Shown here: positions 1 to 47,445 of the stretch, piece by piece
How the letters are laid out: each line of letters opens with the position of its first letter
Position numbering within the stretch: the stretch's first letter is position 1
Source of the DNA: a virus
Taxonomy: Duplodnaviria; Heunggongvirae; Uroviricota; Caudoviricetes
Virus record (IMG/VR): IMGVR_UViG_3300042923_001771
Span: 128,001 to 175,445 of that record
Reading direction: 5' to 3' (one strand)
DNA: 47,445 nt
Notes under the pieces: model-generated
Seen by the model: only the letters and a program-made list of their open reading frames with translations
What the model was told of the DNA's origin: nothing
Databases searched by the model: none
Translations under genes and position numbers: made by a program

Positions 1-681
1 GTCATACAAATAACGGAAGTCTAATTCATCAAATTTAACTCCAGTTATAGAATCTAGCTGAATTGGACCATAGTGAATGCACTGATTGGAATCTTTTAGT
101 GTTTGTTTCCAAGGAAGTTCAGGATTATTCTTATTTACATATCCATCATCCAAATCTGGTCCTAGAGCGTCTGTATCACACTCTATCTTGAATTCAGTGT
201 TCCAAGCTGGAAGTTGCGCCCATGGTCTATTTTCCCATCTATTACTTCTATACATACTTCTGTCAGGTCTGCCTGAGAGATAAATACCGTCAGATCCAGA
301 AGGAGTAATGGTTTCAAGAATGTCAAGTTGGTCATCATTCATAACTTGTTCGTAATCGTCTGGATGTTCAACCTTAATTTGGTCAACTATATCATTTATT
401 TGTTTTTTTAATTCTTTTGTAGTATCAACACCAGAGTATTCACTATTCATATCATCAAAAAGGCGTTTTATCGGATATGTTTTCATTTGATCAGGTGTGT
501 GCACTGAAGGTTTAAATACATCTCTGTATGGTTCTGCTTCTCCAGTTCCATATGAAACCCTATCAACATAAGTTCCTGGAACTATTTGACCGTCGTCAAC
601 TATCATTGTAAATAATTGACTATTTGTTACGTGATAAAGGTTTATTTTTTCCCATGCTTTTTTCTTAAGCAATCGTTTCAT
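1..681 (-). CDS. ADP-ribosyltransferase-fold-like protein, paralog of 27642..28619; runs off the window edge and is absent from the ORF track
   Basis: Manual translation from ATG at 681 is open to position 1: MKRLLKKKAWEKINLYHVTNSQ...SDGIYLSG...FKIECDTDALGPDLDDG...PWKQTLKDSNQCIHYGPIQLDSITGVKF. RBS AAGAGG upstream. LYHxT plus GIYLS resemble ART strands 1 and 2. Confidence 0.75.
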   Translation of the reverse strand, partial: MKRLLKKKAWEKINLYHVTNSQLFTMIVDDGQIVPGTYVDRVSYGTGEAEPYRDVFKPSVHTPDQMKTYPIKRLFDDMNSEYSGVDTTKELKKQINDIVDQIKVEHPDDYEQVMNDDQLDILETITPSGSDGIYLSGRPDRSMYRSNRWENRPWAQLPAWNTEFKIECDTDALGPDLDDGYVNKNNPELPWKQTLKDSNQCIHYGPIQLDSITGVKFDELDFRYLYD

Positions 682-700
682 AATAACACCAACCTCTTTT

Positions 701-1204
701 TTAATTTTGCCATCCTCTTTTAGAAGCATCGTAATTTCCTTCTCCCAAGCCAAATCGACTGACTTGTCTTTGAGAATTACCCATGTATTGAATTTCGACA
801 GGTACAGAAGTTAAACCTAATTGTATTGCTGCTTCTCTACGATGATTTCCTTCACTAATTTTAGCGGTTCCATCTTTTTCAACTACAACGTGAAGTGGGT
901 TTTGAATGCCGTTTGCTTTAATATCTTCCAAGAATCTATTCCACTTATCTTCTCTATAATCGCCAAAGTAATTATACGTCTGTCCGTCTTTAGGGTTAGT
1001 CCATTTTTCCCATTGTCTTTGTTCACCATTGCGTCCGGGTAAATCAAGAATATCTGCTAAATCAATTTCTCCTTGTTGAATTGCTGTAGTTGTCGTTGGA
1101 CCCGCTTCGTAACTACTATTTGGACCTTCATCTATATGAAGTTTTGGTAAACCTACCCATCCAGCCTTTTTAATAAAGTTAGCAACTTTTTTTAATCTGC
1201 TCAT
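701..1204 (-). CDS. ParB/sulfiredoxin N-terminal-like domain protein
   Basis: LEDIKANGIQNPLHV...ISEGNHRREAAIQLGLTSVPV is the ParB/Srx GxHR motif; strong RBS AAGGGGG. Confidence 0.8.
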   Translation of the reverse strand: MSRLKKVANFIKKAGWVGLPKLHIDEGPNSSYEAGPTTTTAIQQGEIDLADILDLPGRNGEQRQWEKWTNPKDGQTYNYFGDYREDKWNRFLEDIKANGIQNPLHVVVEKDGTAKISEGNHRREAAIQLGLTSVPVEIQYMGNSQRQVSRFGLGEGNYDASKRGWQN

Positions 1205-1274
1205 TTTTCTTCCCCCTTATTTCTATCCTTTTAATAAATAATGAAAACAGTTGCTAATAATTACATTATGCAAT

Positions 1275-1297
1275 AAAAAAAGAGTGATTTCTCACTC
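1275..1297 (-). terminator. Intrinsic terminator
   Basis: GAGTGA-4nt-TCACTC hairpin followed by a T-run on the minus strand, after ORF 1301..1714. Confidence 0.6.
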
Positions 1298-1300
1298 CTC

Positions 1301-1714
1301 TTACTTTGGTAAAAAGTTTTTAAATACCTCAAAAATGGTTTCCACTTGATTTGATTCATTAAGTTCAAATCTATAGTGATGCCCATATTTATGTTTTGAT
1401 TTTTTGTATTTTGGTATTCCAGCTGCTAAGAGTTGACTTCTCATCTTATGACCATCGAGTGACCAGTTACCGATAGAAAGATGTAATGCGCTTTTATCGA
1501 TTTCTTCATCTTTCCCTCTGAGATAAAGTTTAATTGAATTAACAGGACAATTGTTATCAAATTCATATCTCACTAGAATTGTGTTGTCATTTATTTTCAT
1601 AACATCTTTATCGATTTCTTGTCCAGTTAGAATATGAATTACAAATTGTGAATCAATATAGTCTATTACGTGTTCATGTTTATTTGCAATTTCGTTTATA
1701 TCCAAGCTTTTCAC
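1301..1714 (-). CDS. Hypothetical protein
   Basis: 137-aa ORF with GAGAGG RBS-like sequence and a downstream terminator. Confidence 0.65.
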   Translation of the reverse strand: MKSLDINEIANKHEHVIDYIDSQFVIHILTGQEIDKDVMKINDNTILVRYEFDNNCPVNSIKLYLRGKDEEIDKSALHLSIGNWSLDGHKMRSQLLAAGIPKYKKSKHKYGHHYRFELNESNQVETIFEVFKNFLPK

Positions 1715-1755
1715 CTCTCTTATATTATAATTAAAAGATAAAGTTTTATAAACAG

Positions 1756-1784
1756 TTTACAAAAACACAAGATTGTGATATAAT
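1756..1784 (+). promoter_or_regulatory. SigA-type (early-like) promoter, class I
   Basis: TTTACA-N17-TATAAT with extended TG, followed by ATAAGG; recurrent in the window. Confidence 0.8.
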
Positions 1785-1807
1785 ATTCTTATAAGGAGGT
1801 ATTGAAC

Positions 1808-2383
1808 ATGCGACTTAGAACTCCAGAATTTATTGATATAGATAAAAAATTATTTAACAAATATCCTGTAAAATTTCCATTAAAGGATCGTGTTAGTATT
1901 ATTCATGGTCTTAATGGTACTGGTAAAACAAAAACTTTAGAAGTACTTGTAGAGTACTTTAAGGAGCAGGGTGAACATGTAATTTATTTTCCATCTGATA
2001 GAGTTTTTAGTTTTGATATAGATGAAGTTGAAGCTCTTGAAGTTATGTGGGCTATGACTGATGAACAAAACATATTGAAGAAATACGGATTTCATATTTA
2101 CCCTTGGGATATTAATGATATGAAAGGGCAATATATTGACTCTGGAATGTTGCAACTTATTAATTTATTTGGAACATTGGCTTTTCTCGATAAACCTTCA
2201 GTGATAATAATTGATACGCTTGAAAGAAGTTTGCACGCAGTTATAAGAAGATCAATTCTTAAAGATTTGATGGCTGTTCCTAAAATTCACAAACTAATAG
2301 TAACTTCTTATTCTCCTGAAGTTTACAGAGATTTTGAAGATTTCACAATTAATATTAGAGAATGCGTTCAATTAGGAAGTTAA
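1808..2383 (+). CDS. Minimal ABC/AAA_21-like ATPase with degenerate Walker B and H-loop
   Basis: Walker A HGLNGTGKT; YFPSDR; DSG signature remnant; IIIDTLERSLH (consensus IDEPExxLH); IVTSYSP (consensus THSP). ATG at 1808 fits the RBS better than 1802. Confidence 0.7.
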   Translation: MRLRTPEFIDIDKKLFNKYPVKFPLKDRVSIIHGLNGTGKTKTLEVLVEYFKEQGEHVIYFPSDRVFSFDIDEVEALEVMWAMTDEQNILKKYGFHIYPWDINDMKGQYIDSGMLQLINLFGTLAFLDKPSVIIIDTLERSLHAVIRRSILKDLMAVPKIHKLIVTSYSPEVYRDFEDFTINIRECVQLGS

Positions 2384-2432
2384 ATTAGCACTATTTACTA
2401 TATATAATACTCTCAATAAGGAGGGTGTTATA

Positions 2433-2786
2433 TTGGACGGATCGCATTATACTCTAAGATTATTTACTCATCAAAATCTTAGCAACCCACAAAATGGAGA
2501 TGCTTATATAAATTACCATGGTGAGTTAGAGATTTACCACAACTACCGTTGGAATAAAATGGTTTCACAACAAAACTTTTATAGCATGTTAAGTGCATCA
2601 CCCGTTAAGCCACCACCAATGAGTCATGAAATTTGGAGTAGAAATTTCAGTAAAAATCTAGATCAAATAGTTGAAGCTCTGATATTATTAATGATTAGAA
2701 ATGGCACGTTAGAAAATGTTCAAGAATTTAAAGATTTATTGGATTCAAAAAAAGTAGCAGAAGAACTAACTCAATATGAAAAATAA
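2433..2786 (+). CDS. Hypothetical protein, paralog of 22582..22878
   Basis: Shared PQxGDxY...HNxxW and LxLxIR...VxEFKxxxxxxKxAxEL; RBS AAGGAGG. Confidence 0.75.
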   Translation: MDGSHYTLRLFTHQNLSNPQNGDAYINYHGELEIYHNYRWNKMVSQQNFYSMLSASPVKPPPMSHEIWSRNFSKNLDQIVEALILLMIRNGTLENVQEFKDLLDSKKVAEELTQYEK

Positions 2787-2791
2787 TTAAA

Positions 2792-2820
2792 AGAGAGTGA
2801 TTAAATCGCTCTCTTTTTTT
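2792..2820 (+). terminator. Intrinsic terminator
   Basis: AGAGAGTGAT-TAA-ATCGCTCTCT plus T-run. Confidence 0.7.
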
Positions 2821-2860
2821 ATTGTAATAACGTTTAATTGAACTAACGGGAGGATTGAAA

Positions 2861-3838
2861 ATGAAACGTCTTGCAAAATTAAAAACAGAAGTAACAAGTG
2901 ATGAATTTTCATTAAGAGTTTTAGCATTTGATGACGAATCTGAAATGCCAGAAGAGCCCGTAATGTGGCTTGATGCGACGCTTGAATATGAAAACGAACA
3001 TCCATCTTATTATGAATCAGAAGAAGAAATTGAGTACTACAATGAACAAGAACATGACAAAGGAAAACTCAAATCTATTTATGTAAGTGTAATTGATTTT
3101 GACAATAAATTGTATTTTGCGATGCCTGAAGCTAGACAAAGAGCTTGTGGTTCTACTCTTATAAAAAAATTTATAAGATACTACACTCAACATTATGGTA
3201 AAAATACAGACAATTGGGTTCCTGTACATGCATCATTTGCAAATTACGATCTCCAAGAACAATTTAAAAATGCTGTAGATGCAGGGATTTTTCCTCCGCA
3301 ATCAAAAGATATGATTATGGAAACAACAGAAGAGAATTATAGAAAACAAAGAACTTACAATTTAGATAATCGTAGATTGTTAAATGAAATGAAAGAAAAC
3401 CCACAGAAATTTTTTGGAAATTTTGAAATTGTTGGAGGCTTCATGATCAACCCTAAGTTTTCACAAATCGAAGAATTAATTACTAGTGTTAGAGATAAAT
3501 ATGGTTTTGAGTTTAAGAATTTTGAGGGCATGATTGAAGATGGCGATCTCACGGTTATGTTACCAACTGCAGGTCATGATTTACCATACGATGCAACAAA
3601 TTTTTATTTTGATCCAGATTCAAAAGTTGTTGTCTTTAGTAATGCTGAATCACCAGATAATATTAAGAGAATAATTCAAGGTAAAGAATCAGTTATGGCG
3701 AGTTTGTTTGACTCAGTAACTGAAATTTGTTTTGGTTGGTTGGGTGGAGATCCTATTACGCCACAAGAGTTTTTCTCGTCACAAGAAAAAACTGCAAGCA
3801 ACATTAGGAGATTATTAAGAAACATAAAGAGAGGGTAA
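2861..3838 (+). CDS. Phage protein, possible GNAT-fold acetyltransferase; paralog of 5033..5968
   Basis: YVSVIDFD...MPEARQRACGSTLIKKF resembles GNAT motif A; extensive identity with the 5033 ORF; ATG at 2861 after GGGAGG. The fold call is tentative. Confidence 0.6.
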   Translation: MKRLAKLKTEVTSDEFSLRVLAFDDESEMPEEPVMWLDATLEYENEHPSYYESEEEIEYYNEQEHDKGKLKSIYVSVIDFDNKLYFAMPEARQRACGSTLIKKFIRYYTQHYGKNTDNWVPVHASFANYDLQEQFKNAVDAGIFPPQSKDMIMETTEENYRKQRTYNLDNRRLLNEMKENPQKFFGNFEIVGGFMINPKFSQIEELITSVRDKYGFEFKNFEGMIEDGDLTVMLPTAGHDLPYDATNFYFDPDSKVVVFSNAESPDNIKRIIQGKESVMASLFDSVTEICFGWLGGDPITPQEFFSSQEKTASNIRRLLRNIKRG

Positions 3839-3870
3839 CTCTCTTTTTTTTGTCATAATCATGATATTAA

Positions 3871-3916
3871 TTTACAAAATATGACAATTAGTTACACAGT
3901 ATTACAAGATATGACA
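3871..3916 (+). promoter_or_regulatory. Array of five 10-bp-phased hexamers upstream of codY
   Basis: TTTACA (3871), ATGACA (3881), GTTACA (3891), ATTACA (3901), ATGACA (3911); inverted TGTCATA at 3851. Confidence 0.5.
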
Positions 3917-3931
3917 CAATTTCTCACACTA

Positions 3932-3962
3932 TGTTAAAAAAATTTTATACTTTTTTAATAAT
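3932..3962 (+). promoter_or_regulatory. Class II recurrent promoter-like element TGTTAAA-N19-ATAAT
   Basis: One of about 9 intergenic copies with identical spacing. Confidence 0.55.
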
Positions 3963-4140
3963 ATAAAATCAAGAAAAACAATAGACTTAAAAACAAGTAT
4001 TGTTGCATTAAGAAAGGAAGCGTAGTTCGTGTTTAATACGCAATAGGGTGAATATTTAAAAAATATATACTAACAGGCCAGATACGTTGCAAAGTACATT
4101 ATAATACAATAATATTAAAAACAACTTGGGGGTTCTCATA

Positions 4141-4830
4141 ATGAATGTAATTGAAAAGGCTAAAACTTTTTCTGCTTTACTACAACAAAGCGGCGCAGAT
4201 GTTGTTGAAACAAATAATATGATTAACGCTTTACACGAAATTACAAATGCAAATGTAACATTTTTAAATACAAATGGAGAAATTAAAAATCAAGATGTGA
4301 AACATCTTGATTTAGATTTTCCATCAAATAATCAAATTAATAGTATTAATGATGTTGAGCAAGTAACGCAATTAGAAAATGGATTTGCAGTTATTGCTCC
4401 AATTTGCAATAATAGTAAACGTCATGGTTCAGTTGTTGTTGTTACTAGAGACTATCCAACACACGAAGATATTGCTTTTTCTAATATTGTTGCATCATTG
4501 ATTGGTAAATCAATCGTTATAACTTCATCAAATGAAGAAGAAGTAGACAATAGAAATAAGATGGCTGCAAGAAATGCACTTAAATCTTTAAGTTTTACTG
4601 AGATTTGTGCAATACAAAGTATCTTTGATGAGCTTCAAGGAAATGAAGGTTTACTAGTAGCTTCAAAAATTGCAGATAGAGTTGGATTCACAAGATCAGT
4701 TATTGTAAATGCTGTACGCAAACTAGAAGGTGCAAGCGTTGTTGAGTCACGTTCTTTAGGTATGAAAGGTACTCATATTAAAATTCTTAATAATCACCTC
4801 TTGCCAGAACTTGCAGCACTAAACAAATAA
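4141..4830 (+). CDS. codY: CodY-like transcriptional regulator with a shortened GAF domain
   Basis: C-terminal EGLLVASKIADRVGFTRSVIVNAVRKLEGASVVESRSLGMKGTHIKILN is the CodY wHTH; N-terminal ALLQQ; about 230 aa versus about 259 in hosts. Confidence 0.93.
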   Translation: MNVIEKAKTFSALLQQSGADVVETNNMINALHEITNANVTFLNTNGEIKNQDVKHLDLDFPSNNQINSINDVEQVTQLENGFAVIAPICNNSKRHGSVVVVTRDYPTHEDIAFSNIVASLIGKSIVITSSNEEEVDNRNKMAARNALKSLSFTEICAIQSIFDELQGNEGLLVASKIADRVGFTRSVIVNAVRKLEGASVVESRSLGMKGTHIKILNNHLLPELAALNK

Positions 4831-4844
4831 TATTTTTATTCAAA

Positions 4845-4876
4845 ATGAGACCAAATTAATTTGGTCTCATTTTTTT
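4845..4876 (+). terminator. Intrinsic terminator after codY
   Basis: ATGAGACCAAAT-TA-ATTTGGTCTCAT plus T-run. Confidence 0.8.
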
Positions 4877-5032
4877 ATACATAACTCTATAGAATGAAAC
4901 ACAGTATTAAAACTCATTTTTAATAGATTATTATTTAGATAAAACATTTTAGCTTAAAAGTTTAAATCTTGATAATAAAAAAGATTACATTTAATATTCT
5001 AAAATAGAAACAAAACACAGGAGGAAAGTGTA

Positions 5033-5968
5033 ATGAGTATTTTTGAAAGAATGGCTGAATTAAAGTCTGACATACTAAATGCAACAGATAGAGATTTAAA
5101 AGTAGTTGTTTATGATACAGAAGCTAAAGATCCAAGTAAGCCAGTAGCGTGGTTAAATGCTAATTTTCAATATGAAGGAAATACTCCAAATCTACTTTAT
5201 GTCGATGTAATTGATTTTGATGATGACGCTCTTTTCAGTATGCCTAAGAATAGAAAGGACATGTGCGGAGCTGTACTTTTGAAGAAATTCATGAGATACT
5301 ATAGAGATAATTTCGGAAAAGACAACAAGAAAGACAACCCGTGGTTACCTGTTGGTGCTAATTTTATCAATTATGAAATACAAGAAAAATTTGACAAATT
5401 ATTAGATTCAGGTATGTTTCCACCACAATCAAATGATCATGTTCAAAGAACTACAAAAGATCAATTTAATAAAGAACTACACTATAATAAAGATAATAGA
5501 GAAATGATGCACAACATAAAGACTAATCCAGGAGATTACTTTACAACATTGCACATTGAAAATAATTATTCAATAAACGATTCTCTTTCTGAGATTAATA
5601 GTGCTTTAGAAAAATTTACGAAGGAATTCCCTGAAGCAGCTGAAAATAGCTATAGGTTTGATATTTTATCTGGGCACATTAAAGATGGTAATGTTTACGT
5701 CATGCTACCAGTAAATGATGAATTACCTTCAGATCAAGAAACCAGTTTTCAATATTATAAGCAAGAGGGAAATTTGTTCTTTGAAAATGCTTTCACATTA
5801 GAAGATGCTAAAAATTTTGTTGGTGATAATAAAGAAAACATCAAGAAATCATTTGATGCAGTTCAAACAATTCAATGCATAAACACAGATAAACTACCAG
5901 TTGGATCTTTATTTAATGACAATACAGAGGCGAGTATGATTAAGAGATTAATTAAACGTTCAAAATAA
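5033..5968 (+). CDS. Phage protein, possible GNAT-fold; paralog of 2861..3838
   Basis: YVDVIDFD...MPKNRKDMCGAVLLKKFMRYY...WLPVGANFINY...GMFPPQS shared with the 2861 ORF; RBS AGGAGG. Confidence 0.6.
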   Translation: MSIFERMAELKSDILNATDRDLKVVVYDTEAKDPSKPVAWLNANFQYEGNTPNLLYVDVIDFDDDALFSMPKNRKDMCGAVLLKKFMRYYRDNFGKDNKKDNPWLPVGANFINYEIQEKFDKLLDSGMFPPQSNDHVQRTTKDQFNKELHYNKDNREMMHNIKTNPGDYFTTLHIENNYSINDSLSEINSALEKFTKEFPEAAENSYRFDILSGHIKDGNVYVMLPVNDELPSDQETSFQYYKQEGNLFFENAFTLEDAKNFVGDNKENIKKSFDAVQTIQCINTDKLPVGSLFNDNTEASMIKRLIKRSK

Positions 5969-6086
5969 AAAAGAGACGATAACAATAGAGTTATCGTCTT
6001 TAGTGCTTTTTCTATTATATCGATTAAGCTACATATTATTTAACATTAGATGCTCTTATTGTGTTTGAAAGGGAGGGAATTATAAG

Positions 6087-9000
6087 ATGGCAAATGAAGA
6101 TTTTAAGTTTGACACAAGTTATAATCCAGACTCAGCTTTTACAAGGGTTAAGTTTGGTGTAAATAGACCAATTTTAGAAACAGAATTAAATGAATTACAA
6201 AAAATCAATGAAGAACGTTTGATGAATTTTATCAGACAAAATTCACCTACTGGTTTTTGGGAAATCGTGAAGAGGGATTTTATTGGTGCCCCTATCGTAT
6301 ACAACCCTAATGGAAAAGAAAATTCAATAGCTATTTCTCCCGCTAGATTGCTTTTAAATGGTTATAACGTTGTTGTTGAGGGTAACGATACTGTTAATGG
6401 CTTCAGTGGATATACGATTATTGATTTTGGGGAAGCTCCGGATAGCGGGTCCTCATTTTACAATTTTGCGTATTTGGAGTTATGGTTTGAAGAGCTTAAT
6501 TCTCAATCCACTATATATAAAAATGGTTATATTGATGGTGATGCATTACCTAATAATCTAGTTGATGATAGGGTTGGTGGAGAAACATCAAGAAGAGTTG
6601 CATTGAGATACAAATTCAACGTAAAAAATGATGTTGACTTTGATAGATGGCCACAAGGTTTTGGCTTTGAAAACATTTCTGAATACTCACCTATTTATGC
6701 TAGTGGGCCTAATAATGTTTCGATCACTAATCATAAATATCTATTTATCAGTGCTCTAAGTCCAGAATTTAGAAACACAACTTTTTATGGTGACAGTGGT
6801 TTATATGTTGCTGGTAGACCAGATCACCCTAATACCAACGTTGATTTTGGAATACTTGAAAACTATATTTTTGCTATTCCAGTTTTGAGTGTTAAGAGAA
6901 GAAACAAAAATACTTATTCTTCTTCTAATTCAAATGGTGCTGATAAATATATCAATGAAGGTTCTTTAAGTAATAGACCAGATGGTTTATTTTTTAATAG
7001 GATTGACCCAAGAGATGTTAATGACTTAAGAAAAACAGTAACTTTAGGTCAAGTAAATACAACTAAGATGTTGGATCAAAGCCTTAAGAATTTAATGAAT
7101 GGTGCACTTAAAACCAGTAAAAAGGAAACTCTCTTAAGATCTCAATTTGGTGTAGCACCAATTGAATCTTATGAAGATACAAGCTATAATAATAATGCTA
7201 TTTTTCATGTTAAATTCAGAAATCAAAATTTAACTCCAACTATAGGTTTAGTGGGAACTGTCGATGGGACACCAGAGTATCATTTGGCAGCTTCAGGTTA
7301 TGGACTATCATTGGATGGGAATATCGAAGTAAAATATCCAATCAATACATTTTATCAAGAAGCTGGCACAATCGATTTCTTCTTAAAACCATATTGGGAT
7401 GGAGCAGACCAAAACATATCTCAAACTATTTTATCTGTAAGTAACGAGACTGGGTATCCATTGATGCTTTTAAAAAAAATTCAGGGCAAGTTGGTATTAA
7501 GACTTAATTATAGTCAAGACGAGACTTTATCAACATATACAATGGCTTATTTAGATCAAAATCCAATCTATAATAATGAGATTTATCACATTAGATTAAC
7601 TTGGCAATCATCTATTAATGGTAGTGATTCTAAAATCTATATCAACGGTAATCTTGCAGCTTCTGGTATATACATTCACTCTGCATTAGCTCCAAAATAT
7701 ATAACATTAGGTGCAAAGAACGAAAATATCAATTCATACTCTCCGGATTTCGTTGGTTGCGTAATTGATGAATTAGTTATGTATAGTAAAGTACTTGATA
7801 ATGGATTCTTACAATTAAGTAGTGATATTGTAAATGGTGATGCTAGAATTCACTCTTCATTTAATGGTGTTTTAAGTAGTTTTAAAGATAATACAAATAC
7901 TCAGACCACTATTACTCCAGTAACAACTGTTCCGGCAAGTACTAGTTTAACATTATCTGTACCATATGGATTAACTATTGATAGCAGTTCTCCATTAAAT
8001 GTTTACAATCCACAAACTAACGTTTCTTATACTGGGACGTGGGATAATTTTGTTAATAACACAGCAGTATTTACGCCTACAGACCCAGCGACATTCACTG
8101 GAGAAACAATTTGGGTAGTACATGGAGTTACATTGTCTGGTGGATTTGGAATTAAAGATATTCCAACAAAAGTATTGAAGGCTACAATTAATAATGAAGA
8201 AATGTCTTTTGCTAGTACTATGGAAGATAAAAGACAAATTACGCTTGTTAATGCAGATAACACTATAGAAAAAGAGCACAAAGCATTTGACTATAATTCT
8301 GATCGTGATGCTCGATCAGCTTTCGCTAGATTGCTTGAATACAAGTTTATAAGTAATGGTACCAATATTTATGTGTTGCCAGCAACATTATATGGACGTG
8401 CAGTTATTGGTATCAAGAAGGTTGATAAACCATTATCATCTGTATTAAAAAATGCTAATGGTTCATATGAAATTATTTTGATCGAAGAGCTACCATATAA
8501 CGAAACTTTCATTGTAACAGTTGCACTTGGTGGATATGCTTTTGAATATGAAACTTATACAAAATCCCCAATTGTAAACACAATGAGAGCTGCAACTATT
8601 AAAATACCAACTACTGGTAATACTAAGATTTATGCGATTTCAGCTACGGGAGCAATACCAGGGAGCAACATTGTTGATCCTGCTGGTGGTGTAATAGTAT
8701 CCTTCTTAGGTTTGGATGGATATGATGAAGATTACAATTCAGTTGATTTTGGTACTAATGTTTTTGTAACTGGTAGTCAATTCAATTATTTTGCAAATGC
8801 TACAGTTACTGGTATTGGTACTCCAATCATCAATATAAATTTTGTTACAACACCACAGGCTGGTCACTTTATTGAAATTCCAGTGTTAGTAAGTTATCAA
8901 CCAAGAGCTACCGATATAATTTCAGTTTGGTATGATTATGTCCCTTATCAAGGAGTTTTGAATAAGAACATTCAAAAAGATTTGAGACGTTTAACAGATT

Positions 9001-9551
9001 GGAAAATATTTTGTACAACTTTAGGTTCTGGTAAAATGCTGGTAAATAAAATTAAAGATAAGAGTATTAACAATGCTTCAAATAGATTACCTGGCGGACA
9101 AAATTATTCATATTTGTTAGACGGTTCTGATATTGAGTTTGAAGGGGAACAAATGACAATTCCTGCATCTTATGGCGCTAGTTACAGTGTTAATAGAAAA
9201 TTAGTATTTAGAAATGAATTTACTGAATTAGTATTTAACAATGAGTATGATGATGATGTGAATTCATTAAATACTGAATTTAGTATTTCTAAACTCTATG
9301 GCCAGAATCATCAAGATGCTTTTATTTCATCTTTAATTAGCGAAGTCAATTTTTGTATTCAAGATACAAAAGTAGCAATCAATAAATATCTTGGAGCTGC
9401 TTGTTTAGTGGCAGATGAAGAGGGGAATATTTTCTTACTTGTAATTGGTGAAATTAAAACATCAAAAACCAAATCTTCAATTATTAAGCCAACTCACGGT
9501 GATCTATTCAAAATTGAAAACAACCCAATTGTTGTTGTTAGAAAATATTAA
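6087..9551 (+). CDS. Large virion structural protein (baseplate/tail-associated) with a LamG/concanavalin-like domain
   Basis: N-terminal KFGVNRPILETELNELQ typical of large-phage baseplate/tail proteins; central GTIDFFLKP...YHIRLTW...KIYING...IDELVMY is LamG-like; T/N/G-rich beta composition. Confidence 0.75.
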   Translation: MANEDFKFDTSYNPDSAFTRVKFGVNRPILETELNELQKINEERLMNFIRQNSPTGFWEIVKRDFIGAPIVYNPNGKENSIAISPARLLLNGYNVVVEGNDTVNGFSGYTIIDFGEAPDSGSSFYNFAYLELWFEELNSQSTIYKNGYIDGDALPNNLVDDRVGGETSRRVALRYKFNVKNDVDFDRWPQGFGFENISEYSPIYASGPNNVSITNHKYLFISALSPEFRNTTFYGDSGLYVAGRPDHPNTNVDFGILENYIFAIPVLSVKRRNKNTYSSSNSNGADKYINEGSLSNRPDGLFFNRIDPRDVNDLRKTVTLGQVNTTKMLDQSLKNLMNGALKTSKKETLLRSQFGVAPIESYEDTSYNNNAIFHVKFRNQNLTPTIGLVGTVDGTPEYHLAASGYGLSLDGNIEVKYPINTFYQEAGTIDFFLKPYWDGADQNISQTILSVSNETGYPLMLLKKIQGKLVLRLNYSQDETLSTYTMAYLDQNPIYNNEIYHIRLTWQSSINGSDSKIYINGNLAASGIYIHSALAPKYITLGAKNENINSYSPDFVGCVIDELVMYSKVLDNGFLQLSSDIVNGDARIHSSFNGVLSSFKDNTNTQTTITPVTTVPASTSLTLSVPYGLTIDSSSPLNVYNPQTNVSYTGTWDNFVNNTAVFTPTDPATFTGETIWVVHGVTLSGGFGIKDIPTKVLKATINNEEMSFASTMEDKRQITLVNADNTIEKEHKAFDYNSDRDARSAFARLLEYKFISNGTNIYVLPATLYGRAVIGIKKVDKPLSSVLKNANGSYEIILIEELPYNETFIVTVALGGYAFEYETYTKSPIVNTMRAATIKIPTTGNTKIYAISATGAIPGSNIVDPAGGVIVSFLGLDGYDEDYNSVDFGTNVFVTGSQFNYFANATVTGIGTPIININFVTTPQAGHFIEIPVLVSYQPRATDIISVWYDYVPYQGVLNKNIQKDLRRLTDWKIFCTTLGSGKMLVNKIKDKSINNASNRLPGGQNYSYLLDGSDIEFEGEQMTIPASYGASYSVNRKLVFRNEFTELVFNNEYDDDVNSLNTEFSISKLYGQNHQDAFISSLISEVNFCIQDTKVAINKYLGAACLVADEEGNIFLLVIGEIKTSKTKSSIIKPTHGDLFKIENNPIVVVRKY

Positions 9552-9566
9552 GCTGGGAGTATTTCG

Positions 9567-9761
9567 ATGAAAAGACTTATTAAAAAGGCTAAACAAAATT
9601 TTGCCGTTGGAGATAAGGTAATTTATAAAACTCATCCTTACGACAATACTACAATATATACAGTTGAAGAGGTTTTGACGGGTGGAACTTATTTTATAGC
9701 AAATGAAGAAACAGCTTATACGGATATTAACGGTAGAAACTTGGAAAAGTTAAATTCATAA
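9567..9761 (+). CDS. Small SH3-like hypothetical protein with the basic N-terminal tag MKRLIKKA
   Basis: FAVGDKVIY beta pattern; RBS GGGAG; appears co-transcribed with the structural gene. Confidence 0.7.
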   Translation: MKRLIKKAKQNFAVGDKVIYKTHPYDNTTIYTVEEVLTGGTYFIANEETAYTDINGRNLEKLNS

Positions 9762-9799
9762 AAAAAAGCTATCTAGTTTTTACTAGATAGCTTTTTTTT
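9760..9799. terminator. Bidirectional terminator
   Basis: A-run-GCTATCTAGT-loop-ACTAGATAGC-T-run between convergent genes. Confidence 0.85.
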
Positions 9800-10832
9800 A
9801 TTTTTTTGTAATTTGTTCTAGTTCTCTAATTGTTCTTTCCAATGCTTCTTTGTAAGGTGATTGTTGACTTGGCAAGGAAAATCTATAGTAGAATAAAATA
9901 GCAACTATGATAATGAACAACGTAATAAAGACGGAGGTAATAAATGCGTTGTAAAGTGCCGCTGTAACAATTCGAGTTATTTCATCAAATTTAGTAGTAA
10001 CGGCAATCTGACTTACATCATTATTAATGTTAGTAACATTCATTTTAGTAACGTATTGATTACCAACCTTTGTACTACTTTCATCAAAGTAGTTTTTTGA
10101 ATTAGTTCCTGGTGGACTATTTTCAAAGCGGATATCAATAATGTTTTCATTGTCTTCATTAATTGTTTTTAAACTACCAATTAAATCAATAACGCTTGGA
10201 TCTTTGATATCACTAACTGATAAACTGATTTCTAGTACAATGAATCCAACTTTATCAATATATCCAACTCCTTTATAAGCTAACTTATTAAAGTCATAGG
10301 GATATTTTGGAGATTGAGAGAATTTATCAACATAAATTTCTTTGTTCTTTAAAACATCATTGAAAATTTTATTCCAGTCTGTGTCAGTTCTATCTTTATA
10401 AATACTAGCTGAGTTTAAACCAATATCTGCAGAATCTGTTGAGTACTTAACCATTCCATTATCATCAAGTACATAAATATTAGTTATGTTATACTCCTTT
10501 TTGAGGTTTTGAAGAGCGGTATTATCAACAGTTCCAATTGATTTAATTTCAGTTTCCATAGATAGCAATATGCTCTTCATTGTGTCAGCAACAAATGGCT
10601 CTACAGCAAGAACAAACTTGTTAACGCCTTCATACCTGTCTTTAGCATTCATAGTAATAAGTTTAGAGAGTTTATATGAGTCGGCTTCGGTTGCTGATTT
10701 TAATTGGAAGAAGTTTATCCAAATAGTACTTAAACTAAACAAGCAAATTAATGCAAAAGATAACAAGAAAAACCTAAGTGTTTTTGCTTTAGGACTCCTA
10801 GGATTCTTAACTTTTTTATTTTTAAGTTTCAT
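9798..10832 (-). CDS. Two-TM membrane protein with an extracellular Cache/PDC-like sensor domain and no output domain
   Basis: TM at about aa 20-42 and 290-316; ITNIYVLDDNGMVKYST Cache-like motif; only about 28 aa follow TM2. Confidence 0.6.
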   Translation of the reverse strand: MKLKNKKVKNPRSPKAKTLRFFLLSFALICLFSLSTIWINFFQLKSATEADSYKLSKLITMNAKDRYEGVNKFVLAVEPFVADTMKSILLSMETEIKSIGTVDNTALQNLKKEYNITNIYVLDDNGMVKYSTDSADIGLNSASIYKDRTDTDWNKIFNDVLKNKEIYVDKFSQSPKYPYDFNKLAYKGVGYIDKVGFIVLEISLSVSDIKDPSVIDLIGSLKTINEDNENIIDIRFENSPPGTNSKNYFDESSTKVGNQYVTKMNVTNINNDVSQIAVTTKFDEITRIVTAALYNAFITSVFITLFIIIVAILFYYRFSLPSQQSPYKEALERTIRELEQITKK

Positions 10833-10844
10833 AAAAACACCCCC

Positions 10845-11174
10845 TTATTTAATGATATGCTCTAAGACGTAAGTTAAAAGCGAAATTGCAAGAGTTGTTG
10901 CTGTACCTAATAACCACATTTGAATTTTGTTGAATCTTTCATCAATCTTTTCATCCAAAGAGGCATCGGTACTGTTAATTGTTTCTAATAACTGTCTCTC
11001 GTTGTCAATGATTTTGTCGATTTTGTCTTCAAGTTTTTGAACCTTAGCAATTAATTGCTCTTCATTTTTGTTAATTCTTTCATCTTGCTGTTCTTGCCAT
11101 CTTTCAATTGAACTAACTTTAGCCTCTAAAGCAGCCACTTTTGCCATTAATTCATATCTTTCATTTTCTCCCAT
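10845..11174 (-). CDS. Coiled-coil protein with a C-terminal TM helix (XhlA/holin-like)
   Basis: Heptad-rich N-terminus (KVAALEAKV...LEDKIDKI) then WLLGTATTLAISLLTYVL; strong RBS. Confidence 0.55.
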   Translation of the reverse strand: MGENERYELMAKVAALEAKVSSIERWQEQQDERINKNEEQLIAKVQKLEDKIDKIIDNERQLLETINSTDASLDEKIDERFNKIQMWLLGTATTLAISLLTYVLEHIIK

Positions 11175-11394
11175 TCCAACCCCCTCCCCACATTAATTTA
11201 ATAAAGAAATGAGATTATAAAGCGTTTTTAAAAAAAATTATTTACCAAAAATAAATAAATCCTTCCTACTATACGAATAAATGATAAATCTTTAATTATA
11301 TCTCCAATAGAGAATCAACAACGCTGGAAAATAACTTGTTAAAATTATGAACGCAATTGATAATAATATCTCCATTAGGAGGTGCATTTAAATA

Positions 11395-11652
11395 ATGGCA
11401 TGGGAAGATAATTACAGTAAATTAGTAGAAATTATGCATCCAATCAACGACAACAAAGAATGGAGATTGGTACTTGAGGAACATAAAACAAAGGGTACTC
11501 TTCATGTAAACATTAGAGCTTTTCAAACTGAGGGAGCTTACACTGGTCCTACAAAAAATGGTATGAATTTTGCAGTTAATTCCATTGAAGAACTTGAACA
11601 ATTTCAGGTTGCGTTAAATCAATTTTTTGCAAAAGCTAAAGAAATGCTTTAA
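11395..11652 (+). CDS. PC4/YdbC-like ssDNA-binding / transcriptional coactivator
   Basis: HVNIRAF...GPTKNGMNF...ELEQF matches the PC4 pattern (xDIRxf...PTKKGi); class II element at 11337. Confidence 0.65.
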   Translation: MAWEDNYSKLVEIMHPINDNKEWRLVLEEHKTKGTLHVNIRAFQTEGAYTGPTKNGMNFAVNSIEELEQFQVALNQFFAKAKEML

Positions 11653-11754
11653 GGTCGAATTTTTCGACCTTTTTATTTATAAAAAATTGAAAACATAATA
11701 TAATAAAGATACAACATACTTTGAAAAATATATCTTGTGCATCGGAGGTGTAAA

Positions 11755-12141
11755 TTGAAACTAGATTTTAATTGGACTACAATAAATAGAGAAGAAATTA
11801 AACTTCCGCATGAAGAGCTTGAAGAAATGCTTGATTCTTTAATTGTTTCAAATTTATTGATTGGTTTTGAGGTTAATTTTTCTATGTTGGAAGCTTCAAA
11901 CGATATAAGATTTTCAATTGATTTTGTAATTAATGACACAAGAATAAATGTTATGATAATTGAACGAGAAAATCAATTTAATTACATTAGTTTTAGTTTA
12001 TTTTCTCGTATGGATTCTCTATCATATCAAAAAGTTTATGATAAATGTGGCATTCATAGTCGTGCTCGAACAAATGAAGAGATTATAGAATTATTGCTTA
12101 ATGTTGATAAGATACTAAATATCGTGCATAAGTGCAAGTAA
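11755..12141 (+). CDS. Hypothetical protein
   Basis: ORF with GGAGGT RBS before TTG at 11755 (track start 11737). Confidence 0.6.
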   Translation: MKLDFNWTTINREEIKLPHEELEEMLDSLIVSNLLIGFEVNFSMLEASNDIRFSIDFVINDTRINVMIIERENQFNYISFSLFSRMDSLSYQKVYDKCGIHSRARTNEEIIELLLNVDKILNIVHKCK

Positions 12142-12185
12142 ACAAATCGTTTAACAAATGTTATACATAGAAAGGAGGAGTCACA

Positions 12186-13757
12186 ATGTCAAAATTGGAA
12201 GACTTCGGACAATTAATCAGAACGACGGTTGCTGGATCAAATAGTTATGGCACAGCACGTAAACCATTACTTGATGCAAATGGAAATGAAATCCCAGGGA
12301 GCGGTTCTGATTATGATGAGAGAGGAATTTTTATTCCTCATCGTAAGTTTTTGGTTGGTTTACACAATGTGGAAGTTTTTCAAGACAAAAGTAATGATGA
12401 TATTGAGTATTTCTCATTACAAAAATTTGTATCATTAGCTCTTGAGGGAAATCCAAATGTCGTTGAACAATTGTTTGTAGACAGAAAACATGTTTTATTT
12501 GAACATGAGCTTGGTAAAGAGCTTTATGATTTACGTTATGAGTTTCTTACCAAAAATGCTTATGGCAGATTCGGTAGTTACGCGTTTGCTCAGATGAAAC
12601 GTTTAAACTCCAAAAATAATGGTTCGCATCATGGTTCTCATAAAGACATCATTGATGAGTATGGTTATGATACAAAACATGCTATGCATCTTGTTCGTCT
12701 TTTTCAAATGGGTATTCAAATTCTCACCCATAGAGAATTGTATACGTTTAGACCGAACTGGGAAGAATTACTTGCAATCCGTTATGGTAAATATACTTTG
12801 GCACAAATTCTTGCATATGCTGAAGAACTCAATAGACAACTTGAAGAAGCTATGATGAAGTCGACTATTCCAGATTATCCTGACTTTGATAAGCTAAATA
12901 AATGGATAATCAGTGCAACTGATAGAGCTCACGGTTTGATTACTGATAAGGGAATATTTAAAGGAGCTCAATTTAATGTTCTTCCTTTAGAATATGAAAT
13001 GGTTGATAAATGCGCCCTTGTTTCTGTTTCAAACAGACTTGTTCGTAGTAAAAACAAGTCAGAAGCTATGGGAGTTGTTATTCCATATAAGGATTGGTTT
13101 ACTGGGTTAAGAAATTTTTCTGAGTTTAAATTTGAAAACACTAGTATTGATAGTGTTTATAAGTTTGTAAACAAAGCTAGAGCTTGTGATCCAAAAACAA
13201 TTGATTTATTGTTTGCTTCAGATAAGCATGTTTTGTACCAACATGAAATGGCTAATGAATTTAAAGAAAAAATGAAAACTCTCTTTACAACAAAAGCTGC
13301 TTATCATAAAGCTAAAAACTATGCAGCTGGTAATCTGAAAAACATGTTGTATTGGGAACAATTAAAGGCCAAGTGGGAAAAGGGACGTCAAGCTTCTGGA
13401 AAGAAAATGACTGATTACCCACCAGTTCCGGAAAAGACCGAACCAGACCAAGCATCAATGATGACTAAGTATGGTTACAACACTATATTAGCATATGACA
13501 TTGTTCATGTATTAAAGGTTATGACTGAGTTAATGAAAACGGGAGTTATTGTTGATAGTAGAGCGTATGAACCAGAATTATATGCAATCAAACACGCTAA
13601 ATACAAAACATTTGAAGAGTATCATGAATATGTGAAGGAATTACTTCAAGAATTAGAGGAAGCAAATAAAAACTCTGTTCTTAGTAATCATAATTTTGAA
13701 GAGGTAGAGCAATGGTTAATTGAATATATTAATAGATTTCATGCTCAATTAAATTAG
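12186..13757 (+). CDS. Pol-beta-superfamily nucleotidyltransferase (RlaP/YcgL-like), internally duplicated
   Basis: GSNSYG...SDYDERGIF...GNPNVVEQLF...YGYDTKHAMHLVRL; the second half repeats the pattern (GVVIP...DPKTIDLLF...YGYNTILAYDIV) without the catalytic motif. Confidence 0.8.
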   Translation: MSKLEDFGQLIRTTVAGSNSYGTARKPLLDANGNEIPGSGSDYDERGIFIPHRKFLVGLHNVEVFQDKSNDDIEYFSLQKFVSLALEGNPNVVEQLFVDRKHVLFEHELGKELYDLRYEFLTKNAYGRFGSYAFAQMKRLNSKNNGSHHGSHKDIIDEYGYDTKHAMHLVRLFQMGIQILTHRELYTFRPNWEELLAIRYGKYTLAQILAYAEELNRQLEEAMMKSTIPDYPDFDKLNKWIISATDRAHGLITDKGIFKGAQFNVLPLEYEMVDKCALVSVSNRLVRSKNKSEAMGVVIPYKDWFTGLRNFSEFKFENTSIDSVYKFVNKARACDPKTIDLLFASDKHVLYQHEMANEFKEKMKTLFTTKAAYHKAKNYAAGNLKNMLYWEQLKAKWEKGRQASGKKMTDYPPVPEKTEPDQASMMTKYGYNTILAYDIVHVLKVMTELMKTGVIVDSRAYEPELYAIKHAKYKTFEEYHEYVKELLQELEEANKNSVLSNHNFEEVEQWLIEYINRFHAQLN

Positions 13758-13768
13758 GAGGAAATATA

Positions 13769-13981
13769 ATGAAAACAATATTTACAGGTTTATCAATGTT
13801 AGCTTTAGTTATTCTTGATTTTTATTTCTTTGTCAATGCTTTGGATCTTGGCTTTAATCAACATATTTATGACAAGGCAACTTTTTACAGTGTAATTGTT
13901 GTTTATTTAACTATTGTTTTAAATAATCTATCAAAAGCAATAGATAAGGACAATAAGAAAAAAGGGAAAGAAGGGGAGTAA
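13769..13981 (+). CDS. Small two-TM membrane protein
   Basis: Two hydrophobic segments and a basic C-tail; RBS AGGAGG. Confidence 0.65.
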   Translation: MKTIFTGLSMLALVILDFYFFVNALDLGFNQHIYDKATFYSVIVVYLTIVLNNLSKAIDKDNKKKGKEGE

Positions 13982-14061
13982 AATCTCCTTCTTTTTTTGT
14001 GTTAAAAACATATCTAAATCCTTATATAATAATCATATAACAATTACGGGAGGAATAACCG

Positions 14062-14607
14062 ATGTTTAAAAAACAAGAATTCAGTAAATTGACTGATGTT
14101 GCTGGCGTTTCAAATGCAATTAAGAAAATAGTACCAAAAGGATATACGAATGATGATGTCGTCTTTGTTTGTGTTGGATCAGATAGAAGCACTGGAGATT
14201 CTCTTGGCCCTTATGTTGGAACGCAATTGCAAAAGATGGGTTACACTAACGTCTATGGTACATTGATTGATCCAGTTCATGCTATGACTTTGGAAGAAAC
14301 TTTGGAAAAACTTCCAACAAATAAATATGTAATTGCTATTGATGCTTGTTTAGGACAAGTTTCAAGTGTTGGCACAATCTTTATGAGAGAAGAACCATTA
14401 AAGCCTGGTGCTGGAGTAGATAAAGAATTACCTCCGGTTGGAGATTGTGCTATTTGTGGAGTTGTAAATGTTTCTGGATTTATGGAATACTTTGTACTTC
14501 AAAATACTCGATTGAGCTTGGTCATTGGAATGGCTGAAACAATTGTTGATGCCATTAGTGAAGCATTACCAACAATTCAGCGCCGACAATTTTATTTTAA
14601 GCATTAA
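14062..14607 (+). CDS. yyaC: Spore protease YyaC family
   Basis: VCVGSDRSTGDSLGP, VYGTLIDPVHA, IAIDACLG, PLKPGAGVDKELPPVGD, VLQNTRL. Confidence 0.92.
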   Translation: MFKKQEFSKLTDVAGVSNAIKKIVPKGYTNDDVVFVCVGSDRSTGDSLGPYVGTQLQKMGYTNVYGTLIDPVHAMTLEETLEKLPTNKYVIAIDACLGQVSSVGTIFMREEPLKPGAGVDKELPPVGDCAICGVVNVSGFMEYFVLQNTRLSLVIGMAETIVDAISEALPTIQRRQFYFKH

Positions 14608-14712
14608 AATAGAGGTCAAAGTTTTAAAAAGAGGAGGAATACATTCTCCTTTCTAAAAATCAAACTGAAATCAATCAGTGAAATAAAATAATAATAATTT
14701 AGAGGTGGAAAA

Positions 14713-15018
14713 ATGAAAACCTATGTATTCAGCGTTAATGAAGCAGAGAATTGGAACAACAAGAAAATAACTTCTTTAATGATATGCGATAAACTTTACT
14801 GGTTACAAGAGGGACATTGTTATGATAGTCACATTAGCGGAGAAGATGAAGCTCTTGATATCGTTCTTGATGAGCTTGGTTTAGAAGAAGTATCGGAGTC
14901 AATATTTGAAACTGATTTAACGCCGGAGGTTGTAAAAGAAAAACTCTTGAAATATCCAAATTTTGAGTTTGACGAAAAATTTCAAGAACTTATTGATGGT
15001 TATAATGATTTAAATTAA
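14713..15018 (+). CDS. Acidic hypothetical protein
   Basis: ORF with RBS GAGGTG and a terminator at 15031. Confidence 0.65.
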   Translation: MKTYVFSVNEAENWNNKKITSLMICDKLYWLQEGHCYDSHISGEDEALDIVLDELGLEEVSESIFETDLTPEVVKEKLLKYPNFEFDEKFQELIDGYNDLN

Positions 15019-15030
15019 ATAACTAATATA

Positions 15031-15062
15031 ATGTAAGGGTACATTAGTACCCTTACATTTTT
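15031..15062 (+). terminator. Intrinsic terminator
   Basis: ATGTAAGGGTAC-ATTA-GTACCCTTACAT plus T-run. Confidence 0.8.
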
Positions 15063-15173
15063 CAATCTTATGGGACTTAAATGTTAAATTTGATTATTAT
15101 TTTACATAATATATTCAAGAATAATAATTATTTAATATTAATTAAATCAAATAATCAGGAGTGAAAACCTAAA

Positions 15174-15479
15174 ATGACAACATTAGAGAAAATTTTAGCC
15201 AAAGAAGTATTTAACATTCAAGACCTTGCTGAAGTAACTAAACGTAAAACACAGACCATCCGTTCTTGGGAAAAGAAAGATATTATTTTAGATGCTGATA
15301 TGAGAAATGAAAACAACTGGAGACAGTATTCTAAACAAAGGTTTATTGAAATTTTAACTCAAATTCTTCAACATCCTTGGGAACGTCAAGTTATTAAGAA
15401 TGTGGCAGAAGTTGAGTTCGTAATCAATGAATTGCAAAACCCGGCAAAAACAACTACAGGGGTAGCAAGTGAGCAATAA
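15174..15479 (+). CDS. MerR-like HTH DNA-binding protein
   Basis: FNIQDLAEVTKRKTQTIRSWEKK...RNENNWRQYS. Confidence 0.75.
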   Translation: MTTLEKILAKEVFNIQDLAEVTKRKTQTIRSWEKKDIILDADMRNENNWRQYSKQRFIEILTQILQHPWERQVIKNVAEVEFVINELQNPAKTTTGVASEQ

Positions 15480-16953
15480 GGTACACATTGTACTAGACAA
15501 TGTTTATGCTAAAATTATTGGCGCCGATAAAGATACTGAGTTTACAATTTGGAATGAACTTTCGTTCCAAGTTGAAGAATTTGGTCAAGATCATGTAACT
15601 CGGCGTCATTTATTTAATCGCAAAACAAAAAAGACATACGCCGGGCTTATTCCATATGTTGAGCGAATCCTTAAGGAAGCACAAATTGATTATGACATTG
15701 TTGATAGTAGAATTAGACCGGAAGAAAATGCTGACTTCTCTTTAGTGAAGGAAATTGATATTGGTGGGGGCAAAAAGATACCTTTGACTGCTCGTCCATA
15801 TCAAGAAAAGATTATGAATGATTGTGAGCCACGTGAGTGTTTGCAGGCTGCTACGGGGGCCGGCAAGACTTTTATGATGGCAGGTATTATAGCTAAATTT
15901 AATGTCAAACCTGTATTAGTTTTTGCTGATAAAATGTCGCTTGTTTCTCAAATTAAAGAAGAGTTTGAGAAATTCCTTGGCACTGAAGTTGGAATTATTG
16001 GTGGTGGAATGAAAGACATAAAAGATATTACTATTTGTTCTGTTCAGTCAGCAGTTAACGAAGATGAATTACTGAAAAGTGCTCAAATGATTATGTTTGA
16101 TGAGTGTCATCACCTACCTTCCAATACTATGAATGAAGTAGCAACAAAAGCAGACAATGCTTACTTTAGAATTGGTGTTTCTGCAACTCCTTGGCGAGAT
16201 GGTGGAGATGATTTACTTATCGAAGCTATATTATCAAAACGTAAACCTGAACATTCTATTAATGCATCTAAATTGATCGAGCTTGGGTTCTTAGTACCAG
16301 CCACAATTTATTTTGTTCCGATGAAACAGGTTGTTACAGGAAAAACTTATCATACAGTCTATAAAAAAGCTATTGTTGAAAACAAAGAGCGTAATGAGTC
16401 TATTGTTAAAATCGCACATAAGATGTTAACGACAAGACAAATGACAACTTTGATTCTCATTCAACAAGTTGCTCATGGTGAGATTTTACAAAAGATGTTG
16501 TTTGATTTAATTCCAGAAGAGACATTTACTATGACAGTGACTAATCCTAAAACTGGTAAAAGCCAACTTGTTAGAGTTAGAAACGTTGAATTTTTATCTG
16601 GCCAGGATGATGCTATAAGAAGAAAAGCTGTAATTCAAGCAACTAAAGAGAAGAAAGTAAAAATCCTTATTGGGTCAACTATCGCTGATGAGGGATTGGA
16701 TGTTCCCAGTTTAGATTGTTTGATTCTTGCTGGTGGTGGTAAATCTTCTACTCGTGCTTTTCAACGTATTGGTCGCGTACTACGTTTATTTAAAGATCCT
16801 ATTACTGGTGAAGAGAAGAAGCGTGCAGTTTGTTTCGATTTTCAAGATTTCACTCCAATGTTAAGGCGACATGCAAGGGTGAGAGAGAAACTCTATCTTA
16901 CTGAGGAAAAATGGGACATTAAGTATTTTAATCCCGAACTATTAAATGACTAA
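15469..16953 (+). CDS. SF2 DExH helicase (UvsW/ResIII-like)
   Basis: RPYQ, ATGAGKT, FDECHH, SATPWR, DEGLDVP, QRIGRVLR. Confidence 0.92.
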   Translation: MSNKVHIVLDNVYAKIIGADKDTEFTIWNELSFQVEEFGQDHVTRRHLFNRKTKKTYAGLIPYVERILKEAQIDYDIVDSRIRPEENADFSLVKEIDIGGGKKIPLTARPYQEKIMNDCEPRECLQAATGAGKTFMMAGIIAKFNVKPVLVFADKMSLVSQIKEEFEKFLGTEVGIIGGGMKDIKDITICSVQSAVNEDELLKSAQMIMFDECHHLPSNTMNEVATKADNAYFRIGVSATPWRDGGDDLLIEAILSKRKPEHSINASKLIELGFLVPATIYFVPMKQVVTGKTYHTVYKKAIVENKERNESIVKIAHKMLTTRQMTTLILIQQVAHGEILQKMLFDLIPEETFTMTVTNPKTGKSQLVRVRNVEFLSGQDDAIRRKAVIQATKEKKVKILIGSTIADEGLDVPSLDCLILAGGGKSSTRAFQRIGRVLRLFKDPITGEEKKRAVCFDFQDFTPMLRRHARVREKLYLTEEKWDIKYFNPELLND

Positions 16954-17131
16954 GGGTGGCAAAAGCCATCCTTTTTTAATTTATTAAAACTGTCAATCTT
17001 TCTAGAAAAAATTGATATATAAAAAGATTAATATTTAGTGTTATCATTACATGAAAATTGTGTTTGTCTGTTGTTTTTGATAATTTACATACGGCCGTTC
17101 AAGAAACCCCGATAAAATGATTGTTTAGTGT

Positions 17132-17310
17132 TTATTCATAGAGTGCATTGATATCGTTATGACTCACTTATTCACAGAGTGCATCTATAAATATAAAGAT
17201 CTATTTAATAATAAAAGAATAATAAAGAATAGAGAAAGATAGAGCAAGTCTACCGACTTGCGTAGTCTGTGAATAACGAATTCTCTTGTCTGTATCTACT
17301 CTACTTTATT
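17132..17310. repeat. Candidate replication origin: direct and inverted repeats containing DnaA-box-like TTATTCACA
   Basis: TTATTCA(T/C)AGAGTGCAT at 17132 and 17168; inverted TCTGTGAATAA at 17266; hairpin GCAAGTC-TACC-GACTTGC 17244-17261; lies upstream of the initiator-loader-helicase genes. Confidence 0.55.
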
Positions 17311-17503
17311 AGTCTATCAATTATAACAGATGCAATCTGAAACAAATAATATCACCTCGTTGGTAATTTCGATATGTTAATCATGTATTCTCTAATGTCA
17401 AAAACGTATTAACTACTTTTTAAAATGAATCCAACTTTTTATTACGATAATATAAGATATTATCACAAGGTTCTCGTTATTAAGATTTGAAAGGGAGATC
17501 GCA

Positions 17504-19729
17504 TTGAGTAACGAAAAACAACAAGTAAAAGATAATTTGAATCAACCATCCTTTTCAATATCCAAATACATTGTACATGCTGTTTTGCCAAAATGCACTA
17601 TGATTTATGGAGAAGTTATTCCATCTACATTTTTTCAAATAGCTTTAAATGTAAATCATAAAGTTGATGCTCCTAAATGGCAAAGAAATAAAAGTTGGGT
17701 TGGTCTTAAGACCATTTCAAAAATTACTGGTTTTAATTTTAGAACAGTAAGTAGAGGAGTTAAGGTTTTAATTGATATTGATTTATTACACCAATCTTAT
17801 CACGGTAAATTAAAGACATTCCAATTAATAAACAACGATATTGTTGATGTTGAGGATATGTTAAAATTTATCGAAAGTGTTGAAGATAAATTATTGCAAA
17901 GTATAGATTCAGAAAAAAGAGATTCGTACCGAGAAAAGTTTTTAGAACTTAACGAAAAGTTAGGTTTAACTTCTAAATTTCACTGTCAACAATTACTTAA
18001 GAAAATTTGGATTCCAGATATCATGTCTTTAAGAGAATCTTTAGTAAAAGCAGAATCAATTTACAAAGGTTCATCCTTGTTTCTTATTAATTTAATAAAC
18101 CAACAACTATCATTTAAAAAAGAAACAATAGTGACAGATAATATAATATCTGAAAAAGAACGTAGTCTAATGATAGGTTGTAGTCAATCAACGTTAAATA
18201 GATACATTAAAGCTTATGAAGCTGCAAGTCTAATTGAACGTGAAAGCCAAAATGGTTCTTATAGTATTAGATTTAATTTTAACAAAAACGATGACACTAA
18301 AAAAGAAGAGGGAGTGGTGAATTCTAAAATGGAAAATAATCAACTTGTTTGTCCTCTATGCGATAGACTGTCTAAGGATGCTCGTTCTTTCAATTTACAT
18401 TTAACTAAACAAAAAGATGCTTCACATAAATTTTTAAATGAATTAAGAAGAATAAAATACACTTCAATATATGAAGAAACAATAGAACTATACAATCAGA
18501 ATAAGCCAACTTTTGATTCTATGGTTGATGAGGAGGATGAAGAATCAGTGATTGAAACTAAAACTTTTGAAAAAGTAGAAACACAAAAAACAAGTAATTA
18601 TATGAGCGTTCCGTGTGAATGCAGAATATCTTGCGAAGAATGTTTCAAGGATTGGAAAAGTGATTATTTCGATGGATGCAAACGACCAAGAAAAGAAGCC
18701 TATACAGAGGAGTTCAGTATTGGAGCAACTAAACAAGAAGAAAAACCAAAAAGAAACAAAAAAGAAGTTAAAGAAAAAGTTAGTAGTTTTGAAGATATAC
18801 CATCAGTTAAAAAACAACCATCTGAAGATACAGCACCAGGTTTGTTGAAATTCTTCTATGATATGACCGAAAAGAGAAGTCCAAACTGGGGTAAAGAAAG
18901 TAGACAGATTAAAAATTTACTTACAAGTAAGGAGCAACCACTTACGGCGGAACAAGTTCGCATTGTACTTAAGTACATGGCAAGAAGAGGTTACGATGAT
19001 GTTAGATTCTTAAGTTCAAGTATAACAGAAGCGTTGTTAGAACACGAATACTTAGAACAAATAAATAAAGAAGGCACAGCTGCTCATTTGTTGAAACGCT
19101 TTTACAATGGTCACAACATGGAACTAAATCTACAAACTTTTACAAGAGAGGTTCGTAAAGTACAAGAAACAATTAATAGCGGGTTAAGTTACGAAGATAC
19201 TAAATTTGTTATTGATTATATGATTGAAACTGGATGCACGACAATTAACTTTATTGGTTCTAAACGTAACGATGCTCTCTCTAGTAAGAGTTTAGGTAGC
19301 GCGGTTAAAACTAACTCAAAAGATAATAATAATTTTAAAAATAATCCTTCATTCTTTGACCAAGATTTTATCAACATTATCAGGGATGAATTAATTAGCG
19401 GAAGAGCTAATTTAAGGAAGGTAGAGGAAGCTCAGAAAGAATCAGCAAAAGTTTTAGCGAGACAATTATTTGTAGAACGTAAATTTACAAATAGATATAC
19501 TAGTTTCGAATGGGCTTGGAGAACTGGTCTTGAATTAGATAACGAAACTTATGAGTTAGGTTGTAAGGAACTAGAAAGAGTTACTTATTTGGATTCAGTA
19601 ATTAATTCTGGTAAACTTAATGAAGATCAACTTAACACATATAAAAAACTTAAGACAAAGTTTGAAGCTTGGCTACAACAACAACATGATGTTTTTAGAA
19701 ATAGCAACTGGATTTCAAATAACTCTTAA
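17504..19729 (+). CDS. Putative replication initiator: two wHTHs, C2H2 finger, Cys cluster, duplicated DnaD/DnaB_2-like domains
   Basis: LKTISKITGFNFRTVSRGV; SEKERSLMIGCSQSTLNRYI; CPLC...HL...H; two TA.xLLKxFY...YM repeats; directly precedes the DnaC-like and DnaB genes. Confidence 0.6.
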   Translation: MSNEKQQVKDNLNQPSFSISKYIVHAVLPKCTMIYGEVIPSTFFQIALNVNHKVDAPKWQRNKSWVGLKTISKITGFNFRTVSRGVKVLIDIDLLHQSYHGKLKTFQLINNDIVDVEDMLKFIESVEDKLLQSIDSEKRDSYREKFLELNEKLGLTSKFHCQQLLKKIWIPDIMSLRESLVKAESIYKGSSLFLINLINQQLSFKKETIVTDNIISEKERSLMIGCSQSTLNRYIKAYEAASLIERESQNGSYSIRFNFNKNDDTKKEEGVVNSKMENNQLVCPLCDRLSKDARSFNLHLTKQKDASHKFLNELRRIKYTSIYEETIELYNQNKPTFDSMVDEEDEESVIETKTFEKVETQKTSNYMSVPCECRISCEECFKDWKSDYFDGCKRPRKEAYTEEFSIGATKQEEKPKRNKKEVKEKVSSFEDIPSVKKQPSEDTAPGLLKFFYDMTEKRSPNWGKESRQIKNLLTSKEQPLTAEQVRIVLKYMARRGYDDVRFLSSSITEALLEHEYLEQINKEGTAAHLLKRFYNGHNMELNLQTFTREVRKVQETINSGLSYEDTKFVIDYMIETGCTTINFIGSKRNDALSSKSLGSAVKTNSKDNNNFKNNPSFFDQDFINIIRDELISGRANLRKVEEAQKESAKVLARQLFVERKFTNRYTSFEWAWRTGLELDNETYELGCKELERVTYLDSVINSGKLNEDQLNTYKKLKTKFEAWLQQQHDVFRNSNWISNNS

Positions 19730-19749
19730 TCAGAAGGAAGAGTGACAAA

Positions 19750-20535
19750 ATGATTTTTTCGAGAGAGGAACACCAGCAAGAAGTAAAGAGATGGCAAAAC
19801 CGATTAGTGAATAATTGTCAGATTTGTAAAGGGTCAGGTTCTATTGATAAGCCTGGCTCCAACAAGGCAATTATGTGTACATGCCAAGAGCAATCTATGC
19901 TTAATGCTCATTTAGCGTCTCATGGCATTCCAAGAAAGTACTTGAACGAAACATGGAATTGGGAAGGTTTAAATAACAATAAAGAATCAACTGAAAAAGT
20001 AAAGCAATACGCAGCAGATTTTAAAAACTACTACTATGATGGAAAAGGACTTTACATCTATGGCCAACAAGGTAGAGGTAAATCTCTTTTGGAATCTCTA
20101 GTTGCTAGAGAAGTTGCAGCATTAATCAATGACGATCATGGCAAACACTTTAGAGTTATATTTATGATTTATGAGGAAATGGTTCAATTATCACATCAAG
20201 GTAGAAGCGATTTAAAAGCAAAGGAACTTTTATCTAAGATAATTGGTAAATCTGATTTGCTTATCGTTGACAATATTGGTTCTGAAACTGGAAGTAAAGA
20301 ATACAATACAAAGCTACTAGAGTTCGTATTGAGAAAGAGAGATAATGATAATGTACCAACTATCATTTCTTCTAATTATACTCCAGAACAACTTAAACAA
20401 GCCTATAGCGATACAATTCACGATTTCGTAAAACAAAATAGTGAATATGTATTAGTACAAGGTGAAAACTTCAGAAAGAAAGATGGAGTAATATTGGACG
20501 ATGGATTCGCAGATTTACTTGAGGAGGATTTGTAA
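19750..20535 (+). CDS. DnaC/DnaI/IstB-like helicase loader ATPase
   Basis: CxxC...CTC Zn motif; GLYIYGQQGRGKS; DLLIVDNIGSE; PTIISSN; GENFR. Confidence 0.85.
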   Translation: MIFSREEHQQEVKRWQNRLVNNCQICKGSGSIDKPGSNKAIMCTCQEQSMLNAHLASHGIPRKYLNETWNWEGLNNNKESTEKVKQYAADFKNYYYDGKGLYIYGQQGRGKSLLESLVAREVAALINDDHGKHFRVIFMIYEEMVQLSHQGRSDLKAKELLSKIIGKSDLLIVDNIGSETGSKEYNTKLLEFVLRKRDNDNVPTIISSNYTPEQLKQAYSDTIHDFVKQNSEYVLVQGENFRKKDGVILDDGFADLLEEDL

Positions 20536-20538
20536 TAA

Positions 20539-21954
20539 ATGGCTGACACATCAATCAATAGAGTAGACAAAATTCAAAAGAAGTTTTTAGCATATCTATT
20601 TTCAAATAGACGTTTTATTGCAGCATCTTTTGGAAGAATCAAACAACACCATCTTCCCGACTATCATGAAGTATATAAGTTGCTAACTGGATACTATCAT
20701 CGTCATAAAGATGTTATCACTGACGATGTAATTGAAATTATGTTTGCTAAAAAGAATGCTGATGCAAACACAATCATAAGCTACAAAACAACAATTGCAG
20801 AACTCAGAGGCATGTTAAATAATGGCGGCGCTTTTGCTGGTAATGATGCTGAATTTAATGCACTAATTGAAGAATTAGAAGAAATTCAAAAGCGTAAGGA
20901 CTATGTAAAAATTGCTGAAACTATCATTGAAACAAATCCGTTAGATTGTTCAACCGATAAGCTTAGTGAAATGGAAAAAACAGTCAAAGAAGACCTTACG
21001 CAAATAACTGCTCGAACTGGTGAGACTCGTAAGGAAGGTACAATTAAAGATTCAGCAGTTGAACGTCTAGAGGCATATCGCAAGGTAAAGGCTGATCCGG
21101 GAGTAATTAAAGCAATTCCAACTGGATTTAGTGCAATTGACGATATGAATGGTGGTTTTAGAGCAGGTGAATTGATTTACGTAATCGGTCGTAAGGGTGA
21201 TGGTAAATCAGTAGCTCTATTGAATTTTGGTTTTAATGCATGGAGCCAAGGATTCAATGTAATTATCTTTACGTTGGAAATTAGTAAAGAAGACTATGAG
21301 AGACGTTTTGACTCAAGAGCAGCAGGAGTATCTTCTAATGGTTTGAAGATGGGTAAGATGGAACCTGAAGAAGAAACTATTTTTGAAGCTTATATTGAAA
21401 ATTTGAAAAAGGGTAAAGTAGAAATCTTGGATAAAGATTCTGGAAATCCTAAGTTTAGCAATTGTGGTACAATGTATATTGTAGATTGTCCATCTGGTTG
21501 TACTCCGGCATTTGTTGAATCCAAGTTGGATACAGTTGAACAACTTCTTGGAATTAAGTTCCACATGATAGTTACAGACTATGCTGGTATTATGACACCA
21601 AATATTCAATTGGCTGAAAAACGTCACCAACAAGGTCAAATTGCTTTGGATCAAAAGCGAATTGCTCGTGAAAGAGATTGTGTGGTACTTTCAGCAGCTC
21701 AAATGACAAGAGCTGGAGCAAAAGAAAAAGAAGCTGATTCTGGTCAAGTAGCAGAATCTGACCAAGTAGCCGATCACTTGGACTGGGGTATTGCAGTTCG
21801 AAGTGTAAGTGAAACTACCGGTATGATGATGAGCTTTAAAACTCGTGATGCAGCACCGTTTAAGTTCCACTTTGCCAAGAAATATTCACAAATGAAAATG
21901 GTGGAATTGGAAGATACACTTTCAAGCTGGGATAGCTTAGGTGGAATCGAATAA
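20539..21954 (+). CDS. DnaB-like replicative helicase
   Basis: IPTGFSAIDDMNGGFRAGELIYVIGRKGDGKS; FTLEIS; VTDYAGIM; SAAQMTR. Confidence 0.9.
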   Translation: MADTSINRVDKIQKKFLAYLFSNRRFIAASFGRIKQHHLPDYHEVYKLLTGYYHRHKDVITDDVIEIMFAKKNADANTIISYKTTIAELRGMLNNGGAFAGNDAEFNALIEELEEIQKRKDYVKIAETIIETNPLDCSTDKLSEMEKTVKEDLTQITARTGETRKEGTIKDSAVERLEAYRKVKADPGVIKAIPTGFSAIDDMNGGFRAGELIYVIGRKGDGKSVALLNFGFNAWSQGFNVIIFTLEISKEDYERRFDSRAAGVSSNGLKMGKMEPEEETIFEAYIENLKKGKVEILDKDSGNPKFSNCGTMYIVDCPSGCTPAFVESKLDTVEQLLGIKFHMIVTDYAGIMTPNIQLAEKRHQQGQIALDQKRIARERDCVVLSAAQMTRAGAKEKEADSGQVAESDQVADHLDWGIAVRSVSETTGMMMSFKTRDAAPFKFHFAKKYSQMKMVELEDTLSSWDSLGGIE

Positions 21955-22002
21955 GGGAGTCTAAAAACTCTCTTTTTTACATAAAAGAAAGGTAGTGTAA
22001 CA

Positions 22003-22278
22003 ATGGCGATTTTTTTAAAGAAAACAACTATTTTCGATATAGACGGTAGGATGTTAATAGGTACAATAACTAAAAAATCTTCAGATAAATCTTTTTTGTT
22101 TGCTCCAAAGGTAGAAACAATCATCAACAGAATGAATAGTAATGGAACATGGAGTGCATATGCTATTGATAAATTAATTGAAGAGCTTGAATTACTTAAA
22201 GACTTTATGTCTGCTCAAGAGATTGCTGAAGAATTATCTGGACAAAACGGAAATGGAGAGATAAAACTTGAACCATAA
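22003..22278 (+). CDS. Hypothetical protein
   Basis: ORF with RBS; C-terminal KDFMSAQEIAEELS similar to the 2433 and 22582 proteins. Confidence 0.65.
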   Translation: MAIFLKKTTIFDIDGRMLIGTITKKSSDKSFLFAPKVETIINRMNSNGTWSAYAIDKLIEELELLKDFMSAQEIAEELSGQNGNGEIKLEP

Positions 22279-22582
22279 AAATAAAAAATGGGATAAGCAC
22301 GAATCTGAATGGGCGACCAAGATGAATAAGTGGAAAATTAAAGATATGAGAGAATTGCTTAATAAATTAGACAATGATCCAGATACAGAAAAACGTAAGG
22401 AGCGTCAAATTTGTAAATATTGTCATTACAATATAAGAATGGCCTTACAAGCTTTTACAGATACTCAATGCGGTAAATGTGATACACCAATGACTTTCTC
22501 AAATTCAGATACTGGTATATTGTGTAAGAGATGCGCTACAATGTTTGAAAGTTGTACACACTGTGGAGGTGAAATGGACTAA
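22268..22582 (+). CDS. Cys-rich zinc-binding protein
   Basis: Four CxxC motifs (CKYC, CGKC, CKRC, CTHC). Confidence 0.7.
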   Translation: MNHKNKKWDKHESEWATKMNKWKIKDMRELLNKLDNDPDTEKRKERQICKYCHYNIRMALQAFTDTQCGKCDTPMTFSNSDTGILCKRCATMFESCTHCGGEMD

Positions 22583-22878
22583 TGAATAATATTATTCCAA
22601 GTCAATATGCAAAAGGATATATACCACAACAAGGTGATATGTACCACGATTCAAATACTGGACTACAAATGATCTGGCACAATAATTCGTGGAAAACACT
22701 CGCAATTGCAGATAAAAAGAAACAAAGAATGTTTGAGCAATTAAAAGATGAAAAAATGGAAGATATTTTAGACACGATGTTAGCTTTACTAATTAGAGCA
22801 AATATCGTTAAAGATGTAGATGAGTTTAAAGAAATAATGGAAGCTAATAAATTAGCAAGTGAATTATCGAATAATTAA
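22582..22878 (+). CDS. Hypothetical protein, paralog of 2433..2786
   Basis: PQQGDMY...WHNNSW...LALLIR...VDEFKEIMEANKLASEL. Confidence 0.7.
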   Translation: MNNIIPSQYAKGYIPQQGDMYHDSNTGLQMIWHNNSWKTLAIADKKKQRMFEQLKDEKMEDILDTMLALLIRANIVKDVDEFKEIMEANKLASELSNN

Positions 22879-22987
22879 TCATTTGAGGATATAGTTTCTA
22901 TATCCTTTTCTTTTTGACTCAGTGTTTAAAATTGTTAACAAAAAGATTACTATATAACAAGAAGAAATGACGGAAGGATGTTGAAAA

Positions 22988-23284
22988 TTGAAGAATAAAG
23001 TAATTCAATTTCCAGTAAGTACAAATCACCTAAATTTAATAAAAGGCCAATATGTGCAAATCGATATTAATGAAAAAGATGGGAGTTCGTTTCATCAAAG
23101 TTATGTAGTTGATGTATTTGACACGTTTGTATTAGTTAAATGGGACGATGGTACGCTTTTTAAATATGATTTTGACACTGATGATAAAAAATATGAATTG
23201 GTAGTACCAACTAGAGATGGAAAAAGAGTGATGGCAAAAAAAAATATTTTTGGAAGATATACAACCGAACCAGATATGAGGTAA
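22988..23284 (+). CDS. Hypothetical protein (beta-rich, SH3-like)
   Basis: ORF with RBS AAGGATG. Confidence 0.6.
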   Translation: MKNKVIQFPVSTNHLNLIKGQYVQIDINEKDGSSFHQSYVVDVFDTFVLVKWDDGTLFKYDFDTDDKKYELVVPTRDGKRVMAKKNIFGRYTTEPDMR

Positions 23285-23288
23285 CTAT

Positions 23289-23918
23289 ATGAGCAATTAC
23301 AGATATGAATACGTTAAAAATCAAATAGATACTCAAGAATACATTTCAAGATTTGTAAGTTTGAAAAAAGTGGGTCTAATTTATCGAGGTAATTGCCCTA
23401 TTCACGGAGAAAAGACACCATCATTTACTGTTTATCCTGCTGGTTATAATGATCCAAAGACTGGCCCACAACAACATGCATCTTATTTTTGTTTTGGTTG
23501 TAAAAGTGGTGGAGATGTATTTTCATTCAAAAAAGCACATGATAATTTAGATACCAAGTTTGAAGCATTAAAGAAGCTTGAAGAAGAGCTTGGTATTGAC
23601 ATGAATGATGATGAAGTACAACAAAACTATTTAAAAGAACAATTGGAAAGAATTAAGACCATTAAAGAACAAACGTTGTCAACACCTGAAATTAACATGG
23701 CATGCTCCAGTATATGTAGAAACTACATTATGTGGGTAAGTGAGAATTTTCCCGAAAAATACGAGGAAGAAATTGGCGCAATAGATAAATTCTATCTATA
23801 TTTTGATAAAGCGTTTGATGAAAAACCAGCAATAGAGTGCATGAAGATAATTGACGAGGTGCAACAAAAGATTTCTTCAAGAAGGGAGAAATTAATGAAT
23901 GCTCAAAGAGAAGAATAA
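23289..23918 (+). CDS. Stand-alone DnaG CHC2 zinc-finger protein (no TOPRIM)
   Basis: CPIHGEKTPSF...YFCFGCKSGGDVFSF; the C-terminus is helical and lacks the TOPRIM DxD. Confidence 0.85.
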   Translation: MSNYRYEYVKNQIDTQEYISRFVSLKKVGLIYRGNCPIHGEKTPSFTVYPAGYNDPKTGPQQHASYFCFGCKSGGDVFSFKKAHDNLDTKFEALKKLEEELGIDMNDDEVQQNYLKEQLERIKTIKEQTLSTPEINMACSSICRNYIMWVSENFPEKYEEEIGAIDKFYLYFDKAFDEKPAIECMKIIDEVQQKISSRREKLMNAQREE

Positions 23919-24034
23919 GTGGAAATATAATTGATGAAATAGATGCTTTTATTGTTATGTTAAATTTTGAGAAATCATAAAGTTTGCACAAGAAAACGAG
24001 ATACTTCGTTTTCTTTTTTATTTTTAAAAATCTA

Positions 24035-24063
24035 TTTACAAAAAATCAAGAATATGATATAAT
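24035..24063 (+). promoter_or_regulatory. Class I SigA-type promoter
   Basis: TTTACA-N17-TATAAT with TG. Confidence 0.8.
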
Positions 24064-24099
24064 AAATATATAATATAAAAATAAGAATGGAGGAAAGAA

Positions 24100-25491
24100 A
24101 TGAACTGGTTTAATATAATTACAGTATGTTTATGCATTATTTTGCCAATCTATCATATGGCTACAAGTTTAACTTTTTTGAAAAGAAAGAAAGAGAAAGA
24201 GATGGAAATATTATCAAATAAAGGGTTTTCATTGCTAATACCTTGTTATAACGAAGAATCTATTTTAGAGACAGCTATTAATGGTATTAAGAGACTCAAC
24301 TACAAAGATATTGAAATTCTATACATTAATGATGGTTCAAAAGACAATACTCTTAAAATGCTGAATGATTTTTTAATACTTGAAAAATGTGAAAGAAAGC
24401 CAAATGGCTATTTAGAGTCTGAAAGAGTAAATGATTTTTATCAATCTTCAATATATCATAATGTGTATGTAATCGATAAAGTTAATGGTGGAAAAGCAGA
24501 TTCACTTAACGCTGGTACTAACTATGCGTCAAAAGAATATATAATAACTTTAGATGCTGACAGCGTTTTGGATGATAGTGCTCTAGGTATTGTTAATGGA
24601 CATTTACAGAAAAACAATGTTGTTGCTGCGGGTGGAACAGTTCAAATACTTCAAGGTAGAGATTTTCAAAATCTAATATCAAAACCATCATTATCGTTAA
24701 AACACATTATCAGATTTCAAATATTTGAGTATTTAAGAGGGTTTTATGTATATAAATTATCTCTTGCCAAATTAAACGCTTTAGCAATAATATCTGGAGC
24801 ATTTGGAATATTCAATAAAGAAGTTTTAAATCAAGTTGGCGGTTATCGTAAAACAATTGGTGAAGATATTGACATCACTTTGAGATTTCAAGAATACGTG
24901 CTAAATAATCCAGACAAGAAAATTGTTTACATACCAGAAGCTATTTGTTACACAGAATGTCCCGAGAATTGGTTGGACCTTTTTAAGCAGAGAGTTAGAT
25001 GGCAAAAAGCCTTTATGGATTGTGTTATTAAGTTTAGAGGTTTGTTTTTCAAAACTTTCCTTAGTAGATCTTTATCTTTCTTTGTTGTAGTTGATTCTCT
25101 CTTTGTAGGTATTTTTTCTACATATATGTCTTTCTTATCATTGATTGTTGTAGCATTAAAACCATCAATTCAGTCAAAGGAAATTCTTTTAACATATGCT
25201 ATTATTACTTTAATTTGCAACTTAACATATACTATTGTAGCGTTAATTATAGCAAAAAGCTATGGTCTTTCATTCAAGAAAAGCGAAATGCTAAAGATAA
25301 TAAATACTCTACTTATGGATTTATTTATTTTCCGTTTCATATCTGTTTTCTTTATTCTTTATGGAAGTATTGCTTATTTTTTCAATAAGCATGATTGGAA
25401 TAAAGTTGCTAGAACCGGAAGAAACTATCAAATTAAACCCATTATAGAAAATATTGATGTGCTTAAAAACACCCATACCAACAATTTGTAA
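24100..25491 (+). CDS. Membrane GT2 processive glycosyltransferase (IcaA/PgaC-like)
   Basis: LIPCYNEE, INDGS, NGGKADSLN, LDAD, ISGAFG, GEDID, QRVRW; N- and C-terminal TM helices. Confidence 0.9.
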   Translation: MNWFNIITVCLCIILPIYHMATSLTFLKRKKEKEMEILSNKGFSLLIPCYNEESILETAINGIKRLNYKDIEILYINDGSKDNTLKMLNDFLILEKCERKPNGYLESERVNDFYQSSIYHNVYVIDKVNGGKADSLNAGTNYASKEYIITLDADSVLDDSALGIVNGHLQKNNVVAAGGTVQILQGRDFQNLISKPSLSLKHIIRFQIFEYLRGFYVYKLSLAKLNALAIISGAFGIFNKEVLNQVGGYRKTIGEDIDITLRFQEYVLNNPDKKIVYIPEAICYTECPENWLDLFKQRVRWQKAFMDCVIKFRGLFFKTFLSRSLSFFVVVDSLFVGIFSTYMSFLSLIVVALKPSIQSKEILLTYAIITLICNLTYTIVALIIAKSYGLSFKKSEMLKIINTLLMDLFIFRFISVFFILYGSIAYFFNKHDWNKVARTGRNYQIKPIIENIDVLKNTHTNNL

Positions 25492-25640
25492 AAAATTTTT
25501 CTTATGTAAGCGAGACTACTAAGTCTCGTTTTTATTTTTGTCTAAAAAAGGTAATAAAAGCAAGATATAATTGTATATATAAACGTGAAACAAATACAAT
25601 CAATTATGTTGATAACATAAATAGAGAGGGAAATGAATCC

Positions 25641-25967
25641 ATGAAAAACAAAAAGCCAAATTGCGGTAAAGTCCAATACTTTGATTTTACGCCAAAACGC
25701 TCAAGAAGAACAATGACGAAAAAACATTCCTCTAATAGACCAGCAAAGATTTTTAGCATCATGACCTATTGCCAGGTTTGTAAGAAAGAAATTACTAAAA
25801 AATATGAAGTAAATGACTTTCACTTATGTGATAAATGCCATAACTTGACCCCACCTGAAATTTATTTAGAAGTTACAAAAAATGATAAAGAAATACAAAG
25901 ATATGTGAATTGGGATGCTGACTTAGAACACTTATATTATCATTTTTGGCTAGATGATACAAAATAA
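25641..25967 (+). CDS. Zinc-finger hypothetical protein
   Basis: CQVC...CDKC. Confidence 0.65.
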   Translation: MKNKKPNCGKVQYFDFTPKRSRRTMTKKHSSNRPAKIFSIMTYCQVCKKEITKKYEVNDFHLCDKCHNLTPPEIYLEVTKNDKEIQRYVNWDADLEHLYYHFWLDDTK

Positions 25968-25995
25968 AAAGACAACCTATTTAGGTTGTCTTTTT
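25966..25995 (+). terminator. Intrinsic terminator
   Basis: AAAAAGACAACCTA-TT-TAGGTTGTCTTTTT. Confidence 0.8.
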
Positions 25996-26007
25996 ATTTA
26001 AAATATG

Positions 26008-26036
26008 TTTACATAATTCCTTTTGGATGATATAAT
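26008..26036 (+). promoter_or_regulatory. Class I SigA-type promoter
   Basis: TTTACA-N17-TATAAT with TG. Confidence 0.8.
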
Positions 26037-26072
26037 ATTAATATAAGGAAGAAACATGAAAGGACGAATAAA

Positions 26073-27131
26073 ATGACTACTAGCACAAAAGAATTAAAAA
26101 GAAAATATACAAAACGCAAACCTTTAAAAGAAAGAAAGACTCATGTCAGATCTTATTCTGAAGATCAAATAGCATTTGTTTTAAATGTTTTTAAAATGAG
26201 AAATGAAAAAAAATCAATTGGCTACATAGCTGATAAGCTTGGCACTACTCGTCAAAACATAAGTCTTATACTAAATGGTAAGAGTAATAAGGCAATAATA
26301 GATAAATATAATTTGACGTTGAGTCCAGAAGTAAAGGGACAACATATTAGTATGGAAAAAACACCTGATGATATTATTTTAACTATATTTGAACTCTATA
26401 AGCAAGATGTAAAAATCGAGGAAATAAGCGAATTAATGAATATTAAATTATTTACATTGCAATCTATACTTACCGGTAAAGCAAAAACAAAACAACTCCA
26501 AAGACTTCATATTAAACCATATGAAACATTAGCAAATAAACAATTTTCAAAAGATGACATAGTTGAAATATTCGCTCTAAAAAAGCAAGGTATGTCACAA
26601 GTTAAAATAGCAGAGAAATATAGCACTTGGCAAACAACTATTTCTTCAATTTTAACTGGAAGAATGTATAATAAAGAAAGAGAAGAACTGGGGTTAGAAC
26701 CAATAGCACTTAAAAATATGTTTAATGAAGATGATATAAAAAAGATCTTTAAGCTACAAAATAAAATGATGACACATGAAGAAATTGCTAAAAAATTTGA
26801 TTGTAAAGCTGGAACGATATCAGCAGTTTTAAACAAAAAAATATATAAGGAAATTTCCGATACGTTTAATTTAAAAGCTATAAAACATTGGCGCGGTCAA
26901 TACATCAAAAAAAATAAAAAAGCAAAAACAAAAGAAGTAAAACAAAGATTTAGTAAATTGTTAAGAACACTTTCAGAAGAACAAGTATTAGAGGTATTTA
27001 GATTAAGAAGAAAAGAGAAAGTATCTAGAGCTAACGTTGCTAAAATGTTTAATCTAGGACCAACAGCAATTGAAAAATTAGAAAATGGTAGAACATATAA
27101 AGACATAATAAAAAAGCATAATTTATTGTAA
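26073..27131 (+). CDS. Protein of five tandem HTH repeats
   Basis: Repeats of roughly S/N-E-D-D-I-x-x-I-F-x-L...IAxK...TISxILxG(K/R)xY. Confidence 0.75.
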   Translation: MTTSTKELKRKYTKRKPLKERKTHVRSYSEDQIAFVLNVFKMRNEKKSIGYIADKLGTTRQNISLILNGKSNKAIIDKYNLTLSPEVKGQHISMEKTPDDIILTIFELYKQDVKIEEISELMNIKLFTLQSILTGKAKTKQLQRLHIKPYETLANKQFSKDDIVEIFALKKQGMSQVKIAEKYSTWQTTISSILTGRMYNKEREELGLEPIALKNMFNEDDIKKIFKLQNKMMTHEEIAKKFDCKAGTISAVLNKKIYKEISDTFNLKAIKHWRGQYIKKNKKAKTKEVKQRFSKLLRTLSEEQVLEVFRLRRKEKVSRANVAKMFNLGPTAIEKLENGRTYKDIIKKHNLL

Positions 27132-27140
27132 TGTTTCTTT

Positions 27141-27167
27141 AAAAACCTCCATAATGGAGGTTTTTTT
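27141..27167 (+). terminator. Intrinsic terminator
   Basis: AAAAACCTCCAT-A-ATGGAGGTTTTTTT. Confidence 0.8.
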
Positions 27168-27222
27168 ATTTTAAAATTTTCCATTAGTTTTATTAGATTA
27201 ATAATAAAAGGAGTTGAATAAA

Positions 27223-27627
27223 ATGGCTTTAGAGATTAGTTCTGATTGGCAAGAAATAGCAGATGCAATTATTCAAAAATATCCTATAGCAATGGGACAT
27301 ATAGAAATTGATAAGGTTTTGTTTTTGAACGAAACTGAAAAGACACCTAAGATGAAATATGCTGATACAAGAAATGTTGCATATCCATTCAATTTCATCA
27401 CAGACTATAAATATATCATTATATTTTATGCAAACAATATTCAAGCAATGACAGAAGCACAAAAGCACATGCTTTGCTTTCATGAATTACTGCATATTGA
27501 TGAAACATTTGAAAAACTTAGAAAACACAATATCGAAGACTTTAGAGAGTTAGTCAGTACTTATGGAATCAACTGGGATATTGATCCCAATCTAATAGAT
27601 ATATTGTCAGATGAAGCAGAAGAATAA
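27223..27627 (+). CDS. Putative phage metallopeptidase
   Basis: LCFHELLHI...RKHNIEDFRELVSTYG (HExxH plus HDxExF-like motif). Confidence 0.8.
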   Translation: MALEISSDWQEIADAIIQKYPIAMGHIEIDKVLFLNETEKTPKMKYADTRNVAYPFNFITDYKYIIIFYANNIQAMTEAQKHMLCFHELLHIDETFEKLRKHNIEDFRELVSTYGINWDIDPNLIDILSDEAEE

Positions 27628-27663
27628 AAAAGAAAGTAGTCTTAATTGACTACTTTCTTTTTT
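27626..27663. terminator. Bidirectional terminator overlapping the 3' end of the 27642 ORF
   Basis: AAAAAAGAAAGTAGTC-TTAATT-GACTACTTTCTTTTT. Confidence 0.8.
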
Positions 27664-28619
27664 ACTAATCTTTTTGCTGTTTGTTGTTGACCAGAATTAT
27701 TTTGTTGCTCAGTATTGTATTGCATCTCTAAGTCGGAAAAAGGTATTTCATCAGCACTGTCAAATAAACATAAAATACTGCTATTAAAGACAGTTTTAAT
27801 ATTCTCAATAGTGTTTGGATATTGAGAAAAATAATCCATAAGTTTATTTACCGTAGTATCGTAAATGCTTAATTCATTACTTTCAGCATTATAATTAATG
27901 TCTATTCCTGAAGGACTTATAACATGCATGAACTTTACCACTATGCTAACATCTCCATTAGTGATTGAACCCCTATTTGAGTAAATTGGAGCACCGTACT
28001 CGCCACAAATATTAGCATAATTTGCAATGGACTGATTAATAATTAACCCAGTACTATCAAATATGTAACCCGCATATTTTAATTTATTGTAAAAATCTTC
28101 ATGAGTAGATTTCTTTGGTTTTTCTTTGATGTAAGCGTCCTCTTCTTTTTCAAATAAGCTTTTCTTTTCTGCGTATACTTGTTCAGCTTTGTCAATAGTT
28201 GTTTCTGTAACTTCTTTCATAGTGTAAGGGTTATACAAATAAACTTTTTTAATATAATCTGTCGTTACAATACCTAAAAGTTTAACTTGATCGTTATGAT
28301 TAGAGCTATCTTGCCAAGTTTTAGCAAAAGGAGCATCGTTGTCGTCTGGTTGTAATGCATCTTCTGATACGTCAACCTCTAAAACGACTTTTGGACCTTC
28401 TCCTTTAGCCCAATTTGCATAAGTTTTAGCTCTATCAATTGTTGTAGCTAGAAAAGTAAATCCATCAAATAATATTGGGTCCGCGCCTGCAGGTCCAGCA
28501 CCATTATTTTTTTGCTCGTTCGGATAGATGCCTCCCATTTGTATGATTCCAAGTAAACCCTCATAACTTGTACCATGATACAAGGTTTTTCCAAATGCTT
28601 TCTTAATCAATCTTTTCAA
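27642..28619 (-). CDS. ADP-ribosyltransferase-fold-like protein
   Basis: LYHGTS...FTFLATTIDRAKTYA...VVLEVDV follows the H-Y-type ART pattern; likely TTG start at 28619 after GGAGG, giving MKRLIKKA. Confidence 0.7.
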   Translation of the reverse strand: MKRLIKKAFGKTLYHGTSYEGLLGIIQMGGIYPNEQKNNGAGPAGADPILFDGFTFLATTIDRAKTYANWAKGEGPKVVLEVDVSEDALQPDDNDAPFAKTWQDSSNHNDQVKLLGIVTTDYIKKVYLYNPYTMKEVTETTIDKAEQVYAEKKSLFEKEEDAYIKEKPKKSTHEDFYNKLKYAGYIFDSTGLIINQSIANYANICGEYGAPIYSNRGSITNGDVSIVVKFMHVISPSGIDINYNAESNELSIYDTTVNKLMDYFSQYPNTIENIKTVFNSSILCLFDSADEIPFSDLEMQYNTEQQNNSGQQQTAKRLVKKKVVN

Positions 28620-28703
28620 AGTTTTTACCTCCATGATTTGACTTTATTAGAGAATAAATAAACATGGACAAAATAAAATACTTGTTAAATTTTTAAATTT
28701 CAG

Positions 28704-28732
28704 TTTACAAAATAAAGAAAGTATGATATAAT
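28704..28732 (+). promoter_or_regulatory. Class I SigA-type promoter
   Basis: TTTACA-N17-TATAAT with TG. Confidence 0.8.
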
Positions 28733-28783
28733 TAATATGTACCTAAAAAAAATCCGTTCCTATTATATAAGGAGGTTTTAACA

Positions 28784-29227
28784 ATGTGGCTTGGACTGCT
28801 CGGAGTGTCATTGGTGTTAATGACTATTGGTTTATTAATGATATTTCTTACTGTATTTAAAGCATATTTAAAGTTTGTATTTAGAGGATTAAAAAAATGG
28901 ATAGAAGCAATATCATTCTATTTCTTTTATTTATTCGATAAAAAATTTGTTGTCGATAAAGGCAAATCTGTTCCTTACAAGGATGAAATTCAAATAAGAA
29001 TTGAAGCAGAAGAAGTTAGAAAACAAACATTATATGCAGATAGAAGTGCCAAAGAATTTCTTGGCGCAGTTAATTTCGTTGAAAGTTTAAAGGTAAAATA
29101 CCCTATGGCTGATGAGTACTTATTTCACAATATGACAGAAAATGTACTAAATGCTAAAAACATAAATATCTTTAAAGAACTTGAAGAAACAGTAAAACAC
29201 AGTCATAACACAAACAAGGCAAATTAA
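28784..29227 (+). CDS. Membrane-anchored hypothetical protein
   Basis: N-terminal TM; RBS AAGGAGG. Confidence 0.7.
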   Translation: MWLGLLGVSLVLMTIGLLMIFLTVFKAYLKFVFRGLKKWIEAISFYFFYLFDKKFVVDKGKSVPYKDEIQIRIEAEEVRKQTLYADRSAKEFLGAVNFVESLKVKYPMADEYLFHNMTENVLNAKNINIFKELEETVKHSHNTNKAN

Positions 29228-29299
29228 AATTGCATACAGGAATACATAAGATAAGCTTATCAAAATAGGTAAGCTTTTTATTATGTAGATAAAAAACAG

Positions 29300-29328
29300 T
29301 TTACATTGTTAAGAAAATATGATATAAT
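29300..29328 (+). promoter_or_regulatory. Class I SigA-type promoter
   Basis: TTTACA-N17-TATAAT with TG. Confidence 0.8.
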
Positions 29329-29361
29329 AATAATATAAGGTAATCAAGGAGGAAGAATAAA

Positions 29362-31395
29362 ATGTCAAAGGCAATTAAATTAAAGATGGACAAATTGGTT
29401 GACACAATTCAACTACACAATCACAAATATTTCGTTGAAAACAATCCAGAACTTCCTGATTTAGTATTTGATCAATTAGTAAAGCAACTACAATATTTAG
29501 AAGAAAAATATCCTGAGTACGCAAATGGACAAAGTCCAACTAAGTTTGTTGGTGAACGTTCTGACATTAATACCTTTGAGCAAGTTAAACACAAACGCCC
29601 TATGCTTTCACTTTCCAAAGCGATGAATATGGATGAACTTAAAGAATTCTTATACAAACTTATTGCATCTGGTGTTCGCGACTTCACACTTGAACCTAAA
29701 ATTGATGGATTGGCATTGTCCTTGTATTATGAAACAGGTACACTTGTAAGGGCAGTTACAAGGGGAGATGGAACAACAGGTGATGATGTTACTAAAACAG
29801 CGTTATGTATCAACGACATCCCTAAGAAATTATCATTTAGCTTCACTGGAGAAGTTCGTGGAGAGGCATATTTAAAGAAATCAGTCTTAGAGACTTTCAA
29901 TAAGACTCGCGAATTACTTGGTCTTAAGAAATATAAAAATGTACGTAATACAGCATCTGGCTTAATGAAACGTAAAGAAGTAACTGAAGAAAACTACATC
30001 TTGAGCTTCTTTGCTTACAGTATTTTTGATGACAAGAGAGAGTTCTTCACATATGAAGAATCAATTATGTCATTGAAAGATATGGGTTTCCCAACAACGT
30101 TATTTACTAGAGATAACGTCAAGCATTTATTAATTTCTCATGCTATTACAATTAATGATTTTAGCAACATGCAACTCGAAAACATGTATGAAATTGATGC
30201 AGCGCTTGAAAAAATTGTCAATGACTGGACTGAAATTAGAGATGAATTAGATTATGATATTGATGGTCTAGTTTTGAAAGTAAACGATACTAATGAACAG
30301 CAAACTCTTGGTATGGACGACCATTCTCCAAATTGGGCTACAGCTTATAAGTTCCCAGCAACTGAAAAAGTAACAACTCTTCTTGGAGTAGAATGGACAA
30401 TGGGCAATAAGGGTAACATTACTCCTTGTGCTATCATTGAGCCAGTAGAGATTGGTGGCACCGATGTTGTTGGTCCTACATTGCATAATGTCGATGAATT
30501 GAAAAAGCTAGGAGTTATGATTGGCGATCAAATCGTTGTATCTCGTCGCGGAGACGTTATTCCTAAAGTAGAAAGAGCATTACCAGAGTTGAGAACTGGA
30601 GATGAAACTCCAATTGAAATTCCAACTCATTGCCCAGCATGCGGAGCACCAACAGTTGTTAAAAGTGCTTTCATGGAATGTTCTGCTGGATTTAATTGTT
30701 CTTACATGGAATTTGCTAGAGTACAGAATTTTGTTCACTCGGTAGAAATCGACGAACTTGGTCAAGTTCTAATTGAAAAAATGCTTGAAGCAGAAATTAT
30801 TGAAGATTTTGCAGACCTATACGATGTAAAATCTGAGCAAATCGAAACACTTGAAAGAATGGGCAAACGTTCTGCAGAGAAAGCAGTTAAGAACATTCAA
30901 GCTACTAGAAGTGTAGATTTGCACAAGGTAATTGCTGGCCTTACAATTGATGGCGTAGGTTCAAGTACAGCGAAAGACTTAGCAAATAAATTCCAAGGTT
31001 GGGAAGCATTCCTTTATGCCACAGAAGAACAACTTCGTTCCATTGATGGTATTGGGCCAATAGTAGCTAAAAATATCGTTGAATGGTGTCAAAACCCAGT
31101 CAATCAAAATCTGATTGGCAAACTCATTGATAGAGAAATTGGCAAATATGAAGTATTTGTACCATCTTCTGGTAAGTTGAATGGTAAAGTATTTGCAACT
31201 AGTGGTACTCTAACTATTGGTCGCAAGGAACTTGAAAAAACTATCCTTGATAATGGTGGAGAGTTCACAAGTATTAAAAAAGGTGTTACTCACTTTATTG
31301 CTGGTGAAGGTTGCGTTGAAGCTAAAAAGGACAAGGCAGCAAAGCTTGGAGCAAAAGTAATTTCTGGACAAGACTTCTTTGAAATGGTAAAGTAA
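29362..31395 (+). CDS. ligA: NAD-dependent DNA ligase
   Basis: MLSL, EPKIDG, TRGDG, EVRGE, DGLVLK, AYKF, TLHN, GDVIP, C4 Zn finger, HhH motifs, BRCT. Confidence 0.97.
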   Translation: MSKAIKLKMDKLVDTIQLHNHKYFVENNPELPDLVFDQLVKQLQYLEEKYPEYANGQSPTKFVGERSDINTFEQVKHKRPMLSLSKAMNMDELKEFLYKLIASGVRDFTLEPKIDGLALSLYYETGTLVRAVTRGDGTTGDDVTKTALCINDIPKKLSFSFTGEVRGEAYLKKSVLETFNKTRELLGLKKYKNVRNTASGLMKRKEVTEENYILSFFAYSIFDDKREFFTYEESIMSLKDMGFPTTLFTRDNVKHLLISHAITINDFSNMQLENMYEIDAALEKIVNDWTEIRDELDYDIDGLVLKVNDTNEQQTLGMDDHSPNWATAYKFPATEKVTTLLGVEWTMGNKGNITPCAIIEPVEIGGTDVVGPTLHNVDELKKLGVMIGDQIVVSRRGDVIPKVERALPELRTGDETPIEIPTHCPACGAPTVVKSAFMECSAGFNCSYMEFARVQNFVHSVEIDELGQVLIEKMLEAEIIEDFADLYDVKSEQIETLERMGKRSAEKAVKNIQATRSVDLHKVIAGLTIDGVGSSTAKDLANKFQGWEAFLYATEEQLRSIDGIGPIVAKNIVEWCQNPVNQNLIGKLIDREIGKYEVFVPSSGKLNGKVFATSGTLTIGRKELEKTILDNGGEFTSIKKGVTHFIAGEGCVEAKKDKAAKLGAKVISGQDFFEMVK

Positions 31396-31455
31396 ATATT
31401 TATCAGGCTGCTTCGGCAGCCTTTCATACATACTAAAATTAGGAGATGATTTAGA

Positions 31456-32229
31456 ATGAATATTCTTATTACTGCTGGTGGAACAAAAGAAGCTATTGAC
31501 AAAGTACGTCATATCACGAATATGTCTAGCGGGTCTCTTGGACGTGAGATTGCTGCATACGCAACCACTAAAGAATCAATTAAAGAAATTCATTTCGTTG
31601 GTCCAAAAGAAGCATTCCCAAAAGTTAAGTTTGGTGATATGCAAGCTGTTGATAAATATGTTGGATATGTTGTTGATTCTGTCGAAGACCTTTCAAGTAC
31701 GCTTGAAAAAATTCTTACTACAAAAAAGATCGATGTAGTCATTCACTCTATGGCAGTAAGCGACTACACTGTTGATTATGTATGCAATTTAGAAGACATG
31801 GTGAACGGCATATTTGAGTATATGAGTGTTGATACTGAGTGTTGTCCTGCAGATGTAATTGATTACATAAAAAAGGGAGAATTTAGAATTGATACAAATT
31901 CTAAAATGTCTTCAAAAAGTGAAGATCCTATTATTAAATTGACACCTACGCAAAAAGTAATTGGTAATATCAAGAAATGGGCTCCAGATACAGTGCTTGT
32001 AGGGTTTAAACTTTTGGAAAATGTATCTGATGATGAATTAATTAAGGTAGCTCGTCAACAAATGCATAAAAATAAATGTGACTTTGTTTGGGCAAATGAT
32101 ATTAAACGTATTAGAGAGACCGGTCACCAAGGGTTATTGATTGAAAATGACGGCGTGACTTGTTTCCATGGTAAAGAGTCAATTGCTAAAGGTATCATCG
32201 ATGCAGTTATACATTATGTTAAGGAGTAA
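31456..32229 (+). CDS. coaB: Phosphopantothenate--cysteine ligase (monofunctional)
   Basis: ILITAGGTKEAIDKVRHITNMSSGSLG, IHSMAVSDY, LVGFKL, WAND. Confidence 0.92.
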   Translation: MNILITAGGTKEAIDKVRHITNMSSGSLGREIAAYATTKESIKEIHFVGPKEAFPKVKFGDMQAVDKYVGYVVDSVEDLSSTLEKILTTKKIDVVIHSMAVSDYTVDYVCNLEDMVNGIFEYMSVDTECCPADVIDYIKKGEFRIDTNSKMSSKSEDPIIKLTPTQKVIGNIKKWAPDTVLVGFKLLENVSDDELIKVARQQMHKNKCDFVWANDIKRIRETGHQGLLIENDGVTCFHGKESIAKGIIDAVIHYVKE

Positions 32230-32235
32230 CTTAAT

Positions 32236-32823
32236 ATGAGAGCACCTAATGGAGAAACAATTAACCAATTCATGAATAAAACATTTGTTGTTGGTATTAC
32301 TGGTGGAATTGCATCGTATAAAGCTATTGGCTTATGTAGTTATCTTAAGCAACAAGGCGCTAGCGTATTTCCCGTTATGACACGTGGAGCAGCAAAAATG
32401 ATCCAACCAGCTTCAGTTAGAGGTGTTGTAGGTAGAGACCCTCTAATTGAAGTTTGGGAAGAGCCAATTCCAAATGCAATTGCTCATATCTATTTAGCTG
32501 AACAAGCTCATGCGATTATTGTGGCTCCAGCAACAGCTCATACAATTGCTAAACACCATGCTGGGTTGGCAGATGATATGCTAACTAATATTCTTTTAGC
32601 GACAGAGAATAAAGAGAAAATACTTTTCTGCCCAGCAATGAACGTTCATATGTGGCAACACCCCGCAACACAAAGAAATGTAAATGAAATGAAGAGTTGG
32701 GGTATTCAATTTCTTGAGCCAACTTCCGGTAATCTTGCTTGTGGAGTAAATGATGTTGGTAGGCTCCCAGAAACTCCAGAAATTGTTGCAAAGATTAAGG
32801 AAATGACAGCATACAAAGCTTAA
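32236..32823 (+). CDS. coaC: Phosphopantothenoylcysteine decarboxylase (HFCD flavoprotein)
   Basis: GITGGIASYK, HIYLA, VAPATA, GLADDML, PAMNVHMW, GNLACG, GRLPE. Confidence 0.92.
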   Translation: MRAPNGETINQFMNKTFVVGITGGIASYKAIGLCSYLKQQGASVFPVMTRGAAKMIQPASVRGVVGRDPLIEVWEEPIPNAIAHIYLAEQAHAIIVAPATAHTIAKHHAGLADDMLTNILLATENKEKILFCPAMNVHMWQHPATQRNVNEMKSWGIQFLEPTSGNLACGVNDVGRLPETPEIVAKIKEMTAYKA

Positions 32824-32832
32824 ATAAGTTTA

Positions 32833-32869
32833 AAAATATCAGCTATTTTAAAATAGCTGATATTTTTTT
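32833..32869 (+). terminator. Intrinsic terminator
   Basis: AAAATATCAGCTATT-loop-AATAGCTGATATTTT. Confidence 0.8.
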
Positions 32870-32919
32870 GTGTTTAAATACGTATTCTGTAATAGAGTAA
32901 ATAAAAAGGAGTGAATAAA

Positions 32920-33627
32920 ATGGCACGTTTAAAGAAAGTCGCTGAACTTCAGGAGTTAAATGAGTTAAATATGTCATCTAACGTTTTGAATGTAATTATT
33001 CAAACTAAAGACGCGAGTGACACTGTAAGTAATGTTGTTTATCGTAGATTAATGAACAACAACACTAAGCTTGTTGTAGAGATTTGGGAATTAACAGGTG
33101 AAAAGTATGCAGTATTCTCTGGTCACTATCAAGGACAATGGACTGCGAATAATATTGAAATGAGCGAAATTTTTGATAGCTTGAATGAAGCTCAATTGTA
33201 TGTTCAAACCGAACTTCAAGGTGAGGCAGAAGTAAACCAACTTATTGTTAGTTTTAAGAGACTTAATAATTACAAAAAGATTATGGCTAAAGGCGGAGAG
33301 CCTAACTATAATCAAATAGCTAAAGATTTTCAAAAAGAAGTAAATATTCCAGATGTTGAGATGCATCATAAGGAACATATCAATAAGTATTATGGGCAAT
33401 TTCAAGATTATATGAAACAATACTATCCAGAGTGGGCTAAATATCCTGCCTATATTTGGGGAGGTTGGGGTCACTTTACAAACCTAGTTAATCCTGATAA
33501 TAGTAAAGATGAGCCAAAAGAAGAAACTCCAAAAGAAGAAGCTACAGTTCCAGCTCAAACCTCTCCTGAGGTTGCACCGTCTGCACCAGTTGGCGGAGAT
33601 ATGGGCGGCGGTGGCGAAGGCGAATAA
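32920..33627 (+). CDS. Hypothetical protein with the basic N-terminal tag MARLKKVA and an acidic/Gly tail
   Basis: ATG at 32920 after AAGGAG; internal FKRLNNYKKIMA. Confidence 0.7.
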   Translation: MARLKKVAELQELNELNMSSNVLNVIIQTKDASDTVSNVVYRRLMNNNTKLVVEIWELTGEKYAVFSGHYQGQWTANNIEMSEIFDSLNEAQLYVQTELQGEAEVNQLIVSFKRLNNYKKIMAKGGEPNYNQIAKDFQKEVNIPDVEMHHKEHINKYYGQFQDYMKQYYPEWAKYPAYIWGGWGHFTNLVNPDNSKDEPKEETPKEEATVPAQTSPEVAPSAPVGGDMGGGGEGE

Positions 33628-33873
33628 TTTTCGTAAAAACTTTTAGTAATTTGTTAAAAATGTGTGAGACTCCGTATATTATATACTCATCAAAAGCAAA
33701 TAGCTGCAAGGACATGATTCCTGCTATGTTGCTAGAAAATATTTATAAAATTGCTTTATTCCAGCAGTTATAAATCGTTCTAGCGTTTATATATAGTAAA
33801 CGGAAGAGTCCAAAGGCAAATAGTACCTTACATTCCAAAAAACTTTTGAAAACAAAAAACGGAGGTTTCACAC

Positions 33874-34161
33874 ATGAGAAAAGCAGAATTAGTATCTAAA
33901 TTAGTAGACAGAGTAGAAGGTTTGAATGCAGACAAGGCGTCAAAAGCGGTAAATGCAATATTTGACATTATTTCCGAGGCTCTTGAAAAAGGCGATTCCT
34001 ATAGCCAAGATAAATTCGGTACATTTAAAGTTGTAACTCGCGCTCCTCGTAAAGGTCGCAATCCTAAGACTGGAGAAACTATTGACATTGATGCTAAAGC
34101 AGCAGTTAAATTGGTTGTTTCTTCCCATCTTAAAGATTCTGTAAACAACGCTAATAACTAA
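33874..34161 (+). CDS. HU DNA-binding protein
   Basis: MRKAELV...FGTFKVVTRAPRKGRNPKTGE...LKDSVN. Confidence 0.95.
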   Translation: MRKAELVSKLVDRVEGLNADKASKAVNAIFDIISEALEKGDSYSQDKFGTFKVVTRAPRKGRNPKTGETIDIDAKAAVKLVVSSHLKDSVNNANN

Positions 34162-34260
34162 GATATAAAAGAAAGAAGATACTTACCGGTATCTTCTTTT
34201 TTAATTTTTAAAATTTATACATAGCATATATATAATAATAAAAAGAAGGGAGAGATACTA

Positions 34261-34815
34261 GTGTCAGTTTATATTGCAGTGGAATTTGATCCAAAGACAA
34301 TGCAACGATTAAAACAAAAACAATTGATAGTTAAACATAATAGTAAAAAGGGAGACTTTGTACAACCTGAAACTTTTCATGTAACGGTATTGTTTTGTAA
34401 AGGTGGCAACGCGGGATACAAAAGAGAAGATTATGTAAAAGCTATTGATGAAATGGGTAAGAGATACAATCCTAAATCTTTCCAAGTTCAACTTGAAAAT
34501 TTTGGTCAATTTGAAAATGGCGGAGACGAAGGTAATGTTGTATGGGTTGGTCTTAAAAATAGCTTACCATTATACGAGATCAAAAAGCAGCTTCAAGAAA
34601 CAATGCAATCACTACAAGTATCCATTGAAAAGTCTCAGTTTCCTGGATATACTCCTCACGTTACTATGGGATATAACGTAATAATAAATGACAACTTTGA
34701 TTGCAAATTCGAAGATGAGGAACCAGTAACTATAAAATCAATAGCATTATGGGATAGCTTTAAGGCTAATGATGCGTATGTTTACAATAAGGTTCATGAA
34801 TTATTCTTCAATTAA
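34261..34815 (+). CDS. 2H phosphoesterase (RNA 2',3'-cyclic phosphodiesterase, ThpR/LigT-like)
   Basis: Two HxT motifs (FHVTVLF, PHVTMG); VYIAV; VVWVG. Confidence 0.85.
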   Translation: MSVYIAVEFDPKTMQRLKQKQLIVKHNSKKGDFVQPETFHVTVLFCKGGNAGYKREDYVKAIDEMGKRYNPKSFQVQLENFGQFENGGDEGNVVWVGLKNSLPLYEIKKQLQETMQSLQVSIEKSQFPGYTPHVTMGYNVIINDNFDCKFEDEEPVTIKSIALWDSFKANDAYVYNKVHELFFN

Positions 34816-34909
34816 TTTAATTACATGTTAAAAGATATACACAATATGATTATTATATAATTATAAAAAAGAATAAAACAAAACCCACAAAAAGAAAGAG
34901 GTAATTTAA

Positions 34910-35467
34910 ATGTCTAAAAAGAGCTGGTTAGAAAAAATTGGTTTGGTTGAGTCTACTAACAATACGGATCACGAACTCTCAAAATTGGAAGCAACATATG
35001 GATCATCATTAGCTGATGACAATTATGTCCCGACTGTAGAAGTAGATATGAGTGGCGAAGATTTCTTGGATGTACCAGCAATTTATGAACGCTCCGGCTT
35101 GGCAGATAAAAGTCGTTCCATTTTCAAGGTTGATGAATTTACTAAAGTACTTCCTGACAGCATGACTACTGATCAAAAACGTCAATCCGTCATTGGTATC
35201 CTTGCAGTCAATGGCCTAACCATTGAAGAACTTCAGGCTGATGCTGAACAACGTCTTGGAGCGCTTCAAACTGTAAGCGAAACAACTACAAATAATACTG
35301 CTGCGCTTATTATTGAAAAAGATGCAGAAATTACTAGATTGTTGAGCGAGGTAGATGCTCTCAAACAGCAAATCAATGAGCGTAAGCTTTCTCAAGAGCA
35401 CGAAGACAAGCTTATTAAAGAAGAAGTAGATAAAGTTTCAGCTATTGTAAAATTCATTAGTGCTTAA
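34910..35467 (+). CDS. Coiled-coil protein, partner of the PspA-like gene
   Basis: N-terminal WLEKIGLVE amphipathic helix; C-terminal coiled coil; operonic with 35501. Confidence 0.7.
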   Translation: MSKKSWLEKIGLVESTNNTDHELSKLEATYGSSLADDNYVPTVEVDMSGEDFLDVPAIYERSGLADKSRSIFKVDEFTKVLPDSMTTDQKRQSVIGILAVNGLTIEELQADAEQRLGALQTVSETTTNNTAALIIEKDAEITRLLSEVDALKQQINERKLSQEHEDKLIKEEVDKVSAIVKFISA

Positions 35468-35500
35468 TTTACTAATTCTAAAAAACGGAGGAAATTCTAA

Positions 35501-36244
35501 ATGGAAACTTTAATTGTAGTTCTAATTGTTGTAGCTTTGATTGCTGTTTTATTGTTTGGCGGTGGAAAGCTTCGAATTCTCATGAAAGGGTTTGTTGGAC
35601 TTTTCGTTGAGGATCTTGCAAAAACTCCTGATGGTGCTGCAGCAGTCTATACTGCTGCTATTGATAAAGCTCAAAATCAATATAACATTGCAAACGACAC
35701 ATTACAGAGGGTAGCTGGTCAACTTGAGGCAGCAAAATCTGATTTGGAAAATACCAAAAAAGAACTTGCTGAATGTGAAAACAAAGCAGAAGCTTTTGCA
35801 AAAGCCCAACAATGGGATAAAGTTGAATTATTTGCAAATCAACGTAATGATTTGGTTGAAGAATGTGAAAACAAAGCATCTGATATAGCTCGTTTAGCAC
35901 CTATCTTTGAAGAAGCAAAGCTTATTAATAACAACTTGGAAGCTAAACTTGTTAAGTTGAAGAAAGATAAGATTCGTGTTGTAAATGATCTTAAGATGAA
36001 CAAACAACTTAAAGGTATGTATGATGATATGGACGAGTTGAAAAACAACAACGACATTGACAAGATGGTTGATGCTGTTAAAACTGGCGTTCGTGATAGT
36101 CGTGAAACAGCAGTCGGCGCACGGACTGTCCATGATAACAAAATTTCAACTAAGATCACAAATGCAAATGCTGAAGCAAAAAAACTTCAAGGTTCAGACT
36201 ATGCTAATGAGCTTAAAAAGAAATTCAATCCCGGTCAAAAATAA
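35501..36244 (+). CDS. PspA/IM30-like protein with an N-terminal TM anchor
   Basis: TM, then KGFVGLFVEDLAKTPDGAAAVY (E-P motif position), long helical hairpin, A-rich C-terminus ending ELKKK. Confidence 0.65.
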   Translation: METLIVVLIVVALIAVLLFGGGKLRILMKGFVGLFVEDLAKTPDGAAAVYTAAIDKAQNQYNIANDTLQRVAGQLEAAKSDLENTKKELAECENKAEAFAKAQQWDKVELFANQRNDLVEECENKASDIARLAPIFEEAKLINNNLEAKLVKLKKDKIRVVNDLKMNKQLKGMYDDMDELKNNNDIDKMVDAVKTGVRDSRETAVGARTVHDNKISTKITNANAEAKKLQGSDYANELKKKFNPGQK

Positions 36245-36321
36245 CGTTAATATATTCTATTCGACAAGGTTGAGGATTATTCCTCAATCTTGTTTTATTT
36301 TTGAAAAGTTTATAAAATCCG

Positions 36322-36349
36322 TTTACAAAATTCGAGAATGTGATATAAT
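36322..36349 (+). promoter_or_regulatory. Class I SigA-type promoter
   Basis: TTTACA-N16-TATAAT with TG and downstream ATAAGG. Confidence 0.75.
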
Positions 36350-36376
36350 AAATATATAAGGAAATAAGAAAAGGAG

Positions 36377-36649
36377 ATGAAATTCAAAATGTTTGAAAAA
36401 ATCAATGTTGATAGTCAAGAGAAGTTTGACAAAAGATACGGTGATAAAATGTCACTAAGTGATTTTCTTGAATCATGTGAAGATGGTAGTTTTATTGATT
36501 ACGATGGATTTGCCTCCGAAATTATTCTAAATGGCAACGTAATACATAAAGCGCACTTTTATCCTTCTGATGCGTTAGAAAATAAAAACAAACTACTAGC
36601 GCTTCAAAATGAACTTGGAGAATTGGAGATTGTTTGGTATAATCGATGA
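36377..36649 (+). CDS. Phage hypothetical protein
   Basis: ORF with its own promoter and RBS; FIDYDG...VWYNR. Confidence 0.7.
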   Translation: MKFKMFEKINVDSQEKFDKRYGDKMSLSDFLESCEDGSFIDYDGFASEIILNGNVIHKAHFYPSDALENKNKLLALQNELGELEIVWYNR

Positions 36650-36751
36650 TTTAAACTTCTTGAAATGTATGTTAAAAAAAGATAAACTCTTATTTAAGAT
36701 TATTACATAATTATTATTTAAAATAATTCAAAATAAAAGGAGCAAACTAAA

Positions 36752-38314
36752 ATGAACACTAAAAAAATCACCACAGCCGGTAAACTTGTAATCTTTCTCT
36801 TTGTTTTGATTATCGCAGGCGCAGGAACTTATTTTGCGGGTGGATTTAACTTTTTGAAAAAAGGAACAACCAATGCAAGTGATTCTACAACCAAAGTAAC
36901 AACTCCAGTTCAAAATGGTACACCAGTAGTAAATGGAACATCCGGCAACAATGCAATTAATCTTTCCATTAGTGAAAAAATTAACTGGAAGCCTATTCTT
37001 GATGCTAATGGTGGATTAACAACACAATCCGGATCTATTTACGATAAGCTAGGAATTAAAGTTAATATTAAGTTAGATAATAACCCAGATAATTCAAGTC
37101 AAGAATTTATTGATAACAAAGCACACGCGCTTGGTTACACAGTCAATGGTTATTCTGCATTGTACAAAAAATTTCAAGACAATAAGGTTGAAACAGTAAT
37201 GCCTTACATTGTTGATTCCTCCGTTGGCGGAGATGGTATCATTGTTCGTGGCGAAATTAACAGTATTAATGATTTTGTAGGTAAGAAAATTGGTGTTCCA
37301 AAATCTTCTTCTGATTATGCAATGGTAGTATGGTTGATGCAACAATCCGATTTAAATGCAGACCAAATCGAACAAATCAAAAAGAACATTGTGGTTTATC
37401 CTTCAGTTGGTAAAGTAGCAGATGCTTTCTTTAAAGGTGAAGTTGATATTGCTGGTGTACGTCAACCTTACTTAACACAAGCCAAAAATACTCAAGGTAC
37501 GAAAGTAATGTTTACAACTAAGTCAGCTAAGAACATTATTGCAAATGGTATTGTATTCCGTAAAGACTTCGCTGATGCTAATACTGATACTGTAACAAAA
37601 TTCATTGATGGTGCATTCCAAGCAATTGGTACAAAAGGTTTTGATAACGTAAAAGTTCAACCAGCCTTTAAAGATGCTAAAGATGCTGATCTTGAGCAAA
37701 TGTTAACAGAATTGAAGTTCAATGGCTATACTGAAAACATGACATATCTCAATGGTATGACTCAAACACTCTTTGAAGATATGAATAAGGTTTGGGAAGC
37801 TACCGGAGAAAAAGTTGTACATGGTGCATCCACAACAGCACTTACAAAATCTTACATTGAAAAATTAAGTGGTAAGTATAAAATGGAAGCTGTAACAACC
37901 ACTAAGATTGATGATGCAACAAAAGCAAAAGCTAAATCACAAGATGATAGTCAAACACTTTTGAAAAAATCAGCAACAATCAACTTTCAACCGAACAGTG
38001 CAAACTTTGTAAATGCTGACGAAGCAGCAACTGCATTAGAAGAATTCGTTAAGATTGCTAAGTTCTTGGATGGAGCGGTAATTCAAGTTGAGGGTAATGT
38101 TGCTAATGTTGGTACAAACGACCCAACGGCAGCAGAAAAACTCTCTTATGCTCGAGCAACTACAGTTGCTAAGTATCTTACAGATAAGGGTGTTGACCCT
38201 ACGCGGTTTATCGTAGTAGGAAATGGTATCTCAAAACAAATTGGAGACAACAACACCAACGAAGGTCAAGCTAAAAATAGACGTACAGATATATCCTTCA
38301 AAGTTATTGAATAA
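36752..38314 (+). CDS. Membrane-anchored NMT1/SsuA-type substrate-binding domain fused to an OmpA-like peptidoglycan-binding domain
   Basis: N-terminal TM; DSSVGGDGI, DFVGKKIGV, F.KGEVDIA; C-terminal INFQPNSA, IQVEGNV, LSYARA..VAKYL, VVGNG, KNRRTDI. Confidence 0.85.
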   Translation: MNTKKITTAGKLVIFLFVLIIAGAGTYFAGGFNFLKKGTTNASDSTTKVTTPVQNGTPVVNGTSGNNAINLSISEKINWKPILDANGGLTTQSGSIYDKLGIKVNIKLDNNPDNSSQEFIDNKAHALGYTVNGYSALYKKFQDNKVETVMPYIVDSSVGGDGIIVRGEINSINDFVGKKIGVPKSSSDYAMVVWLMQQSDLNADQIEQIKKNIVVYPSVGKVADAFFKGEVDIAGVRQPYLTQAKNTQGTKVMFTTKSAKNIIANGIVFRKDFADANTDTVTKFIDGAFQAIGTKGFDNVKVQPAFKDAKDADLEQMLTELKFNGYTENMTYLNGMTQTLFEDMNKVWEATGEKVVHGASTTALTKSYIEKLSGKYKMEAVTTTKIDDATKAKAKSQDDSQTLLKKSATINFQPNSANFVNADEAATALEEFVKIAKFLDGAVIQVEGNVANVGTNDPTAAEKLSYARATTVAKYLTDKGVDPTRFIVVGNGISKQIGDNNTNEGQAKNRRTDISFKVIE

Positions 38315-38349
38315 TTGAACAAAAATAAACCCTCCTATTTAAGGAAGGT

Positions 38350-38910
38350 TTATTTTTTTGATAATTTCTCTAGTTGAAAAGAAGTAATGTGATCTATCAT
38401 TGTAGTTGGGTCAATTAAATAAATTTGATAAGAATTTTCGTTAATCCCAAATACACTATTTATCTTATATAAAGTTTCATCACTTAAAATTCTTTGTTCC
38501 CTTAAAATGCTGTGAAATAAACTTTCAGAAACATTAATTCTTTCAATGATGTTTTTTCTACTCAATTTTGTTTTAGTGATAATTAATTTTTCTACAAAGT
38601 TCATAAAATCAACTTGGTCAAAATCATTTCTCTTTTGTTTTTTAGTAATTGCTATTCCGTTATCGATTTGCTTATTACAAGAAACCCATTCAAGATAATT
38701 GTCTATGTCTTTATTTACGTGTTGTAATGTTTCATTAATAAATTTGTAAGAAAGAGGTGCTCGTTTATTGTATATGTCACCAATGTGACTAGATGAACGC
38801 GGTACCCTTAATGATAAATCAACAAAATTATCAGATCCAGTAATACTTAATAGATATTCTATAAAAAATTGTTGATCTATGTTAGGTCTGTCAGTAATTT
38901 GTCTATTCAA
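38350..38910 (-). CDS. Putative tandem XRE-like HTH protein
   Basis: Two repeats (SSHIGDIYNKRAPLS; ESLFHSILREQRILS); RBS AAGGGG. Confidence 0.5.
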   Translation of the reverse strand: MNRQITDRPNIDQQFFIEYLLSITGSDNFVDLSLRVPRSSSHIGDIYNKRAPLSYKFINETLQHVNKDIDNYLEWVSCNKQIDNGIAITKKQKRNDFDQVDFMNFVEKLIITKTKLSRKNIIERINVSESLFHSILREQRILSDETLYKINSVFGINENSYQIYLIDPTTMIDHITSFQLEKLSKK

Positions 38911-39089
38911 ATTTGTTAGCCCCTTTAATAGTATTTGATATTAGTATACTATGCTATTACTAAAGAAATGATAAATTAAATCTGTTAATCTCTAGTTAAT
39001 TTTAGTGATTTTAAGAAATATAATGATATATCTCAAAAAAATGTAAAAATGAGCTTAATATTAGCAATGAGACAAATTAAAAAAAACTG

Positions 39090-39118
39090 TTTACACTGTA
39101 CCTTATATATGATATAAT
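39090..39118 (+). promoter_or_regulatory. Class I SigA-type promoter of gyrB
   Basis: TTTACA-N17-TATAAT with TG. Confidence 0.8.
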
Positions 39119-39160
39119 ATACATATAAGGTATGGGTGGTAAAACACAGGGGTGGAACAT

Positions 39161-41209
39161 ATGAGCGAACAAGACAAAACTACATTTGAAGTCCAAACTG
39201 AATATGGTACTGGACAAATTGATTCCTTAGAGGGACTCGAAGCTGTACGAAAAAGACCGGGTATGTATATTGGTTCAACATCACAACGGGGAATAACTCA
39301 TCTGGTTTGGGAAGTAGCGGATAACTCTATCGATGAATTTGTTGCTGGTGTTGGCGAAGACATTTGGATTACAGTTCAAAAGGATGGGACAGTTACTGTA
39401 ATTGATAATGGTCGTGGTATTCCAGTTGGTCCCCATCATAAGTGGAAAAAACCGAACGGTCAACCATTAGATACACTAACTGGTATCTTGACAATCTTAC
39501 ATGCTGGCGGTAAATTTAATGGTAAAGATTCTGGCTACAAAGTATCTGCTGGTCTACACGGTGTAGGAGCTAAGGCAGCGAATGCGCTTTCTGATAGTTT
39601 TATTGCAACTGTAAAGCGTAGTGGTCAAATTTGGCAACAAGAATTTTCTAGAGGAGTACCTCAAACTGAAGATCCAATTATGATTGGTACTTACGATCAA
39701 TCAGAAGAGTCCTCCGGTACCACAATTTCATATCATCCAGATAAGGATGTTTTCAAAGAGACTCTTTTGCCAGATTGTAAAGATCTTCAAGCTCGCATGG
39801 ATGAATTAGCATCTCTAAACGCTGGTTTACACATTTATTATTCAAACGAAAGTACAAATTTCGATCATGAGTATTTCTATCATGATGGTATCGTTGGTTA
39901 CACTCGTCGTATGGCTGGTGAAACTCCCTTACTTTACGATGATGTAGTGTTTATAAAGGATTCTTATGATTTTAAAACCACAGTAACTGAAAAAGATGAA
40001 AAAGGTCATGAAATCCAAGTACCAGTTAATAGAACCATTTTGGTTGAAATTTCATTTATACATCAAGATGACGAAGGCGAAACAACTCGTTCATTCGCCA
40101 ATAACATTAATACAAAAGAACATGGATTCCACTATGATGGATTCAGAAATGCATACCGTCGTTTATTTAATAAATACGGAAATGACAAAAAGCTTCTCAA
40201 GGAAAGTTTGTCCATTAAGTATCTTGTTGAAGGTCTTAACGCGGTAATCTCAGTTAAAGTTCCTGAAGCAGAATTTCAAGGACAAACCAAAACAAAGCTT
40301 GGTAATTTTGAAGCTCAAGAGGCTGTAGATAGTGTTTTTGAAAAAGCATTTCTTCAAATGCTTAAAAACCCTAAGTATGATGGCATCTTTGAAACAATTA
40401 TCGCTAATAGTCTTAGAGCAAAAGAAATTGACGAGGCTGTTAGAAAAGCAAAAATGATGGCAAAGCAAGGCAAGAAAATGAAGAAAATGAGTTTGCCTGG
40501 TAAGTTGGCAGATTGTGACCCTAAATCACCTTATTCTGAAATATATATTGTAGAAGGAGATTCTGCAGGTGGTTCTGCAAAACAAGGTCGTGAGCGTTAT
40601 TTCCAAGCTATTCTTGCTCTTAGAGGTAAATTACTTAACGTAGAAAAAAGTACATTAGAAAGACTTCTTAAGTCTGAAACCATTACAAATATCATTGGTG
40701 CAATTGGCGCAGGTTTGAATATTGAAGACGAAGAGTTGAAGAAAAACTTCGGAGCTTTTAATATTGAAAATGTTCGTTATGACAAAATTATTATCATGAC
40801 GGATGCCGATATTGACGGAGCACACATTAAAACTCTATTGTTGACCTTACTGTACAATTACATGAGACCTTTAATTGAACAAGGTTTTGTATATGTTGCT
40901 CAACCACCTCTTTACAGAGTTGTTAAAAAAGGTGAAGCGGAATATCTTGCAACTGAACATGATTTAAAAGAGTATCGTAAAAAATCTCCAAATGCTGAAG
41001 TTCAACGTTTTAAAGGACTAGGTGAAATGAATCCTGATCAACTATGGGAAACTACCATGGACCCAGCAAAAAGAATTTTGGTAAGAGTTTCTATGGACGA
41101 TGCTCAAAAAACAGCAGAAGTATTTTCTACATTAATGGGTTCAGAAGTAAAACCTCGTAGAGATTTTATTGAAGCTAATGCTCACAAGGTTGATTTATCG
41201 TTTGAATAA
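39161..41209 (+). CDS. gyrB: Type IIA topoisomerase B subunit (GyrB/ParE)
   Basis: LEAVRKRPGMYIG, DNSIDE, DNGRGIP, LHAGGKF, GLHGVG, EGDSAGG, LRGK, MTDADIDG, RFKGLGEM. Confidence 0.95.
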   Translation: MSEQDKTTFEVQTEYGTGQIDSLEGLEAVRKRPGMYIGSTSQRGITHLVWEVADNSIDEFVAGVGEDIWITVQKDGTVTVIDNGRGIPVGPHHKWKKPNGQPLDTLTGILTILHAGGKFNGKDSGYKVSAGLHGVGAKAANALSDSFIATVKRSGQIWQQEFSRGVPQTEDPIMIGTYDQSEESSGTTISYHPDKDVFKETLLPDCKDLQARMDELASLNAGLHIYYSNESTNFDHEYFYHDGIVGYTRRMAGETPLLYDDVVFIKDSYDFKTTVTEKDEKGHEIQVPVNRTILVEISFIHQDDEGETTRSFANNINTKEHGFHYDGFRNAYRRLFNKYGNDKKLLKESLSIKYLVEGLNAVISVKVPEAEFQGQTKTKLGNFEAQEAVDSVFEKAFLQMLKNPKYDGIFETIIANSLRAKEIDEAVRKAKMMAKQGKKMKKMSLPGKLADCDPKSPYSEIYIVEGDSAGGSAKQGRERYFQAILALRGKLLNVEKSTLERLLKSETITNIIGAIGAGLNIEDEELKKNFGAFNIENVRYDKIIIMTDADIDGAHIKTLLLTLLYNYMRPLIEQGFVYVAQPPLYRVVKKGEAEYLATEHDLKEYRKKSPNAEVQRFKGLGEMNPDQLWETTMDPAKRILVRVSMDDAQKTAEVFSTLMGSEVKPRRDFIEANAHKVDLSFE

Positions 41210-41346
41210 TAGAGGGCCCCTTGGCTCTCTTTTTATATTTACATAAATAATAATCTTATTATGTCATAAGTTCATTCTCATGTTAAAATTTGTTGGGTTT
41301 TATTAAATAATATATCTATGGTAAAACCATGAAATGAGGTGAACTT

Positions 41347-41709
41347 ATGAACCTTGGTAGAATTGACAATGAGCATACAAATTTTGATTTCGAAGAAATT
41401 CCTTATGCAATTAATATAGCTGGTGTAACTTGGGAAAACAGACAAGATGTTGTTGCGCAGCTTATCCCTAGTTATGAAGTAGTTTTGCAAAGAGACTACA
41501 ACAATCAACATGATAAAAATGCCATTGCTGTAAAGATGCAAAACGGTAATCAAGTTGGCTGGATACCTAAGCGACATGCTGAGACTCTAGCTTCAGAAAT
41601 GGATGCTGGAATACCTTGGAGAGCAAGGGTAGATTCAATCTTGGGTGATGAACAACAGTTCAAAGGAGTTTTGATAAAGTTGTTTATTTCTCAACCAGAT
41701 GTGATATAA
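41347..41709 (+). CDS. HIRAN domain protein
   Basis: IAGVTWENRQ...LQRDYNNQHDKNAIAV...QVGWIPK. Confidence 0.85.
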   Translation: MNLGRIDNEHTNFDFEEIPYAINIAGVTWENRQDVVAQLIPSYEVVLQRDYNNQHDKNAIAVKMQNGNQVGWIPKRHAETLASEMDAGIPWRARVDSILGDEQQFKGVLIKLFISQPDVI

Positions 41710-41772
41710 TAATATTATAAGGAATAATGTAAACGGCAAATTCAGGCAAATCGCAGAGGTGACGAGAAAACA

Positions 41773-44250
41773 ATGGCAAAAAAACAAACAAGAGTAAATT
41801 TTGACGAACTACTCGCAAATGAGAAAATTATTGATAGAGATGTAAATGACGAAATGGAAGAAGCATCTCTGAACTATGCAATTAAAACCATTATTGACCG
41901 CGCATTACCAGATGTTAGAGATGGACTTAAACCAGTACAAAGACGTATTCTTTACGCCATGTATCACATGGGAGTATTTCCCCATAAGTCTTATGTAAAA
42001 TCAGCTAAAGTAGCTGGCGAGGTTATGGGTTGGTTACATCCACATGGTGACTCATATGGAGCAATGGTAAATATGGCCAATGAACTTTCTATTCGATATA
42101 GAATGGTTGATGGTCAAGGTAATTTTGGTTTTCCACTTGATGGCGATGGACCAGCTGCTTCTCGTTATACCGAGTGTCGTTTGGATAAAAAAGGTGTAGC
42201 AATGCTTACTGATGTTGATAAGAGAGTAGTTGATTTTAAACCAAACTATTCTGAAGATGAAGAAGAACCTACAGTTCTTCCAGCAGGTCTTCCATTCTTG
42301 TTAATAAATGGAGCAAGTGGTATCGCAACTGGTTACACTACAGATATCCCTTCTCATAATATTGGTGAAATTATAGATGCGTTATTAGCTCTCATTAAAA
42401 ATGGTGAATTGACAGTACATGAACTAATGAAATATGTTAAAGGTCCTGACCTTCCAACCGGTGGCTATCTGGTTAATACAGATCAAATTGCTAAGTTGTA
42501 TGAAACAGGTACGGGTTCTCTTAAGTATAGAGCAAAAATGAAAGTTGAAACAAATGATGATGGAGTAAGTAGCGTTATCATTTATGAGCTTCCGCCAGAT
42601 GTTCGTAAGGCTGACCTTGAAAAAAGTCCTGGCTTGGTTTCAAAACTTTACAACCTTTGTGTAACAGAGAAAAAGATTCCTCGCGTAGTTGACGTTCGAG
42701 ATGAATCCTCTGCTAAGAAAGATGAAAAGAAAGATAAGAAGAAAAAGAGTAAAGATGATAGTGAAAGCGATGTTCGTATCGTTGTCGAACTTCATAAAAC
42801 GGCAATTCCTGAAGTTGTAATGGCAGAACTTTATAAACAAACACAACTTGAAAGAACTACCGGTTATACTCTAAGAGCAATTGTAAATCAAGCTCCAGCA
42901 CTTCTCAATTTAAAACAAATGTTGGTTTATTTCTTAGATCATCGTAGAGAAGTGGTACTTAGACGTAATCAGTTTGACTTGAAAAAAGCTCAAAATAGAT
43001 TGCACATCTTAGAAGGATTTAAAAAAGTTTTTGCAAATATGGATGATGTAATTTCTATCATTCGTACGAGTGATGACCCAGAAGCTGATTTGATGACTAA
43101 GTATACTCTTTCAAAAGAACAAGTAACAGCTATTTTAAATATGCCACTTCGTCAATTGTCTAAAATGAATGAAGACAAAGTTGATAATGAGATTCAAGAA
43201 CGCAAAGATGAAATTGAAATGTATGAGTTCATTATTGCTAATCCATCAGAAATTGATGCTATTATTATTCAAGAATTGAAAGATTCAAAATCACAATTTG
43301 GTGACTTCCGTAAAACCGACATTGTAGAGGATGGTTCAGCAATTGGTTCAAATGCACTAACAAATGAACCAATGGTATCTATCTTAACTGTTAAGAATTC
43401 TATCAAACAAATACCTGAATCTGCTTTGAATGATATGATGAATAATGGTACATTAAAGGAACGCACAGAAGTTTATACCCAAGCTGTTAGATGCAAGGTA
43501 ACAGATGACTTTGTATTAATTCTTGAAACTGGTGAATATGTAAAAGCATCGTTCAACGATTTAATGCTACTTGATTTTATTGAAGGTAAAAAAATTGTTG
43601 GATTCTTTGTCATTGACGAAAAAGATGATGATAAAAATATAGTTGTAATGACTCGAAAAGGTTACATCAAGAAATCTAAAATGTCATCCTTTAGAGCAAG
43701 AGCAAAACGCATAGCAAACTTCATGGACTTCAAGGTTGCAGACGATTACGTAATTGGAGTAAAAATTTCTGATGGCGATGAAGTTAACAATACAATTGTT
43801 CTATCCACTAAAAAAGGTATCATTCACAGATTTAGTGAAAACGCATTCAAAGCAACAAATCCTGGTGGAGAAGGTCTAGGTTGTATCTCTTCAGATGTAA
43901 TTGAAGAAGGAGATGAAATTGCAGACTTCGACATGGTGAAAAAAGATAATGATGACAAAAATATCGTAATCCTTTACATTAAGGAAGGTAACGATGCATT
44001 TTCAATGAAGAGTATGTCATTGGTAGAATTTATCACTAAAGGTCGAGTATCTAAAGGTATCCTTGGTGCAGCTAAAACTTTCGATGATGAGGTTTATAAA
44101 ATCAAAGTTGCAAGTGATGACTTTATGATTATTGATAAAAAGGGTAATGTACACAAGCAAAAATTCGTATCTATCCCAGTTCAAAATCGCTACAACAAAC
44201 CAAATCCTCTAAGTTTTGAACCTTTTATCACAAATTTTTATCTTGTATAA
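41773..44250 (+). CDS. gyrA: Type IIA topoisomerase A subunit (GyrA/ParC)
   Basis: RALPDVRDGLKPVQRRILY, HPHGD, DGQGNFG, AASRYTE, LLINGASGIATG; divergent CTD. Confidence 0.93.
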   Translation: MAKKQTRVNFDELLANEKIIDRDVNDEMEEASLNYAIKTIIDRALPDVRDGLKPVQRRILYAMYHMGVFPHKSYVKSAKVAGEVMGWLHPHGDSYGAMVNMANELSIRYRMVDGQGNFGFPLDGDGPAASRYTECRLDKKGVAMLTDVDKRVVDFKPNYSEDEEEPTVLPAGLPFLLINGASGIATGYTTDIPSHNIGEIIDALLALIKNGELTVHELMKYVKGPDLPTGGYLVNTDQIAKLYETGTGSLKYRAKMKVETNDDGVSSVIIYELPPDVRKADLEKSPGLVSKLYNLCVTEKKIPRVVDVRDESSAKKDEKKDKKKKSKDDSESDVRIVVELHKTAIPEVVMAELYKQTQLERTTGYTLRAIVNQAPALLNLKQMLVYFLDHRREVVLRRNQFDLKKAQNRLHILEGFKKVFANMDDVISIIRTSDDPEADLMTKYTLSKEQVTAILNMPLRQLSKMNEDKVDNEIQERKDEIEMYEFIIANPSEIDAIIIQELKDSKSQFGDFRKTDIVEDGSAIGSNALTNEPMVSILTVKNSIKQIPESALNDMMNNGTLKERTEVYTQAVRCKVTDDFVLILETGEYVKASFNDLMLLDFIEGKKIVGFFVIDEKDDDKNIVVMTRKGYIKKSKMSSFRARAKRIANFMDFKVADDYVIGVKISDGDEVNNTIVLSTKKGIIHRFSENAFKATNPGGEGLGCISSDVIEEGDEIADFDMVKKDNDDKNIVILYIKEGNDAFSMKSMSLVEFITKGRVSKGILGAAKTFDDEVYKIKVASDDFMIIDKKGNVHKQKFVSIPVQNRYNKPNPLSFEPFITNFYLV

Positions 44251-44267
44251 TCAATAATCTTAATTTT

Positions 44268-44302
44268 AAGGACACGAGATTAACCTCTCGTGTCCTTTTT
44301 TT
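44268..44302 (+). terminator. Intrinsic terminator
   Basis: AAGGACACGAGA-loop-TCTCGTGTCCTT plus T-run. Confidence 0.85.
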
Positions 44303-44530
44303 ATGTGAATTAGGTTACATATAGGAACATAAAAATATCCCACAGAGATGAAATCCCCCGAATAATTATCCCTCATTACTCTATTTACCTTTTAAGTTCA
44401 CATACTTTATCCAATTAGTCTTTAAAAAATATTCAATTTTTTCTTAATATATCTGTATACACTAAATGAACACGCATAGTAAATTAACGTTTGCAATGGA
44501 GAGTTGTTTAAAAACGAGGAGCTGAACAAC

Positions 44531-45367
44531 ATGGCAGATAATCAAATGTGGCTTTCGCACTCAAGAATGAGCGCTTATGTAGAATGTCCATTGTATTATA
44601 AATTAGCCTATATCGACAAAGTACAATTAAACATTAAAGGAAATTATCATACTGCACTAGGTAATGGCATTCACAAAGTTTTAGAGGAGATGTACCGTCA
44701 AGGCAAATACACTCTTCAATTTATGGAACAATGGTGGGATGTTGTTTGTCGCAATGGATACACTGAAAAAAACGGTATGGACGTTAAACCCATTCTTAAG
44801 GATGAACAATACGATTTTCCTAATGGAGACGAAGAAAAGAACATGTTTTTTTATCATGGTAGAAAACTCATCAGAGAATATTACCATAAGAACAAACATG
44901 ACTTTGGAGTAAACCAGATAGTAGCTACAGAGTTAAATTTCAAAGTTCCAATAGCAGGTGGTAAAATAGTTCTTAATGGCTATATTGACCGCGTTGATAG
45001 GGCTCCAAATGGAATGCTTTACATCTACGATTACAAGACTGGTAAAGAAAAAAATCAAGAAGAAGTTGATGAAGACTTTCAAATGACACTCTATTCATTT
45101 GCAATCAGAAAAACTTTTGGCGAAGTCGAAGGTGGAGTAGGAATGCATTTTATAAAGAGTGGAAACATTGTTGTAAGCACAAGAGAAGCTGAAGATTTCA
45201 TGAAACTAAGGGAACGCGTTAAATACGTTAAGGATGGAATCATGGCTGGCCGTTTTGAACCAAATCTTGGTGGACAATGTAGATATTGCTTATATGATTG
45301 CCCTATCAACGGTAACAAACTTAAAAAATCAATTGAAGACCCAGATTTAATTGACCCTGAAGAATAA
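44531..45367 (+). CDS. PD-(D/E)XK RecB/AddB-like exonuclease with an Fe-S-type Cys staple
   Basis: LSHS...CP, GNGIHKVLE, GYIDRVD, IYDYKTG, QMTLY, CRYCLYDCP. Confidence 0.88.
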   Translation: MADNQMWLSHSRMSAYVECPLYYKLAYIDKVQLNIKGNYHTALGNGIHKVLEEMYRQGKYTLQFMEQWWDVVCRNGYTEKNGMDVKPILKDEQYDFPNGDEEKNMFFYHGRKLIREYYHKNKHDFGVNQIVATELNFKVPIAGGKIVLNGYIDRVDRAPNGMLYIYDYKTGKEKNQEEVDEDFQMTLYSFAIRKTFGEVEGGVGMHFIKSGNIVVSTREAEDFMKLRERVKYVKDGIMAGRFEPNLGGQCRYCLYDCPINGNKLKKSIEDPDLIDPEE

Positions 45368-45488
45368 TTCAGGGTTTCTTAATAAATAATCAATATTTGT
45401 TAAAAATAGTCGGCTAGGTATTTATAATTCATTTATCAAGAAATAAAGAAACAAAAAAACACATAATATGGAAGGCAGGAACATTACA

Positions 45489-46073
45489 ATGAGTTTTATT
45501 CCAATGGTTGTTTCACAAGAAGGACGTAGCGAAAGAACATATGATTTATTTTCCCGTCTCCTAAAAGATAGAATTATTTTTGTTCCAGAAGTAAATCAAG
45601 TAACTGCAAATCTAGTTATTGGACAATTACTTTTTCTCTTAAGTGATAATGATAAATTGCCAATTAAAATGTACATTAATTCTCCAGGTGGAAGCATTCT
45701 TGATGGAGATGGAATTCTTGACACTATGGATTTTGTAAAATCACAAGGTGTAGTTATTGAGACCATGGTCATAGGTAAGGCAGCTTCATTTGGGGCACTT
45801 ATTCTTCTTAATGGTACTAAAGGTCACCGCACAGTACTTCCGCGTTCTAGAGTAATGATTCACCAACCTCGTGGTGGAGCTCAAGGTACAGCTACTGACA
45901 TGGAAATCGAAATGAACTTGATGAGGAACATGAAAAATGAGATTAATCAATTTGTTACGGAAACAACAGGTCAATCTGCTGAGTGGGTTGCTCAACATAT
46001 GGAACGTGATTCTTGGTTCCGTGGACAAGAAGCTGTAGACGTTGGTCTGGCTGACAATCTACTTCTGAAATAA
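45489..46073 (+). CDS. clpP: ATP-dependent Clp protease proteolytic subunit
   Basis: [24 protein letters not shown] (Ser), MIHQP (His), ERD (Asp). Confidence 0.95.
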
Positions 46074-46125
46074 AAACAAAAATAGCACAATAACCCACTA
46101 AAAAAGAAGGATGTGTCCATTAACC

Positions 46126-47445
46126 ATGGCAAAAAAACCAGTATCCGATTTGAAATGTTCTTTCTGCAGTAAGAGTCAAGATTCTGTAAAAAAATTAGTA
46201 GCAGGTCCAAGCATTTATATTTGCGATGAATGCGTAGACCTTTGCAAGGAAATCATAGATGAAGAAATGCTTGATACTGATGTTGAAATTTCTTTGGAAG
46301 ATATTCCTCTTCCAGCTGATATCGTTGGTTTGCTTAATAAACACGTTATCGGTCAAGAAAAAGCAAAACGCCAACTAGCAGTAGCAGTTTACAATCACTA
46401 CAAACGTATTAATAGCATCAGTGACAAAAAGGACCCAGTAAAAATTAGAAAATCCAACGTTCTCTTGGTTGGTCCAACTGGTTCCGGTAAAACATTGTTT
46501 GCTCAAACTCTGGCTGAAATGTTGCAAGTTCCATTAGCAATTTCTGATGCAACTTCTTTGACAGAAGCTGGTTACGTTGGTGAAGATGTTGAGAATGTAT
46601 TGCTTCGTCTTATCCAAGCAGCAGACTACGACATTGAATTGGCTGAACGCGGTATCGTTTACATTGACGAAATCGATAAGATCGCACGTAAATCGGAAAA
46701 TTCTTCCATTACAAGAGACGTTTCCGGTGAAGGTGTACAACAAGCTTTGTTGAAAATCTTGGAAGGTACAGTTGCTAAAGTTCCACCCCAAGGTGGACGC
46801 AAACATCCTCATCAAGAAATGCTTGAAATTGATACTTCAAACATTCTATTTATTTGCGGAGGCGCCTTTGATGGATTGGAAAAAATCATTGAAAAACGTC
46901 TTGGTAAAACCTCCATTGGTTTTAGTGGTAAGAGTACAGAAAAGGTTGAGGTTACAGACCAAAACAAAATCTTCACTCACTTACAACCACAAGATATCGT
47001 TCGTTTTGGTTTAATTCCAGAATTTATTGGACGTATTCCAGTAATTGCAACTCTCAACAAACTTGACAAAGATACTCTTATTAGCATTCTTACTGAGCCT
47101 GAAAATGCTATCACAAAACAATATCAAAAATTGTTTAAGATGGATGATGTCGAGCTTGAGTTTAATCATGACGCTCTTGAAGCAATTGCTGATAAAGCTA
47201 TTAAAAACGATACGGGTGCTCGTGGTCTTCAAGCAATCATTGAAAGCATTATGTTAGATGTAATGTTTGAAGTTCCTTCTAAGAAAGCTGAAGTTGCAAA
47301 AGTAATTATTACGAAGGAAAACGTGGAAGGTACTGTTAAGGATCCAATCATAGTAGCAAAAGATCCAACTAACGATATCGAAGCAGCTTCAACAGCTAAG
47401 AAAAAAACAACATCTCGTAAGAAAACAACACCAAAAGCTGAATAA
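46126..47445 (+). CDS. clpX: Clp protease ATP-binding subunit ClpX
   Basis: CSFC...CDEC Zn finger, [39 protein letters not shown] loop; stop codon at the window end. Confidence 0.96.

Follow-up and report, generated by a model that had tools for sequence, protein, structure and literature searches.

Tagged proteins of the contig and the window

The window, a stretch of 47,445 nucleotides, belongs to a 175-kb contig, part of the genome of a megaphage related to Bacillus phage G. We found a basic peptide of 7–8 residues (M-K-R-L-I-K-K-A and variants) at one or both ends of about 8% of the contig proteins, and the bearers of this tag are otherwise unrelated. The consensus is M-[KS]-R-L-[IKV]-[KR]-x-[AS]; the same motif occurs near C-termini, many times preceded by Q-T-A, and runs in the same N-to-C orientation at both ends of the proteins. 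On the whole contig, 14–15 proteins carry the consensus at the N-terminus and 4–6 at the C-terminus, and the tagged proteins represent at least 12 unrelated families. A Shine-Dalgarno site lies upstream of every N-terminal tag start. The relevant features are the following:

655–681, minus strand: MKRLLKKKA, N-terminal tag of an ART-like protein (gene 1–681, which exits the window at its start)
Contig position 127797: C-terminus of the same gene, ending ..TTRLKKRAN
1160–1204, minus strand: MSRLKKVANFIKKAG, N-terminal tag (type 2) of a ParB_N/Srx-like protein (gene 701–1204)
2861–2884, plus strand: MKRLAKLK, N-terminal tag of protein 2861–3838
3797–3835, plus strand: SNIRRLLRNIKRG, C-terminal tag of protein 2861–3838
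5933–5965, plus strand: SMIKRLIKRSK, C-terminal tag of protein 5033–5968
9567–9590, plus strand: MKRLIKKA, N-terminal tag of a 64-aa protein (gene 9567–9761)
27645–27674, minus strand: KRLVKKKVVN, C-terminal tag of an ART-fold protein (gene 27642–28619), with QQTA just before it
28596–28619, minus strand: (TTG)KRLIKKA, N-terminal tag of the same ART-fold protein, with the TTG start 8 nt past GGAGG
32920–32943, plus strand: MARLKKVA, N-terminal tag (type 2) of protein 32920–33627
From 33253, plus strand: FKRLNNYKKIMA, internal copy in protein 32920–33627
45489–46073, plus strand: phage ClpP (Pfam CLP_protease, E 6e-59)
46126–47445, plus strand: phage ClpX, 75% identical to phage G gp258

All nine terminal tags reported in the initial annotation translate as written and at the positions given there. 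It had counted at least seven unrelated tagged proteins; seven proteins of the window are tagged, but they make up only five independent families. In particular, 5033–5968 is a paralogue of 2861–3838 (33% identity), and 1–681 and 27642–28619 are paralogues of each other. The start of gene 1–681 was placed at 681, with an upstream stop 20 nt before it and phage G orthologues that begin at MKRL. The phage G orthologue of 701–1204, which is of type 2 here, begins with MKRLMKKS (type 1), so the two types are interchangeable. The orthologue of the 64-aa protein has (L)KRLIKKS when read from an alternative start, and that of 32920–33627 begins with MSYLRKIA. In the relative G001, the homologue of 2861–3838 carries the C-terminal tag NKRLIKKNSSK and is located immediately upstream of the prohead protease. 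Residues M1, R3 and L4 of 27642–28619 are invariant among 12 homologues.

The functional assignments first given to these genes held to different degrees. The ART fold was confirmed for 27642–28619, while the ParB/Srx and SH3-like calls correspond to weak matches (Pfam ParB_N, E 1.3e-3; SH3/Tudor-like, E 0.018), and a GNAT-like fold for 2861 and 5033 had no Pfam support. The gene at 6087–9551, described as a virion structural gene, gave no family match. The claimed lack of class I or II promoters at tagged genes came down to a mere trend, with an extended −10 element in 1 out of 13 tagged and 31 out of 126 untagged upstream regions. Tagged enzymes include ART-fold proteins, a GNAT, a ParB/Srx-like protein, a zinc ribbon and, in phage G, a NUDIX fusion.

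Terminal enrichment and conservation of the tag

We searched all 225 called genes of the contig with a loose regular expression, which matched 14 N-termini, 5 C-termini and 5 internal sites. The corresponding densities were 0.0156, 0.0014 and 0.00011, the N-terminal one being about 140 times the internal one. Composition-matched shuffles gave 0.04 N-terminal matches (maximum 2) and 0.15 C-terminal matches (maximum 2), and the proposed enrichment at the termini was thus borne out across the whole contig. A matrix trained on the contig tags was then applied to phage G as an independent test, with shuffles that preserved the composition at each N-terminal position: 30 N-tagged proteins were recovered against 1.5 (maximum 6) in the shuffles, and 14 against 0.05 at a stricter threshold. 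Across seven related genomes the matrix identified 86 tagged proteins. The tripeptide KRL was the most frequent one at positions 2–4 in six of these seven genomes and joint first in the remaining one. The motif is nearly fixed at residue 2, and position 8 is a small residue (A/S) in 61 of the 86 tags. R and L are almost invariant among the matrix-found tags, a matrix itself built on R and L, but the same invariance was observed independently in two family alignments, those of the 27642–28619 homologues and of gp20.

These counts bear on a rival explanation, namely chance or the composition of Lys-rich N-termini, which are usual in such AT-rich genomes, or else a signal at the level of DNA or translation. 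The position-specific shuffles (1.5 versus 30) refute a compositional origin. The motif is also present at C-termini, and it is kept between orthologues of 30–60% identity. Moreover, the codons within the tag vary synonymously (R as AGA, CGT, AGG or CGA; L as TTA, CTT, CTA, TTG or CTG), and therefore selection acts at the level of the peptide. We give this explanation practically no chance of being correct.

The tag behaves as an add-on module, since the untagged ART paralogues of phage G start exactly at the domain. Orthologues retain it although the flanking sequence diverges, and types 1 and 2 are exchanged between them. In the AlphaFold model of 27642–28619, residues 1–8 (pLDDT <50) are placed outside the fold and residues 313–325 also have pLDDT <50; by this model, the tag sits in flexible ends outside the folded domains.

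We also scanned IMG/VR for the coding pattern of the tag. N-termini of this kind on soluble proteins were found only in large low-GC contigs, and every contig tested had a capsid gene of the phage G type or other homologues of phage G genes. The remaining matches were signal peptides, membrane anchors and internal sites. At the level of sequence, the tag is a short linear address peptide specific to the phage-G-like megaphage lineage. The initial interpretation thus stands as far as a short modular address peptide is concerned, found on unrelated proteins at either end and selected at the protein level, but its link to a virion structural gene and some of its fold calls are tentative.

A peptide of this kind could form a basic amphipathic helix with affinity for membranes or nucleic acids, whose only effect would be to concentrate the enzymes there. 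Its high helical hydrophobic moment (0.6–0.77) and net charge (+4 to +5) would suit such a helix, and the membrane-targeting helices of FtsA and MinD contain IKRL and LKRL, which have some likeness to the tag. However, its mean hydrophobicity is 0.01–0.18, versus about 0.40 for the MinD and FtsA helices, too low for a hydrophobic face that could insert into a membrane. The near-invariant R and L and the nearly fixed placement at residue 2 point to a specific protein pocket rather than a generic surface, and the motif is confined to one phage lineage. We regard a surface-binding helix as quite improbable.

Tagged proteins in the head module

The head module lies outside this contig, so the link between the tag and the head rests on the relatives. 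In phage G, gp9, gp10, gp13, gp17 and gp20 (N-terminal tags) and gp5 (C-terminal tag) are located between the terminase and the major capsid protein. By curated count, 6 out of 24 head-module genes are tagged against 29 out of 639 elsewhere (Fisher p = 9e-4); by automated count, 4 out of 24 (p = 0.027). Six genomes contain the head module, namely those of phage G and five relatives. The gp20 family is tagged in every one of them, and in every one the gp9, gp10 and gp17 families bear either the tag or a degenerate version. The gp20 gene comes directly after that of the prohead protease, which matches the PHROG head maturation protease and has no Pfam match. The structural model of gp20 shows a hairpin of three helices (pLDDT >90) between the flexible tag and an acidic tail that is disordered. 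Judged by this predicted shape and by where its gene lies, gp20 would be a helical, scaffold-like protein in the scaffold position.

The idea that the tag loads enzymes into the head gains indirect support from the tags on the gp9, gp10, gp17 and gp20 families. Under head loading, the tag would dock its bearer on a component of the assembling prohead, the tagged enzymes would co-assemble into the head, and this cargo would reach the virions and be injected with the DNA. The tag might be removed after the small residue at position 8, for which there are two candidate enzymes: the prohead protease, and the M16 peptidase whose gene adjoins that of the terminase. This is the reading we prefer, tentatively and at somewhat less than an even chance. 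Several points count against it: 3–8% of all proteins would have to be head cargo, and the ART-fold proteins have just 3–4 residues between the tag and the first strand and lack a Glu-type protease site. Particle proteomics of phage G detects many non-structural proteins, and the main text of that paper does not mention the tagged proteins (PMC12484599).

A comparable role is known from the capsid-targeting sequence of phage T4, a class of 10–20-residue N-terminal propeptides on the internal proteins IPI-III, Alt and gp24 (Mullaney and Black 1996, as summarised in PMC5694885). The two signals are alike in being short (about 10 residues), in starting from Met1 and in being common to unrelated proteins, with an ADP-ribosyltransferase among the cargo, and both also occur on head-assembly proteins. 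Thus two traits of a T4-type signal were found for the tag, a short terminal peptide on unrelated proteins and presence on head-assembly proteins, the latter with a scaffold role predicted for gp20. In contrast, the T4 sequence is acidic/hydrophobic and unrelated to the basic tag, which is also placed C-terminally, in one protein at both ends, and marks 3–8% of the proteome instead of only a few proteins. The tag also lacks a Glu-type cleavage motif, and the head protease has no known tie to T4 gp21.

Phage P1 provides another comparison, with the N-terminal 30 residues of DarB serving as a packaging signal (PMC9024508). There, an enzyme that modifies the host or counters restriction, or else a reporter, is directed to the head by an N-terminal signal, as proposed for the tag. 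The P1 signal exceeds 9 residues, however, and the Dar proteins share no consensus for it, whereas the tag is one consensus on dozens of proteins. Short terminal peptides shared by a scaffold and other proteins are also found elsewhere, binding the inside of an HK97-fold shell, which is a candidate target here as well. The phage 80alpha scaffold and SaPI1 CpmB have a common capsid-binding C-terminal helix, and encapsulin cargo-loading peptides act at either terminus. In contrast to 80alpha and CpmB, the scaffold-position protein is tagged here at its N-terminus.

Other candidate readers of the tag

The phage ClpXP has to be weighed against head loading. ClpP and ClpX are both encoded in this contig, phage G, G006 and G007, and ClpXP was found in every sufficiently complete relative, so a candidate reader exists. 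The phage ClpX has an intact zinc-binding domain and an intact pore loop (GGRKHPHQE), and is about 65% identical to a bacterial ClpX in alignment. The tag could then be a degron or tethering motif for the phage or host ClpXP, making the tagged accessory proteins short-lived and removed on schedule. The published ClpX motifs C-motif-2 and N-motif-2 (RAKKVA, HIKKAS, RRKKAI, MKRAV) are basic, terminal and 5–6 residues long (PMC9775585, PMC12723719); they resemble RLKKVA, LIKKA/S, MKRLI and the QTAK/STAK lead-in of the C-terminal tags, and ClpX substrates may carry signals at both ends. However, a conventional phage ClpX implies that host ClpX should read the tag too, yet on soluble proteins the motif is restricted in IMG/VR to phage-G-like contigs. 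In E. coli the motifs are degenerate and terminus-dependent, whereas the tag has the same orientation at both ends and is conserved far more strictly than known degrons. C-motif-2 acts at a free C-terminus; here most copies begin at residue 2, and the C-terminal tags can have as many as about 10 residues after them. Finally, ClpXP offers no obvious reason for the tag to be enriched on proteins of the head module, the scaffold-position protein among them. The tag is found together with ClpXP as consistently as with the head module, so co-occurrence does not separate ClpXP from head loading. We judge a ClpXP signal unlikely, albeit worth serious consideration; it would explain why huge phages encode their own ClpXP.

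The tag might also serve a different phage machine as leader or docking peptide, either as a presequence cleaved by an M16 peptidase (for activation or sorting) or as a translocation signal for a VirB4-like ATPase and its 831-aa partner. Phage G gp2, absent from this contig, is a full M16 peptidase with an HFIEH zinc site, encoded beside the terminase and with BLAST matches in contigs G004, G005 and G006; it is thus a candidate for cleavage at the Ala. The VirB4-like ATPase (PDB 4ag5, E 4e-12) lies inside the late/structural gene region of the contig. The mitochondrial processing peptidase, an M16 enzyme, cuts basic amphipathic N-terminal presequences two residues past a basic residue, for example LSRVAKRA/FSST (slash, cleavage site; PMC3772902), which MKRLIKKA/FGKT resembles (slash, putative site). 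Both are basic amphipathic N-terminal peptides of 8–9 residues ending in Ala, in a phage lineage that encodes an M16 enzyme. The tag has, however, usually Lys or Val rather than Arg at −2 (cleavage after position 8 would leave K, A, L, V or I there, mostly K), its C-terminal copies do not suit a presequence, and no import machinery accompanies it. Type IV secretion signals, for their part, sit at the C-terminus and are defined less sharply. We hold this explanation to be improbable as a whole; neither of its two forms is exclusive of head loading.

Head loading can be carried further. In phage-G-like megaphages, one position-independent basic code of 7 residues, common to the scaffold-position protein and small head-core proteins, might bring a changing set of enzymes that modify the host, 25–30 in each genome, into the capsid to be injected, with the M16 peptidase instead of a T4-type protease doing the trimming. 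This extended version appears rather doubtful to us; if true, the injected effector set of the whole megaphage clade would be readable from sequence. If the tag is a head-loading signal, sequence would be enough to list what megaphages of the phage G lineage inject as infection begins: enzymes with an ADP-ribosyltransferase fold, acetyltransferases, NUDIX enzymes and ParB/Srx-like proteins. Such a signal would, in addition, offer a minimal peptide with which foreign proteins could be placed in a capsid of very large size. As a cultivated phage with published particle proteomics, phage G is a direct test bed for shared address tags in huge phages.

The shared terminal tag in the window and its contig

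A short basic terminal tag is indeed shared by different proteins, and the finding now extends to a whole phage lineage. In the window, each of the nine terminal strings reported by the initial annotation lay at its stated position, as did the internal copy. The start at 28619 is a TTG located 8 nt downstream of GGAGG, while the start at 681 follows the upstream stop by 20 nt and agrees with the starts of its orthologues in Bacillus phage G. The whole contig contained 14–15 N-terminal and 4–6 C-terminal tags. Using a loose pattern and per-protein shuffles as the composition-matched control, we observed 14 N-terminal and 5 C-terminal matches in the contig, against 0.04 and 0.15 in the shuffles, with pattern densities of 0.0156 over the first four positions, 0.0014 over the final 16 residues and 0.00011 in protein interiors. 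The seven window proteins initially taken as unrelated do carry the tag, but they belong to five families; after removal of the tag, the tagged proteins of the contig comprised at least 12 unrelated families. PHROG and Pfam provided no families for most of these cargo proteins, nor for phage G gp9, gp10, gp17, gp20 and gp21, and a literature search for the tag strings found no matching paper.

Synonymous codons are used freely for the R, L, I and K of the tag, so it is the peptide that is conserved and not the DNA; this variation and the C-terminal copies rule out a signal at the DNA or translation level. A signal peptide was also ruled out, as no hydrophobic stretch follows the tag, and the hydrophobicity of the tag itself makes it unlikely to be a membrane helix.

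The reported absence of promoters upstream of tagged genes held as a trend only, regarding both the extended -10 and a TGTTAAA-N19-ATWAT element. By eye, a 'TAGAG' motif stood out, but it proved non-specific and was rejected as a common promoter. Several tagged genes were preceded, at 15–55 nt, by a strong intrinsic-terminator-like hairpin (window 1204 on the minus strand, 2861 and 32920 on the plus strand; contig 2872, 6733 and 108640), a spacing that affords a sigma-70-type promoter little space or none.

Kinship to phage G and occurrence of the tag in relatives

The window forms the final 47 kb of a single contig of 175,445 bp (33% G+C), in which a simple caller based on ORFs, codons and Shine-Dalgarno sites predicted 225 genes. 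Phage G homologues were found for 126 of them, mostly 50–70% identical and collinear with about 34–190 kb of the phage G record. Because the major capsid protein, portal and prohead protease of phage G have no counterpart in the contig, its sequence indicates that it is a piece of a phage-G-like megaphage rather than a whole genome of 175 kb. Genes in the window code for ClpP, ClpX, gyrase-like proteins, a ligase-like protein, CoaBC-like proteins, HU and a CodY homologue. Individual features of the contig (L003 and L004 are pieces of it) were:

Window 4141-4830, plus strand: CodY homologue encoded by the phage (HTH_CodY, E 8e-26; CodY GAF-like, E 3.5e-13)
Window 14062-14607, plus strand: DUF1256 (YyaC/spore-protease-like) protein (E 1e-52; 41% identity to its phage G counterpart)
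Contig 41828-42376 (L003:1828-2376): second, shorter ClpP-family protein (PHROG: head maturation protease)
Contig 47745-48872 (L003:7745-8872): Tubulin/FtsZ-family GTPase (weak TubZ-like C-domain match; 66% identity to the phage G homologue)
Contig 66214-70848 (L004:6214-7926 and L004:8353-10848): 570-aa protein, then an 831-aa partner of unknown family

The CodY homologue is flanked by two tagged paralogues (2861-3838 and 5033-5968), and the DUF1256 protein is a third protease-type gene of the lineage. The short ClpP-family protein is separate from the ClpP paired with ClpX and distant from any head gene of the contig. The 570-aa protein is a VirB4/TraG-type P-loop ATPase (Pfam P-loop_TraG; PDB 4ag5, E 4e-12) located among late genes, although its PHROG label reads 'terminase large subunit'; the true terminase of phage G is a separate protein, gp1.

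A position matrix built from the contig tags marked 30 N-termini in phage G, against 1.5 (maximum 6) when each N-terminal column was shuffled separately, and 14 against 0.05 at a strict threshold; a chance pattern is excluded by the former comparison. In seven related genomes or contigs, 86 out of 2045 proteins were N-tagged, and 63 of those tags began at residue 2. Their consensus was M-[K/S]-R-L-[I/K/V]-[K/R]-x-[A/S], and KRL ranked first among tripeptides at positions 2–4 in six genomes and joint first in the remaining one. Orthologues retained the tag and diverged in the adjoining residues, and two flavours, MKRLIKK[AS] and M[STA]RLKKVA, interchanged between them. The MNWYK / MNRYDI tag type was absent from all seven. 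One phage G protein combined two N-terminal copies in tandem (MKRLKRQS..QSRLKKKS). Long Asp/Glu-rich stretches recurred in tagged proteins, either between the ART domain and the C-terminal tag or as a C-terminal tail (e.g. phage G 70929-71849, homologues P0002-P0004 and the tail of phage G gp20).

A degenerate DNA pattern for MKRLIKK[AS] recovered 84 stretches from IMG/VR. Most of them were membrane anchors, signal peptides or internal sites in unrelated proteins, those with a hydrophobic stretch being small membrane proteins and secreted lysins. N-termini of soluble proteins were matched only in large low-GC contigs, often several per contig, and since the tested ones are related to phage G, the tag is a trait of one phage lineage. 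Among these relatives, G004 and G005 have a capsid gene 86–89% identical to that of phage G, while the relationship is distant for G006, a contig of 416 kb with an estimated completeness of 99% (terminase 58%, ClpX 44% and other common proteins about 36% identical). We counted 14 N-terminal tags in G006 and 13 in G007, against about 1 in shuffles. In a further IMG/VR contig of 158,834 bp (G008:C1:67274-70519), the phage-G-type major capsid gene is split into six matching pieces separated by stop codons, and may be interrupted by inserts or represent a broken copy.

Tagged proteins of the head module and the ART-like family

Between terminase and major capsid protein, phage G encodes tagged gp5 (C-terminal), gp9, gp10, gp13, gp17 and gp20. 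According to the automated call, 4 out of 24 head-module proteins were tagged against 29 out of 639 elsewhere (p = 0.027), and 6 out of 24 once two starts were corrected (p = 9e-4). The orthologues of gp9, gp10, gp17 and gp20 in the related genomes or contigs G001-G005 bear the tag, intact or degenerate, change its flavour and sometimes add a C-terminal copy. The gp20 gene lies directly 3' of the prohead protease, the usual scaffold position; R and L are invariant in its family, and in the predicted structure the flexible tag is followed by a confidently modelled three-helix hairpin and then by an acidic tail that is disordered. In G001, the gp20 homologue has a 66-residue N-terminal insertion that opens with a second tag copy, and a C-tagged homologue of the window 2861/5033 family is found directly 5' of the protease.

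The 12 ART-like sequences compared all have M1, R3 and L4, and most members of the family end in Q-T-A-x(0-4)-[KR]RL[ILMK][KRQ][KR]. In phage G, untagged paralogues lack any residues ahead of the catalytic domain, which makes the tag an add-on. In the AlphaFold model of the doubly tagged protein 27642-28619, both tags are low-confidence terminal extensions, and the N-domain matches ADP-ribosyltransferase folds.

Trimming of the tag would require a peptidase, for which the terminase region of phage G offered a new candidate:

L037:1980-3212 (phage G piece): gp2, full M16 (insulinase/MPP-type) zinc peptidase with intact HFIEH site

The gp2 gene directly follows the terminase gene and has BLAST matches in G004, G005 and G006. 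By analogy, it could trim the tag because M16 enzymes cleave basic amphipathic presequences, e.g. LSRVAKRA/FSST (PMC3772902), although the tag fits poorly at -2, where its residue would mostly be Lys rather than Arg.

Possible head loading or ClpXP recognition

The initial annotation read the tag as an address either for packaging into the head or for ClpXP. This was partly supported, with the tag now tied to head-assembly proteins in phage G and its relatives, and the ClpXP alternative retains real support. Among published ClpX signals are RAKKVA, HIKKAS, RRKKAI, MKRAV, STAKL and TNTAKI, comparable strings that suggest ClpX could recognise the tag, and ClpXP genes are present in all relatives of sufficient completeness. 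On the other hand, the tag is conserved far more strictly than degrons, has one polarity at both protein ends and is limited to one lineage, and the phage ClpX is conventional, including its pore loop and zinc-binding domain, so that an altered specificity was rejected. Co-occurrence with the tag does not separate ClpX from the head module, as complete relatives carry both and most relatives are fragments. Compared with the aligned bacterial ClpX, that of the phage carries an additional basic C-terminal extension (window 47350-47445, plus strand), and a similar one is present in phage G ClpX (..SSAKAKKTRKPRVKK..KAE); the extension resembles the lead-in of the C-terminal tag, without the R-L core.

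We ranked loading into the head first, mainly because of the link to head assembly in the gp9, gp10, gp17 and gp20 families, and tentatively predict that the tag may act as such a signal. The main text of the phage G particle proteomics paper (PMC12484599) does not mention the tagged proteins. The tag of the phage-G-like lineage would parallel the capsid-targeting sequence of T4 (PMC5694885) in its link to head assembly, whereas it differs in sequence, in its use at either terminus and in a much larger cargo set; it would also parallel the DarB signal of P1 (PMC9024508). As phage G is cultivated, this reading of the tag is directly testable.
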